A stretch of 63,159 nt of DNA, counting the filler, from Lenisia limosa (taxonomy: Eukaryota; Protista; Breviatea), in assembly GCA_001655205.1 (NCBI GenBank). It is 13 parts of 13 records of this genome, joined end to end, with 100 filler letters (N's around TTAATTAATTAA, not from the genome) between each part and the next. Parts side by side here need not be neighbours in the genome. Positions count along the whole stretch, not along the records: positions 1 to 3,123 come from LPNZ01006611.1; positions 3,224 to 24,062 come from LPNZ01005502.1; positions 24,163 to 31,208 come from LPNZ01011419.1; positions 31,309 to 34,055 come from LPNZ01010327.1; positions 34,156 to 38,173 come from LPNZ01002071.1; positions 38,274 to 40,003 come from LPNZ01010603.1; positions 40,104 to 50,157 come from LPNZ01004187.1; positions 50,258 to 53,330 come from LPNZ01001301.1; 5 more parts are not named here. The stretch is one strand, 5' to 3'. Positions 1 to 63,159 of the stretch are shown in pieces. A model generated the notes under the pieces. That model was given only the letters and a program-made list of their open reading frames with translations, was not told the origin of the DNA and ran no database searches. Position 1 is the stretch's first letter; the number at the start of each line of letters is the position of its first letter. Position numbers and translations under genes: made by a program.

Positions 1-87
1 TTAAAAAATTATAAATAAAAGATTATTTTTTTGGTGGGGGTTAAAGGAATAGAAGAATGAGAGAAATAGGATGTTCGTGTGTATGTA

Positions 88-166
88 CAGTGTCCGGAAT
101 TAGTCTTGACCGTTTTGCTCTGTGATTTCCCTAAGGAAAATCTGACAAGACTTTTCTAGGTCACTG
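88..166. mobile_element. ~79-bp Tc1/mariner-type MITE (TA-flanked, CAGTG-starting TIR)
   Basis: ta|cagtgtccggaattagtcttgac ... gacaagacttttctaggtcactg|ta. Related copies at 658-731 and 28163-28239; solo left TIR at 26030-26052. Confidence 0.75.
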
Positions 167-208
167 TATGTATTATTAATATGGCATACTATGTACATTG
201 TATGTAGG

Positions 209-2170
209 TTCTTTGAGTCTGTAAAAGCCAAACTGTTTCGTTTGAAATACAGAGACGCGACATTTTTCTCAGGAACTTACAACGGATTCAGGAAGACGGT
301 GCGCTTTGGAACGGCTACGAGTATTCACTGGAAAGAGTTATCGACGATATCATCATGCTTTGGTTGGGGGGGAAAGGTAATCTGTTATTTTTTTTTGGGA
401 GTGCCCCCCCCCCCTCTGTTTTTTTATTATTATTCTGATTTTTTTCACTCTCCTAGTTTCCTAATCGGGAACGATTTTCTGCCGCATCTCCCGGGCCTGG
501 ACATTTTCAGCGGGGCCCTGGAGGAGGTCTTTAAGCTCTACAAGAAGCTTCTTCCTGAACTGGGAGGGTGTGTGGGGGGTGGAAGAGATGCAAGAGATGT
601 CTTGAGATAGTGGGGGGCGGCTAAAACCCCAGATACATATTTCTAAAAAAAAAAATACAGCGACCTGGATAAGTCATGACCGACTTTCCTTGGGAAATCA
701 CTTCGCAAATCGGTCAAGCCGATGGTTTCTGTAAATCCAAGATTCATTAAATGTTAACCCCCCCCCCCCCNNNNNNNNNNNNNNNNNNNNNNNNNNNNNN
801 NNNNNNNNNNNNNNNNNNNNNNNNNNNNNNNNNNGCCCTTTATCGCTGCTGTAGCGCATTTGGAGATGAAGTACTTTGAGGAGATTGACAACGTCAACCA
901 GGTGCGCGGAATTACTGTGATAAGTATGGCTTCACTTCGGTCCGAACAAGTCCAGTTAAATATTGATAATTTTCGAGGATCGTGATATTCTGTCAACCGT
1001 AATGAAGCCCTAATTGAAATTAGTCTTTTTTTTTGGGGGGGGGGGGTTAATTGCAGTGCAGAAACCTGTTAAAGTATTCAAAAGCTCAAATGGAAGTGTT
1101 TTTTCACAGAAGTGAGTAATAGTTTACCAAAACTCCATTTCAGATCGTTAATTCAGATTTTGCGAAATAATTATCCCAATTTAACGGAGCTTTTTTAAGT
1201 GATGTATCAATATGGGATCTGGGCCGAGGGCGGGTGATTGGAGTGCTTTACCCCTCATGTGTTCCTAAATACTAAACCAACCGAGAGGAGTTAATTATAG
1301 TTTTTTATTTAATGCACATCTGAAATGATATACTCTGTTTTCCCATCTTACCCCCCACTTGTTGTTGTTAACACTCGTATGTTGTCAGCCAACAGAGTTG
1401 ATTTTGGGCTTTTTTTGTTTCATAAATTTTCCAATTTCTAACCCCTCGGTAGTGGACAGTTAAAGGCGGAATTCCAATGGCCGCACCCCTGAGGATTGAA
1501 GTGGGGGAGATGGGGGAATGTGAGTGAATATATGATATGTAAGCATATCATATAATACATGGATATGATATATTGTATACATGGATAAATATATAATATA
1601 GCTATATACACTGTATATGTAATTTTATATCTATATATATCTCTCTGTATGTTGTGTGGGGTAAATCTTAATTATTTTTTGAAGGCTTCACCTTTATTTC
1701 AGATTTCTCTACTGTGAATTTCTCTCACCTTGTTAGGATGAAGGGCTTTGTTTGGATACAATTGAAGACGCTGTAGCCCAAGGAAATGAACCCGAAAAGG
1801 TGGGAGACGATCTATGGGTTCGTTCCAAAAGAAGATTGAATTTTCGATAAATGCCAGATAATTAGATATTTAACCGCTTTTTTTGGGATAGAAAGAAGTC
1901 CTAACTATCACCGGCAATAGTTAGGTTTTTGTTTGCATCTATCCCAGGGAGTGATGTGATATAGCAGGGGATGCTGTACTTCAGAAGCGACTAAACTGGG
2001 CTTCATTTGTTTTGTTGTTCTGAACCCTCGTGTGTTGCTAGCCAACAGAGTTGNNNNNNNNNNNNNNNNNNNNNNNNNNNNNNNNNNNNNNNNNNNNNNN
2101 NATGATGACTACATTGATAGGGACGAAGAGGCTTTCGGCGAGGCTGCAATGAGATTGGCTTTGGAAGTGT
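209..2170 (+). CDS. XRN1: 5'-3' exoribonuclease XRN1, internal multi-exon fragment
   Basis: Spliced exons give ...GYEYSLERVIDDIIMLC / FLIGNDFLPHLPGLDIFSGALEEVFKLYKKLLPELGG, the XRN catalytic motif (ERxIDD...F.GNDFLPHLP). LPELGG favours XRN1 over XRN2. Later exons such as FIAAVAHLEMKYFEEID are less certain. Confidence 0.88.
658..731. mobile_element. Diverged copy of the Tc1/mariner-type MITE
   Basis: ta|cagcgacctggataagtcatgaccg ... cggtcaagccgatggtttctg|ta, in an XRN1 intron. Confidence 0.6.
1360..1452 (+). repeat. Intron 3'-end repeat family, copy ending at an AG
   Basis: gttgtcagccaacagagttgattttgggctttttttgtttcataaattttccaatttctaacccctcggtag. Related copies at 1947-2053, 3063-3123, 26781-26898, 28848-28985, 30877-30960, 33864-33976(-), 35829-35941(-), 55700-55850(-), 57248-57311, 58813-58941, 59795-59886, 60828-61102. 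Confidence 0.85.
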
Positions 2171-2247
2171 AGGCAAGTGTATTTTTTAATTTGTATATGG
2201 CAGATAGATATCGTATATGTCAGCAAATATATATTTGAGGTTGTAAT

Positions 2248-2349
2248 TAGGGCTTCCCTACAGTCCGAAAAAGACCGTTAAAAAATATCGATATATATCG
2301 AGGATTTATCTAGAAATTCAGTCTTTTTTGGGACCGTAGGGAAGCCATG
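2248..2349. mobile_element. ~100-bp hAT-like MITE
   Basis: TIRs tagggcttccctacagtccgaaaaagac / gtcttttttgggaccgtagggaagccatg; flanks gttgtaat / gttttaat (7 of 8 match). Confidence 0.8.
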
Positions 2350-2654
2350 GTTTTAATAGATTGGCTATGGAAATGTAGGCATGTTGTTCTATGGTATGTA
2401 GAACTGAGAAATAACAAGGTTGTTGTATCTAGCCGAAGCCGTCTATACTGCCACGCTTATTATCTTAATAATCATTTGCCCTGTGCACACCAGCTTTTGC
2501 GTACCTCCCCAGTAAAAATTCTGTTCTTAGAGGGATTAGTTTGAACACTTTAATAGTACACATTCTGTATGAATATAGAAAGTGGTCATTGTCAATAGTC
2601 CCCTCCCCCCTCCTCCTCATCATTTCGTTTTATTTTTCATTGAGATATTGTATT

Positions 2655-2795
2655 CTGGGGAGGCGGGCAGACATCTGTGTGCACAGAGTTGTAAGGCAAA
2701 TGATTGGGTAAATTGTTATACTGTAATTCTCATAAGCGTGATGGTGTGGGCGGCTTCGGCCAGATACAGCCTTGTTTTTTTGTTTTTCCTTGTGA
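2655..2795 (+). repeat. Dispersed non-TIR repeat (core ataagcgtgatggtgtggacggcttcggccatatacaaccttg)
   Basis: Related copies at 2415-2460(-), 24888-25040(+), 33238-33280(+), 35985-36055(+), 55308-55430(-), 61762-61812(+). Confidence 0.75.
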
Positions 2796-3123
2796 TATTA
2801 ATTAACAAAGAATACACATTCTGTAAGAAAGTTATTATAAAAAGTGGTCCTTATCAACAAATAAGGAATACAAACTCTCTTTTGAAGTATTTCAAGTTTT
2901 CATTGTCAACTAATAGTTCACATTCTGTATATATACAGAAAGTGTCCATTATCACATCATTTAGTGGAACCGGAACGTCGGAGCTCGAAAAACTGGCTCG
3001 GAGAACCACCAGAATGCGAGTGGGAGGGGGTGTTGCAACATTTCTGACATTTCCTTCGTTTCTTTGGGATGCCAAGGTGCTGTAGAAGCGACTGACCTGG
3101 GCTTTGTTTGTTTTGTTGTTAGT

Positions 3124-3223
3124 NNNNNNNNNNNNNNNNNNNNNNNNNNNNNNNNNNNNNNNNNNNNTTAATTAATTAANNNNNNNNNNNNNNNNNNNNN
3201 NNNNNNNNNNNNNNNNNNNNNNN
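3124..3223. other. Artificial scaffold-joining spacer (44 N + TTAATTAATTAA + 44 N); first of 12
   Basis: Identical 100-nt layout also at 24063-24162, 31209-31308, 34056-34155, 38174-38273, 40004-40103, 50158-50257, 53331-53430, 54757-54856, 56245-56344, 59086-59185, 61971-62070. TTAATTAATTAA gives stops in all six frames, a known pseudomolecule linker design. Confidence 0.97.
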
Positions 3224-3299
3224 TATGTCCCTCGAGGAGATCAATGCTGGATGGACAGAGCGCGGACCAGACCAGACTGCAGAAAAGAATCCCTACAGG
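3224..3299 (+). CDS. Isolated probable exon of an unidentified gene at a scaffold start
   Basis: Open reading MSLEEINAGWTERGPDQTAEKNPYR followed by a GT donor (acag|gtacga); no family recognised. Confidence 0.3.
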
Positions 3300-3499
3300 T
3301 ACGAACAATATGGTGTCAAGCATACTGTGACTATTCTAAACCATATTGATGCTGAGCAAACAAGTAGTAATGGTATCAAAAAAAGGGAGGTTGGCTGGGC
3401 AAACACAAAGCACAAAACAAAACAAACAGACAGAAAACATTGAAATCGAAACAACAACACAAAAAACAAAACAAAGGGGCACAAGTCAAAGGTTACTTT

Positions 3500-5550
3500 T
3501 AAAAATATTAAGCTGAGGGGAAAAATAGCACTTGGGCTTTGAAAAAGCACCCCCAGTGAATCTTTGAACCAAGACATTGGCGCATCAGCCGGCATCAACG
3601 TTTTATGAATGTTAGTCAGATATCTGGTCTTCTCATTTGTTGTAAAATACAGAATTAAGCTTACCAATAATACTCTGAAAATACTGAGGCATATATCAAT
3701 GTATCGCTCAATAAGGCAGCCGGAATTGTTAGGCTCAATGCAACAGTACCTGTGTCACACGTAAGAGAAACGTCAAGGTCAATGTCAAAGTTACTCTTCT
3801 ACAACCCCCACTCCCCCCTGAACCTATTAAAGGCGATGTCAGTAGCACTGCAAGAATCCAGAGGCAGTCACTGAGAACTGTTCCAATCAGAGCATTCAGT
3901 GCCAAAACAAGGGCAACCTCGCAACCTATATGTATGAAGAGCGAAAAAGAAAACTCCCCAATTCAAATTGGCTATATCCACTCACCAGGCCAAACAACTG
4001 TTTCGACTTGAGAGCAGTGCGCAAAGATGACAAAGGGACTGACAATAAGAAGATTGATGACGCCCACAATGCCCAAGAACAGTGGCATGGAGACCTTCTT
4101 GTCCACTCCTACCCTGTACTACAAACAATAATCTTAACACCCGCAACAGTTCAGACGTATCGGGGTAACGGGAAAATGCGAATTCACTCAGCAAACCTCA
4201 AGGATCGTTGCATATGCAGCGTATAGAATTGCACTGAGTAATGCAAGGACATCTCCAGTAACTGTAGAGTTGCCACTATCATTTTTGTCCGAGTTAGCTA
4301 CAAGTGCAGCACCACCCAAGCTGAACAATTAACAGTTTAACCCCATTTCTTCCAAAATGACTGACAGGCAAAAGTAACAATTACCCCCTCTCACGAAAAT
4401 GCAACAGCAAAAAATTTGTTAAGTGTGGCTTTCTCCCTTCCTGAAATTGCCCCTATCACTAACGTCCAAAGGCCTGAGGTTGTACTGGGGAATCATATTC
4501 ATGTTGAAGAAATCATTATCTCTGAGTAATACGAAAAAAAATACAGTATAATACTACAAGAAAGGAACAATAGGAACAAATAGCAACCCCTCACCTGAGA
4601 ACAGTATTGCTTGCAACAGATGTATAAGCCAAGGATATATTGAAGAGGAGGTTTGCAAGGAAGAAGGAAGGCCAAAAGTACAATGCATTCAGCAGGTGCT
4701 ACAAAAATAAGACGTTACTGTAAGGAATGTGTTTATAATACTTTAAAGTTCTTTTTTATAACTTTCTCACAGCAGAGCAAGTTTACCTCTTTCAAAGAAC
4801 TCATTGCGATCTCCTGAAAAGTAAATTCCTTGGTTTAATAATACGGGACAGATAACCGGCAGCAATACATACCTGTGGTTTTTCCTGGCAGGCACCTTGC
4901 TCGACACCTTTCTCAGAATTGAGCAAAAGGGATTGTGTTTCCATATTTTTGTCTCTTCGAATGTAAGTTCAGTTCATAAAGCACCTATCTTGTTTCCAGG
5001 CAATCAGATCATAAGCGCTTTCACCACATACCTCCATAGAGACTGCCATTCTTTGGACCATAAAAACCTCAGTAAGTAGACCGAAAAAAAAGACACGTTG
5101 AAAAATGTCAAGAAGAGTGGCTTGTCAAAATCAGTCTCGACAAGAATGTACCTTAAAATAGGTGAAATAAAAAGAGAAAATTAAATAACTTAATATGAAG
5201 CGCAGATTATCATAACAAGATTGGCAGGTATCTTCCACGAAAGTTGGAGTTTTGTATTTCTGCAATCGAAAGGTTAGTATTATATGTACGAAGGATGTCT
5301 GATTGGCAAACAAAATCAAAACTGACTCAATTTAGGCGATATATATAATATATATTATAATATCATATTATATATACACTATATATAAAAATATAACTAC
5401 ATAATAATTATTCGAAATATAATACTTTAAAGCAATAAATTGCCTTGCCTCTCACTTAATTGCATTGGAAGACCCCACCCAAATGGTAACTACCAAGAGC
5501 AACAGAACAATCCCTATTGAAGTAAAACCAGAAATGTGAATCACAATCTT
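3500..5550 (-). CDS. SLC35F5: SLC35F5/Thi74-like EamA (DMT superfamily) transporter, multi-exon
   Basis: Exons: IGIVLLLLVVTIWVGSSNAIK / YILVETDFDKPLFLTFFN / LYFWPSFFLANLLFNISLAYTSVASNTVLS / TTSGLWTLVIG / GDVLALLSAILYAAY / LFLGIVGVINLL / LNALIGTVLSDCLW / GTVALSLTIP, colinear with SLC35F5. Both ends approximate. Confidence 0.85.
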
Positions 5551-6086
5551 GAAGTCCCTGAATAAAACTGCTAGAAATAATCTTATACTGCTTTCAAAAT
5601 CTAGAAACTTGAGATTTTTCCAAATTAGATTCCAGATGCCAAATCGCAATATACCAATATACCAACGCAGCAATGCCACCCACCCTCTCTCTTCCCATAT
5701 CCAAATAATATATCATTTATTGTGTATAACTCTCCATGATTCTGATCCAGCTATTTCTCTATTGAGAGGATTCACTAAACATACCAAGGGAGAAAGACTT
5801 CATTATTGATAGGGACGATAGGCCTTCTAATTACCTCATCAAGAGAGAGGACAGATGCCGAAATCTGGAGAATAACTAATCACTAGATATAAATTCAGAC
5901 GCAGAGGCAGACAGGAATAGAGATGTGCGGGTGCTGGGTGTATATCCATTATCCTGTGAATATCTTTTAGACCTACACAAGCAAAGAGTCGATGCAGGCA
6001 CCCCCCCCCCACAACTGTAATACGCGCTCAGCTGCTCTTTTTCTGCTTTCTTTATTATGTATTAACGTGTCGATACGTTTTATTAA

Positions 6087-9000
6087 ATGTTTGAAACAAT
6101 GAAGCAATTCAGACAGCTTTTAGGTATAAACACTGGTACAGTTGACTGTCCTCCGTTTACTAGCCGGTTCAGCCCAGCTAGCCAGCTTTACGCATTACAG
6201 GGTTACGGGGTTGTTGTTTCATGGTTGTTTGTTAGTGGTCGGTTGTTGTTTGTTGTTGGCGCACGCGCTCGCTACCCCTCCTCACGTTGCCGCGCATCCC
6301 TCTGAGCTGAACAGAGGCTACCTTGGCGCGAGCGAACGACAAAGGTAGTAAGACCTGGACGGCTCAGAGCTGTGCATCATTTGACCAGAGTAGGATGATT
6401 GGGAATGGGCATGATCATGATCATGATTGCATACATGACCTTATCATCATATTTGTTTCTCTGCAAGTACAAGGGCCCATTTTTTAAAAAAATTCACCAG
6501 ATGAATGTTCTGACACCTTCTTGTCACGTACCTGAAATATCATGGATACCCCTTTCCCATGAACAAAGGTTTGCCCGCAACTTTGAATCCTGGGGAATTG
6601 CAACAGACGCTGTCCATGACATTTTAGGGCGATCATTAACTTAGTTCGGCAAGGCAATTCAGTGTTCTTTACGGGGCCTGGGGGAACTGGTGAGCTGATG
6701 GAGTGTAAGGTTAAACGTTGAGATAATTCTGTGTTACACTGACACCTAAGGTAAAACCGTCCTTCTTCGAGAGATTATCAGAGCTGCCAATCCAATCTGC
6801 ACTAATGTAACTGCTATGACAGGTATGAGTGGATTTTATGATACCAAGGTACAAAGTTTCTAATGTCATACAACTTATTATTTCGTGGATTGGACCCAAT
6901 TTATTCTCACAGGTATCGCCGCGAAGGCAATTGGTGGGACAACACTGCATTCCTTCCTTGGCCAATCTGCTGTTAGCGGTGATGAAAATATCAACAATGG
7001 TATATCTGCAATATAGTATTATATAATACATTTAATACATACATCAGCAAGGTTATTTCGATGTAGGTGGATTGTTCAGTGGCCGAAGCCATTTTTGCAG
7101 CAAAGTTCAACAAAAAACTTGAGGAGTATGCACAGCATTGGAAACCCATGTTTCACTTTTCTGACCAATATTTCTCACAATTTCAGTATGAAGTCATGTG
7201 AAGTCTTAATTATTGATGAAGTATCAATGCTAAGCTACAAAATGTTGAGCATTCTGGATGCCTTACTTAGAAAAGCTCGAGTGGGTTTGGTTTTTCCTTT
7301 TAATTACTCTTTTTGATGATGATTGCAGCTTCCAATATGCTCTACTGTCCAAGAAAAGAAGGGTTTATGTAATTTTAGTTTTTGAAGAGAAGTGTTCCAT
7401 TTGGCGGAGTTCAGCTCATTCTTGCAGGAGATTTCTTTCAAGTTGGTTTTCTGTGAAATCTTTTTAACGAACAACATTATTATCCTTTTTTATCTTCACA
7501 AGATTTTTGGGGAATACTAACACACCCCTTTCAGCTCCCCCCAGTTACAAAGGATGATGAAAAACTGCAATATGCGTTCGAACACCCCTTGTGGCAGTCC
7601 TATATAAAACATAAAACCACGTTAACACGAGTGTTTCGACAATCTGAAGTGAGTTTGGACTTTGAACCTGTTCTGCTGAAGTCGAATGTCTTTTGAGCTA
7701 AATACTTATAAATGTTACGGCTCGTGGGGTCAAATGTTCTTTCCTACTTATTGCTTTAGCCTGATTTATGCCATCATCTCAACCTTGTCAGAGAGGGATA
7801 TGTCCCTAAAGAGACAAAGAAATTTTTCCAAAGTAAGTGTAATTTACAACTATATAACTCAATCTTATCATGATACTCAGTAATTCACATTGCCAGGTTT
7901 AAAACTTGGCAAAGACAAAGAGGCCTCAGCTTTACGTATTTTCCCTACGAACAAAGAATGCGATGATTACAATGCCGGAAAATTAAATAAATTAGAAGGA
8001 AAGGTGGGTGATTGATGATGGGTCATTTCCTTCTTACATATATCCTCCTCTATATGATGAATGGTTAGCTTTCGTTCTGAAAAGTGATATCTAAGAATTA
8101 GTTAACAATTTCAGGTGTATTCATACTACGCGAAAGACAAAGGTGATTTGAAGTGGCATGAAGTTAACAAGTAGAGGGAGACATTTCTGATCTCATGAAA
8201 GTGGTTTGTATGTCATGACGTTTTAGGCTCATGTTAGTTCAAAGCTGTGTTCGATTAAAAACTGGATCCCAAGTGATGCTTCTGGCAAATCATGATCTTG
8301 AGAAAGGACTGGTCAACGGGTCATGTGGACGCGTCAAAGATTTCACATCGAAAGGCTTCCCCATCGTCTTATTTGGTATGGATAGGTACTACAATATTAC
8401 TGAGGGATGGATTCACTAATTGACCTTTCAGATACCCATGAATTAATTGTCAAGAAAAAAGTGTTTCAAGAAAAAGATTCGGAAGGAGGAGTTATTTGTG
8501 AAAGATTGCAACTACCGCTTAAGCTTGCATGTAAGCTGATGGGATCATTTTCACCACTTATTCTTTTAGGGGGAATTACGGTCCATAAATCCCAAGGCAT
8601 GTCCCTTGATAAGGCTCACATTGATCTCAACAAATCATTTGCCCCAGGCCAAGTGTAAATGGGATTCAATCAATGACTAGTTACCAGATGAATACTTGTT
8701 CCTCATTCCATTTAAGCAGGGTGCCAACCCAAAAACTTGTTAGGATAAACCACAAAGCCAAAAATCGAGCGTAACCCGCGTGATATTTATTTACTGTTAT
8801 AAAAGCAGTTGTTTTTTGAAACAAGAGAGCAAATGTTGTGTTTTCATACTTACCAAAACTTTAGTAAAAAGTAATGACGTAACCAAAACTTTTTTTCGGA
8901 TATCTGTGACACTTTTCTGGATTGACACCCTGGTTTACGTTATCCTCACTTTGTCTTTGTAGATATGTAGCACTCAGTCGTGTACGCTCGAAGGCTGGCT

Positions 9001-9250
9001 TGACTATCGAAGGATTCTCTGAAGGAAAAGTCCTAGTTGAGAACAGAGGTAAATTATACGGAATATTCTGATCCATTGTTAGTAATCTTCAGGTCTGTAA
9101 TATTCTAAAACCTTCAGTACTTGAGTTTTCGAAGACATTGGTTCCCGTAGCAGAAGAAACCGATGCTGTTTCCCCAAGCTCTCCATGGCCAATTGTTAAA
9201 CTAAGTATCAGTCCTGAGCTACCTACGAGTGACTTTCTAGGACTTAGGTG
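6087..9250 (+). CDS. PIF1: PIF1-family 5'-3' DNA helicase, multi-exon
   Basis: VFFTGPGGTG/KTVLL (Walker A split by an intron), GIAAKAIGGTTLHSF, LIIDEVSML, PFGGVQLILAGDFFQL, LKTGSQVMLLANHDLEKGLVNGS, QLPLKLAWGITVHKSQGMSLD, YVALSRV. Termini approximate. Confidence 0.93.
8717..8932 (+). mobile_element. ~216-bp TIR element (hAT-like end) in a PIF1 intron
   Basis: TIRs cagggtgccaacc / gattgacaccctg. Internal motifs (ggataaaccacaaa, aagagagcaaatgttgtg) shared with 31553-31787(-) and 57717-57900(+). No clean TSD. Confidence 0.7.
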
Positions 9251-9344
9251 AGGAAGGTTCAATCACAATCATAGTTTTTGGAATCTTACACTTTTTTTTG
9301 AACAGTGGCGCTTAACGTTTCCCAGAAAAGTCGAGAGAAAGACC

Positions 9345-10098
9345 ATGTCAGATCAAGCACTCAAAGAAATTGTTGACTTTGTGAGTGAGTTTTTTTTACA
9401 TTTCTGATTTTTCTTTCTCATGTTGTTCCTCTCTCTTCCCAATGCTTTTTCATCCACAAGAGATGTGCATCAGCGTCAGACTCTGATGATGACACAATCC
9501 AACGACCAACACCCGTATTTTCTGCACCCATTGGTTCAGTATCAAGGAGTAGTTCCAAAGCAAAAATGAGGATTCAACTCGACAGGAATCTCAACAGTAG
9601 TCAGAGCTTCTGTGTATTTCAAAAATCAGTTTTCAGCTTTGGAGTAAGTAACCTTTTAGTTCAGACTAAGTCACGTCTTTCAGCTAAACAGAAGGAAAAT
9701 AATCTTAAGCAGGTTCAAGGAGAAGGTTTATAGTATTTCTTATTCCTTGAATTGTATTGCCTTAACACCTTCAGGCTTTGGTCAAGGAACTTCAGCAGCA
9801 CAACGAGGCTACAAACCATAAACTTGGAAGGTTTTGTGCAAATGTTGTTACAAGAAAAAAAGTTGAAAAGGTGGGTGGGTGCACAGATATTTTATTCAAT
9901 AGAAAGTTATTCCAAAGCCCAAACCACTTCCTAGTACCTGCATTCTCTCAGAATCAGAAACTGAGTAAGCAAATTGATATTTCATTGCATTATTCAATCA
10001 CAGAATTGCTGATATTTAACAATTTAGTTCTGACAGTGGTGAAGACCCAATTGAAGTAATCAAAAGATTGCAAGAAAGGGCAGCGTTGCTGAAGTGAT
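9345..10098 (+). CDS. Hypothetical multi-exon protein (or unresolved PIF1 C-terminal extension)
   Basis: GT-AG bounded pieces MSDQALKEIVDF / ...KQKENNLKQVQGE / ALVKELQQHNEATNHKLG / SDSGEDPIEVIKRLQERAALLK*. Confidence 0.45.
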
Positions 10099-10099
10099 T

Positions 10100-13000
10100 G
10101 GTTGTTTTGATTTCAAGGTATTGTTTAAGCGGTTGTGATGCTTTAATGAATTTGGGAAAAAAAGAGTTGCAATCAGGGTGGAATCACTGAAACAAGGATC
10201 AGATTGCAATTCGTGGGAAAGTCTGACTATATACATGTATATGCATGAAAAAGAAACAGAAACGTGGCAAAAGGTAACAAGCTCACTTCAGAGCAATTAT
10301 GATGGAGTTGACTCTCTCAGTGAACTCCTTACCAAAACTACGAACCTAAATGGTGATGCTGTACATATGTTTTCGCTAGCCTACAAGAAGAATGGCCTCC
10401 AATTCTCGAGTAAGATCAGGCATATCCGTCACCAGACCCTGGATGTCAAAAGAACAAAGGGATCTGTACACAATGTTTTACAATGTATTGTTAGCTTACC
10501 GGTTTTGAGACGAGTCGATCTAGACATAGGATGATAGACTTGGCAACATCAGTCTGCTTGGCTTTCAGACTTGTGTTGGCAGCGTCGAGAAGGGTGAGCA
10601 TGTCCTCGTCCTTAACAGGGATTAGTAAAAGAACAATTAGCCAGAGTGAGTGCATTGTAGAAGCAGAGAGAATCTTACCTTTGCAAGATTGGCGATGGCC
10701 GTCCAGGCAGCTGTTGCTTTCAAAATTTCCGTTGACGATTTTTTCTCGAATTCTATGTCGTCAAAAGACGAAAACATCATCAGATTTAACAACCTTTGAG
10801 CTTCTCTGCATCTTCGTCTTTGTAATTACTTCGCTCAATCTAAAATATTGAAAAAGTTCCTTTTTTACTCCTTACCTCAGGAGGACAGAACACCAGGGAT
10901 TTCAGGATTTTGGCTTTAAACTGTTTTACTAAAAGGTGAATGAAAAAAATAAATAAATAAAAAGTGACTTTTGCATCCATTCCGTCAAGAGAAAGTGAGA
11001 TAAAGAAAACCTCTCACCACAGTTCAGAATTGGGGCTACCTGCTCCTCTTGTCTACTTGAGCCATCTGAATAATAACAAATTGAACGAAACACAAATAAT
11101 AAATGGATGAGTGGGGTTTCTCAAAAGAATGGCAACGGGAAGTAAACTGCTTCTCCTCACATGTATCTGCTGCTATGCCTATAGCATTCATTCTCTCAAC
11201 AACACTCCACTCGTCTTTGGGGTCAACACAAAGTACTTCAGCTGCATTATCGGTCACGGTCTACATAATGTAACAAGAAAATAGTTTGATTGGATGTAAT
11301 AAATGAATGGCGGGTGTTAAGCAAAATAAGAATCAAACCTTCTTAAGAAGAAGCTTAGGGGAAGAAAACGAAAGTCTATAGGCAGAGGCTAAGGCACTGT
11401 AGAACTTCCCTGAGTTTTTCCACCCATCAGTTGGGTCAATTACGTCAGTTAAGCTGACAATTAAGTTGTTGAGAGCGTTTGTAGAGTCAGAATTGAGAGA
11501 GGAGAGAGGTGCCTACGGGGTTAATATGAACGGGTGCAATGGTGTGACTTTCATATAACAGCTTTCACCTCAATTGATGGCTCTTCAGAGAAGTTGAACG
11601 GTTTTGGGAGGAATGTGTCCAAAAGGGAACAAATAGAAACCACAGCACTGGATTGGAGCTTTCTTGGGTGATCAGGACTAGAATAGGTTATTGAATGACT
11701 CGCTGCAAAAAGATATCGTAGTCTGTGATTTATAATGGAATTAAACACCCAATAAAGAAGGGGCACTTCTCCAACCCACCTTAAGTAGCTGACGAGAGCC
11801 TTGGAAACCTCAGGGAAATAGAGGCCCAGACCAGCTCGTTGACTGGGAAGGAGGAAATTCACAACCTCTTTCTGGAGAGAAAGTAAAGACAAAAACTAAT
11901 CCTTCTGTGTATATAATATTATATATCTAGTGGTAGATAGATATATATGATATATTCAATACCATAATATAAATCATCATTCCAACCCACCCGCTGTTTT
12001 AGCCACCGATACCCGGCCAACCATGGGCTCTGCTACCTCCTGCTGATTGTCGCCTGATCCTAACCAGGCAACCGGGAGAATGTCTGCAATAAAAATACGA
12101 GCAACAGTCTCAGCGTATTTTGTAAGCTATACGGGGGGGGGNNNNNNNNNNNNNNNNNNNNNNNNNNNNNNNNNNNNNNNNNNNNNNNGTGGCTCTTTAA
12201 AAAAACGTCCTGAGTTACAAAAATAAACCTTTTATTGTTTCATTTTTTTCATAAAAATACCAGCAGTTGTAATACAATACCTTATCCCACCTCTCTGAGG
12301 GTCATTGCAGCAGCGTATCTCTGGGCATCTTTTTCAGCACCACACAATTCAGTCAAATCTTTAATAAGGTGGCCCATTGCTTTTGGCTGAAGGGTTACCG
12401 TGATTTTCAAGTACTCCATAAGTCCACCTACTCCAGCATGTCGACTGACAGTACCAATACTTCTTGCTGCTGAAGCCTGCACGCCAGGGGAGCTATCTTT
12501 TAGGCCAAATCGAAGAGCCTTCAAGACCGGGGTTGCAAATCTGATATAATCAATCCAACACCACAGGACTGACATAGATATTCTCAAGGTCTAAAATTAT
12601 GTCGTTAATTCGAATTAATGTCATTAATTATTTACGGTCGCCAAATCAGCTCTATTCCCCTTCAAAACAGTAATAAATTTCTGAGAATACACACTATTTG
12701 TTTATGAAGGGAAACAAAGAAAAAAAAATAATCATAAAAAAATAACGTTTCAAAAATTTTCATTTTTTTTGCGAGGTCAGCAAACTTTATCGCGAAAATT
12801 CAATTTTTCAGTTTATGCTCGCATTTTTCTCAATATGTCCTTTTTTACGAGTTAAATTGTTGTGAAGTTGACCGTAGCATGAAAAAGAGACAGTCACAGA
12901 AAATTGAATTAACATAGTTTAGGACCTCGAGCATAAATATGCATAGTGCCAGGATAAAGGTGAAAATGCTCCTCCTTACGATTTTTTAAAGGTTTCTACC

Positions 13001-16000
13001 GGAGCAGAAAATAGCCATGCAATACCCCTGGTAGCAAGACTACAGAGATTAGAATTCATCTTATGTGAGACATTATTACAAGCCAGAATTTTCAAGGTAA
13101 ATGATCGCTAACCCTTTGTGAAGGAGGCCTGTGCCAGATTTGACCACTTCGGAATAGCTGGTTGCTAATGCTTGCCTTGATAATGACAAGGTATGACATG
13201 CAATAACCCTGGTTTGCTACCCCAAGCCATTTAATTGCAGTTTTTGAAGGTAAAGAGTTGTTCGATGTCGCTTACATAGCGTCTTCTTTGTCAGACGAGA
13301 GAACAGCCATTGTCAAAGTTCTTAACGCCTGGGCACTTGGAAGGGCTTCAGCTGCTTTAAGTCTTGCCGACTCTATTCAATGAGACAGTGCAATCAAGGA
13401 AAGAAGATATAGTACAAACCAAGTCTTGCGTAAGCGATGTCGATTGAAGACTCCTTATCCTTGTCTGTTCTCGTGTGTTGCTGGAAGTACTGAAGAGACC
13501 TATCCTCTTCTACGGGTGCCGTTTGTAGAAGCAGTGTAGCGCATGGTCCAACAAGTTCAGATGGAATGAGTGCTGCTGCAACCTGAGGGTAACATAAACA
13601 GGATAAATGAAGAGCTTGGATAAAGAAAATGCACCTTTTACCTTAAGTAGTTTCCTCAAAGTTCCAATGGCAATATTTCGTGACTAGGCGGTTAATAATA
13701 TGAATAGATACGTATATGTATGTACATGTACACACATATTTACAATGTATATGTTGAGTAGATACATAGTATTGTCATGGACAGAAGAAGAGAGGAATGC
13801 TTGCTTACGTCATCATCTCTATTTACTTCAATTGGCTCTCCAAGAAGGAAAGCAAATGCTGATGTGGCAGACTCCATAGTTCCTCCTAATTACATTACTT
13901 GAGAATATCGGAAAATGGTTCAATTCGTACAGCCGCAAGAAAGTGGATACCCCATGTGATAAAAAAAACTAACCCTCAGTTTTAGAACATGAACGTATGA
14001 ACGCCTTTTCAATGGTCTTCCAAGAAAGAGCAGCTGAAATCCGCACGGATTCCTGGGTAGTTATATTGCGATATTCACTTTGGATAAATATGAGTAGTAT
14101 GTAGGCCATCACATATGATAGAACTATCATATATCGATATATTGGAAGATATAAACTAGTATTTCATATGTATAGTATTTGTGTATGTGACACAATATTA
14201 TATTATCCATCATATACTTATATGATATGTACATAATATCATATATGATATACATGTTACTATTCTTGAACTTTAGACGAAAATTCAGTCTTTTTGGAGT
14301 GATGCACAAGTTATTTTTCATGATGATACCCAAAACGTCACGTTGTTCACTTACTTTTATATCGTCAAGACACTTAAAGACAACTTTCGCAATTTGGGGT
14401 GTTAGCGGCCCAATCTAGATACGTAAACTACATATTAGAATCAATTGAGCTTTGGGATACCTTTTCTGGAAGAAAAATAATCCAACAAAAGTCATGATCA
14501 GACCTTCCGCGATGGGTAGCTTTCAACAAGCTCAGCCAGGGCATGCATGGCTGATTCACGTGACCTCCACTACTTGGATAACGGGATTCGTTTTGCCATT
14601 TCAGGGCAAGTTCATAAAAGGTAGGGCACGAGACAAAGGCATTACACCCTTTTACAGCTTTATTCGTGGCACTGCTAAGTTGGAACTGAAGAATACTATC
14701 AAACTTCTCAGCCTATAAATAAAATATTCAGCGTTTAGAAGGCAGAAACGGTTTTGCAAAAAATATCACATTCCAAATACCAGCAGTTCTTTGGATGGAG
14801 CCAACGCGTTCCAGAGCTGTATCATGGATTTCCGGGTTCGTTTGGAAGGGTCATGCCGGAATCTATTAAAAATGAGAACAATCTGAACCTAATTAAATCA
14901 AATGCGATTCTACACATATCAAAACTTACCTGAAGAGTCGCGGGATGATGGCGTGAAGTGAGGAAGTCAGGTCTTCGGAACTTAAAGATGCGGCTCCGGC
15001 AGCAGCCAATCCAGCTTTAACAGACCTATTGTTTTTACAGGGCAGATAGTATGTTGCCTGCTGCTCACTATCCTGAAAAAAGAAAGCTGAATAATCACAA
15101 ACCATGATGCAGAGTCTCTTGTTAGGTCCATGAATTTGAGGATTAGCTGGTGAGTCAAATCAAAATATGTGTTTAGTATGAATGATTAAAAACCCCATTG
15201 AAACTCGCCAACAGATTCATCACCAGCGTCAGCAGCCAGTTTACAGAGATCTTTATAGGTCACAATGTCAGCACCGTCTGGGGAAACGCCGACTTCTCCA
15301 GGAGCAAAAAGTACAGTGTCTCCAGTGGTCTGTTGGATAATGCAATCAGCTGGTCATAATTATACGGATACCCTCCCGATCATGCCATTACGTACCTCAA
15401 GGTTTGCAGTTTTGGGAACCTTTCCTTGAAGAGACGAGACAAGAGTTGAAACCAAATGGTCCTACAAGATAAAAATCAGTCCTCAATATCTACCTTTGTC
15501 TCTGCGCTGGAGTGTTTGTACATGATACTGAGGGCACTTGAAGCAGCATCGTCACATGCGGCTGACGTGTTCGTTGTCAAAATGCTGTTAAGAACCTAGA
15601 TTATCAAACGAATTGGAGAAAAAAAGTTATTTTGTTTGCTCGAATAATAATTTGGAATTGATATTGTTGCTCTTAAAAATACCTTGGAAATGTATTTTCC
15701 TTCAGTAGAAGTCGGACGTTGGTCATGTTTGCACAGCATTATAACAGCCCCCAGAAAATAGAATGCCAATGCCTCTCGTGATGCTGGTTTTCCATCGTTT
15801 GCAAGCGCTAAAATGGTAAAGATTCGCAGATTCCAGCATACAGACAAGCTGCTTGAAGATTGGAATTGAGCTTTCCATTGGTTCTCCTTCAGCTTCTTCA
15901 TCTGAATGGTATGAAAGGTTGGTATAAATAATAACGGTGGAATGCTGAGTTCAAAAACAAAAACATAGACATCCATACCATTGAGAAGAGGGGACCATGG

Positions 16001-19000
16001 GGACATCACATGATCCACCTGAAATATAAAAATTGACAGAAAGAACCTAGGATGCCACACAACTCCATCAGCCCTAACCATGGTAGATTTTAGGCAGATT
16101 CGAATCAAACTGTTTCCAGTGGCGATGGAAATGTCTGGACGAGTTTTGCTGGGATACATCTGAGAAAGACGCAAGATCAGTTCCTAGATTATTTTAGTTG
16201 TATCGATATACGATAAACTAAAATAGCATAAGTGTTGTTTACCGCTGAAAGCTCCATGGGGGAAAACACTCCCAGCCAGGACAAAGCCTATAATGATTAT
16301 GAAAAGACCGTTCAAAAAAGAATAGTTTACAAAAACCAGTTGTACCAGCTCACAACAAGGCACGGTTCAGCAGCAGTGGATTCAACCTGATTTATTAGGA
16401 TGGAAGAGGGGAATTCAACAGGTATATTCAATGGGCGTTAATCAAGCATTATTACTTGTTTCGATACCTTGTGGAAAATCTAAAAGGAAACCATGATTAT
16501 TGTATCCAACCTTTGCAGAATGTTTAAGCATCATTTCCATCGATGGATGTAGTTTAGAACCGTCCTTTTCATCCAGGACCGTGAGCGAATTAACAAAGGA
16601 CTTTGGGGATAGTACGACACAAATTGCTGTTGCAGCAAGGACATCTTGGTTGTTTGATTGGAGGTTTACTGTGTAAGATTAGTTACCATGAATTTTTGTC
16701 AGTTCAGAAACTATATTGAGCAGTGAATGTTACAGTCCGCAAACATGAACAATGATGGACAAAGGTGTCTTGTAATGCTCGAAGCTCAGGCAATTGATTC
16801 ATCAACGACAAGATTACTCCAGCAAACAACAACGATCCACGAGTGGGAACCTAATATTATAATTGGGTATACCGAGAATAAAAAAAGTTATATTTACAAA
16901 ATATTGGGCAGTAATTTGAAGAGCCATTCAAACTAACTTGTTGCTGCAGTTGGGTAAGGAGCTTCTGCGAGAACTCACCCTATTGGTCAAAAAAAAAAAA
17001 GACTGTTCAAACTACTGTTGTTTGATAATACCTACCAATTCAGTTGAAGTGAGGAAAAGTAGGAGTAACCTTGAAAGTGCAATCGCCTTCATTGAGTATT
17101 CGGCTTGCAAAGGAGCTGAAGAACACACTTCATGTAATGCGTCTAATAATTGCATCTTAGTCATCTACACCATTAGCTTTGGAATGCCAAAACCATGATC
17201 GAACCATTGGTTGAGCTTCATTCAAAATGTTTAAGTCTCTGAAGAGTCGTGATCGAAGTTGTTCGATCGAAAAGAGATCCAACGCAAGGCTGATCGACTG
17301 GAGCTGAACTGCAGCTGGAGCCTGTGGGAGATTGTTAGGATGAAATAAAACAAAAGATAAACTATTGGTTAGTAACCCACATACATTGCTCTGAATGGCG
17401 GTGGTGACAACGGTAAATAGGTATTCTAGATCCAGAAGCAATGATTCCTGAAGATGTCAAAGTTTCTTGAATAGTCCAGAACAGATTATTGACAAAAAAC
17501 ACACACTCACATTTAGAGAAATAGTGTTGTTCTTCAGCAGCAATGACGAAACTTTAGCCACATTTCCCAAGGTTAACAGCGAGATTCGGCTTTTCACAGT
17601 AGACTGCTGTTCTTTCTGTGCAATAAATTTTATCAGAGGATAATGTTTGGTAAAAGAAGTGTATCTGGTATAGTATATATAAGTATATGATACTATGATA
17701 TGATATAGAATTCACACAAAATCACACAATATCATATTTGGCAATATGATATGATATGATAATAATAAACATAGAGTACATTATGAAATATTATCATATT
17801 CTTAGAAACACAACACCACATAATTCACCACCAACCTGGACTTGAGACACTTGAGGAAGAACAAAAGGCTCAGTAAATAGATAGCCCCTAAAGCGTAATT
17901 CGATCACAGATGGCCTCAGTTAATCTTAAAAATAACAATAATCACTTATTCATCAGTATCAATATTCCACTTTAAAATGTTCACGATCCTGTAATTAGTC
18001 AACACTTACTTCATTGTGTTGATAAAAGACTGGATACTTGGGAACCCGTCAACACTATCTGCTTCGTCAAGGGAGTAACACGTTACTGGCACAAGATCCG
18101 AATTGCATACAGTTCCTAGAACCCTAATCCTCGAGTCAAACCTAAAGGGAAACTCTCCTGTGCCACATCAGAGACGTATTTGTGTGTATCGGCTTCGAGT
18201 GAACAGAGTAGAAGGAGACGGATAGACGATGTTTTAGGAATTAAATGTGCCAAAATAAGAGCCGCTGATACTCTGCATTTCCAATGGGCCTATAACGTAA
18301 ACGTCGTCATATTGACTCCCTTGTGAATACGGGTGAATAAACAACCAACTGATGAGGCCATTTTGCGACATAAAGTGACTAGTGGTACCGTTTCGTGTTC
18401 GCTGAGTTCCCCGACTGTACGACAAAGTGCGGATAATGATGGACTAGAAGGTGATGATTCCACGAAGATGCGACAGTAAGGTCTAAGAAAACCCATTCAA
18501 CAAGGCTTTGCAAGGAAATAGTGTTCTAACAAACACAGAATCAAGAGTTCCAGTTGCAGCAGCAGTACACAGGAAAGGGATAATGTTCATGATTAAGTCC
18601 CTGAATCATAAGTACTGAATTGAATGATCAGAGTTTTTAGTCAGCTGGCTACATACGTTTTGTTTTTCATGACAACATCGGCGCATTTTAAGGCGATTGA
18701 AGAGAGCTGAGTCACCATAAACGAGTACATGTACGCTCCTAATAAAGCGTTAGCAACCAGATAGGCAACAAGCATTTCCATATGCTCCAGTTGAAAAAAT
18801 GCACCCCAACTCACTATCATTGGACTTAATCATCCTTGAGGTGGCTTCCCAGAGAGCTTCACAGAAAGGGTACGTATCAGTATCAGGGTTCTGATCAAAT
18901 AATTAGAATACAAATTAAAATCTTAAAAGAGACAACATATTGAGGTGCTTAATATCCAGACCTTATCCAGGATATGTACAGTGAAGGTCATTGCAGACTG

Positions 19001-20986
19001 GAGGACTTTTCTTGAGATAGCTCCACCTAGTTAAAATGAGTTATCACATTGAATCCAACGCTAACCTATGTGGTTTGAGGGAGGCGTTTGGTCAACACCA
19101 AAAGAAAGGCTTGGAGGTCTGTGAGGTAAAATCTACAGTACAAAGAATATTTCCAAGAAGTATTGAAATGAATTTCTCAAATACCAACAAACATGATTGG
19201 TTTTGGGGAAGACGGCTCTGGGGAGTTAAGAAGTGCGTCCAGTGCCACCTTTGGGGTAAAACGCATTGTATCGTGCTGAAAATAGTAATGATTCAATACC
19301 TTGAATGCCATTGGCGACTTCTTCACGAGAGCCGCTGACTGGGAACGAGAAAATACCTGGTCAAGCAGTATGGTTTTTGCCCAAAGAGGAGGTGCTGGCC
19401 TGGGTGTGATGAAGGGGGGAAAGTAAATCTATTCAATATCATATCATATATTCGACACGACAATATGGGAGGAGGTAATATTAGTACTTCAGACCTTTTG
19501 AGACATTCGAGTCCCGAAGTGTCTCCAGTGTAGACAGAGTAACATCTCTCAATGAACTGCAGAGTAAAATGGTAATGCGTGAGTAAATCCCTACGGTAAA
19601 TCTCTTTTGAATACTCATTTTGAACGAATACAAAACAGTCATCCACCCACTTCCTTGTCCTCAATTCCAACATCGTCTCGGATACGGCTCCAATAAAGGC
19701 CAGCAATGGCTTCACATTCAGACACACCGCATCCAAAAGCAAGAAGAACGGCAGGGGCCGCCCATGGCTGTGAGGGTAGCAGAACCAGAAGCCGAGACGC
19801 AGTAATCTGCGTAGATGTGGTATAAATTGGAGAAAGAAATAGGTAAGTCAAACCTTGGCCTTTTGCAGCACGTTAGAACTGATATCCTTAACGGCCCCTT
19901 GGATGAATGAACTCACAAAAACGCCGTTCCTGAGAAAATAATCATTCATGGTGACAAAAAAAAATATAACAAATGAATTAGTAATTTCATCGCAAACTGT
20001 TCAGTGAAAGGTCGTACGAAGAGGTTTTCAAGGAAATATCCAAAAGAAGTGGTGTCAAAGTGACAAGTGCTATCGGTAACTTGAATGTAAGGGAGAAGTC
20101 AAGAAATGTTGGATCAACAAAACAATTATCATTTACCTACCAAGTGACGACACGATACTCTCACTCAACTCCTTGTCAGACGCTGCCAGAGACTAAAGGG
20201 ACAGGATAAAGCAATTTATAATTACCGGATAAAATACAAGTGATACACTGGAAGATTGCACAATGTAATCAAAATGCTTTCAACCATACATTAATAATAC
20301 AAGACGCAAGGAACTCAAAAAGAGGCTTTTCGATGTCTGAAGAAGGGAGTTTGAAGAGATTCACCAACTCAGCAAGTATATCACCATGACTCTGGAATAT
20401 GAATTTATGGGTTGGTAACGTACTTTAGTTTTCTTGAATCCATTTTTCAATAAGGCAAGGTAAAGCTTCTGAGCAACTAAGGAAAAGTTAACAAATAAAC
20501 GGCAGGAAATTATGCAAAGTAATACCTACCAATGGTAGTTGATTGAACAGCTTTTTTGGCGAGGTTAGTTATAAGGGAAGGTGGCCAATTGGTACCTGAC
20601 GACTTCAATAAGGCAGCAAGGACTTTGCTTCCCTTGGAATATTAAGAATGTAGGACGGGGGATTGAACGGCTAGTGGGACCCATGTACCTTTTGCTTCAC
20701 TTGTGCATTTTTTGAGTTGAGCTGAATTTCCACAACAGGGATGAGAAATTTGTGGACAGTAGTTTCACTGAAAGAAAAATAATAAAGCAACACCAACAAA
20801 GCAACAAAATATCAAGAACATTAATAACTGAAAACGTAACATCAAAACTAACCATGCTTCTGGGCTTGAGGTGACAGCGAGAGCGGTGAGGACCCTACAG
20901 AATTACACATTGTTTGGAATACCATTTAATAAAATCCATACACACCTTTCAAGTCGTTGTAGATCACGAGCTGTTGTATCTTCCAT
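10100..20986 (-). CDS. ECM29: Proteasome adapter and scaffold ECM29 (HEAT repeats), dozens of short introns
   Basis: Start MEDTTARDLQRLE. Internal GEVGVSPDGADIVTYKDLCKLAAD, LHAIIPRLFR/FRHDPSKRTRKSMIQLWNAL, VFKCLDDIK, LKALRFGLKDSSPGVQASAA and GLGLYFPEV match ECM29 motifs (TYKELCSLA; PRLYRYQFDP...IWNAL; QDDIKESVR; GIRLYLQE). 3' end approximate. Confidence 0.88.
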
Positions 20987-21370
20987 GTTAAAATAATATC
21001 AATTTATGCTTTGTCATATATCAGAACATGGAATCAAAGTGAGGAGTTAACTTAAAAACAGTTCCTTCTTAACTTTATTTCTTCTTCTTTTTTCTCTTTT
21101 GTGTTAAAAAAAAAAGAAGAGTGGGGAGTGGGAGCTGAGTGGGTAGCAGGGGGTAGCATTGGGGATGTAAAGTGAGGTACTTATTACATTTGTAACATTA
21201 CTTACTTGTTACTATTGTCCCGAATAAGCAGGACGGAAGGAGACGCGCTGCGTGCTTTTAAGTTTTTAATTACACCAACAAGTAGTAAATAAGTAATAAA
21301 AAAAAAAAAATTAGGTTAGATGGGAACAGTTTGTTTATAGCTCAAGTTAGCCTTTGGAACTTTTTGCACA

Positions 21371-23770
21371 ATGGCAGAAGCGGCCTTGCTGCAGGTGGAG
21401 CACCAGCAAATAAGTGCTAGAGTAGATCTGGCAGGAAGAACATTCGAGGTTGGTTGATAGTATCCGTTCACGAAATGACTTACCACTTCTAGGCGTCAAC
21501 AGTTTTGCATATTGGAGTTCCGAAGTCACATACGGGCTTATTCAGGCTTCATTGTGAAGTAGAAGGTTACTCTTTTACATCCAGACCCGATCTCACCCTT
21601 TCAGAGGTCTCCTGTGTTGAAATCAACGAAACAGAAGTTCCATTCCAGTATCATGCAAGTAAGTCACGTAATTATGCTTCTGCTCCCATATTTACACTTA
21701 TCAAGCTTTCTGCTTGCTTTTTGAATATTTCTTTTGTAAAACCCCCTGCCTCTCTAATGTACACTATGTCTTAATTTTGTAGACCATACAACCACGTTCC
21801 CTGATTCAAAGTGTGTTGAAGATTATGAGGCAAAGCTACTTGAAGTCAAGGAGGTAGGAAACTGAGCCTTTATTTGTGATATTTGTTTAATTCTTATTTT
21901 TTAGGAACAAGATAAGGGCCGCCTTGTTATTAATGCAGAGGAAGTTGTGATTGCGATGAGGGAAGCCATTGAAAGGGAAAAAGAAGCGCAAGGTTTGTCA
22001 TCCGGGGGTGGGTAGTTTAAACATTGGAATGATATTCCTCATTCCACTTTAGCTGCACAACCATCTCCGATTGACATTGGCCTTCCTGAATCTCAGGATA
22101 GTTCCAAAGGTACACTGTAAATAAACAGTGGATGTAATAAAATGAACTGTTTTGGTGATTTGAATGAAATGATTTCATTTGTATCACTTTTTCACAAAAT
22201 ATAATCAGTCTAGAACACCCCAAGGAAGAACAGGAAAGCCCAAACAGGTTTGATAAGTGGTATTTGGGTAAAAAATACCACAATCATCCCGTTTTATTTG
22301 CTGTTCATTATTTAGGGACCCAAACTTCGACTATTTTGCAGTAATTATCTCCTATACTGCAGGGCCAAGCCCTGGACTCCAGTTCTATCCACCCTCTTCT
22401 GGTGAAGGGGAAGGGGTAATGTTCTTGTACCTCACTCTCACCCCCTCATATTATGAGATGCAATTGCGGCTGTTCGTGTCTAGCCTTTTTGGTTTCTGAT
22501 ATTCCAGACCCGTCCAATTTTATGGTCGGCTATCAGGCCAACCATTCCGGACATGGCGGGACCACTCCCGAGCCTTATGCTCATCATGTCTTCACGTCTT
22601 CACAACCAAATGCCGTTCGTCACTGGTTGCCTTGTGTTGACTTCCCTGGAACGTCCTATCCTTGGAACGTTGATATTGACACGCATGCTGAGTGTGCCAT
22701 TGTTGTTTCCGGTGACAAGGAAATGGATGAGGTATGAGGGTGGTTGCTGTTTCAAGTACCCCCCCCCCCATACCCGCTTATTCATCAAGGTTACCCAAAG
22801 CCTCCATTCGGCCGCTTTCGTGATCCCACCATGTCCTGCGTACCTTGTTGGCTTCTTTGTTGGGAGTTTCTCGGAGTTATCGTCAGTCAGTCAGGATGAG
22901 GAATCGGTCTGCTTCACAAGTTTGGCAATTGCAGACATTTATGATGGGTGGATTTGTTACAATCATAAAAGGTTTTTTTTTGTAGAAACATTAATGGCAG
23001 TATCACAGATATGAGTTGACTAACATTTTAGGGAGCCCATGAGGATTGTTCTCTGCGCTTTCTTCTTCCTGCCGGTCTGGAGGACCTTCAAAAGTCATGC
23101 CAGGACTTCACTGTAGATGTGGGTTACAGACTTTGGATGAGTATTTCTTGAGTTGTTGTACCAAGGTCAAAAAGAAAGGAGTTTGATTGTTTCCTTTCTC
23201 TCGAGGTTGCATTTCTATGAGATCACGTCATCATTATGGTTCACTCGTGTAGACTTTGAGCCAGTATTCGGACATCCTGGACCTCAACTTCCCTGTGTCA
23301 AGCTACTACCAAATTTTCGTTCCATGCCCCATCAGCTCTTTGTTGACGTTTTATGGAATTTCCATTCTCCCGTTAGCTTATTAATCATACTTCTATTGAA
23401 TTTATATAATATCATAACAATAAAACTATAGATATTGTCTTTTTTCAGTTCATTGTAGACATGAATGTTCGATGAACCTTCACCACTCGCAGATTATCTC
23501 TCCTTCATACCAATCATGAGCAAGACCAGTCCTTCATCACCCGCCCAATAATCGCTTATGCTATGGCGAAACAATGGCTTGGCGTCTATTTACGTCCTGA
23601 ATCCTGGTGAGGCTAATAGTGTTCAAATGCATGAAGTTTCTTTCTCTTGAGGACAAAACTAATCAATTTCAGGAGGGACATGTGGCTTGCGCATGGTCTC
23701 CCTGTTTGGCTGTCATACTTCTCGGTTGTCAAACTGTTTGGGCATAACCATGTCCGATTTGAGTCGTATT
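21371..23770 (+). CDS. TAF2: TFIID subunit 2 (inactive M1 aminopeptidase fold), 5' portion
   Basis: MAEAALLQVEHQQISARVDL; AVRHWLPCVDFPGTSYPWNVDI...IVVSGD; IPPCPAYLVGFFVGSF; TRPIIAYAMAKQWLGVYLRPESW/RDMWLAHG. HEXXH is replaced, as in TAF2. Truncated at scaffold end. Confidence 0.88.
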
Positions 23771-24384
23771 TGGTAGGTTCACGATTTCACATCGGTCATT
23801 GTTTTGTACCCATTACATGAATTCATTCGTTGATGAAATGAGAAGAGTGGATTGGTTTATATTAACCATAAAAGGAAATAGAAAGCGTTATTGAACACGA
23901 AATGGCACATGGTGATCGCACACGCCCTTTATCTCCATGTACTGAACATCATTTCGACTACCCTGTTAATTGTGATTCAACTGAGAAACTGCTTATCAAA
24001 AAGGTTTGTGCAAACATATCATATAATATATATGCTAGGCAACCTAAACTCCGTATTTTATTNNNNNNNNNNNNNNNNNNNNNNNNNNNNNNNNNNNNNN
24101 NNNNNNTTAATTAATTAANNNNNNNNNNNNNNNNNNNNNNNNNNNNNNNNNNNNNNNNNNNNAAATAGCTTCTCAGGTTAAAATTACGAGTCTTGATTAA
24201 ATCTATGAACTCTTCGCCTCGGTCGTATAAAGAGCAGGAAATGATATTTCTTTGTTATAGTAATCCTCAATAAACCCTCAATAAATCCTCGATTCAAAAT
24301 CCTTGAAAATTAGAAAAATCCTCCAATAATTAGATAAATTCTCGAATAAAATCGACGCCACATTTTAATAGCCCAGAGCGAGCC

Positions 24385-27300
24385 ATGACCGAGTCGACAA
24401 GCCTAGCTGCTGAGAGGTTTGGAACCGACTCCTATGAATATATTTCACTTTATTTTACCCTCACAGCCCCATGAAACCAGGCAAGGTCAAATACACACCT
24501 CTGGAGCAACAGTTTTTGGAGTTCAAGCGCCGCGTTCCAGATGCTGTTTTCGCTATTGAGGTAGGAGAGTGTTACACTACGGAGCATTGACTTGGAATTC
24601 TTTTGAGGAAGTTGGAATTCCCATATTTCACATGGTAATCCCATGGAAACCTGATGAAATTTATGGGATTCTCAATATAATTATAAGTAGGGCTTTACGT
24701 CGGTTNNNNNNNNNNNNNNNNNNNNNNNNNNNNNNNNNNNNNNNNNNNNNNNNNNNNNNNNNNNNNNNNNNNNNNNNNNNNNNNNNNNNNNNNNNNNNNN
24801 NNNNNNNNNNNNNNNNNNNNNNNNNNNNNNNNNNNNNNNNNNNNNNNNNNNNNNNNNNNNNTTGAGTTCTTTGGTATAGGTGTGATGGATGGTATGCTGG
24901 GGAGGCACGCAGAAAGCTGTGTTAAGGCAAATGATTGGGTGAATTAGTATTATTATACTCTAATCCAATATCTCTAATAAGCTTGATGGTGTCGACGGCA
25001 TCGGCCATGTACAACCTTGTTTTTTTTTTTTTTTTTTTTCNNNNNNNNNNNNNNNNNNNNNNNNNNNNNNNNNNNNNNNNNNNNNNNNNNNNNNNNNNNN
25101 NNNNNNNNNNNNNNNNNNNNNNNNNNNNNNNNNNNNNNNNNNNNNNNNNNNNCATTAAGGGGATAAGTAATTCTACAATTCGCTTTTACCGGTCCAAGGT
25201 GGGCTATCGCTACAAGTTCATGGGTGATGATGCCGAAATTGCCTCGAAAGTCCTCGATATTCAGCTCGGTCGTGCCGGTAACTTTTTCGCCACGTCCATT
25301 CCCACTCATCGCGTTGACGTTCATTGTCGAAGGTTGGCAAGGGGCTTGACGTTTATGAAATTGACACATGAATCCCAGTGGTACTATGAAAATGATTAGC
25401 AAACAGTTGAGCCTGCTCCCATTTGGTATCCTCCTCTATCTGTATCCATTGGTGTTATTATTATATATAAGGCACGTCACCTGACCGTGAACACTAATCT
25501 GACCGTGAACATCGGGCCTTCCTTTTTATTATTATTTTTTCACTTACAAGCGATGTCTCTCTAAAATTGTCCATTTTTATCCAATCAAAGGTCGTTTAGT
25601 AGCCAGTAGATTATCATCTGAGGAGAAAGCACAATAAATTCACTGAACTGCACTGCACTGAACTTTTCTCTTTATGTACACTCTATTATATAATATCTCA
25701 TATTGGCATTCGGTATAAAATCGCTTCCGTAAATCTGAGAAAGACCGATAAAATATCGATATTTATCGAAGATTTACTGAGCAAATCAGTTTTTGAATGG
25801 GCCTTTGGGAAGCCTCTATATCTGTTGGCAATTTACAGTTTTAGGCTGGTGTCGGCAGGCTATAAAGTCGGTATTGTCAACCAGACCGAAACGGCAGCTT
25901 TAAAGGTATTCCTGGCTTTTTTTTATAATGTTGCTATTATGGCTGCAAGAGACTCGAAATAGCCCTTCATCTTGTGATATTTCTCATTCTATACGTATTA
26001 CGTGTATCAACCCCCCACTACCCGACATACAGTGACCGCGATAAGTCTTGACACTAGTATTGAGCTTAATCTTTCTTCCTCAATACTCTCGCGCCCCTCG
26101 TAGCCCGTCACCACTCGCCTCTAAAATAAAAACCTAAACAAGCCATTTAATTCCTGACTAACTCATTAAGGCTGCAAGTGACTCGAAGTCACAGCCCTTC
26201 GTTCGTAAACTCACTGCCGTCTACACCAAATCTACTTTGGGTGGGGGGTATTTCAAGTTTTTATTTTGTTATTTCTAGGGTCTCCTAGAGTTAATTTTGT
26301 GCTTTTGTGTTCATGTATTCTCCTTCATTCAACGCCCATCCCCTCTTTTTTTTTGAAAATTTTTGAATCTGACCCCCCACCCCCAGCCCTATCTTCCCTG
26401 GAAGCACCACTCATGATGGGTGGAGGGTTCCTAGTTGCGGTACAGGAGAAATTGAATAACAACGGCGCATTGAACACTCCTGGAGAACAGGCTCGTTTTA
26501 CTATGATGGTGGGTCATTGTAATATGATACAGTACATATCGTTATGCTATATCAAATGTAATATCAATTTTTATAGCATATAAAACACACCCCGGAGAAC
26601 AGGCTGGTTTTACTATGATGGTAAGAGTCATCGTAATGTGCATATGATAGAGCTATTTAATATTGATAATATGTATACCATTGCATTTTATTATATGTAT
26701 TTTATGAATAACTGTTTACTCATTCATCATAATCATCATCACATCATCCTAATGTACCACATTCATCATCATCAAACCCCAGACTAGGCTCGTTTTTCTG
26801 GGCGTTGTTTGATTTCTCAAATATTGAGCCAACAGAGTTGACATTGGTGTTTTTTTTTTATATTTGAATCCTAATTGTTCCAATTTAACTATACCCAGGG
26901 GGTCCAGCCACACACAGGGGAGATTATATGGGACGAATTTGAAGATGATTTCTTGAGAACCTCCCTCGAAACCCGACTGAGCCAACTGCAGCCCGCTGAG
27001 ATGCTGTTGATGGTNNNNNNNNNNNNNNNNNNNNNNNNNNNNNNNNNNNNNNNNNNNNNNNNNNNNNNNNNNNNNNNNNNNNNNNNNNNNNNNNNNNNNN
27101 NNNNNNNNNNNNNNNNNNNNNNNNNNNNNNNNNNNNNNNNNNNNNNNNNNNNNNNNNNNNNNNNNNNNNNNNNNNNNNNNNNNNNNNNNNNNNNNNNNNN
27201 NNNNNNNNNNNNNNNNNNNNNNNNNNNNNNNNNNNNNNNNNNNNNNNNNNNNNNNNNNNNNNNNNNNNNNNNNNNNNNNNNNNNNNNNNNNNNNNNNNNN

Positions 27301-30300
27301 NNNNNNNNNNNNNNNNNNNNNNNNNNNNNNNNNNNNNNNNNNNNNNNNCCGTTTCAGCTCAGGCGGCCAGGATTGACCATTTAAGCAAGGGTGGGAGGGG
27401 GATGATAGTGCGTATGAGGGGTGCAAGGGAGTTACAATAAGTGTGTGTGTGTTTGGGGCGTAATATATCATAAGATTAACACCTTGTGACAAAGCAAAGA
27501 TCGATCACTTAACTAGGGGTGGGGGGCAACATGAGTCAAGTGTGTGTGTGTGTGGCAAGGGGTGTCAACATATCATATACTTTTGAAACAAAATGGTGAA
27601 TCTGTATGTTTATGTGGAGTAACTTCGTTTCACTTCGGTCCGAGAAAGATCGATAAAATGTCGATATTTATTGGAACATTCAGTCTTCTTTCTAAACGAA
27701 GTAAAGCAAGCCTATTAGCAACTTACCGATTAGATGATTTCGACGCACATGGTGTGAATGAGCGTTTGCGCAAGGCTGTGGAGAGTGTGGCTGATGGTGA
27801 CGTTTTTGAACAATGTTGGATGGATGGTTTTATTTTGTTTTTGTTTTTTTCTTTTACAAATATACATATATCGAAATATATTTAGTAATTGTGATAATTT
27901 ATTATTGTTTCATTTTTGTTTTTGAAATTGCAATTATGTATTAATCAAATAGATGTCTGGTAATTTTGTACATGTTCTAATTTTTTGAGCACCGTCCTGC
28001 TCAGATTCTGAGTTAACACCCTAGTACATTCGACATTTGTTTCACTGCCCGAAAACGTACACGTAGTAGCTACTGTAATTCTCAAGCATCTCTCTGCATA
28101 TGGACTCGACCAGGTATGGGGATGGGGGGGGTCAGGAATATATCTTAATCGTCTCCTATATATAGTGACCGGGATAAGTCTTCACCTATTTTTCTTGAGA
28201 AATCACATAGCGAACAGTCAAGACTTATCTCTGTCACTGTATTTCGAAGAATATCGGGGATAGCACTTTCAATTTTACTCTGGCCTGATGATGTTGGTGG
28301 TATTTCTAAAAAGCTCTTGTGTCGCCAGCCATCCGGGTTGATTTCGTGCTTTCCAATGTTTCCTTTTTTTTACCGCAGGTTGCCACACTATCCCGCACTG
28401 GACTGCATCGTTTCAACGCCGGCTCCACAATGCACCTTCCCGGCCCAACCATGAGAGGTGCTGTTTTGAGCTTATAGATGTTTTTGTTTTTTGTTTTTGC
28501 GTTCCTTGTAACTATTTCTTTCGGTTTTCCTTCAATCTCATCAGACTTCAAGTGGCTTTAGACACTATCTTGCAACTCTTTCGGGAATTGACTTTTGAAA
28601 ACTTGTGTTCTTGAATTGTCTTGCTATTCCAGTTTCATTATCGCAGACTTGGATATTCTGACAGTTACGGGTGCCGGTACCAACGCCCAGCAATCCAGCA
28701 AGCCCATGCCAGGGNNNNNNNNNNNNNNNNNNNNNNNNNNNNNNNNNNNNNNNNNNNNNNNNNNNNNNNNNNNNNNNNNNNNNNNNNNNNNNNNNNNNNN
28801 NNNNNNNNNNNNNNNNNNNNNNNNNNNNNNNNNNNNNNNNNNNNNNNCAAAGTTGATTTTGTGCCTATTTTGTTTCATAAATTTCCCAATCTCACCCTCC
28901 CCCTTCAGATTATTTCGTTTCGTGATTAGAGCCTTTACGCCAATATTCTTCGTCGAAATCCTTCGTGTTACTCCCCCCTCCCCAGGTCCCTTCTAGCACA
29001 CTTGGACCGTACCAAAACCTCCATGGGTGCTCGACTCCTACGCCAATGGGTGTGTCAACCTCCTGCTGATTATTCGTTGGAAGGGGGGGTAATGGTTATT
29101 ATAATTTTTTGTCAACCCACTGATGATTATGCTTGGGTCGTTCAGTTTTATTTGAGCAATAATTAAGACTCTCATTTAAAATCTCTTGTTCCAAGATTAA
29201 TCAGAGCAACTAATATCCATGATTCTGTACGGATTTCCTTTTAAAATTCCTATTCAATTCTACAGGTTTCCTCTTACAAATCCCTTACAAATATAAAGGG
29301 ACGTCATATTGCGTCAACAGTCTGTTATAGCCTTGGCAGAAGGGCCGCCTGAATGCTTCCAAAGGTAATGAGGGGGGGAGTATGCAAAATGTTATATCAT
29401 AATATACATATAGTATAATATAATAAAACTTGAAGTAATGTATTATCATACAGTGGCCAGGATAAGTATTAACTTCTCTAAAGAAATNNNNNNNNNNNNN
29501 NNNNNNNNNNNNNNNNNNNNNNNNNNNNNNNNNNNNNNNNNNNNNNNNNNNNNNNNNNNNNNNNNNNNNNNNNNNNNNNNNNNNNNNNNNNNNNNNNNNN
29601 NNNNNNNNNNNNNNNNNNNNNNNNNNNNNNNNNNNNNNNNNNNNNNNNNNNNNNNNNNNNNNNNNNNNNNNNNNNNNNNGCAGGTTGCACTGTGGCAAGG
29701 CCCAACCAGCCGAGTTCGTTGCACTGATGGAAGCGTTTACCAAGTACGTTTGGAGGGATTTCGCGTGAACGTGTAATATTCCTGAATAAGTATTAATGCC
29801 TTGGGCTTCACTTCAATTTATCTAGAAATTCAGTTTTTTTTTTTTTTTTNNNNNNNNNNNNNNNNNNNNNNNNNNNNNNNNNNNNNNNNNNNNNNNNNNN
29901 NNNNNNNNNNNNNNNNNNNNNNNNNNNNNNNNNNNNNNNNNNNNNNNNNNNNNNNNNNNNNNNNNNNNNNNNNNNNNNNNNNNNNNNNNNNNNNNNNNNN
30001 NNNNNNNNNNNNNNNNNNNNNNNNNNNNNNNNNNNNNNNNNNNNNNNNNNNNNNNTGATGACATCAAGGACGTGTCCATAGTGTGTCAGGCTGCCCTCGA
30101 CTCTATTGACTGCAGCGTAGCCGGCAACTTGCCTTGTGGGATTCTAGGGGAGCCCATTATCGGGTATAATATGAGTTTTATTGTAGTATCTCTTAGTGGC
30201 TTCCACTTCGGTTCGAAAAACACCGTTAAAATATCGATAATTTTCACATATTTATCGAGATATTTAATTGAGGAATTGCATCCAAAATTATTACATATCG

Positions 30301-31110
30301 AGATGGGGAAAAGGTTGTATATGACGTACGTCGTCGACAGAACCACGCTTATTGATACGAGATATTGGATCACACTGTAACACCAATTCACTCAATCATT
30401 TGCCTATTACTAACTTAAGGCTTGTTATTTTGCGAATGTTCCAATTATTATCACTAAAAACCAAATAACAAAAAGAGCAAAAAAAACAATCCCAAACCCC
30501 TTTTTGACGCATTTCCAGCGGTGAAGGACAAAACGCCGATGTTTGCTGTTTCAGGACTATTCCAACGGGTTGATGAGGTTAAGGAGGTGGGAAAGCCATG
30601 GCTTCATTATATTGATGATCTCGGTTAGTATGTGGGTCAACACGAGGGCTTAGGCCTGATACTTGATAAGGTTAATGAGATGAGAACGACTGATCATTAT
30701 GACAGCGGTTTTGGGTTATGATTATGGGACAATCATTGTTCTTGTTATTTTTATTATGTAATACCCCTCCACATACAATATTCTACATAGCAGCTACCCG
30801 CTCCGCACTTACATACAAATCAATATGTACTTGTATCATTACCTGTTTTAATAATGCACCCCCCTCAAATGTACGCCGGAGTGATAGGATCCGGTGCTGT
30901 AGAAGCAAGTGCTGTAGAAGCTTTTTTTAGCGACTGGCCTGGGCGTTTTTTTTTTTTTTTNNNNNNNNNNNNNNNNNNNNNNNNNNNNNNNNNNNNNNNN
31001 NNNNNNNNNNNNNNNNNNNNNNNNNNNNNNNNNNNNNNNNNNNNNNNNNNNNNNNNNNNNNNNNNNNNNNNNNTAGAAGATCTTGAAACTGAGTTCAACC
31101 AGCATCTTTT
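24385..31110 (+). CDS. MSH3: DNA mismatch repair protein MSH3, partial with many gaps
   Basis: KYTPLEQQFLEFKRRVPDAVFAIE/VGYRYKFMGDDAEIASKVL...SIPTHRVDVHCRR/LVSAGYKVGIVNQTETAALK/...RKLTAVYTKSTL; GVQPHTGEIIWDEFED; GSLLAHLDRTKTSMGARLLRQWV. These are MSH3-diagnostic. Confidence 0.94.
28163..28239. mobile_element. Tc1/mariner-type MITE copy in an MSH3 intron
   Basis: ta|tagtgaccgggataagtctt ... aagacttatctctgtcactg|ta. Confidence 0.75.
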
Positions 31111-31308
31111 GTCTTGTAGAGGTTGGGGGACACCAAAATCGTAGAATTGTTACGATTGTTTAAATTAAAATTACTATTCTGGTGAGTGTTGTAATGGGGG
31201 GGGGGGGGNNNNNNNNNNNNNNNNNNNNNNNNNNNNNNNNNNNNNNNNNNNNTTAATTAATTAANNNNNNNNNNNNNNNNNNNNNNNNNNNNNNNNNNNN
31301 NNNNNNNN

Positions 31309-33863
31309 CTATTGAGGCAGCCGCCTCCGAGAGTACCACCCGCATAGATCAGACTATCTAAAATGTTGAGAAAATGAAAACACAGGGTGGGCGGGGGTCT
31401 AATAATGATGAGAAATTGCAACAACCTAAGAAAAAAGAACACAAAGGGTGATATAAAAACAATACAAACCTCCAGTTCCCCAGGTAACGCTGTTTTCTGC
31501 AGGGCTCTGTGCGTTTGTTGAGGCTGAATCCATCAATCAAAATAATATAAAGAAGGGTGCTATTCCAAAAAAATGTCACGGATATCCGAACAAAAATCTT
31601 CGTTGACGTAATCTTTATACTGCTTTTTCACAAAATTTGACGAAGATTTTGGTCAGTACGATAATCACATTTGCTCTCTTACGTCAATAATAATTGCTAT
31701 ATTTAAACTAAGTATAAATCACGCAGGTTATACTCGGTCTTGATTCTATTTGTGGTTTATTCGAGCCAGTACTGGGTTGGCACCGTGCTTTAAGGTCCCG
31801 TTCAAATATTATAATAGCATTTACAATATAATATACTGAAGAAAAATACAAATGGGTGGTATCTCGACACCATCACTAAGAGGAGATATTAATAATTATA
31901 TAATATGAAATACTGTAAGGAAAATGATTAGGTGAATTAATCAACACTATAACCTTATTAGCATGATCGTGTGGACGGTTTAGGCCAGATGCGTTGAAAT
32001 GAGGAATACAAAATAGATTAATAATTAGTGTACTCACCAGCACTGTCATCCATGCCGCCAACAAAGCCATTGACTTTGGCCAAAGTGAAGTCTGTTGTGA
32101 TCTGCGATCCAACAACCGGCAGCTCTAGAGTCACAACCGTTGTCTGGAAAAATAACGTTAACTCGATATACTTTATTGACTAAAGACTCACGGCAGTAGT
32201 CTGGGAATTAGATTTTCAAACTATGGTATAAGATACATATGATATATGATATACTGGGTGTAATATATGATAATAGTATATAGTATATATCATATAGATA
32301 ACATTTGTTATGTCTACATACTATATGATATGGTATGCATGAATCCCCCCCCCCCCCCNNNNNNNNNNNNNNNNNNNNNNNNNNNNNNNNNNNNNNNNNN
32401 NNNNNNNNNNNNNNNNNNNNNNNNNNNNNNNNNNNNNNNNNNNNNNNNNNNNNNNNNNNNNNNNNNNNNNNNNNNNNNNNNNNNNNNNNNNNNNNNNNNN
32501 NNNNNNNNNNNNNNNNNNNNNNNNNNNNNNNNNNNNNNNNNNNNNNNNNNNNNNNNNNNNNNNNNNNNNNNNNNNNNNNNNNNNNNNNNNNNNNNNNNNN
32601 NNNNNNNNNNNNNNNNNNNNNNNNNNNNNAATACTATTGGGAAGGGGGATAAGAATGAAATAGGTAGCCTACTGTTTGATGTGAATGTCATTGGCAGATC
32701 AGTGGGATCGAAACTGAACCAACGAAGCCTGAAATGTTACGTGGGGATGCAGATAAAACAATACATACAAACATTCCATAGTACATATATAATAATTATT
32801 ATGATAATATGACATATAATATAATATATTATCATACTATATTATAAACATCATACTATCATATCTTGATATAATATACTATATACAAATACTATGTATA
32901 ATGATCATCATAACATATTATGCAGAATATATGTTAGTATTGTAATGTATTAATTGATCATAGATCNNNNNNNNNNNNNNNNNNNNNNNNNNNNNNNNNN
33001 NNNNNNNNNNNNNNNNNNNNNNNNNNNNNNNNNNNNNNNNNNNNNNNNNNNNNNNNNNNNNNNNNNNNNNNNNNNNNNNNNNNNNNNNNNNNNNNNNNNN
33101 NNNNNNNNNNNNNNNNNNNNNNNNNNNNNNNNNNNNNNNNNNNNNNNNNNNNNNNNNNNNNNNNNNNNNNTATTCCGTATCATCAACATAGTCAACCACC
33201 TAAGATTGTTATCATCGTCAACCACCTAAAATTGTTATCGGCGTGATGGTGTGGACGGCTTCAGTTATATACAACCTTCCCCTCGACACCCCCCTCCGCC
33301 TCACCTCATCACAGGAAGAAGGAAGAGTATCAAGAAGAATTTCCTCCTAAAAAGCATGAAAAACAAATTCAATAAATAAAACCTTGCGGCGGTTGTTCTT
33401 ATTCCCTATGTGTACATTCAGGTATATAATATGATATAGTATATCATATAATATATCGATAAATAGTGTATCATATACTACTATCTATATTTAATATAAT
33501 TATATACTACTATTATGTATATTACTTGAACTCTATGTAATTAATCGAGAAGGATAACATATTGGAACAAGAGCCACATTTCAGATTCGTAATTTCATTT
33601 AAAAAATTCTTCAAAAAGTAAATTGCACAGATAGTTTGTACATTATTTAATTGACAAATTTAGATTAAAGCGTCTGAAATGGAGTTCCCATGACAATAGG
33701 TCTCACTAACCCTCAATAAACTCTCGATAAACTCAATAAACCCTCGATAAGCCCCCCTTTCCCACCTTGCCAAACATGCAGACAGCCACCCGGGTATCAT
33801 TGAGGACCATGTACATGTCACCGTGTCGATATTCGCCGCAGCCCGCACCGATCTCCTTGGGGT
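31309..33863 (-). CDS. Unidentified multi-exon protein fragment
   Basis: AG/GT-bounded minus-strand exons DPKEIGAGCGEYRHGDMYMVLNDTRVAVCMFG / LRWFSFDPTDLPMTFTSNS / TTVVTLELPVVGSQITTDFTLAKVNGFVGGMDDSA / ASTNAQSPAENSVTWGTG / DSLIYAGGTLGGGCLN; intron T-richness is on the minus strand. Confidence 0.55.
31553..31787 (-). mobile_element. Copy of the CAGGGTGCCAACCC-TIR element
   Basis: Ends aagggtgctattcc / gggttggcaccgtg; internal similarity to 8717-8932 in reverse orientation. Confidence 0.65.
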
Positions 33864-35129
33864 CTGGGGGGAGGGGTAAAGAAAAATTTATTTAACAAAA
33901 AAAAAGAGTCCAAAATCCACATGAGAGTTGATAAGAACAAAACAAAGCCCAGACCAGTCGCTTCTGCATCACTCCAATGTACTCAATGTGGGGGAGAAAA
34001 AACGAGGGAAATATCGATGAAGAATATAAATATTGGCTTAAAAAACACTTTTATANNNNNNNNNNNNNNNNNNNNNNNNNNNNNNNNNNNNNNNNNNNNT
34101 TAATTAATTAANNNNNNNNNNNNNNNNNNNNNNNNNNNNNNNNNNNNNNNNNNNNCAGGGGGAGGGGGGGGGGGAGGGAGTAAGGATAAGAAGGGAGTGA
34201 GGGTATCTGATGCAAATGGCATGTAATTTGCACATTTACCTCCCATGGGGATCCTCATATTGATTAAATTCCACTATTCCGGCCGCATGGACTGCCCGGT
34301 TCATGTTTAGGAACCAATTTAGGTTGGTAATAATGAAAATTTGGCGAAATGTGACCAGGTTAATGGGTCCAAACGTTAAATTTCATGATAAAACATTGAA
34401 CACCTGGGAGCTAAATTGTGGGAGCTTATTTGGGCGAAATGTTACGACTATTTCAAATTGTAAATTACAAATTGTGGCTCAATTGCAAAAATACACAAAA
34501 CTAGAAACTGCATTTTGGACAAAACATGAATCGGGAAGTCGATGCGGCCGTAACATTGAAAAATAACAAAAGTGCAAATGACCACACATTTCCATATTTG
34601 CACACATTGGGAGGATCCTCCTTTTAATCAACATTCCGGCCGCATGGACTGCCCGATTGCTAAATCCACAAATACACAAATAAAAACGATGATGGTTAAT
34701 AATAACATTTAATCACAATGGGCAGTAAAACTGGAGGATCTCAATGCTGTGTAAATATGCAAATGTTACCCAATTGCAAAAGTACAATAACTTAGGCAAA
34801 CGATACACAGACGGTCCTTTTGATAGCCTATTAGAGTCTTTACAATTAGATCCCCTTCGAAATTCAAAAAAACGTCCTCAACTATTTGCACAACCCCAGT
34901 ATATGCCCCTCACTATCATATCATCATATAAAACGTTCCAACCTTTTCGCATTCATTCGGCTCCACTGAAGACTCCTCTCCTTCAAAACAGACCTGTCAG
35001 GTTAGAGAAAGATGAAATCCCAGCCACCAGCCTTGTCCTTTAACTTATATGTTTCTGGATTTGCCCACCCCCACCAATTTATGTATCCTCATTGATTGCG
35101 CCCCTACCGCCGACACACTATCTCATATC

Positions 35130-35229
35130 TAGGGTTTCACTTCGGTTCAAAAAAAGACTGAATTTCTCGATGAATCCTCGAAATTGATCGATAATTTACC
35201 GGTTTTTTTCGAACCGAAGTGAAGCCCTA
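35130..35229. mobile_element. hAT-like MITE with perfect 8-bp TSD
   Basis: ctcatatc|tagggtttcacttcggttcaaaaaaa ... tttttttcgaaccgaagtgaagcccta|ctcatatc. Confidence 0.88.
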
Positions 35230-35409
35230 CTCATATCAATGTCAACACACCCCCCCCTCCAATCCACACCCGTGGAAAAGTCCAAATCAAACCCCNNNNN
35301 NNNNNNNNNNNNNNNNNNNNNNNNNNNNNNNNNNNNNNNNNNNNNNNNNNNNNNNNNNNNNNNNNNNNNNNCACACAAGCCAGAAAAAAGAACAATAATA
35401 ACACCCCGC

Positions 35410-36530
35410 ACCATATCCACATCGATTGAGGCGTCATAACACGCCCGCACTCTGGCATCGGTATTATTGCTTGGCTGACACGTGATATACTGACAATGAC
35501 CGCATATGGAAGATCTGAAGGGTGTATATAAGGAGGGGTAAATATACATGTATAGTAGATCTTAAGGGGGGGGGGGGGNNNNNNNNNNNNNNNNNNNNNN
35601 NNNNNNNNNNNNNNNNNNNNNNNNNNNNNNNNNNNNNNNNNNNNNNNNNNNNNNNNNNNNNNNNNNNNNNNNNNNNNNNNNNNNNNNNNNNNNNNNNNNN
35701 NNNNNNNNNNNNNNNNNNNNNNNNNNNNNNNNNNNNNNNNNNNNNNNNNNNNNNNNNNNNNNNNNNNNNTGCTGATCTTTGAACCAAGAACTGGGCTACT
35801 GAGAAGAAAGGTGACAACGAGTATCATGCTGGAGGGGTAGGGGGGAGTGAAATTGGAAAATGTATGAAACAAAAAAAAAGCCCAAAATCAACTCTGTTGG
35901 GTGAAAACACACGAGGGACAATAAAACAAACAAAGCCCAGGTAGATGATATGATAGTATGTATTATACAATACACGATAATTCAATATCTCATATAAGCG
36001 TGATGGTGTAGACGGCTTCGGCCATATACAACTTTGTTTTTTTATTTCTCATTGCTATATCGAACTGAATGTGGTGGGATTTTTGGTATGGGTGCGTATG
36101 GTCCATCACATGAGTGGATATGGTATCTAAATAGAAGATTTTGATATTGGAAAACTGCCTTATGTATTGAAATACTATATGTAGCAAAATGAGAATTGGT
36201 ATTTTGCGTGTCATATGTGTTTTTATCCTACCATTTCTGTCACATCATTGAACTCTACGTTCTCTCCAACATATCCCCCCCATTAAGTTAACATTTTGAC
36301 AATTTAGCAATTCAGTTCCTTTTTGGCATCCTCTGGAAGCCCTAGTTCCAAACAGCAACATTCCTCCCCAAGATTCCCCCTTAGTTACCACCATACCCCA
36401 ATAATTCACCATCACCAACATACCCCATTCCTCCAAAAAACAACCCCCCCAATAATTCACCATCACCAACATACAGAGTGGTTTGACCTCGCATTGTGTC
36501 TTGTTTCGCGTGAACTTCAGGAGAAGGTAT
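35410..36530 (-). CDS. Possible minus-strand hypothetical gene fragment
   Basis: cag|atcttccatatg...gatatg|gtgcgg and ctcctgaag|ttcacg...ctct|gtatgt exon-like pieces; frames unresolved. Confidence 0.3.
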
Positions 36531-36729
36531 GAATGCAAGGGGGGGGGGGNNNNNNNNNNNNNNNNNNNNNNNNNNNNNNNNNNNNNNNNNNNNNNNNNNN
36601 NNNNNNNNNNNNNNNNNNNNNNNNNNNNNNCTGATTGTTTTGGTCAACTTCTCGTCAACTTGTCAACTTCTGCACTTCTGCACTTCTGCCTTCTGCAACC
36701 AACTGCTTGCGCGTCACCAAATACACATC

Positions 36730-37290
36730 GGATTGCGGGGGAGTAGAGTGCTTCGGATATCGCTGATGACACGTCATTCCAGCCGCGGGCCGCGGGACTG
36801 CTCCCAAGGTTTTGGGTATTTTTGTGGGGGAGAAGCCTCTTTCGCAAGTATTTAGCAAGGGATAATCTAATTACAAGATGTGTAGTTGAAATTTCATCCA
36901 AAGATGTTGATTTCCTGGCAAGTCGTTCTTCTTTTCCTCTCCTTTTCCCTACGAGGAATCGAGAGCGATTTAGCAGGTATGCATTATTTAAACTGGTGAT
37001 GTAGAATCATATTCCACCCGTCTCTAACTGATTAATTGTTTAATTTACCTTTAGCTCATGTTGAAGACCGAACCCTTATCCCTCTTTTCATTGATCTGCT
37101 GCATCTTAGTGGCTCTCCTCCAATCAATGAAAGTGAGGCTGGACTAGTAGCGCTGTTCTCGTGTTTGCTTCCTTCTTCTCACCTCCAGACATCTTCAATG
37201 CCAATCAAGGTACGCTCCCGCAGGTTATGCGAGGCGAGAAGGCGATTACATTGGACCTTGTTGTTCCCCCGTTGAAATATGTAAGCTGGG
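36730..37290 (+). CDS. Hypothetical multi-exon gene fragment
   Basis: Strong pyrimidine acceptors and GT donors bound CVVEISSKDVDFLASRSSFPLLFPTRNRERFS / HVEDRTLIPLFIDLLHLSGSPPINE / IFNANQGTLPQVMRGEKAITLDLVVPPLKY. Confidence 0.45.
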
Positions 37291-37803
37291 CATGTTGCGG
37301 GGGGGGGGGCTATTCATTTTGTACTGAGCTAAAATATTTTGCAAATAAGGGTTCTCTTCTTGGTGTTGTTGTGATATTTGTACAGTTGCTGTTGTTAAAT
37401 CGGAAATATGAAATATGAAATATGAAGGAAGTAAGGGTTCTCTGTTTTTACACAGTAAAGTCACTATCGAAATTGGGATCATAAAGATCCGGCGGCTAAC
37501 TGTGCTCACAAAAAACGTCCACAGAAAACGACAGAAAAACTAGGAGGGGGAATTCAAGTGAAAAAGACTTGGCTCGTTCCACTTTCCCTTTATAGTTTTT
37601 ACAAGGATTACGAGATATTGGGGGCAGGGTAAAGTGCGCCGGTATTTCATATGAGGTTTTTATTCAAAGTTATAAATATATGGTATGATACCGCATATCC
37701 ACTTGTGATAATTGACTGACAAGTCTCTGATATACTCGTGTATCTTCGTTCAATATTTGTAGTCGAAATTTGGTGATATGATCATTGCACTAGTGGATAT
37801 GGG

Positions 37804-37905
37804 TAGGGTTTCACTTCGGTTCGAAAAAACCCCGTTAAAATATCGACAGTTTTCGAGGATTTATCGAGAAATTCAGTCTTTTTTTGAACCGAAGTGAAAG
37901 CCGTG
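37804..37905. mobile_element. hAT-like MITE with perfect 8-bp TSD
   Basis: gatatggg|tagggtttcacttcggttcgaaaaaac ... tttttgaaccgaagtgaaagccgtg|gatatggg. Confidence 0.88.
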
Positions 37906-38386
37906 GATATGGGTTAGCTTTCCTTTCACTCACTATTCCAGCTTGAATCAGGACAGTTCTCCTCAATCCCCATCTTACCAGTAGCACTTCAGCCCCTCTA
38001 CAACTTGCCTGTGGTGGGACATGTCAAAGCAGTACATGATAATATTGATATCATACTGAATAGAAAGTATGGCTTTGTAACATAGTATAATAATATTGAC
38101 ATAATTTAATGAATAGCAAGTGTGGCTTCTTTCTCGGGAATGCAAGTTTTATTCAATTAAACAGTTTTTTTCTNNNNNNNNNNNNNNNNNNNNNNNNNNN
38201 NNNNNNNNNNNNNNNNNTTAATTAATTAANNNNNNNNNNNNNNNNNNNNNNNNNNNNNNNNNNNNNNNNNNNNCTGCAGCGCGGGGTAAAAGTGTGACCA
38301 ACATCTCAAAACGCACGATTTCTGACCTAGTGGGGGGTTGACGAATACTCTGTGACCATTTCTGTTTTCCTTTTAGAGTATTTTTC

Positions 38387-38486
38387 TAAGACTTCCCTAA
38401 GGTCCGAAAAAGACCGGTCAAATATCGATATTTATCGAGGATTTATCGATAAATTCAGTCTTTTTTGGGACCGTTGTGAAGTCCTA
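38387..38486. mobile_element. hAT-like MITE copy
   Basis: taagacttccctaaggtccgaaaaagac ... gtcttttttgggaccgttgtgaagtccta. Further copies or fragments at 925-995, 25721-25817, 27624-27714, 30198-30280, 56695-56798, 59599-59681. Confidence 0.8.
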
Positions 38487-39722
38487 ATTTTATCCGAATT
38501 TGTATTATTCACCCAAAGATTTGCCGTTTAACTTGACTTATATAAATGAACGAGTTTATAGCTAGATTATACTGCACTGCCAAATTGAGCTTTTTCTTTA
38601 GTCAGTTGTTGTACTCAAATCAAAGTGAAACCTGCAGTAAAGCTTCATTCACCAGTTGATTGACATCATCATCACCTCACTCACACCTTTCAGGAAAAGC
38701 TCCATATTCAGCACATAGCTGAGGCTGAGACTCTCTATCAAATGCACAAATTGCAGCAGCAAAGTGAGCAGAGGGGGGGGGGTATCAAAGAATTTGATTT
38801 AATGATATTTTAAAAGCTCTTTGCAAATAATTTGAAGAAATTGACAAAATTTGAAATTAAAGTGTCTGAAATTGAGTTTACATTACAATATGTTGCACTT
38901 NNNNNNNNNNNNNNNNNNNNNNNNNNNNNNNNNNNNNNNNNNNNNNNNNNNNNNNNNNNNNNNNNNNNNNNNNNNNNNNNNNNNNNNNNNNNNNNNNNNN
39001 NNNNNNNNNNNNNNNNNNNNNNNNNNNNNNNNNNNNNNNNNNNNNNNNNNNNNNNNNNNNNNNNNNNNNNNNNNNNNNNNNNNNNNNNNNNNNNNNNNNN
39101 NNNNNNNNNNNNNNNNNNNNNNNNNNNNNNNNNNNGGGAGGCAAATGCCACTGAATCGTTTTTCATTACACTAATCTTACTCATATGTATCTATGATATT
39201 TAATAACAGTTTGGTAACAAAATGTCAAGAAGAACTGTAATCTACTGTAATCTCCATCACTTTCTCATTTACTACTGTAACGTTTCATCGATACCCCAAT
39301 TGACTCCCAGAACCTGGTATTGACAAGCTTCACTTTCGGTCACAATTCGAAAAACCGAAAAACCTCGATTTGTAAAAGCTCTGTCCTGAACATTATCAAC
39401 AGAAACCCTGTTTTGAAAAGGGTAATTCCTTTAGGGGAATCACTATGGCGCAATGATTTGGGATTCTGAGAACGTTGGAATTCCCGTATGTTACGTTACA
39501 TGGGAATCTCACAGAAATTTGTGGGATTCCCAATCCCAAGTCGATGCGCCTTTGAGAATGATAGATATCTGAAGATGGGACTAAAAGGAAGTCGCTGAAG
39601 GATCGTCAACATGAACTGGTGGGATAAATTTTTTTCTAATAACCCCAGTCTTTTCGGACCGAGGGAAGCCCAAGTCATTAAAAACAAAGTGCATATTACA
39701 ATAGAAACGGGGTGAAACAAAA

Positions 39723-40003
39723 CTAGAATTTCCTAAGCTTGGACGGAATTTCTCCGGCCTGGGCTTGCTGTAAACGTCTTCTCAGCGAGGCGCCAACACC
39801 CTCGGTTTTGAGGGGGAGTTTAGATCGTGGGGATGGAATGGACGAAGTCGTTTTATAGGCTGAGGAGTGGGAGAGGGACGAGAAGGATGAAGATGGTAAC
39901 GACGACATTGACACGGGATTCAGGAGGGCAGATGAGAGGCTTGATGGGCCTTTGCTGAGATTAAGGGGGGAAATGGCGGGGTGTGTGACGGAGGGAAGGG
40001 GGG
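39723..40003 (-). CDS. Possible end of a Ser/Pro-rich hypothetical coding exon
   Basis: Open minus-strand frame ending ...LRRRLQQAQAGEIPSKLRKF*; low complexity, no family. Confidence 0.25.
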
Positions 40004-40129
40004 NNNNNNNNNNNNNNNNNNNNNNNNNNNNNNNNNNNNNNNNNNNNTTAATTAATTAANNNNNNNNNNNNNNNNNNNNNNNNNNNNNNNNNNNNNNNNN
40101 NNNATATGCATGATATATATTTGACGGCA

Positions 40130-43100
40130 ACCCTTATCCGAATGGTTTTTTATTTAGCTTCAAATTATTTGCCAAATTAAAACAGACTGAACCACCTTGC
40201 ACCTATTCTAGAACCACTGACAACCTTCAGCCACCATACTTCATGCTCTGTAAGGTTAACGCAATGAACTTCCTTGTTCCATCTTTTCCGAACTGTTCAG
40301 CACTGTCGACTGCCAAAACTGCCCGATTCACTGCAAAAGCCTCCAAGTCACTCACTAGACAATGACAAGTGAGCAATGGAGCTTACCAGGAATTGCTTTG
40401 GCTGCCGCAAGAATAAAAGTCCAAAAGTGGTTCCGTCCAAACAGCGCCTTCAAGGTCTTCATCCCGTGGCTCTTCCGGAGTAAGCTATCACGACGAGAGA
40501 GATAGCAAAATATTGTCCCAGGCTTACGAACACCGAGGCTAGGTGAGTCAAAATGCCCTGGAGGAGGAGTCGTTCTAACTGTAATCGAAGGGGTGCACTA
40601 TGGGCAATAACAACCTGCGGTGTAAAGCATGCGCCCCGGAAGTTCAAATACCTACCTGGTTTGAAGCGTCAATTCCATATTTTCCAAAGAACAGACCGAG
40701 GTTGTTTACTGCAGTATGCAGACGAATTAGGGGTGCTGAAAAGAATAAAATAAATGACACAACCCTTCAATAGCCGTTAATCTACTAAATGATATACTTT
40801 TCAGTTCTTTGTACACAACTTTCTGTATGTCCTCAGCATACACTCAATAGGAACTCCAATAAAATCTTGCATAACAGGTAAAGCAGGGAGACCCATTTTT
40901 TGGAACATGTCTTCGAAGAGCTTGGAAGTTACAGGGACCACCGCTTGCACATTCACGCAAGGCCCGGACGCAACAATATGGGAGTCGATCTTCTTGGCTT
41001 CAGCATTGTTGTACTTGGGTGCTGCAGGCGGCAAGGGTGCACTGGACTTCTGGAGGGGGACTGGGGCTGCAGCTTTGTGAAGGACACTGTTTTGTCGAAC
41101 TAAAAGGTCAGTAATAGAAGAGAGAAGTGCAAATGACCTCTGAAATAAGACCCCCAAAACACCTAAAGCTATAGGAGGCGTCATTAGACAATCTGCAGTA
41201 AACTCGGTAATGGGTGGAGGGATATCGTTGTCCGAAACATCAGAAGCAGAACCGGTCACTGAACCGCTATCTGGTTCATACTCCTGAACTTCATCCACTT
41301 CTTGTTCTTCAAGAACTGCATGGCTTGGCTCAGGCTCAACTTTTTCCAAGCTGGTTAGAGGCGAACTGCCAACAGTTTCCTTCTGTTGCTTTAATTTCTG
41401 AACTGGCGGAGTAGGCGGAGGAGGGCCATTGAGTAGGATAAATGATTTATTGAGTTCGGCAATTTCTAACGGGTCTTCCTGGGTGCCCAGTTCAATACTG
41501 GGTAAGCGGGAGCTCATCATCTGAACTGTGACTCATAAACAAAAACTTACGTTATTGATTTCATTGATTTTCGTACGCGTTTCCTCTGCAGCTATGGGGG
41601 TATTCATCATTTGCTGTTCCAACTTAAGATAGAGGTTCTGAAGTTCAGTCTAGAAAGTCAGATATTTTTGAGTGATCGAGACAAACATCATGATTTGGTC
41701 TGCCAATTCGACCCGGATGCGGGGCTGACTCATCCAACGACCATTTACCATGACTGTCAACTGCAAGCACAATGTTGTCACATTGACAGCGACCAAATAG
41801 CTCAGATTCTTCATTTTCAGGGAGCAAGTTCACAATGTGATCAACCTAAGTATGAAAATAGTTCCATATACATATACATGGATATAATCTTTGACAAACC
41901 TTTGACTTGACAATCTCAAGAGCATCAATTGACCGACAGATCAACGGCTTGCCGTGCTGCGGACCAAACACAGTTCCGGCTTGCAGGTATGAACCATGTG
42001 ATTCAGAAGCTATATTATCACTCCAAAGGCATGGAGTCAGTAATACAATCATAAAAAAATATCTTAATTCAACAGAGCTATTAAAAAAAAAAAACACCCA
42101 TCCTCCCGTCCACATTTAGAGGGCATTGTGACTTTTGACCAAATTCCCTTTGTCGGTCTGCGACTTCTGACAACGGTCTCCTTATTGGCCTTTGCTGCTT
42201 TGCGCGTCTTAATTGTCACATCAAAAGTCCTAATACCTCCTCAATTTCCTTTTCTCTGGATTTTCGGTTTTCAACAATCACTTCTTGTTCTCTTGCCATC
42301 ATTGCTTTCTCTCTAAAAAAGGGGGTTACACCAAGGCTGCCTACTCCTCTTCAGAAATGATTGGTTCCTCAGAGACAAATGCTGCTTCTTCCATATTAGT
42401 CAAATCCTCTCCGTCAATATCATTCGTGGTTGTGAAGCAAGGCTCTTCTTCAATTGTGTCAGTTTCAATCTCTGCAATAACAGGCTTCTCATCTTTGGCT
42501 TCCGACCCATTCGGTCCTGTGGTAAGCACTGCTGTGGCTGCATCTGCTCCAACAACCACAATTCCAGCTCCTGGAGGTAAGAAAGCCGAGCAGAATGAAT
42601 GATGCAATGATGTGATGAGTTCGAATGATAAAATTTCAACCTTCATACCCTCAATTAACGAGGAGTCAGGAACAACAGTGTTTCTGTTTTCTTCCTTGGG
42701 TGCCTGAGGCTTTTTGGATTCTTCTTGGGAAAGATCTTTTGAGTTATCATATGCAATAAATGCCGGTGTCACACCTTTGATTATCCAATGTTGTACCCAA
42801 TTACCTGCTGATTCACCCTTAACTGGCTCATTAGAATTGTCATTGCTATTTTCTAAAGTGGTGTCAAGGAAGCTGTCGTACATTGTTTTGAACACCAACC
42901 TGTACTTGTAGTTACACTTGGCCCTTTTCGCTCCTCATGGTCCTTCTTCGAGGAATTTTGAGGTTCCGTTTCAGATTTGGATGGTAAGTTTGCATCCGAA
43001 ATGGGCGACTTATCAACAGAATTCTCACTGCTGTCATTTCTTGACCATTATTTCTGAACCCGGGAATGTGTGACACTTACTTCTTGTGGCTTGAGATGAA

Positions 43101-44068
43101 GTCTGGTTCCTCCGACAGTGACGTCGTAAATCCATCACTTCCCCTTCGCCTCAGTCCGCGTGACTTAATGACAGGCTTTGAGGTTCCACCAACAGCACAC
43201 GTAGCACCTCGGCGACTCCTGTTTTGAGCTAGTGTATCAGAATGCCACAGTGGAAATATTTACTTGAGTGTTTTGTATCTTCTTCAAAGAAACCATCAGC
43301 TTCTCTTGCTGCCATGCGATCTAAAAGATAATGGAAGAAAAAGATTTTTTTTTTTAAAAAAACTACTGTTCTAAAAACGAACGAATAATGGCGTTTCAGT
43401 CCACATATTCATACTTGATGTCATTCTCAGTAGCACAGCCCTCCTACTGTCTTCCACAAGGGCCTGCTTATCGGCAGTTGTCCGCACCGACTTTGCTTCC
43501 ACCCACTGCCCCTCGTCTGTAGATGGCAAAGCCAGGCCAAGCTCTTCTACGTCACCATCCTGATCCTGTGCATCGTCCTGGTGGTCAGTTCGACTTCCAA
43601 CCAAGCCAACCAAAAACAAGGCATCATCATCCTGGAAGTCTGACTTAGCAGCAACTGTCAACCAGAACGCAATGCTTGTTGTCCACTTTGACTTCTCCGC
43701 TGCAGATGAAGCACATAAGAAGTACACCCGTCCTAAGTTCATTAAAAACACTTGGTGGTACAATGCAAACCTGTTGAGATATGTTCCAGAGAAAAGGATG
43801 AATCTTTAAGTTTCTTCGAAGGGGCTTGGTCAGAGGTTCCTTCAAGGCGGCATTTTGAAATTGGAATTGATCCAATAAAGTCTTCTGAAAGTAAAACGGT
43901 GAGAAAGAGCCAGAGAAGTTGAGACAAACTCTCATTTGTTGCATCCAATTCGCTTTTATAGTAAAAGAGGCGACAGTCCCTTAAAATGAACCATCTATCT
44001 GACCAAGGCTTTCTGATTCCTTTATCTCCACGCTTTTTAAGGATTCCCTCCACTCTAGGGGGGTTCAT
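40130..44068 (-). CDS. PH-domain protein with long acidic/disordered middle and unidentified C-terminal region
   Basis: MNPPRVEGILKKRGDKGIRKPWSDRWFILRDCRLFYYKS / FIGSIPISKC...FSL / RVYFLCASSAAEKSKWTTSI is a canonical PH domain. An in-frame splice (tcaa|gtatga...tttag|atcgcatggca) links it to downstream exons including ORFs 42341-42898 and 40801-41520. The join below 40800 is unresolved. Confidence 0.75.
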
Positions 44069-44331
44069 CTTAAATAAGTCTGCGCCCTATAAGCGCTACT
44101 GGCTGAAAACTCGACGGGTCACAGGCCACAAGGTCGCAATCAAGTGTAGCCTGCGCTTTTGGCCACTTTTAGGCCGGATGGTGAGAAAAAAGAGAGGAGA
44201 GGGATGTCCATCCCCGTCCCCGGGATTATTGGGAAATAATTGGAAAATTATTTGGAATTTTAATAAGTTAGATAATGTAGTAGTAGACTTATATATTTTA
44301 TACTCACATTATACTTAGTTAGTGTCTCAAA

Positions 44332-47300
44332 ATGAAGACGCATTTTTTGATTATCATGGTATGCCTCTTTTTATCCGCGGCCCATGTATATTCCCTTGGC
44401 TCACTCCTTGGAAGCACTGACACTGAAGTTGTTCAACAACGTACGATGGCACTTTTTAGCGTTCTGATTATTCACTTTTGTAGAAGAGGAACTGAAGAGG
44501 CGTGACTTCGATTCCAGTCGTGTATCAGAGGTTGTTTTTCAATTAAAGTCAATAAAAGACGGCCAAACCCCAAAAGAAGCAGCCGAGGAGGTTGCCAGTC
44601 ATTCTGGATGTAGCCTGATTGAGGAGGTTCATCTCGGGGCCCTACCCCTTCTTTTTTCCATGGAATGTAACGAACTTAATTTAAGAGATGAAGATGAAGT
44701 TTGAAGGGGTGTGTCATCTTTTTTCTCGTTATGTGATATATTTCGATAGTATAAAAATTAATTGCTTAATTGATCTTTTTTATTAATTGCATGTCTTTAT
44801 TTAGTTGATCTTTTCGTTGATGTATTCATATACTTTTTTTACTGCATAGGGCACTGACCATGAGAGAGCAGCATTTAGGCACCAATCCGTTTCGTTTGCA
44901 ACAAAGCAGGTGGAAATCACTAGGAGCCGAAGACTCCCAAAAGACCCTCTTTGGTATGCGTTCTTTCTTTTTTATTTTTCTCTGAGCAATTTTCTGGAAT
45001 TATGTTAACATTGGAGAAGTGCAGCCCAGAAATATTTACTGTCCAGGCCCAACCAATGGCATCTTCATAACACCGGCCAATTAGGGGGCGTGACTGGAGT
45101 TGATGTCAATGTCATCCCTGCCTGGGAAGAGGGACTTTTTGGAAAGGGTACGCTGAAATTGGGAACAGTTTGACCTTTACCCAATTAATTACCAATATCT
45201 TCCTTTCTTAGAATCAAAGGGCTTTCAATCAATATTGATATTAAATCAGTTTCCGGGCCGTATAGAAGCTCTTATATTTGAAGGAGTTGTAATAGGAGTG
45301 GTCGACGATGGTCTGCAATGGAAGCATCCCGACATCAAAGACAACTACCGCGCCGACCTGAGCTACGACTTCAACTATAAAGATAAGGACCCCAGCCCAT
45401 CTGCCAGTATCGACTCCCATGGTACCGCCGCCGCTGGTTTGCAATTCGTTACTTCAAATATGACAAAAGTGTTTTCAATATTAATGAACATTTATATCGT
45501 GAAAGTTAGTTATTTTGGACTGTAGCCGACGCTTCAGCTCAAATTGACCCTGTAGGTGCTGCAGCGGCGCGCAACAATTCTGTTTGTGGCGTGGGCGTTG
45601 CGCCACTTGCCCAATTGGCAGGCTTGAGAGTCCTTTCACGGGTATGCGAGTGCCAGTTATTGCATTCAGTAAAGCTAACCTTCCAGGCAGTTTATGACAA
45701 GGACGAGGCTGCAGCCCTTTCGTTCCACCGTGATGCCATACATATCTATTCCAACAGCTGGGTTGCCTGGTGGATTGTATTATCAGAAATCTTCAATTTG
45801 NNNNNNNNNNNNNNNNNNNNNNNNNNNNNNNNNNNNNNNNNNNNNNNNNNNNNNNNNNNNNNNNNNNNNNNNNNNNNNNNNNNNACCCAGGCCGTTCTGG
45901 CGGAGGGCGTGAAGAAGGGCCGCGGTGGCAAAGGTATTCACCTCGCTTGCCTTGTAATCTTTTTGTCCAAAAAGACTGGTTCTCTCAAATAACCTTCAGT
46001 GTCATTGTTCTGTTCGAAATCAAGCACTACTAATAGTCATAGGCTCACTGTTTGTCTGGGCAAGTGGGAACGGCAAGTCCAGCAGTGACAACATTAACTA
46101 CGATGGATATGCCAATTCCAGGTGAGTTGTACTATTGTGATTCAAATCACTCTTAGTTGACTTTCCTCAAACATGCGATTCATCATTCCTGTAGGTTCAC
46201 AATAACCATTGGGTCAGTGACCAACACCAACGAACAAGCCTACTATTGCGAGCCTGGAGCCCCTATGCTAGCTGTCACCCCCTCATCATCCCACTCCGCC
46301 AAGATCACCACTACAGAGTAGGCCGTCTTGAGTCCTTCTATCTAACTCCTTCAGTATGCTTGGGTCCCTCGGCAAATCCTCGGGCGATTGTCGGAACAAT
46401 TTTGGTGGAACTTCCGCTTCCGCACCCCAAGCGGCTGGGTTTGTGGGTCATTTTAGTGATACGAGACACATCATTCGTCGGAAACCCTAGTCGTACCACT
46501 CACATTCTAGCATTTTGGCTATTCTTCTGGAGAGGTTCCCTAAACTTGGATGGCGAGATGTTCAGGTTGTCAGTTAATTTGAACACTATTAACATGATAC
46601 AATAGCTTACTCATATTAATTTCTCTTAACAATGTCAACACGGGGTGTTATGACTGTTTATGTTTTTAGGACTTGATTGTGAGAAACTCCATTCCTAATA
46701 CTGCTGGCAAATGGGTTGCTAATGGGGCTGGTATGAGGGAAGGCCTGGGATTGTACGTTGTCATAAAACAGACTACAATACAAATCTTGAAATTGACAAC
46801 ACCATTATTTTCAGTGTCTCTTGTATGGCCATTTTCAGCTTCTAGTTGTGTCTCTTGTTTGGCCATTTTCAGCTTCTTGTATGGCCACATACATTGTCAC
46901 GTCTCTCAGGACTGAAGGTGTCACATGAGTTTGGATTTGGCCGCATGGACGTTGCCAGGTTGTTGACTGCTGCTCACAAACATGACGTTTGCGGGGCTTT
47001 GCAGTACCTGATGGGTCCCCGGGTTATGTGGGATCCATAATTAAATTGAAGGAAATTAAAGACAAGATTGCCAATTACCAATCCCGCTCTTCTGACTTTT
47101 TAGAACCTTGGGGAAAACGTTTCGTATGACACAGGCACCATCAAGTCAGGAGCCGAGGTCCCTTCAAATAACCCCACGGGTGCGAGTAATATAATTAGGT
47201 TCTTTTGACTGTGGTTTCGGTTTTGATCTGTTTTCAAATCATCAAAAGAGGCATCTCCATGTTTTTACGGTATTTCTCAGGACTGACTGTAACACATACC

Positions 47301-50157
47301 GTTGCTGAGGACATGACCGTTGAACATGTTGATCTCTACATTGATGGCAAGCACAGTAACAGAGGTGTGTTGGGAGAATCATATTTCTAGCTGTTTACCA
47401 GTGACTATAGTTGTATAATCTTCACTCTTTGTCAGCTTTACCTTTCCGTTTTCCTCTCAGTATAGATTTTCACTGGTATTGTTCTGGATTCACATCTGGC
47501 TTAAGATTCCTCATATTTCCTGTGCACATTTTAAGGTGGTCGGTTGATGGGGCCATTTTTGGCGGTTTTTTTTTAAGTTTTCGGAAAATTTAATGTATAG
47601 ATAGATTTTAACTTCCTCTGGTAATTTTCATTAGTGCATATAATACATGTATGTAGCAAGTAAATGAGCACAAGAAAGGCAAGCTCACAGGCAGGCTCAG
47701 AATACTAAAATAGCCGAAAAGTGGCCATCAGCCGACCACCTTAAAACAGTGTCTAGATCCCTATTTACTTCCATCACAGGCGACATGACAATTTTCATTA
47801 CTTCTCCTGCCGGCACCAAGTCCATTCTTCAGACAAAGCACTACGGTGGGGGACAGGTACATTTTGAATATGCGGCTTTTTTGTCTTGCCATTTACGCTT
47901 CACCTCTTCCTGGCACCTTACTTTGTAGACACATACAGTGACATCAAAAACTGGCGCTATATGACCGTACACAGCTGGGGAGAGTCCATGAAAGGCGTTT
48001 GGAAGGTCCAGCTCATTGATGGCAGCTCTGCAGGTTGGTTTGACTTTTAGGTCTTGTCATACTTCCGTCCTCACTTTTGGTTTACAATTAGGCACTTTGA
48101 CGTTGACATCATGGCGTCTGTCAATTCACGGTTCCTGCAGAGGCTGTACCTGCTCCCCTGTCCACATTGTATGATACTTGGAGGAAGGAACTTGACGCAT
48201 GTTCTATTCTTCGCTGCTGTTGTTCATTTTATAGGACGGAGACCTATACCACCCCGGCCCTGCCATCCCTAATGAATGCGGAAAATGTGATGGTATTTGC
48301 ACCGAGTGTACTTTGGACGACGGTAGGCCCTCTAATAGATGCTGCTTTTTCGAAATATAATGTAGTGCCACAGCATAGCATATAATATCATATATATTCT
48401 TGTTTTATCAGCACTATCAACAGCTGAATCTGATTTCATCTAGGGATAAAAGGAAAACTTGACCTCTGCGGGATCTGCAACGGCAACAACACATGCATCG
48501 GTGAGGTCTTCTTAGCTCCTTTATCGTTTTATTCTGAAAAAGTATCTGCTGCTCAACTACGTATTTTTGTTAATTGGTCCCATTGTTAAAGTATTAGTAC
48601 CTTCACTACCCGTTAACTATTCAGGTTGTGATGGAGTAAAGGATAGTGGGCTCATTATAGACTGCACATCAACCTGTGGAGGGTGGGGGGTGACTCAGCT
48701 GCATCATACTAATCGTCTTGACGCTCACATAAGCAATGCATTTCTGGCCATGAAGTCTCACACAATAGTATTGACTTCTCGTGCGCAGGATGTGACGGTG
48801 TGCCCAATTCCGGTCTTGTTCTCAACTCTTGTGGTAGGCTTGAGGAGTCCATTACAATTGTATCTTCTAGTTGGGTTCCTTTACGATGTAGGAGAGTGTT
48901 CCAACGATGAAACAAAGGACTGTTTCGGCGTGTGTCCCGGCAAGGACAACTACAATCCTGATGTCAAGCTTGACCAGTGCAATGTGAGTTATACGTCCAT
49001 GCTGGGAAGGAGGGGGGGGGAGTGGCAGATGGATATTTTGAAGTTCANNNNNNNNNNNNNNNNNNNNNNNNNNNNNNNNNNNNNNNNNNNNNNNNNNNNN
49101 NNNNNNNNNNNNNNNNNNNNNNNNNNNNNNNNNNNNNNNNNNNNNNGTGATATTCAGTTTTTTTATTTACAGTATTATTGATATACTACTTGATATTAAA
49201 TGAACTCGTTTCCTATTGTCTCAGGTGTGCGGTGGTGATGGTACGACTTGTGACGAATGCATTTCGGGGGAGAAACCATTCGACATTTGTGGTGTCTGTC
49301 AAGGTAAGTACACAAGAGGTTTGAGGATATCTCTGACCCCCAGGAAACGGTACTTCTTGTACCGACTGTTTGGGCGAGGTCAATGGAGGTGCCGAACTGG
49401 ACCTGTAGGCAACCATATTGCATTTTGTTTACATTCATAGCAAAATAGTATTACTTTGGTACGGGCAAAGACCATGAAATCCTTCGGTGGAGTGTTGATG
49501 AATGCAGGTGCGGAGAATGCGATGGCTCGGGCCGAAGCTGCTGCAACGACCACGGCTTCATGACCGTGACTGGCTGCCTCTGTGACGACGGCTGCTTCCT
49601 CGCAAGTGACAACTGCCGCACTCCGATACCTAAGGATCTGTGGGGGGGGGGGGGGCNNNNNNNNNNNNNNNNNNNNNNNNNNNNNNNNNNNNNNNNNNNN
49701 NNNNNNNNNNNNNNNNNNNNNNNNNNNNNNNNNNNNNNNNNNNNNNNNNNNNNNNNNNNNNNNGCCTTTGTAAACACCATACTTCTGATGGTACTTTTTG
49801 ACCTTTTAGTTGTGGTGTATGCGGTGGAAATGACAAGTCTTGCTGTGCTAACAAGGTAATGGGCAGATATTGGATCCCGCGTTCTCACGATTTACAGGGT
49901 GTGTTTGACGGCACGGTGTGTAAATGCGACTCCAAATGTGGCCGACCTGAAACTCGGTGCGTGGTGAGTGACCGCATAGACAATTGCGGTGTCTGCAACG
50001 GCAACTCCAGGTGCGTATTAGGGCTGTCATTTTGAATGAACTGGCTGACAGTCCAGATCGTGCTGTGCAGACATGGGCATCCACAACGGCTCTGAGTGCG
50101 AATGTGACCTTCCCACCTTGGACCCCTCATCAAAGTGCACACGTGACCTGCCAACTG
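44332..50157 (+). CDS. Kexin/furin-like proprotein convertase (S8B) with P domain and C-terminal Cys-rich repeats; 3' truncated
   Basis: Signal peptide MKTHFLIIMVCLFLSAAHVYS; PNQWHLHNTGQ...DVNVIPAWEEG; catalytic Asp VVDDG (~45301), His SHGT (~45415), oxyanion Asn WASGNG (~46066), Ser GGTSASAP (~46407); HEFGFGRMD; repeated D.CG(V/I)C.G motifs from ~48460. Confidence 0.92.
47535..47740. mobile_element. ~206-bp TIR element in a protease intron
   Basis: ttaa|ggtggtcggttgatggggccattttt ... aaaagtggccatcagccgaccacc|ttaa. Confidence 0.7.
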
Positions 50158-51910
50158 NNNNNNNNNNNNNNNNNNNNNNNNNNNNNNNNNNNNNNNNNNN
50201 NTTAATTAATTAANNNNNNNNNNNNNNNNNNNNNNNNNNNNNNNNNNNNNNNNNNNNAATCAATATACACATTTCAATAAAACACCTCCAAAAACAGATT
50301 GTCCTCTGAGTATACCTTAAAATGTTGTTATTTTTCCATACTCACTCGCAGTTAAAAATGTTGGAACTTGAAGGAACTTTTTGTTCTCTGAATTCTGATC
50401 CAGGCATGTTCAATAAACAACCAGATCAAAAGGCAGGTTTGTGTATTTACAGTTTTTTTTCAAAGCAACGCTTAGGTGACATCCATTTTTGTTCAGAATA
50501 GTTGGGGGGTCCAAAAATAATAACAAAAAATATTTGCATGATGTATTGTGTTCACATTCATAACTTTTAGTACAGCAGAAAAGCTGCCAGTAAAATGCCA
50601 GAATAGAACAAGATAATAATATGAAGAAAACTGTGATAGAAGGGGAGAATTAACAACAATGGGGAGGAATTCTGGAGCCTCCTAAAGTGATTTTAAAATC
50701 CGTTTTGACTGTTTGAAAGCGGAGGTCCAATTTCATTTACCTATTTTATACAATTAGGGGCCTGGGGTGGATAGTTTTAGGCAAAATGTTCTTCGCTCTG
50801 ATACGTACATATATAGTTAAATATTATAGTTGTAATTATAAGAATAAGAGTAATAATCATGACTGGAAGAGGGAGGATCAATTGTGTCTAAAAGAGGAAA
50901 AAAGGATAATAATATTTAAAGAACTACTATATTTAAAGAGGAATGAATAGAAAAAAAACCAAAGCTCACTGATAAACATATTAGGAGTAGCAGTGGCACC
51001 AAACCTGGTGGGGAGCGGATTTCTAAATATTATAGAATGTGAAATAACGACAGAAGAGCCCAGGAACAAAGTTTGCCAGTTGTATGTTCTGTACGCCTCT
51101 CACTGTCTTTAAATGCAATTTAAATGTGCTTGTTTCACATGTATCCAGGCTCTGCTCACTCCTAATCAACTCCTAACTTGAAACTTTGAAACTTTGAACT
51201 TTATGCACCAATAATCTGGGGGTATATTCACCCTAGAAACAGACAATCGTCCGATTTGCACTGGGGAGGCCCATTAAAACCTCAGACAAACCCTCTTGAA
51301 AAACTGCTTAAAGTGTGTAAAAATCTTCCATATAAATTCTTTGGATTTTTAGCTGGGCACAAATAACCTTTTAAGCTAGAGTCATTTTGTTGTTCTGATT
51401 GATTTTTCGAAAAGAACCTGCAAAATAAGACACAAATCACGATAAGAAGATATATGATGATTAAAACAAATGAATCAAAATAAAATGAAATTCCAGATAC
51501 AGAATAATGCTGTTGAAAGTAGAATTATTGTTCTCGATATAGAGATAATGTGAAAAAAACAATAACAAACGCCTGATGAGATCATGATTAAGACCATCAT
51601 CACAGGAGGCACTCCTTTTTTGTACAGTCGGAAAAAAAGGTTTATCTTATTAAACAAAATAAGCCAGATCATGGAAAGGAAATGAAGCGTGAATCAATGA
51701 TTTAGCCATTCGTCCTCGAAAAACATTTTTTCAAACAGTTTATAAATAAAAGAAGGAGGGAACGGAAGGAGAGCGCTTAGATTGTCGGTTCTGAACCATC
51801 CAGTAGGATATAATCTTTCAAACACAATTTCTTTTTTGCAGCACAGTTCAGTTCGTTCAGTTCATCATCCTTAAATAAGGTAAATTTCCACTCTTTTGAT
51901 CTTTTAAAAA

Positions 51911-52487
51911 ATGCTTGTGTTCTCTGACGCTTTTACTGGTGATGAGCTCCTTTCGTAAGTTGTCAGCATTAAAATTACTTTTTTATTTTTTAGGGACTCT
52001 TTTGATATTAAACTCGTCCACAATGTTGCCTATGAGGTCCAATGCAAGAACGTTGTTGTTGGAGGTGACTTAAACATCGACATTGGAGCCAATGCTTCTG
52101 CCGAAGAAGAGCAGGAAGATATGGAAGATGCCCAACAGACTGTTGTCGATGTGGTTGACGCTTTCAGACTTCAGGTTTGTAAGTGTTCCATTTGTAAACC
52201 ATCAGGAGACCTTTTTCGACAAGAAGTCTTTCACTCTCTGGCTCAAGCTTTACATGAAGGTTGTTAAGGCCCACCTTGAAAAGACGTCTCCTGATGAAGT
52301 TGATGTTTTCATGAAGAACATCCAACCCTTCGTCAAGCAGGTTCTAGGTGAATTCAAAGAGTACCAGTTTTTCACAGGAGAATCTTGTGACCCTGAGGCT
52401 CATATTGCTCTCATGAAGTATGATGATGGAGCTCTTGCCCCCAAGATGTGGTTCTTCAAGCATGGAATGAAGGAAGTTAAATGTTAA
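51911..52487 (+). CDS. TPT1: Translationally controlled tumour protein; exons 51911-51954, 51994-52174, 52206-52487
   Basis: MLVFSDAFTGDELLS/DSFDIK...DIGANASAEE...TVVDVVDAFRLQ/ETFFDKKSF...FKEYQFFTGES...FFKHGMKEVKC*; canonical TCTP signatures with 39- and 31-nt GT-AG introns. Confidence 0.96.
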
Positions 52488-53431
52488 TAATATTCTTCAA
52501 CCCAATACATGTTGTTCTTCTCTTTTTGTTTTCATTCAAAGGGTAAAATAATATTAAGAAATTGTATTTTTTTTTTTATGAATGGGTTGAAGAAATTGAT
52601 CAATTTACCGTTGATTCATTGTTTTCCTGCTCTTTCGACATCACTTTGAACGTGAAAGGGTGAACTTTCTGGCAACAGTGTTATTGTACACTTACATATT
52701 GGGGGACTAATATTTGCGCACCTTAACAATTTCCTTGTTTTTGACTGGTTGCAAATTGGTTTCAATTTTAAAGGTATACGCGCCCCCCGTCCCCCCCCCT
52801 TTTTTTTTGCAAGTGTAGAAAAACTTATATATTAAAGAAGAAAAGAGAAACGAAACTATAACAAAAATTCACTGATAATTAGAGAGAGGACTAGATGCGG
52901 AAGATGGAGTTACCAGGGGAGAATGGGTGTCCACAACTAACGCAGTTATTGGGATTGTACATGCTTATACTATGAGATGTTCTGCGTTAATGTATCATCT
53001 TAATAACATAGTATGGTAACGAAGATATCGTGAGGGTTCATCCCAAGTATTTTTCTGAGCTTAATTGAGACTTGTTACAAGAGTAGATAACAAGCCTTGG
53101 CTTTTGCATTTGCCCCCAATACATCTGAAGTTGTACGCATTGCGGAGTTGGTGAGACGGGCAAGTTCCATGGTATTGTCAGGCTATAATATTTTTATCAA
53201 CTAAGACAAATAGGGTTACGTTTATGTAACATACATCAGCTTACCTATTGATATCAAGATCCTTGGAGTCTCATATCCTTCAGTTGTTGCCTGATCAGAG
53301 ACTCGGAGCCCTTTCCAGCAACTTCCTTCANNNNNNNNNNNNNNNNNNNNNNNNNNNNNNNNNNNNNNNNNNNNTTAATTAATTAANNNNNNNNNNNNNN
53401 NNNNNNNNNNNNNNNNNNNNNNNNNNNNNNA

Positions 53432-53566
53432 CCCGCTTGGTATTTGTTTAATGGAGATGAAGTTGATAATAACGTCTCATTTAAATTTGTTGACAATAAT
53501 GGCGCGAAAATTGATATGGGTGAGGAAGAAAGTTATTTGATCGTTCAATTTAGAAGATTAGATTGA
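53432..53566 (+). CDS. C-terminus of a putative Polinton/PLV minor capsid (penton) protein
   Basis: Frame not in the ORF track: PAWYLFNGDEVDNNVSFKFVDNNGAKIDMGEEESYLIVQFRRLD*. Resembles the recalled penton C-terminal pattern (Y...I.I.I.D..G..IDF.GE...I.L). Pattern recall only. Confidence 0.6.
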   Translation, partial: PAWYLFNGDEVDNNVSFKFVDNNGAKIDMGEEESYLIVQFRRLD

Positions 53567-53625
53567 TAGGATTAAATCCAATTATAAAAACTACAAAAAA
53601 ATTATAAAATTATTTTTTCTATAAA

Positions 53626-53811
53626 ATGGTACAAAGAAGTTTAGTGAAGTTTGTAGATATTGTTGAAGAACCTGTCAAAGATCCTGTTAAAGAACCTGTT
53701 AAAGAGATTATAAAAGAATCTGTTAACAAGAAACCAAAATCTAAATATAGACCAAAAGACCAACGTATGAATAAATTGGAAAAATATATTTGGAAAAATT
53801 TATTAGGGTAA
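53626..53811 (+). CDS. Small 61-aa Lys/Glu-rich ORF with PVK(E/D) repeats, copy 1
   Basis: Intact ORF preceded by ctataaaATG; conserved in the second copy at 54127-54312. Confidence 0.65.
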   Translation: MVQRSLVKFVDIVEEPVKDPVKEPVKEIIKESVNKKPKSKYRPKDQRMNKLEKYIWKNLLG

Positions 53812-54126
53812 AAAACGATAAAATTATAAAATTTAAAAAATTATTTTTCTAACACTAAAGTACTATGACAAATTACTCGACTAAAATTTCTGACAATTCA
53901 AAAGACATCTTTGATGCTGATATTCTTTCCCCTCTCTTTGGAGATGTGGTTGGTGGTAAATTAACTTCCCAACCAAATACTANNNNNNNNNNCGACAATA
54001 ATGGTGCGAAAATTGATATGGGTGGGGAAGAAAGTTATTTGATCGTTCAATTTAGAAGATTAGATTGATAGGATTAAACCGATTATAAAAACTACAAAAA
54101 ATTATAAAATTATTTTTTCTATAAAA

Positions 54127-54312
54127 ATGGTACAAAGAAGTTTAGTGAAATTTGTAGATATTGTTGAAGAACCTGTCAAAGGTCCTGTCAAAGATCCTGT
54201 TAAAGAGATTATAAAAGAATCTGTTAACAAGAAACCAAAATCTAAATATAGACCGAAAGATCAACGTATGAATAAATTGGAAAAATATATTTGGAAAAAT
54301 TTATTAGGGTAA
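54127..54312 (+). CDS. Small 61-aa Lys/Glu-rich ORF, copy 2
   Basis: Near-identical to 53626-53811 (PVKGPVKD vs PVKDPVKE). Confidence 0.65.
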   Translation: MVQRSLVKFVDIVEEPVKGPVKDPVKEIIKESVNKKPKSKYRPKDQRMNKLEKYIWKNLLG

Positions 54313-54365
54313 AAAACGATAAAATTATAAAATTTAAAAAATTATTTTTCTAACACTAAAGTACT

Positions 54366-54756
54366 ATGACAAATTACTCGACTAAAATTTCTGACAGTTC
54401 AAAAAACATCTTTGATGCTGATGTTCTTTCCCCTCTCTTTGGAGATGTGGTTGGTGGTAAATTAACTTCCCAACCAAATACTAAACATTATGTTAAAGCA
54501 GTTGGAGACAATAATAACTCTAACCTTATCAATTTTACTACGGGCAAACAAAAATATAGTTTTAACATTCCTGCTAACCGACTTATTAAACCTTCTCACA
54601 TTCGTGTTATGTATCATGTGGAAAATGAAGATGAAAATACTTATACTCAAGAGACTGATGCCACTAAAAAGACTGAGTTTGGAAGTATTCAAATTCGTAA
54701 CTGTAACTCAACAGTTTTTGATTCAGTCAAAATTGGTTATGTAAAGAGTAATGGTA
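54366..54756 (+). CDS. N-terminus of a putative Polinton/PLV major capsid protein (copy 1 fragment at 53865-53982)
   Basis: Intronless ORF open to scaffold end. KYSFNIPANRLIKPSHIRVMYHV resembles the F.IP....L.P....L strand typical of double jelly-roll MCP N-termini and it follows a penton-like gene. Not confirmed by search. Confidence 0.55.
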
Positions 54757-55039
54757 NNNNNNNNNNNNNNNNNNNNNNNNNNNNNNNNNNNNNNNNNNNN
54801 TTAATTAATTAANNNNNNNNNNNNNNNNNNNNNNNNNNNNNNNNNNNNNNNNNNNNCCCCCCCCCCCACACACACACACACACGCACGCACCCTCATCAT
54901 AAACAACCCCCAGCCAACAATTAGCCAATTCATGCAAATTGGGTATCCCTATGTATTTATTTGTTTCTCTAGTTGTTCAAAATAAAAACTCTGCCTTCCC
55001 CATATTACTACCATTTCACCCTTATCCCCCTCCTACCGG

Positions 55040-56244
55040 TAACGTTCCGCCTTGCTGCAAGGCGTGGACGACCACTGCATGTAGACGGTGAACGGCAAAG
55101 ATGAACACAAAGGCGGCAATGGCAGCTACAGAGGGTCAATNNNNNNNNNNNNNNNNNNNNNNNNNNNNNNNNNNNNNNNNNNNNNNNNNNNNNNNNNNNN
55201 NNNNNNNNNNNNNNNNNNNNNNNNNNNNNNNNNNNNNNNNNNNNNNNNNNNNNNNNNNNNNNNNNNNNNNNNNNNNNNNNNNNNNNNNNNNNNNNNNNNN
55301 NNNNNNNGCCGAAGCTGTCCACACCATCACACTTTTGAATTATTGCATAATATTAATTCTCCCAATATTTTGCCTACAACTCTGTACATACAGCTTTCTG
55401 CGTGCCTCCCCAGCATACCAATGGGCATGTATGCCTGAAGTTCCCATTTGGAGTACATGTCAAGATCGAGCATACATTCGGGGCCTGTGGGGGGGGGGGG
55501 TAAAATANNNNNNNNNNNNNNNNNNNNNNNNNNNNNNNNNNNNNNNNNNNNNNNNNNNNNNNNNNNNNNNNNNNNNNNNNNNNNNNNNNNNNNNNNNNNN
55601 NNNNNNNNNNNNNNNNNNNNNNNNNNNNNNNNNNNNNNNNNNNNNNNNNNNNNNNAACACATTTAAATAAAAACAACAAAACAAGCAAAAGCCCGTCAGA
55701 ATGGAAAATGTATGAAACAATAAACCCCCAGGAAAAACTGTTGGCTTCCAACGGGGTAAAATTGGAGAATTTATGAACCAAAAATGATAAAATTGGAGGA
55801 AACAATTAAACAAAAAAGCTCAAAATCAACTCTATTGGCTAGAAACACCCCATAACCAAAAAAAAGAACAAGTTGAAACCAATAATCCCTTCTCTGACTA
55901 CCCACTTCCCCAAAAAAAACAGTCTTTTTTCGAAAAGAACAATGAGTCCCTCCCCCCTCCCCTCCTCACTGAAAAGCTCAAGGTTGAAGTTGAAGAGGGC
56001 GAAGGTACGGAAGGTGTCACTAGATACATGAGGAATCAGTAACAAACATAATAAAAAATAAAAATGAAGAAACTACCTCCTTTCCTATCCTTTTTAAAAC
56101 CTGATTCGACCGTCCTTGTTGATTCCCCCCTGATCGCCCCCCAGCTTCCGCTCTAAACTGCACCCCCCTCACCGAACAATTGACGGCCACTGGACCCTCA
56201 AAGAAGCCATAAGAGCCATAATCTGCATAAAGTTGAGAAGGACC
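55040..56244 (-). CDS. Multi-pass membrane protein fragment (protist Q...WP....N....PEC TM module)
   Basis: Exons VLLNFMQIMALMASLRVQWPSIVR / DTFRTFALFNFNLELF / PECMLDLDMYSKWELQ follow the motif order of a widespread protist TRP-like TM region. Confidence 0.6.
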
Positions 56245-56344
56245 NNNNNNNNNNNNNNNNNNNNNNNNNNNNNNNNNNNNNNNNNNNNTTAATTAATTAA
56301 NNNNNNNNNNNNNNNNNNNNNNNNNNNNNNNNNNNNNNNNNNNN

Positions 56345-56446
56345 GGGGATGTGGATGAAGAGGTCTGGGGATGTGGATGAAGAGGTCTGGGGGTGTGGAT
56401 GAAGAGGTCTGGGGGTGTGGATGAAGAGGTCTGGGGGTGTGGATGA
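56345..56446. repeat. 22-bp minisatellite, ~4.6 copies
   Basis: (gtggatgaagaggtctgggg[a/g]t)n. Confidence 0.9.
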
Positions 56447-56544
56447 ATAGAATGATGTGTTGTTTCATATTGCAATTCTACCATATCAATTCTACTATTT
56501 CAATTTTACTATGATGTTTTCAATTGTCACTATTTAGATATTAC

Positions 56545-59040
56545 AGTGTTGCTGGCACTGATGACCTTGGCACTGTGGGGGGGGNNNNNNNNNNNNNNNN
56601 NNNNNNNNNNNNNNNNNNNNNNNNNNNNNNNNNNNNNNNNNNNNNNNNNNNNNNNNNNNNNNNNNNNNNNNNNNNNNNNNNNNNNNNNNNNNNNAAGGCT
56701 TACTTCGGTTCCAAAAAAACTGAATTTTCAGAAAAATCCTCGAAACTATCGATATTATATGATAAAATTGGTGTTTGTAGAGCAGAGTGAAACCCTTATA
56801 ATACTTCTCTCACACTCCAGCTGCCCCCCACACAAACAGCCGAACTAGTTGTAGCCCCCGTGACCTTCAATACGCCTCTGGGAGTTGGCCACGGGCTCTG
56901 CTCCAACTACCTCATCAAGGCCAGGAAGGGAAGTTGGTGGTGATTCTAAGCAAAATGAGAATTTTATATCATGATTTTTTATGTGGCCATCCAGTATTTT
57001 ACGATTTGTTGTATGATACTATAATATGTCATATTATTCCATATCAGATATAATATAAAATTTATGTAATATATGCATACCATATTAAGAAGTTGTTTTA
57101 TGAAAGGTCTGTTCCAACTACCGCATCAAAGCCAGGCAGGGAATATGGAGAACTATAATTGTCATTATAATATGACTATATCGTATGTAGCGAAATGAGC
57201 AAAGATTTTATATATGAAATAAAATATATGTTAAAGTGTTAAGTATTGACCCAGAGTTGATTTTGGGGTTTTTTTATATTCCCATTTCATTAATTTACCG
57301 GTTCTTCTCAGCCACTACATTGTTGATTTGTAACAAGAGAAATTCTTTCCATGAGAAATATAGGGGAAACAAATAAATACAGAGGGATACCATAAACAAA
57401 TCACCACACTTCCGCGCACTCGATCAGATGTTTTTATATGTGTCCTTAGACCCCTACTAATACATGTATATGATATGATTTTATTTCTGTTCAAAAAAAA
57501 AGATACCCTTCTTACCCCTTTAGCCAAAATGAAGGTCTTCTTGAAAGAGTCGCAATTCCACCTCCCACCTGACAGGTTTGCGGATCTGTTGTATTTGGAA
57601 CCCTGTACAGTTGGTTCCACCCCACCCCCGCCCTCCATATGTCAAAACAATTCTAACCAAAGTTAACAATAGTCTGAATTGGAGTTTCAGTTGCTGCAAT
57701 ACTTAACTTATAAAAACAGGATGCCAACCCTTAAATTGGCTCGGATAAACCACAAATACAACTGGAACTGTGTTAACACGTGCTTCATATTTAATGTTGA
57801 AACAATTATTAACGCAAGAGAGCAAATGTTGTGAAATATCATACTGACCAAATCTTGAAATTTAAAAAGCAGTTAAAAGATGACGGCACGAAACTTTTTG
57901 TTCCAATTTCCACCTCCCCCCCATTATATAACCCCCCAGCACGGCACCTATTATTATGGTGGCGGCCGGATGTGGCATCGCGCCGCTCAGAGGATTCGTG
58001 AAGGAAAGGAGGAAGATCCTGGAGGGTGGGTGGTTGTCATTGTCGTCGGCATTTGTTGTTATTAGTATTATTATTGTTATTGTTATAATAGTATTAGTAT
58101 TGTTTTTTGTTTTTATTATTAGTAATTAATTGTTTTATTTATTGACATCATCATCAATCATCCCATCCAACACTTCCTCAGCTGGAGGCACATTGGGTCC
58201 TGCACTGCTCTTCTTCGGATGCCGTACAGAGGGTTGTGACTTCCTATTCAGAAATGTATGTAATTTTGAACTGCTTCTGGTAAAACCCCTTTTTAATTAC
58301 ATAATAGTATTATGCAGAAACGTATGTTTGTTTGAACGGCTTCGGGCTATTACTCCCTTGTTTTATTTCTCATTTCTGCAAATATATTCAGAAATGTTGC
58401 ACAGAGTTCTATTAAGCTGGAAGAATTACAGGGAATTATTATTCACATTTTTCATAGCCAAATACAACCTTGTGTTTTTCAGTGAAGCTCTAATAATATA
58501 ATAGTTCTTTATCCACTAGTATTTTGGTGTTTCTTTGTTTCTACAATACATTTCGATCAATTTCGATAGACTGCTAGAGTATACTGGTCTCTTTTTTGGA
58601 CTGTAGGGAAACCCTACCTTCAATCCAGCGAATGTAGCCAAGCTTCAAAAGCCCCTTAACGTTGCTAGGAAATTGCGAAGGCTGTTGACGATGGTGTAAT
58701 CTCAGGCCTCCGTATGGCTTTCTCAAGAGACGATGTGGGCTGAGGGGAGGGCCATTGTTTTTTGTGGAATTTTTTTCATGGAAATCTCTTTTGTTTCCCC
58801 CCACCCCCTGCTGGAGTGATGGGATGCAGTGCTACAGAAGCGACTGGCCCGGGCTTAGTTTGTTTTGTTGTTATCAATCCTTGTATATTGTCAGCCGAGT
58901 TGATTTGGTTGTTTCATTGATTTCTAATTTAACTCCTATAGCCGAACAAAAAAGAGCACGTGACTGCGCGTTTGGCTGAGGCTGTTGAAGACCTCGAACA
59001 GTTCCTCATTGCCCAGCCCGGCCACTTCTATATCTGTGGT
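56545..59040 (+). CDS. Diflavin reductase (NADPH-cytochrome P450 reductase-like) FAD/NADPH-binding half
   Basis: AELVVAPVTFNTPLGVGHGLCSNYL / MKVFLKESQFHLPPD / PIIMVAAGCGIAPLRGFVKER / PALLFFGCRTEGCDFLFR / GVISGLRMAFSRD / PNKKEHVTARL...GHFYICG. CPR, NDOR1, MTRR or a fused reductase cannot be separated. Confidence 0.88.
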
Positions 59041-59185
59041 GTGTGGGGTACTGTATACGTATGATACTATGATCTGTATAATATANNNNNNNNNNNNNNN
59101 NNNNNNNNNNNNNNNNNNNNNNNNNNNNNTTAATTAATTAANNNNNNNNNNNNNNNNNNNNNNNNNNNNNNNNNNNNNNNNNNNN

Positions 59186-61921
59186 AGGTCACCTGCGGTA
59201 ACACAGCCGAAGCCGGTCTCATGGAAGCCACCTTGGCTGATATGTACGCCTTTACCAACGACACCGTCGAAAAATGCGACTCTTACCCCGAGCAAACTGC
59301 TCGAATTCGCAAGTACGCTGTCACCAACGCCGCTGTGGACTATCTTGAGAAGGTAGGGGGGGAGAGGGCTATTGGAATTTTGAGAGGGGGGGGGACAATT
59401 TAATGATATAAATAATGTAATTCTCCTGTCTTGGCTTTTGGGTAACTTATTGACAAACTATTGCCAATCTCCACAGATCGATAAATTGAATAACACACCC
59501 ACCCACAGGGTAAGGCGTACGAGAGAGCCCTGCAGCTTCTCGAGCCATGTGTTAAGGATATGGAGGAGCAGTACAACTTCAACCTGGTTAGTTGGTGTCA
59601 GGGCTTCACTTCGGTATGAAAAAGACTGGTCGATAGACTTTCAGACAATTCAGTCTTTTTTCGGACCGAAGTAAAGCCCTAGGGATAAATTAAACAAAAA
59701 ATTTCCTTTCTATTTTAATAGGAACTATCTTTCCCCAAATTTCACTTATTTAAAAAAATTTTAATACTCTTTTCTTATTTTGTTTCTTTAATAGTAGGCT
59801 TTGTTTGTTTTGTTGTTCCACCCTTTTGTGTTGTCAGCCAGCAGAGTTGATTTTCATAAATTTTCCAATTATACCCCCCCCCCCAGCTCAATTCCACCCT
59901 CCAACGCCAAGCCGGGCTCTATAAGGCCATAGCATCAGAGGAGCGTTTCTATGCCGAATACTTCCGCGTGGCATTCTACGGGGCTTTCCCCAAAAGGTAG
60001 GTTACACTTGCCTCATGTGGTAGCCTTCCCTGAAGGTAGCTTCCAATTTACGTATTTCATATGGGAGCCTACGTCATGTTTTCCTTTTGAGCATAGCCCC
60101 CTCCTCCTCTCACTATCTCCACAATACCCGTGTAACCTTTTACACTACTTTCAGCGGCTACTACACAGTACTTATTTTTAGCGCTAACTACATCGCTCTT
60201 TCAACTGCAAATGAAAAGGAACTCAATTTCCTGGGTTGAAAATAATTTCCGTCCTTACACCATTATTAACTCACAATTCATCTCTCCTCACCACCCAGTA
60301 TCCAAAACAAGGCGTTCATCTACAAGGGCAAGCCAATGGAACGTCTCACAGAATTTGTGGAAACTCTTACTGAGAAATATCCCGCTGCTTCAATCCTCAA
60401 AACATCTACTCCAGTAAGGAGGGTTTTTTTTTTTTTTTTTTTTTNNNNNNNNNNNNNNNNNNNNNNNNNNNNNNNNNNNNNNNNNNNNNNNNNNNNATTA
60501 TCCACACATATTTGGTGGGTTACAATAATCAGTACCTGGTTTGTTCGGTCCCATCCATCACCATGTTTAACATAGCAGTAGGAATAGTATTTTAATAGTC
60601 TTAAGTACTCAGTTTCCTAATATGTTTAGCCTGAAGACGACATTCTTACCTCAGACAAGCAGCATCTGCAGATCTTCACTGTTCAGCCTTCCTCAAAAGT
60701 GCAGGGGGGGGGGGGTCNNNNNNNNNNNNNNNNNNNNNNNNNNNNNNNNNNNNNNNNNNNNNNNNNNNNNNNCATATTAATTTTTTACAAAGCACATATG
60801 ATTGCATATCATATTAAATCGGAGGGGATGTTTGTTTGTTTTGTTGTTTTCAACCCATCTGTATTACCAGCCAAACGAAGTGATTGTGGGCTTTTTGTTG
60901 TTTCATAAATTTTCCAATTTTCTCCCCCTCCCCCCATTGTTGTTTTGGTCATCCTCGTGTTTGCTATTACTTATTTTTTTGTTTTTTGTTTGTTTGGAGT
61001 TGTTTTTTGTTTGTTTGGAGTTTCAAATTATTTGGTTCGTGATTTTTGCCTTTACGCCAATATTCTTCATCGAAATTCCTTCGTTTTACTCCCCCTCCTT
61101 AGAAAGCCTACAACTTCAACAAGGTTCAAGCNNNNNNNNNNNNNNNNNNNNNNNNNNNNNNNNNNNNNNNNNNNNNNNNNNNNNNNNNNNNNNNNNNNNN
61201 NNNNNNNNNNNNNNNNNNNNNNNNNNNNNGGAGGAGAAGAAGGAAAACGAATTTGCTCATCTTTGGGTCGAGAACAACTACTACTTCTTAGGTGAGTATC
61301 GACATTATGCTGATTCTGCAATGACAGTCAGCCTCCCCGCCACTATCCCCATCATTTATTGCTGATATTGTGCATTTTTAACATTTCAAGGAGAGGCTTT
61401 CCCCGGACTTGAAGCCCGTGGCGAAATTCTGGATTTTAAGCAGGTTTTTTCTTGAGTCTTACCCCAGGTTGAACTGAGCCCTCTGGATAATGCCTTATCG
61501 GCGCTGAAAACTAAAAATGAAGAACTTAATGATATTATTGCTGCCCATGACACCCCAGGTTTGTTTATTTATATTGTCGTATTGCTCTAGCTGTTTGCAT
61601 AATATCTCACCGCAGGAGCTGAACAAAAATGTTCATCTCCCTTTACGCCCCACTTATTCATAACCTTTCCCCAATTTACTACATATCATCTACATGTTTT
61701 AGTACACATTCTAGAGTTTTTTCTTCTTACTCTTTTCACGTATACTCTTTTAAACATCCAACATCTCTTATAAACGTGATTGTGGGACACATCTTCGGCC
61801 AGATACTTCTCATCTCTTTATATAACACTACATCAATATCTTAACTTCATATAGGGGCTGCTTACACATCACCGTTCACTATGGCCCTCAATGGAATTGT
61901 CGATGCTGCTGTCAACGGAGG
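59186..61921 (+). CDS. DOCK-family Rac GEF, DHR-2 region (DOCK-A/B-like)
   Basis: CGNTAEAGL...YLEK / AYERALQL / QAGLYKAIASEERFYAEYFRVAFYG / FIYKGKPMERLTEF / LQIFTVQP / HLWVENNYY / AFPGL / VELSPLDNA / LNGIVDAAVNGG. Confidence 0.92.
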
Positions 61922-62070
61922 TTGGACGGAACCCCATTTTCCTTTTTTTCGGGATGTTATTTTTTTTTTTNNNNNNNNNNNNNNNNNNNNNNNNNNNNNN
62001 NNNNNNNNNNNNNNTTAATTAATTAANNNNNNNNNNNNNNNNNNNNNNNNNNNNNNNNNNNNNNNNNNNN

Positions 62071-62130
62071 TAGAATCAAAGTTCGTCCCGTCCGATCCCT
62101 AGTCAGCATAGTTTATGGTTAGGACTACGA
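62071..62130 (-). rRNA. Eukaryotic 18S (SSU) rRNA fragment, 5'-truncated
   Basis: Reverse complement TCGTAGTCCTAACCATAAACTATGCTGACTAGGGATCGG differs at 2 positions from the conserved 18S TCGTAGTCTTAACCATAAACTATGCCGACTAGGGATCGG. The expected upstream GATCAGATACCG is absent. Confidence 0.85.
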
Positions 62131-62262
62131 AAGCTCCAGGGCCTGTAGGTACAGGGATGGTGCGGAGCGGAAAGGAAGACACAATTATGCCGCATGTCCT
62201 TCTTGCTGGTTCACACTTTTACGTTTCAATTTTTCTTTTGTATTTAAGTGGAATTTTTAAGG

Positions 62263-62473
62263 CAACGTTGACACTCCGCTCACCGCTCCGTTCCACGTGG
62301 GCCCTGTGGGGCAAAACCCTATTGGAATCTAAATGTAACAAGTGCATCGAATGAGCGGAAGTGTTTATAGAATCTTTGGGAACGCTGACACTCCGCTCAC
62401 CGCTCCGTTCCACGTGGGCCCCTTGGGGGAAAACCCTAATAGAATCTTATAATAACAAGTGCATGGAATGAGG
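62263..62473. repeat. 117-bp direct repeat, ~1.8 copies
   Basis: acactccgctcaccgctccgttccacgtgggccc at 62271 and 62388. Confidence 0.9.
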
Positions 62474-62574
62474 AACTATATTTGTATTAGCAGGCGGTGG
62501 CAGGGGTTAATCCAAAAGAAGTAGGAGAGATGTCAGGATGTTTTAGAAGAATTCCAGGGAAGAACTGTGGGTGT

Positions 62575-63159
62575 AGTGGGAAGGAACCGGTCGTAAATGA
62601 AAGTCAGCAAGGTTTATGCTATATCAGAAGAGGTGGGTGGTGGAGTCATAGGAAAATCAGGGAGAAAGGGTAGGTTAGGGGAGGGAAGATTCCTAAGGAA
62701 TTCGTGGTAAGATCACGGTGATTCAAGGACGTGGGCGGAAGGAAAACGGTTGCAACTGAAAGTTAGCAAGGTTTATGCTATATAAGAAGAGGTGGGTGGT
62801 GGAGTTATAGCTTATCATGGGGGAAAGGGTAGGCTAGGGGAGGGAAAGTTCCTAAGGAATTCATGGTAAGATCTCGGTGATTTAAAGACGTGGGCGGAAG
62901 GAAAACGGTTGCAACTGAAAGTTAGCAAGGTTTATGCTATATATGAAGAGGTGGGTGGTGGCGTCATAACTTATCATTGTTGAAAGGGTAGGCTAGGGGA
63001 GGGAAAGTTCCTAAGGAATTTGTGGTAAGATCTCGGTGATTTAAGGATGTGGGCGGAAGGAAACCGGTCGCAACTGAAAGTCAGCAAGGTTTATGCTATC
63101 TAAGAAGAGGTGGGGGCGGGGAGGTACTGCGTATCTTGGGAGAAAGGGTAGGCTAGGGG
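62575..63159. repeat. 159-bp tandem repeat, ~3.7 copies to window end
   Basis: aagt(c/t)agcaaggtttatgct anchors at 62601, 62760, 62919, 63078; the unit tested has stops in all three reverse frames, and the ORF track shows no ORF here. Confidence 0.95.

Follow-up and report, generated by a model that had tools for sequence, protein, structure and literature searches.

In unrelated genes of the breviate Lenisia limosa, introns carry a dispersed repeat at their 3' ends, which raises the question of whether it created these introns, was inserted into them, or is a splicing signal that they share. The window (the whole stretch of DNA analysed, 63,159 nucleotides with filler) consists of about 13 contigs joined by linkers, and its 58.7 kb of sequence hold 13 element loci. 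An nhmmer profile of the main family was seeded with 11 copies, which match by construction; 28309, 55751, 55850 and 57240 were non-seeds. In the window it gave 14 matches with E below 1e-4 at 13 loci in seven genes, in line with the roughly 13 copies originally reported. The reversed window served as a control, and the best match of the first profile to it had an E of 0.6. The unit is non-coding and roughly 140 bases long; pairwise identity of the copies is 73-90% (mean 82%, 28 pairs among 8 copies). A second, related family is stacked behind the main one at the ends 28985 and 61102. Its 3' end is weakly related to the main family (shuffle fractions of 0.026 and 0.17), and its 5' part matches better (shuffle fraction of 0.0005). 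The copies and their surroundings are as follows.

1359..1452, plus strand: main-family copy, 5'-truncated, at AG 1451-52 of XRN1 intron 902-1452; C-run directly upstream; frame open
1947..2053, plus strand: main-family copy with 5' and middle modules, reaching into a gap upstream of the next XRN1 exon; an acceptor-like CCCAG lies in front of the copy
3064..3123, plus strand: main-family copy cut by the contig end
26287..26386, plus strand: heavily decayed candidate copy at acceptor 26385-86, excluded from counts (E 0.5-3)
26509..26898, plus strand: MSH3 carrier intron, phase 0, preceding the codon aligned to human residue 392
26783..26898, plus strand: main-family copy, diverged, with CCCCAG in front and AG 26897-98 at its end
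28308..28378, plus strand: decayed main-family copy, an additional terminal one missed earlier; AG 28377-78, RNA use by length
28849..28903, plus strand: non-terminal main-family copy of which the 3' modules are visible, a gap covering its 5' part; AG 28908-09 behind it is skipped in an RNA contig
28904..28985, plus strand: second-family copy supplying acceptor 28984-85, RNA use by length
30871..30960, plus strand: main-family copy that keeps its GTAC start, about 250 nt into the intron and directly after a C-run; gap before the next MSH3 exon
33864..33982, minus strand: main-family copy with GTAC start, ending on AG 33864-65
33990..34050, minus strand: second-family copy without AG, stacked upstream of the 33864 copy
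35829..35942, minus strand: main-family copy ending on AG 35829-30
55670..55868, minus strand: head-to-tail stack of decayed copies, followed by a 148-N gap and then a C-run with AG 55485-86
57240..57311, plus strand: decayed sense copy in mid-intron, the sole exception, about 212 nt before probable acceptor 57522-23
58755..58809, plus strand: decayed older 3' end without AG, a weak second-family match (E 0.013) directly upstream of the 58810 copy
58810..58941, plus strand: near full-length main-family copy; acceptor 58940-41 by RNA joint; the family's 5' edge maps to 58810
59794..59886, plus strand: main-family copy, 5'-truncated, ending on AG 59885-86; pyrimidine tract upstream
60820..60936, plus strand: non-terminal main-family copy with no AG behind its C-run
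60937..61102, plus strand: second-family copy, source of AG 61101-02; over its first 30 nt it matches the main-family middle module

Stacks of the two families occur in both orders in the window. At the 3064 copy, the 44 nt from donor 3020 to the copy resemble a complete short intron without its AG. Among the host genes, MSH3 and XRN1 were confirmed by Pfam or PDB; DOCK and reductase are names that we in part presume. No Pfam family matched the three DOCK and two reductase exons tested, DOCK exons gave one weak PDB match (E 0.37) and none in another search, and PDB searches with two exons yielded nothing useful.

Host strands were set from GT/AG-bounded open exons. All 14 matches were found to be sense to the host gene, as had been stated for every orientable copy, in four plus-strand and three minus-strand genes on seven separately assembled contigs (one-sided chance of 2^-7 = 0.008 by gene and 2^-13 by locus). 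Two other repeat families were used as controls. Of these, F2 showed 4 sense and 5 antisense copies (n = 9), and the MITE 8 and 3 (n = 11 with a host gene; two more have none), its strand being uncertain because it is near-palindromic. Two small families are likewise one-sided: F4 (4/4, near-palindromic) and F6 (3/3).

At nine of the ten loci with a visible 3' end, the end falls on an intron acceptor AG (1451-52, 26897-98, 28377-78, 28984-85, 33864-65, 35829-30, 58940-41, 59885-86 and 61101-02); for the eight terminal loci with both intron ends modelled, the product of chances is about 7e-14. A gap or contig end cuts three copies (1947, 3064 and 30871). RNA uses element AGs at all three checkable places. 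A joint from 58734 to 58942, skipping 207 nt bounded by GT and AG, shows acceptor 58940-41 directly. By its length, a 287-nt RNA contig agrees with acceptors 28377-78 and 28984-85 and disagrees with the internal AG 28908-09. RNA contigs show final joints only, and none of the RNA pieces listed spans the 26897-98 junction. Of the remaining terminal AGs, 61101-02 is flanked by gaps on both sides and the others rest on open reading frames. The acceptor of the 35829 copy gives an in-frame hydrophobic N-terminus, and the 5' side of this copy abuts an F2 repeat. The reported coincidence of repeat end and acceptor needs two amendments: the ends at 28985 and 61102 belong to the second family, the main family stopping about 80 and 165 nt short of the respective AG, and the 57240 copy lies in mid-intron. 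The copies said to meet gaps do so, those at 1947 and 30871 directly and the 55670-55868 stack before its gap.

One possible explanation for such a position is a functional long-intron splicing signal, kept alike by selection or conversion. The element is confined to long introns, and its branch-like motif and C-run are like those of host acceptors. However, 21 of the 31 modelled long introns are without it, no Rfam family corresponds to it, and similarity over 100-140 nt, a sharp 5' edge, truncations and decayed stacks indicate copying rather than convergence. We consider this reading, one of three offered originally, extremely improbable.

The 5' edge was examined in a DNA run. At the 58810 locus, depth was 28-31 on the flanks against up to 476,543 inside the element, a ratio of about 1.6e4 that is inflated by overlapping short contigs and is not a copy number. 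The edge at 58810 is sharp and reads GTAC, with pyrimidines before it. In all, 2,364 contigs aligned at this locus, at least 216 of them on the 5' side with long unlike flanks, and majority lines for the loose ends of 108 and 31 contigs were pyrimidine-rich and ended in TGTAC and CGTACA, not AG. Head-to-tail joints were seen elsewhere in the genome (joints going back 37-75). The element is likely present in thousands of genomic copies, a safe statement because 13 loci lie within 58.7 kb. From its GTAC start, the unit runs through a G-rich and then a U-rich body to a branch-like YTNAY, a C-run and AG, and has the look of a complete GT-AG intron. Because a T often precedes GTAC in the majority line, the element may really begin with TGTAC, in which case its likeness to a donor would be coincidental. 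GTAC is kept in two window copies, 30871 and 33982 (minus strand), deep inside host introns; the remaining copies start at several inner places. Decay after insertion would give the same picture and may equally account for the 5' loss, because only the 3' end is needed.

A unit with both splice sites could be an ordinary introner that created the carrier introns, the 5' halves having later been expanded or replaced by other repeats, of which the long introns here are full. Yet GTAC persists inside introns, away from the donor, and the carrier 5' ends share nothing: over the first 40 nt they resemble one another no more than other introns do (mean score 12.0 vs 14.5), in accordance with the reported difference of the 5' parts. 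No whole-intron copy was found at any of the 13 loci. The intron at 26509-26898 has the position and phase of the human MSH3 intron before c.1174, and the element therefore did not create it. The match holds for one of the three MSH3 carriers compared; the other two, which would suit an introner, are off the human boundaries available for comparison, c.1568 and c.1653. Together with the old acceptor tracts described below, these points make it very unlikely that a decayed or expanded introner accounts for the carriers in general.

On a matrix built from 70 non-carrier acceptors, the stretches in front of the 13 copies score as acceptor-like (mean 3.98 vs 1.24, p ~0.0001-0.0003; p 0.007 without two copies preceded by older copies, and 0.03 without three). 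They resemble an old acceptor region that lacks its AG. By matrix score, this tract is missing at four of the 13 junctions (1948, 28309, 57240 and 60821). The best explanation, to which we give marginally better than an even chance, is that a high-copy, non-coding element with the anatomy of an intron was inserted at the 3' splice sites of existing introns, likely via RNA. Of the three original options, the one supported is thus targeting or capture of 3' splice sites by an element. Neither an empty site nor an empty allele was encountered, and the insertion point is therefore inferred.

In the proposed mechanism, a full-length copy could be spliced out by itself as a linear RNA with pyrimidines and AG at its 3' end. 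Where the pyrimidine tract of another intron's acceptor is nicked or broken, this end would pair with the template strand and prime reverse transcription, much as tailless retropseudogenes prime on matching target DNA; PMC5322556 describes tail-free priming in which 2-18 nt are complementary to the target. Copying would often halt early, leaving an exact 3' join that shares the host AG and a variable 5' join. The old branch site and pyrimidine tract would be stranded upstream without an AG, and the new branch site would take over; splicing would be unchanged and the insertion near-neutral. Sense copies landing elsewhere would add a competing acceptor and mostly be purged. Repeated insertions, those of the second family included, would shift older copies upstream and lengthen introns from the 3' end.

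An RNA route of another kind is spliceosomal reverse splicing, as proposed for Micromonas: intron RNA would enter RNA or R-loop DNA at AG|G sites, which existing acceptors exemplify well, copies at acceptors would survive, and the inner AG|GT join would decay. This model would account for sense-only copies and exact 3' ends (PMC4540971, PMC3879977, PMC10996645), and PMC3879977 describes merged copies as well as remnants of introners within conserved introns. In the window, AG lies at or beside the 5' join in three truncated copies (1947, 26783 and 59797). Reverse splicing nevertheless predicts AG before GTAC, where the 108- and 31-contig majority lines show pyrimidines, and many whole-intron copies in exons, of which there are none among 13 loci; we hold it to be distinctly unlikely.

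Alternatively, a non-autonomous element could act at the DNA level on pyrimidine-AG sites, by transposase, tyrosine recombinase, rolling-circle protein or ectopic conversion, with orientation fixed by a short shared core and selection trimming the rest. The sharp 5' edge and head-to-tail arrays suit circular or rolling-circle intermediates, and cryptons and helitrons, which leave no target duplication, are among known introners (PMC12130899). In some copies only, a 7-9 nt imperfect inverted match joins the G-rich start and the C-rich end. On the other hand, none of seven folded copies was significantly stable (z from -1.44 to +1.58), and neither conserved inverted ends nor a subterminal or 3' hairpin was seen. 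Ordinary DNA elements that share these introns are found in either orientation, and selection acting alone should enrich antisense copies, contrary to the observation. This scenario appears unlikely, if still worth serious consideration.

Other candidate identities were also considered. Target-site duplications, which like inverted ends would mark a MITE or TIR transposon, were not found (own 4.0 vs cross 4.1 nt in eight copies, p 0.67), and short ones could be lost because copies are about 18% diverged. Neither a poly(A) or simple-repeat tail nor Pol III boxes, the marks of a SINE or retropseudogene, were seen by eye on either strand. An antisense SINE, whose tail would be the upstream pyrimidines, is less likely: it predicts that the GTAC end is always kept, and two copies keep it. 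A solo LTR, with TG...CA read on the opposite strand, was rejected because the copies do not conserve that end. Box motifs, fold or Rfam match of an intron-encoded snoRNA were not encountered, Rfam gave chance-level matches only, and the fold results rule out a stable RNA structure as the nature of the element. The examined part of the window held no reverse transcriptase or source element; two element motifs searched in JGI metagenomes and one in GTDB genomes had no match.

Repeats that supply a pyrimidine tract and AG are familiar from Alu- and SINE-derived acceptors, which are antisense, insert anywhere and create extra exons. The Lenisia element, in contrast, is sense and terminal and leaves the exon boundary unchanged. 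With introners it shares a repeated family, used splice signals and sense orientation; it differs in that similarity does not extend to both intron boundaries. According to PMC3879977 and PMC4540971, Micromonas introners are similarly non-coding, intron-sized, repeated and sense-only, need no terminal repeats or target duplications, and occur also nested, merged or as remnants in conserved introns. Those introners are mostly whole introns at new positions, with remnants lacking both splice sites, whereas the element has no whole-intron copy and holds the working acceptor end of older introns. Some surveyed families carry the 3' splice site, as here, but take the second site from the target, so that an intron arises (bioRxiv 10.1101/2022.06.06.494994 and PMC12130899). 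Both surveys required similarity at both ends and filtered secondary insertions into existing introns, so that a family of this kind would by design have dropped out. In Xylariales, sister stwintrons (PMC12403724) likewise show similar GT-AG units nested in a splice signal, without target duplication and with an RNA-templated model. There, unlike here, a whole twin moves to new exonic sites, the donor is interrupted and near-terminal inverted repeats occur; in Lenisia the acceptor region of resident introns is struck and the inner donor mostly lost. The tailless retropseudogenes, whose RNA 3' end primes by target complementarity without a poly(A) tail, are known from mammalian LINE-1, with target duplications and no splice-site link (PMC5322556), and serve as a mechanistic analogy only.

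In the literature covered, which leaves most subscription papers outside, no description of an acceptor-targeting element was found; supplementary figures S16-S17 of PMC3879977, on merged introners, may bear on novelty. We tentatively suggest, at somewhat under an even chance, a new mobile class homing to 3' splice sites, in which thousands of copies of one mobilised intron overwrote the branch site and acceptor end in a substantial fraction of the genome's long introns, some as old as the ancestor shared with animals, while two families alternate and stack. If so, intron ends would be swappable wholesale with exon structure kept, by a route that introner surveys miss by design. Inserting where one's own end replaces the host signal would be a safe-haven strategy absent from the literature found, and a route of intron lengthening from the 3' end. 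Splice-signal sequence could then be young while the intron position is ancient, which is a warning for its interpretation. For the movement of repeated introns, reverse splicing and repair templated by RNA have been proposed and not shown; an exact 3' join, a variable 5' join and thousands of copies would amount to a large natural data set for separating such mechanisms. By eye, the last 8-15 nt before the exon vary among copies more than the body does, as expected if those bases are the host's own.

A profile of the main family, a ~140-nt dispersed repeat at intron 3' ends, was built from 11 copies and applied to the window at a threshold of E < 1e-4. It returned 14 matches at 13 loci, four of them outside the seed, and the best match in the reversed window reached only E 0.6. 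Pairwise identity among eight copies was 73-90%. A second, related family, stacked with the first, has three clear copies and one weak copy:

28904-28985, second-family copy, clear
33990-34050, minus strand, second-family copy, clear
61009-61102, second-family copy, clear
58768-58807, second-family copy, weak (E 0.013)

In its 5' part this second family resembles the main family's middle portion (1 in 2,000 shuffles); its 3' end resembles the main family weakly.

Host strands were assigned from exons with GT or GC and AG bounds and open frames. Pfam or PDB searches confirmed the identity of MSH3 and XRN1, and weakly supported the names DOCK and reductase. As the original prediction had stated for every orientable copy, main-family matches were sense to their hosts (14/14, in four plus-strand and three minus-strand genes). 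Within the same introns F2 is 4 sense and 5 antisense; the MITE, which the original prediction had placed in both orientations, is 8 sense and 3 antisense. Two small families are one-sided (4/4 and 3/3). The claim that the repeat ends on the acceptor AG was upheld at nine of ten loci with a visible end, the exception being a mid-intron copy at 57240; two of the nine terminate via the second family. Among 31 hand-modelled long introns, 9 were terminal carriers, 1 had the mid-intron copy and 21 had none. With these corrections, the observation as a whole is confirmed.

F2 (~130 nt) lies at nine places within 2408-61806, in both orientations, and the DNA run covers it very deeply. F6, the one-sided family with 3/3 copies in sense, is likewise ~130 nt long, and its copies lie inside introns:

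8807-8914, plus strand, F6 copy
31572-31699, minus strand, F6 copy
57802-57911, plus strand, F6 copy extending into an acceptor region at 57939 that is C-rich

The window, a chain of ~13 contigs from an intron-rich eukaryote (37% GC, N-linkers and further gaps), is covered by two public runs: RNA run X1, and run X2, of unrecorded kind, which reaches introns and is perhaps the source of the assembly, hence not independent of it. The long contigs (3224-24062 and 40104-50157) contain introns of mostly 40-70 nt and zero copies of the element; on short contigs introns are long and repeat-filled. Repeats are also where many of the gaps and contig ends lie. A minus-strand gene on contig 54857-56244 has a probable GC donor at 55434.

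Element-end AGs serve as acceptors at the three places checked with RNA. In one RNA contig 58734 is followed at once by 58942, and the skipped stretch is bounded by GT..AG, a direct joint for the AG at 58940-41. In MSH3, a 287-nt RNA contig aligns to 28376-28455 (letters 58-137) and 28985-29066 (letters 206-287), and the gap between is filled exactly by exons 28379-28457 and 28647-28713, which fixes 28377-78 and 28984-85 as the acceptors; the AG at 28908-09 is thereby excluded. At the other terminal AGs whose frame could be followed, all but 61101-02 (gaps on both sides), the reading frame stays open.

Judged from sequence, the element probably entered introns already present. No copy spans its own intron, the 5' ends of carrier introns are unrelated, and GTAC, the sequence at the sharp 5' edge of the full-length unit, persists deep in introns, far from the donor. 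Under an acceptor matrix trained on 70 hand-picked non-carrier acceptors, sequence just upstream of copies scored as acceptor-like (mean 3.98 vs 1.24, p ~0.0001-0.0003; excluding copies preceded by older copies, p 0.007 with 2 dropped and 0.03 with 3 dropped); such a tract is missing in 4/13 copies. The exon after AG 26897-98 begins at human MSH3 residue 392, phase 0. In the human gene codon 392 starts with c.1174, and an intron stops just ahead of that base, as the variant name c.1174-176G>A indicates (PMC7432688). An introner with a decayed or expanded 5' half, as originally suggested, is not supported as the general case, in view of the unrelated 5' ends, the distance of GTAC from the donor and this ancient position. 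The non-carrier MSH3 intron 29076-29298 matches human c.1763, which shows that this genome retains ancient intron positions. Two further MSH3 carriers do not match the human boundaries compared, c.1653 and c.1568 (the latter in PMC10742236). They may be of later origin, or other lineages may have them too.

In the DNA run, depth across intron 58735-58941 rises from 28-31 in the flanks to as much as 476,543 within; the edge, at 58810, is sharp. This depth is not a copy number. The 2,364 contigs placed, together with 13 loci per 58.7 kb, point to thousands of copies. Upstream of the edge, the majority sequences of the loose ends, from 108 and 31 contigs, are rich in pyrimidines and finish with TGTAC or CGTACA. 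The GTAC start recurs in two window copies (30871, 33982), and by eye several host donors likewise begin GTAC. The 3' end bears a YTNAY-like motif, then a C-run and AG, and in the copies the motif's A is 7-19 nt from the end (by eye); of 59 non-carrier acceptors with such a motif, 36 have its A at a distance of 9-10 nt. Given this start and end, the full unit of ~140 nt resembles an entire intron of the host type. Copies showed no significant fold, no Rfam match and no surrounding target duplication. Joints going back 37-75 nt represent head-to-tail copies elsewhere in the genome, and further joints confirm the module order and add a third site with the second family behind the first.

Among 30 long introns, both carriers and non-carriers are G-rich over the first 20 nt past the donor (0.32-0.42 vs 0.15-0.19 inside) and C-rich over the last 20 nt ahead of the AG (0.32-0.47 vs 0.18-0.20); such ends could pair, drawing the splice sites together. 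At 26592-26630, 25925-25975 and 57105-57150, introns contain diverged copies of the adjoining exon edge, one with a donor-like GT of its own.

Were insertion random, selection would spare the antisense copies; sense-only orientation therefore calls for a directed step. Reverse splicing of intron RNA would explain the strand and the exact 3' ends (on the accounts in PMC3879977, PMC4540971 and PMC10996645), but it predicts an AG before GTAC and many whole-intron copies, neither of which was seen. A mobile element that acts at the DNA level through a short, oriented core is rather unlikely. The explanation towards which we lean, if only just, is that the RNA's pyrimidine-AG end primes reverse transcription on the template strand of an acceptor, with insertion into existing introns, by analogy with tailless retropseudogenes as described in PMC5322556. 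Such priming would predict sense copies that share the host AG, are truncated at the 5' side and stack, with an older tract lacking its AG upstream of them. No enzyme was found in the part of the window examined, and no empty site was seen in the window.

Like introners, the element is a mobile, sense-only unit carrying splice signals; unlike them, it does not span whole introns and in one clear case does not occupy a new position. The original interpretation is partly supported, in its option of an element that targets or captures 3' splice sites. Two large introner surveys discard cases of this kind (bioRxiv 10.1101/2022.06.06.494994, PMC12130899). The Micromonas remnants described in conserved introns lack splice sites, whereas here the acceptor is used; in sister stwintrons, as presented in PMC12403724, the whole unit moves into exons, whereas here the ends of existing introns are hit. 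No family taking over acceptors was described in the literature searched, which comprised the main texts of part of the papers. A new class of mobile element is a possibility we hold tentatively.

Elsewhere, a segment of 501 nt is directly duplicated within 53431-54756 and has short AT-rich frames free of introns; the one at 54369, which may resemble a virus-type capsid start, gave just a weak GEVED match in Pfam. The minus strand of 62071-62130 bears what we take to be a resemblance to small-subunit rRNA, and an Rfam search of this stretch gave nothing. Downstream of it, 62578-63159 contains a 159-nt tandem repeat.

What the first reader, a model, noticed from the sequence alone, without database searches (positions are those of the whole stretch)
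53431..54756. Candidate endogenous Polinton-like virus/virophage capsid module
Seen: an AT-rich intronless scaffold with a C-terminal ORF fragment missed by the ORF track, a 61-aa basic/acidic ORF and a long ORF start. Established: Mavericks/Polintons, PLVs and virophages often encode penton and major capsid genes close together and are common, often fragmented, in protist assemblies. Inference from motif recall: the order is penton - small protein - MCP. It may be an undescribed lineage.
Basis: partly seen in the sequence, partly recalled or inferred. Interest (0 to 1): 0.8.

Follow-up and report, generated by a model that had tools for sequence, protein, structure and literature searches.

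The report
Capsid genes of unknown virophage-like virus
This short AT-rich piece holds two near-identical copies of part of the capsid-gene block (vertex protein end, a small basic protein, start of the main shell protein) of a small DNA virus related in kind to virophages and Polinton-like viruses of microbial eukaryotes, from a lineage with no sequence relatives outside one marine sample, where it had been mis-filed in a bacterial genome bin.

Summary
The gap is not a continuous join. Its left edge is codon 39 of gene B and its right edge is the last 24 codons of gene A.

Each copy reads: gene A C-terminus, a 61-aa ORF, then the gene B start. Longer contigs from the same sample (ERZ3820729) show the full order: P-loop ATPase, 263-aa gene A, a 54/61-aa ORF, 521/526-aa gene B, two more genes, a protease-like ORF and GIY-YIG genes.

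- All genes are intact, with dN/dS about 0.1-0.25.
- A model of gene B's protein is low-confidence (pLDDT 42), yet it hits almost only double-jelly-roll capsid proteins. Mavirus MCP is the top three PDB hits.
- Gene A's best hit, not significant, is the mavirus minor capsid protein.
- There are no Shine-Dalgarno sites, no phage, bacterial or plasmid family hits, and no sequence relatives elsewhere.
- One contig abuts GC-richer, ORF-poor, eukaryote-like DNA.

The capsid-module reading is largely upheld. "Penton", "endogenous" and any finer class remain unproven. This is a new member of a known kind.

The parts
53432..53566 (+). Copy 1: last 44 codons plus stop of gene A (263 aa in relatives; candidate penton/minor capsid protein), cut by the piece's left edge
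   Evidence: It aligns with the C-termini of P0016 and P0008 at 73% identity to P0016. L001's longer 114-aa version is 66% identical to L002's 263-aa protein, E 3e-59. The best fold hit of the P0016 model is the mavirus minor capsid protein, which is not significant.
53567..53625 (+). Copy 1 intergenic spacer with a promoter-like element (A-run, T-run, TCTA at 53618-53621, 8 nt before the ATG)
   Evidence: The motif T5+N0-5CTA ends within 30 nt upstream of an ATG in 10 of 27 occurrences, against 0.46 expected.
53626..53811 (+). Copy 1 of the 61-aa ORF: acidic, repeat-bearing N-terminal half and conserved basic C-terminal half; function unknown (candidate small virion or core protein)
   Evidence: It is conserved at the same position in L001, L004 (61 aa) and L002 (54 aa), at 52% identity, E 2e-14. 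dN/dS is below 1. No family hits.
53812..53864 (+). Copy 1 intergenic spacer with a promoter-like element (TCTA at 53848-53851, 17 nt before the ATG); identical in both copies
   Evidence: (53 of 53 bases identical).
53865..53982 (+). Copy 1: first 39 codons of gene B (521-526 aa in relatives; candidate double-jelly-roll major capsid protein), cut by the assembly gap
   Evidence: 90% identical to the P0014 N-terminus.
53983..53992 (.). Assembly gap (10 N): not a continuous join, since different genes lie on its two sides
53994..54068 (+). Copy 2: last 24 codons plus stop of gene A
   Evidence: Identical to L001.
54069..54126 (+). Copy 2 intergenic spacer with a promoter-like element (TCTA at 54118-54121)
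54127..54312 (+). Copy 2 of the 61-aa ORF
   Evidence: The exact product is on ENA contig L001.
54313..54365 (+). Copy 2 intergenic spacer with a promoter-like element (TCTA at 54349-54352)
54366..54756 (+). Copy 2: first 130 codons of gene B (candidate double-jelly-roll major capsid protein), cut by the piece's right edge
   Evidence: 67% identical to P0001 (E 2.5e-47) and 72% to P0014. The P0014 model hits mavirus MCP and other DJR MCPs.

Best explanation
The piece is a scaffold of two ~97%-identical copies of one stretch of the virion-morphogenesis gene block of a small dsDNA virus-like element. The element belongs to the double-jelly-roll capsid lineage that includes virophages, Polinton-like viruses and Polintons/Mavericks.

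- **Gene B** (521-526 aa when complete) most likely encodes the major capsid protein, whose trimers form the facets of an icosahedral shell.
- **Gene A** (263 aa) most likely encodes the single-jelly-roll vertex (penton) protein.
- **The 61-aa ORF** between them is a conserved small gene, perhaps a minor virion or DNA-associated protein.

In complete relatives a P-loop ATPase, the likely packaging motor, lies immediately upstream. A protease-like ORF (probable maturation protease) and GIY-YIG nucleases lie downstream.

Each gene carries its own compact AT-rich promoter-like element, a T-run followed by (T)CTA, 7-17 nt before the ATG. There is no ribosome-binding site. This resembles the late-promoter arrangement that mavirus shares with its giant virus. 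The resemblance suggests, but does not show, transcription by a giant-virus-type apparatus.

**Shown:** the duplication, the synteny, intact genes under purifying selection, the position-specific motif, and the absence of sequence relatives outside one sample.

**Inferred:** the capsid folds (from low-confidence models), the penton, ATPase and protease roles, the eukaryotic host, integration, and lifestyle.
For: - **Duplication and gap:**
- **Relatives and synteny:** P0001 on L002; P0014 on L004; L001; L003. Identities are 66% for gene A, 52% for the small ORF and 64-72% for gene B.
- **Genes A and B are different genes:**
- **Intact genes:** 0 internal stops, with dN/dS of 0.12 (ATPase), 0.18 (263 aa), 0.14 (small ORF) and 0.23 (MCP candidate) between L004 and L002.
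- **Fold, PDB:** the P0014 model gives mavirus MCP entries 6g45, 6g43 and 6g44 at ranks 1-3 (E 3e-5 to 9e-5, probability 0.99-1.0). They are followed by SGIV, PBCV-1, STIV, vaccinia D13, PR772/PRD1 and EhV. About 45 of the 50 listed hits are double-jelly-roll capsid or scaffold proteins, out of a general library of 350,542 chains.
- **Fold, BFVD:** hits include asfa-like, NCLDV, tectivirus, adintovirus, Sissi and Qinghai Lake virophage MCPs, and a Tetraselmis viridis virus S1 protein.
- **Secondary structure:** the model has about 16 beta-strands in two blocks.
- **Penton candidate:** the best BFVD hit is the mavirus minor capsid protein. Other minor-capsid and penton proteins appear in the list.
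- **ATPase:** Walker A and B motifs are visible in the sequence, and PF01637 scores 34.9 bits against a cut-off of 33.2.
- **GIY-YIG:** PF01541, E 3e-11 and 2e-7.
- **Promoter-like motif:** (family D4; P about 1e-11). The mavirus/CroV TCTA late promoter is described in PMC8547959 and PMC13196603.
- **Not bacterial:** 0 of 19 gene starts have an SD-like tetramer. There are no PHROGs, NCBIfam, phage or plasmid hits for the structural genes.
- **Eukaryote-like flank on L002:** GC is 34-46% against 25-31% in the element. The longest ORF in 3.5 kb is 109 aa. The flank carries microsatellites, MITE-like inverted repeats and Cys-rich exon-like ORFs.
Against: - Both AlphaFold models are low-confidence (mean pLDDT 41.9 and 41.2). 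TM-scores to the hits are only 0.2-0.26, and the fold-search tool warns that low-confidence models can give meaningless matches.
- No sequence method links any of the structural proteins to a known capsid family: Pfam, PHROGs, PDB sequence and profile searches, an exhaustive HMMER search with the N-terminal 130 aa, word searches, and IMG/VR and JGI scans.
- The penton hit is not significant.
- The protease call is a motif seen by eye, with no tool support.
- No pPolB, integrase, primase-helicase or TIR was seen.
- One related contig is deposited in a MAG labelled Colwellia sp..
- TCTA alone is expected by chance in roughly a quarter of 48-nt AT-rich upstream regions. Only the longer, position-specific motif is significant.
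Confidence: 0.72

Rival explanations
1. The element is a tail-less double-jelly-roll phage (tectivirus-, corticovirus- or autolykivirus-like) or prophage of a marine bacterium such as Colwellia. Such phages also carry ATPase, penton and MCP genes.
For: The L004 contig is deposited as part of the MAG "uncultured Colwellia sp. SRR2018010_maxbin2_1". Fold hits include PRD1/PR772, Gluconobacter phage GC1, Bacillus phage Wip1 and STIV coat proteins. The GC of the L002 flank (34-46%) is not unlike that of some marine gammaproteobacteria (the comparison is from general knowledge).
Against: - No SD-like sequence lies before any of 19 gene starts, and the upstream G content is 1.6%.
- There are no PHROGs or NCBIfam hits, and no tblastn hits in 50,697 phage records, for the MCP, penton or ATPase candidates.
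- The candidate MCP is 521-526 aa. The phage and archaeal DJR targets hit were 323-399 aa, against 503-616 aa for the mavirus, virophage and PLV targets.
- The best-ranked fold hits are mavirus.
- The L002 flank has no ORF longer than 109 aa in 3.5 kb and carries microsatellites and MITE-like repeats, unlike bacterial DNA.
- Binning by MaxBin2 uses composition and coverage, and it often sweeps in foreign contigs (general knowledge).
Confidence: 0.08
2. The contigs are fragments of a giant virus (Nucleocytoviricota) genome rather than of a small virophage/PLV-type element.
For: The DNA is AT-rich, each gene has a compact promoter-like motif just upstream, and there are many fold hits to NCLDV major capsid proteins.
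Against: No Pfam hit at E<=10 to any family for the candidate MCP, the NCLDV capsid family included, and no hit to the poxvirus A32-type ATPase family for the ATPase, although those families are usually easy to detect. The morphogenesis genes are tightly clustered next to eukaryote-like flank DNA within about 9.5 kb. Mavirus, not an NCLDV, is the top structural hit. Four diverged variants of the same small block occur in one sample.
Confidence: 0.05
3. The genes are lineage-specific ORFans of unknown, non-capsid function on some mobile element or in AT-rich eukaryotic DNA. The capsid-like fold hits are artefacts of beta-rich, poorly predicted models.
For: pLDDT is about 41-42 and TM 0.2-0.26. 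No sequence-level similarity to any capsid family was found.
Against: Random beta-rich models would be expected to hit the many beta-sandwich proteins in the PDB. Here nearly all hits at E<1e-3 are DJR capsid proteins aligned over about 500-640 columns. The independent gene context fits the capsid reading: an adjacent P-loop ATPase, a 263-aa neighbour whose best hit is a virophage minor capsid protein, a protease-like ORF and GIY-YIG genes. The genes are under purifying selection, and each has a virus-like promoter element.
Confidence: 0.12

Closest known systems
Mavirus and endogenous mavirus-like elements (EMALEs) of Cafeteria (virophages, Maveriviricetes)
   Same: - The ATPase, minor capsid and major capsid genes are co-directional.
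- The best structural hits of both capsid candidates are the mavirus proteins.
- A protease-like ORF and GIY-YIG genes lie nearby.
- An AT-rich element sits next to GC-richer flank DNA on L002.
- A TCTA-type motif in AT-rich context lies just upstream of genes. This is the arrangement described for mavirus and CroV late genes (PMC8547959).
   Different: - No sequence-level similarity to any virophage protein was found in any search.
- A conserved extra small ORF lies between the penton and MCP candidates.
- Only 9 of 23 gene starts carry an exact TCTA; the others carry a variant xCTA.
- No pPolB, rve integrase or TIR is seen on the available contigs.
- Dependence on a giant virus is unknown.
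Polinton-like viruses (e.g. Tetraselmis viridis virus S1, Gezel-14T and metagenomic PLVs)
   Same: They are small DJR-capsid elements of protists with an MCP, mCP and ATPase module. They mostly lack pPolB and RVE integrase (PMC11161782). TvV-S1 proteins appear among the fold hits of both candidates: M4QM72 at E 2.4e-5 and M4QZG2 at E 0.07.
   Different: No sequence similarity was found. A protease-like ORF is present here. The replication module is unknown because the contigs are incomplete.
Polintons/Mavericks and adintoviruses
   Same: The kind of morphogenetic module is the same: DJR MCP, penton, ATPase and Ulp1/adenain-like protease. Adintovirus capsid proteins appear among the BFVD hits. 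One copy may be integrated.
   Different: Polintons by definition encode pPolB and a retrovirus-like integrase (PMC5499653, abstract). Neither was seen in about 9.5 kb of element on L002 nor on L003/L004. No TIR was detected.
Tectiliviricetes phages (PRD1/PR772-like and relatives)
   Same: They have a DJR MCP, a vertex protein and a packaging ATPase. They appear among the fold hits.
   Different: The candidate MCP here is much larger. There is no SD, there are no PHROGs hits, and the flank is eukaryote-like.

Membership tests
Double-jelly-roll major capsid proteins (Bamfordvirae type) | Two consecutive eight-stranded jelly rolls in one polypeptide | tested here: met
   The P0014 model (the full-length relative of window gene B) hits DJR MCPs almost exclusively. 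In the PDB, mavirus is at ranks 1-3 with probability 0.99-1.0, and about 45 of 50 listed hits are DJR proteins. BFVD gives the same picture. The model has about 16 strands in two blocks. Caveat: mean pLDDT is 41.9 and TM 0.2-0.26, so this is met only at the level of Foldseek probability and hit specificity, not of a confident superposition.
Penton (single-jelly-roll minor capsid) proteins of virophages/PLVs | Single jelly-roll fold similar to known penton proteins | tested here: inconclusive
   The best BFVD hit of the P0016 model is the mavirus minor capsid protein, but with E 2.5e-3, probability 0.63, TM 0.21 and pLDDT 41.2. Its position directly upstream of the MCP candidate and after the ATPase fits.
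Virophages (class Maveriviricetes; criteria of PMC9952930) | Virophage-like MCP detectable with the established virophage HMM profiles (score >= 50) | tested here: inconclusive
   The published profiles are not available here. The proxies were negative. The exhaustive phmmer search (N-terminal 130 aa) and the full-length word search found no relatives outside this sample. No named capsid or virophage family matched in Pfam, PHROGs or PDB sequence searches. IMG/VR scans gave nothing. Only the fold-level resemblance to mavirus MCP is positive.
Virophages (class Maveriviricetes) | Virophage-like FtsK-HerA packaging ATPase | tested here: inconclusive
   The 281/282-aa protein has Walker A and B motifs. 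PF01637 is just above its cut-off, and the FtsK_SpoIIIE match covers only the P-loop (E 0.18). No relatives were found by word search or in IMG/VR.
Virophages (class Maveriviricetes) | Virophage-like (adenain/Ulp1-type) cysteine protease | tested here: inconclusive
   A conserved ORF downstream on L002 and L003 has invariant His, Asp, Gln and Cys in the order expected for this protease clan, as seen in the alignment. No Pfam hit at E<=10 and no PDB profile hit. Its start codon is unresolved, because the frame overlaps the preceding gene.
Virophages (class Maveriviricetes) | dsDNA genome of 15-45 kb; replication dependent on a giant virus | not testable with these tools
   All contigs are incomplete: the longest holds about 9.5 kb of element. 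Lifestyle cannot be read from sequence. The promoter-like motif is only suggestive.
Polintons/Mavericks | [quoted passage not shown] | tested here: inconclusive
   Neither was found among the proteins of L002, L003 and L004. Neither end of any element is assembled, so absence is not shown.
Polintons/Mavericks | Terminal inverted repeats flanked by target-site duplication | tested here: inconclusive
   No inverted repeat links L002's left boundary region to its repeat-rich right end. The right end is a contig end inside repeats.
Polinton-like viruses | MCP + mCP + ATPase morphogenetic module, usually without pPolB/RVE, in a 14-40 kb element of a protist | tested here: inconclusive
   The module architecture fits, and TvV-S1 proteins are among the fold hits. 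No sequence-level link to PLV MCP groups was found, and the host and full length are unknown.
Tectiliviricetes phages | Bacterial host signals (RBS, bacterial flanks) and similarity to phage DJR-virus protein families | tested here: not met
   0 of 19 starts have an SD-like tetramer. There are no PHROGs or NCBIfam hits and no phage tblastn hits. The flank is not bacterial-like.

The most novel reading that the evidence does not exclude
These contigs represent a new, deeply branching lineage (family level or above) of virophage-like elements. They would be integrated in the genome of an unidentified marine eukaryote, in several diverged intact copies. Their genes would carry giant-virus-type late promoters. 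This would be a second, sequence-unrelated example of the mavirus/EMALE type of host-resident virophage, in a different host.
Probability: 0.2. Interest if true: 0.7.

Novelty: new member of a known kind. Interest (0 to 1): 0.45.

Why it matters
- **A gap in profile-based surveys.** Small DJR-capsid elements (virophages, PLVs, Polintons) are central to current ideas on the origin of eukaryotic DNA viruses and on protist defence against giant viruses. Surveys find them mostly with capsid-protein profiles. This lineage's capsid protein has no detectable sequence relative among 1.84 billion representative proteins. Current profiles would therefore miss it, and it adds a seed for new ones.
- **Several intact copies in one sample.** At least four diverged, intact, selectively constrained variants coexist in one sample, and one abuts eukaryote-like DNA. 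That is the pattern expected of a resident element family.
- **A contaminated reference genome.** At least one of these contigs (L004) is deposited in a MAG labelled Colwellia sp. that serves as a species representative in a bacterial reference collection.

Tried and rejected
**Same gene or tandem unit.** I tested whether the C-terminal fragment and the long ORF start are the two ends of one gene on a small circle or tandem unit, as the duplication suggested. Rejected: the C-terminus of the full-length relative P0001 does not match the gene A C-terminus, and in L002 and L004 they are two adjacent genes.

**Reading through the gap.** Rejected. The 67-aa ORF at 53865..54068 is an artefact of the nominal 10-N length.

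**Sequence-level identification.** All of the following gave nothing for the structural genes:
- Pfam, PHROGs, NCBIfam
- PDB sequence and profile searches
- three word searches, which returned only the family's own variants
- five IMG/VR scans
- two JGI metagenome scans
- phage and plasmid BLAST

**Other checks.**
- tRNA and Rfam: nothing real.
- TIR search on L002: negative.
- Literature search for the run and assembly accessions: nothing.
- Structure prediction gave only low-confidence models, because just two full-length sequences exist.

In the script I created two unused strings that strung the three in-frame stretches of each copy together. In the script a scratch BLAST subject file held the window piece with its N run removed, so the gap was closed. 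Neither was printed or used for any result, and nothing was deleted.
Full report
**1. What is in the piece**

The piece 53431-54756 is 28.1% GC. It is not a single stretch of genome. The sequence left of the N gap (53431-53982) and the sequence right of it (53993-54756) are two copies of the same region. Over 493 overlapping columns, 477 are identical, with 13 substitutions and 3 indel columns.

Each copy has the same layout:
- the C-terminal end of a gene I call A (copy 1: 53432-53566; copy 2: 53994-54068)
- a complete 61-aa ORF (53626-53811; 54127-54312)
- the start of a gene I call B (53865-53982, 39 codons; 54366-54756, 130 codons)

A 130-codon open frame has a chance of about 4e-6 at this composition.

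**2. The gap**

The left edge of the gap is codon 39 of gene B. The right edge is about 24 codons from the end of gene A. In copy 2, and in all full-length relatives, gene B continues differently after codon 39.

With the nominal 10 N the two frames are in phase by coincidence. This creates a meaningless 67-aa ORF at 53865..54068.

In longer relatives A lies upstream of B, and B is followed by other genes. The scaffold join is therefore either an artefact of linking two near-identical copies or hides many kilobases. Without reads I cannot tell which.

**3. Relatives**

No curated family matches any of the three ORFs: Pfam, PHROGs and PDB sequence searches all gave nothing.

- *L001.* An exact look-up of the 61-aa product of copy 2 found ENA contig ERZ3820729 NODE_7882 (L001, 1105 nt, coverage 54). 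It is identical to the right copy over all 764 nt. It extends gene A to 114 codons and gene B to 153 codons.
- *L002.* The length-limited word search was blank. I then ran the exhaustive HMMER search with the window's own 130-aa fragment. It returned one real relative among 1.84 billion representatives: P0001, 521 aa, 67% identical. P0001 lies on L002, a 13.3-kb contig of the same sample (coverage 59).
- *L004 and L003.* A word search with P0001 added P0014 (526 aa) on L004 (5.0 kb, coverage 113). A cluster look-up led to L003 (2.6 kb, coverage 135). L004's last 37 nt equal L003's first 37 nt.

**4. Synteny and gene content**

L002 and L004 share this order:
- a 391/393-aa gene on the minus strand
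- a 282/281-aa P-loop ATPase (PF01637, 34.9 bits against a cut-off of 33.2; Walker A and B motifs visible)
- the 263-aa gene A (66-75% identical to the window fragments)
- a 54/61-aa ORF (52% identical)
- the 521/526-aa gene B (64-72% identical)

P0001's C-terminus does not match gene A. A and B are therefore different genes, not the two ends of one.

Downstream lie three further genes:
- a 210-aa protein with a hydrophobic C-terminus
- a basic 188/199-aa protein
- an ORF with invariant His, Asp, Gln and Cys in the order typical of adenain/Ulp1-type proteases (alignment)

No tool confirms that protease assignment, and its start is unresolved because it overlaps the preceding gene. L003 then carries two GIY-YIG ORFs (PF01541). 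L002 also has a 794-aa minus-strand gene with a very weak C1q-like C-terminus.

**5. Are the genes functional?**

None of the compared genes has an internal stop in any variant. Between L004 and L002, dN/dS is 0.12 for the ATPase, 0.18 for the 263-aa gene, 0.14 for the small ORF and 0.23 for the MCP candidate. The variants therefore diverged under purifying selection rather than decaying as pseudogenes. The two window copies differ too little to say much: 5 synonymous and 6 non-synonymous changes, pN/pS about 0.3.

**6. Fold evidence**

Only two full-length sequences exist for each protein, so the AlphaFold models are poor: mean pLDDT 41.9 for P0014 and 41.2 for P0016.

The Foldseek results for the P0014 model are nevertheless highly specific.
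- *PDB (350,542 chains of all kinds).* Ranks 1-3 are the mavirus major capsid protein (E 2.7e-5 to 8.8e-5, probability 0.99-1.0). Next come the capsid proteins of SGIV, PBCV-1, STIV, PR772/PRD1 and EhV, and vaccinia D13. About 45 of the 50 listed hits are double-jelly-roll proteins, aligned over about 500-640 columns.
- *BFVD.* The list contains asfa-like, NCLDV, tectivirus, adintovirus, Sissi and Qinghai Lake virophage MCPs, and a Tetraselmis viridis virus S1 protein.

TM-scores are only 0.2-0.26. I take this as good evidence for a DJR capsid protein, not proof.

For the P0016 model nothing is significant. The best hit is the mavirus minor capsid protein (E 2.5e-3, probability 0.63), and other minor-capsid and penton proteins are in the list. 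Together with its position, this makes "penton" the most likely role but leaves it unproven.

**7. Expression signals**

Almost every gene in every variant is preceded by an A-run, a T-run and (T)CTA(T/A)A, ending 7-17 nt before the ATG.
- The pattern T5+N0-5CTA occurs 27 times on both strands of the element sequences.
- Ten of those end within 30 nt upstream of an annotated ATG, where 0.46 are expected (P about 1e-11).
- All four gene starts in the window (two per copy) carry an exact TCTA.
- None of 19 starts has an SD-like tetramer, and G makes up 1.6% of the 20 nt upstream.

A TCTA motif flanked by AT-rich sequence is the late promoter of CroV and the promoter of mavirus and type 4 EMALEs (PMC8547959; PMC13196603). 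The resemblance is suggestive of a virophage-like dependence on a giant virus. TCTA alone is not statistically unusual in such AT-rich DNA, so I give that reading low weight.

**8. Host and the Colwellia label**

The scan of bacterial and archaeal reference genomes found L004 itself. It is deposited as contig 54 of the MAG "uncultured Colwellia sp. SRR2018010_maxbin2_1". This raised the rival of a DJR phage.

Evidence against that rival:
- There is no SD.
- There are no PHROGs, NCBIfam, phage or plasmid matches.
- The candidate MCP is the size of virophage and PLV MCPs rather than of phage DJR MCPs (target lengths).
- Mavirus is the best structural match.
- The nature of the L002 flank, described next, argues against bacterial DNA.

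Bases 1-3500 of L002 are 34-46% GC, against 25-31% for the element. In six frames the flank has no ORF longer than 109 aa. It carries a (GAT)n-like microsatellite, poly-C runs, MITE-like inverted repeats, and short Cys-rich, weakly EGF-like, exon-like ORFs. That looks like eukaryotic nuclear DNA.

The coverages of 54, 59, 113 and 135 are compatible with one or two genomic copies each, but this is weak. I conclude that the contig was most likely mis-binned and that the host is an unidentified eukaryote. Integration is plausible (about 0.5), but it rests on one contig that could be chimeric.

**9. Classification**

- *Virophages.* They are defined by HMM-detectable virophage-type MCP, ATPase and protease (PMC9952930). 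I could not run those profiles, and every proxy sequence search was negative. I do not file this as a virophage.
- *Polintons.* They need pPolB and an rve integrase (PMC5499653). Neither was seen, nor were TIRs, but no element end is assembled.
- *PLVs.* They are the loosest fit: an MCP, mCP and ATPase module, mostly without pPolB or RVE (PMC11161782).

The safest statement is this: a new, sequence-isolated member of the eukaryote-associated DJR-capsid elements, of the kind that comprises virophages, PLVs and Polintons, with mavirus as the closest structural comparator.

**10. Verdict**

The following need correction or remain open:
- the piece is two scaffolded copies;
- the penton role, the endogenous state and the finer class.

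Interest is moderate. New PLV/virophage-type lineages are found often. This one is invisible to sequence profiles, occurs as several intact variants, and contaminates a bacterial reference MAG.

Noticed in passing
L004 (= L005, GenBank CBDLPA010000054.1), whole contig: A contig carrying the ATPase, penton-like gene, small ORF and MCP-like gene is deposited in a MAG labelled "uncultured Colwellia sp." that serves as a species representative in the bacterial reference collection. It has no bacterial features (no SD, no bacterial family hits). This looks like bin contamination by eukaryote-associated viral DNA.
   Followed up: partly
L002:1-3500: The GC-richer flank (34-46%) has no ORF over 109 aa. 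It carries a (GAT)n-like repeat at about 1289-1399, poly-C/G runs, a short sequence recurring in both orientations (about 171-256, 678-719, 943-1033), larger internal repeats (1-56 with 1606-1661; 1075-1112 with 3202-3239), and Cys-rich exon-like ORFs with a weak cEGF hit. It is probably a eukaryotic multi-exon gene region. The organism was not identified.
   Followed up: partly
L002:3258-3402: A near-perfect palindrome (72-nt arms, 92% complementary, 1-nt centre) lies at the composition boundary between the flank and the AT-rich element. A 14-nt unit repeated about 4 times follows at 3627-3682. It could be a MITE, an element terminus or a hairpin. Unexplained.
   Followed up: no
L002:12760-13263: The right end of the contig consists of 155-nt (x2) and 78-nt (x3) direct repeats that contain short palindromes, and the contig ends inside them. 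In variant L003 the same position after the protease-like ORF instead holds two GIY-YIG genes. The variants therefore differ in content there.
   Followed up: partly
L002:3784-6168 (-): A 794-aa protein, rich in N, S and T, has a very weak C1q-like match at its C-terminus (E 0.1) and a weak tail-fibre PHROG hit (E 0.013). It may be a fibre or spike-like attachment protein of the element.
   Followed up: no
L002:12260-12730 and L003:1205-1717 (+): The protease-like ORF overlaps the 3' end of the preceding basic-protein gene in another frame, and the conserved part has no obvious ATG at its beginning. Its start, or mode of expression, is unresolved in both variants.
   Followed up: partly
window 53865-53981 vs 54366-54482: In the first 39 codons of gene B the two window copies differ by 3 non-synonymous and 0 synonymous changes. 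The 53-nt spacer just upstream is 100% identical. The numbers are small, but the pattern is odd.
   Followed up: no
L001, L002, L003, L004 (contig headers): The k-mer coverages are 54, 59, 135 and 113, roughly a 1:1:2:2 pattern. This would fit integrated copies in one genome rather than free viruses of arbitrary abundance.
   Followed up: no
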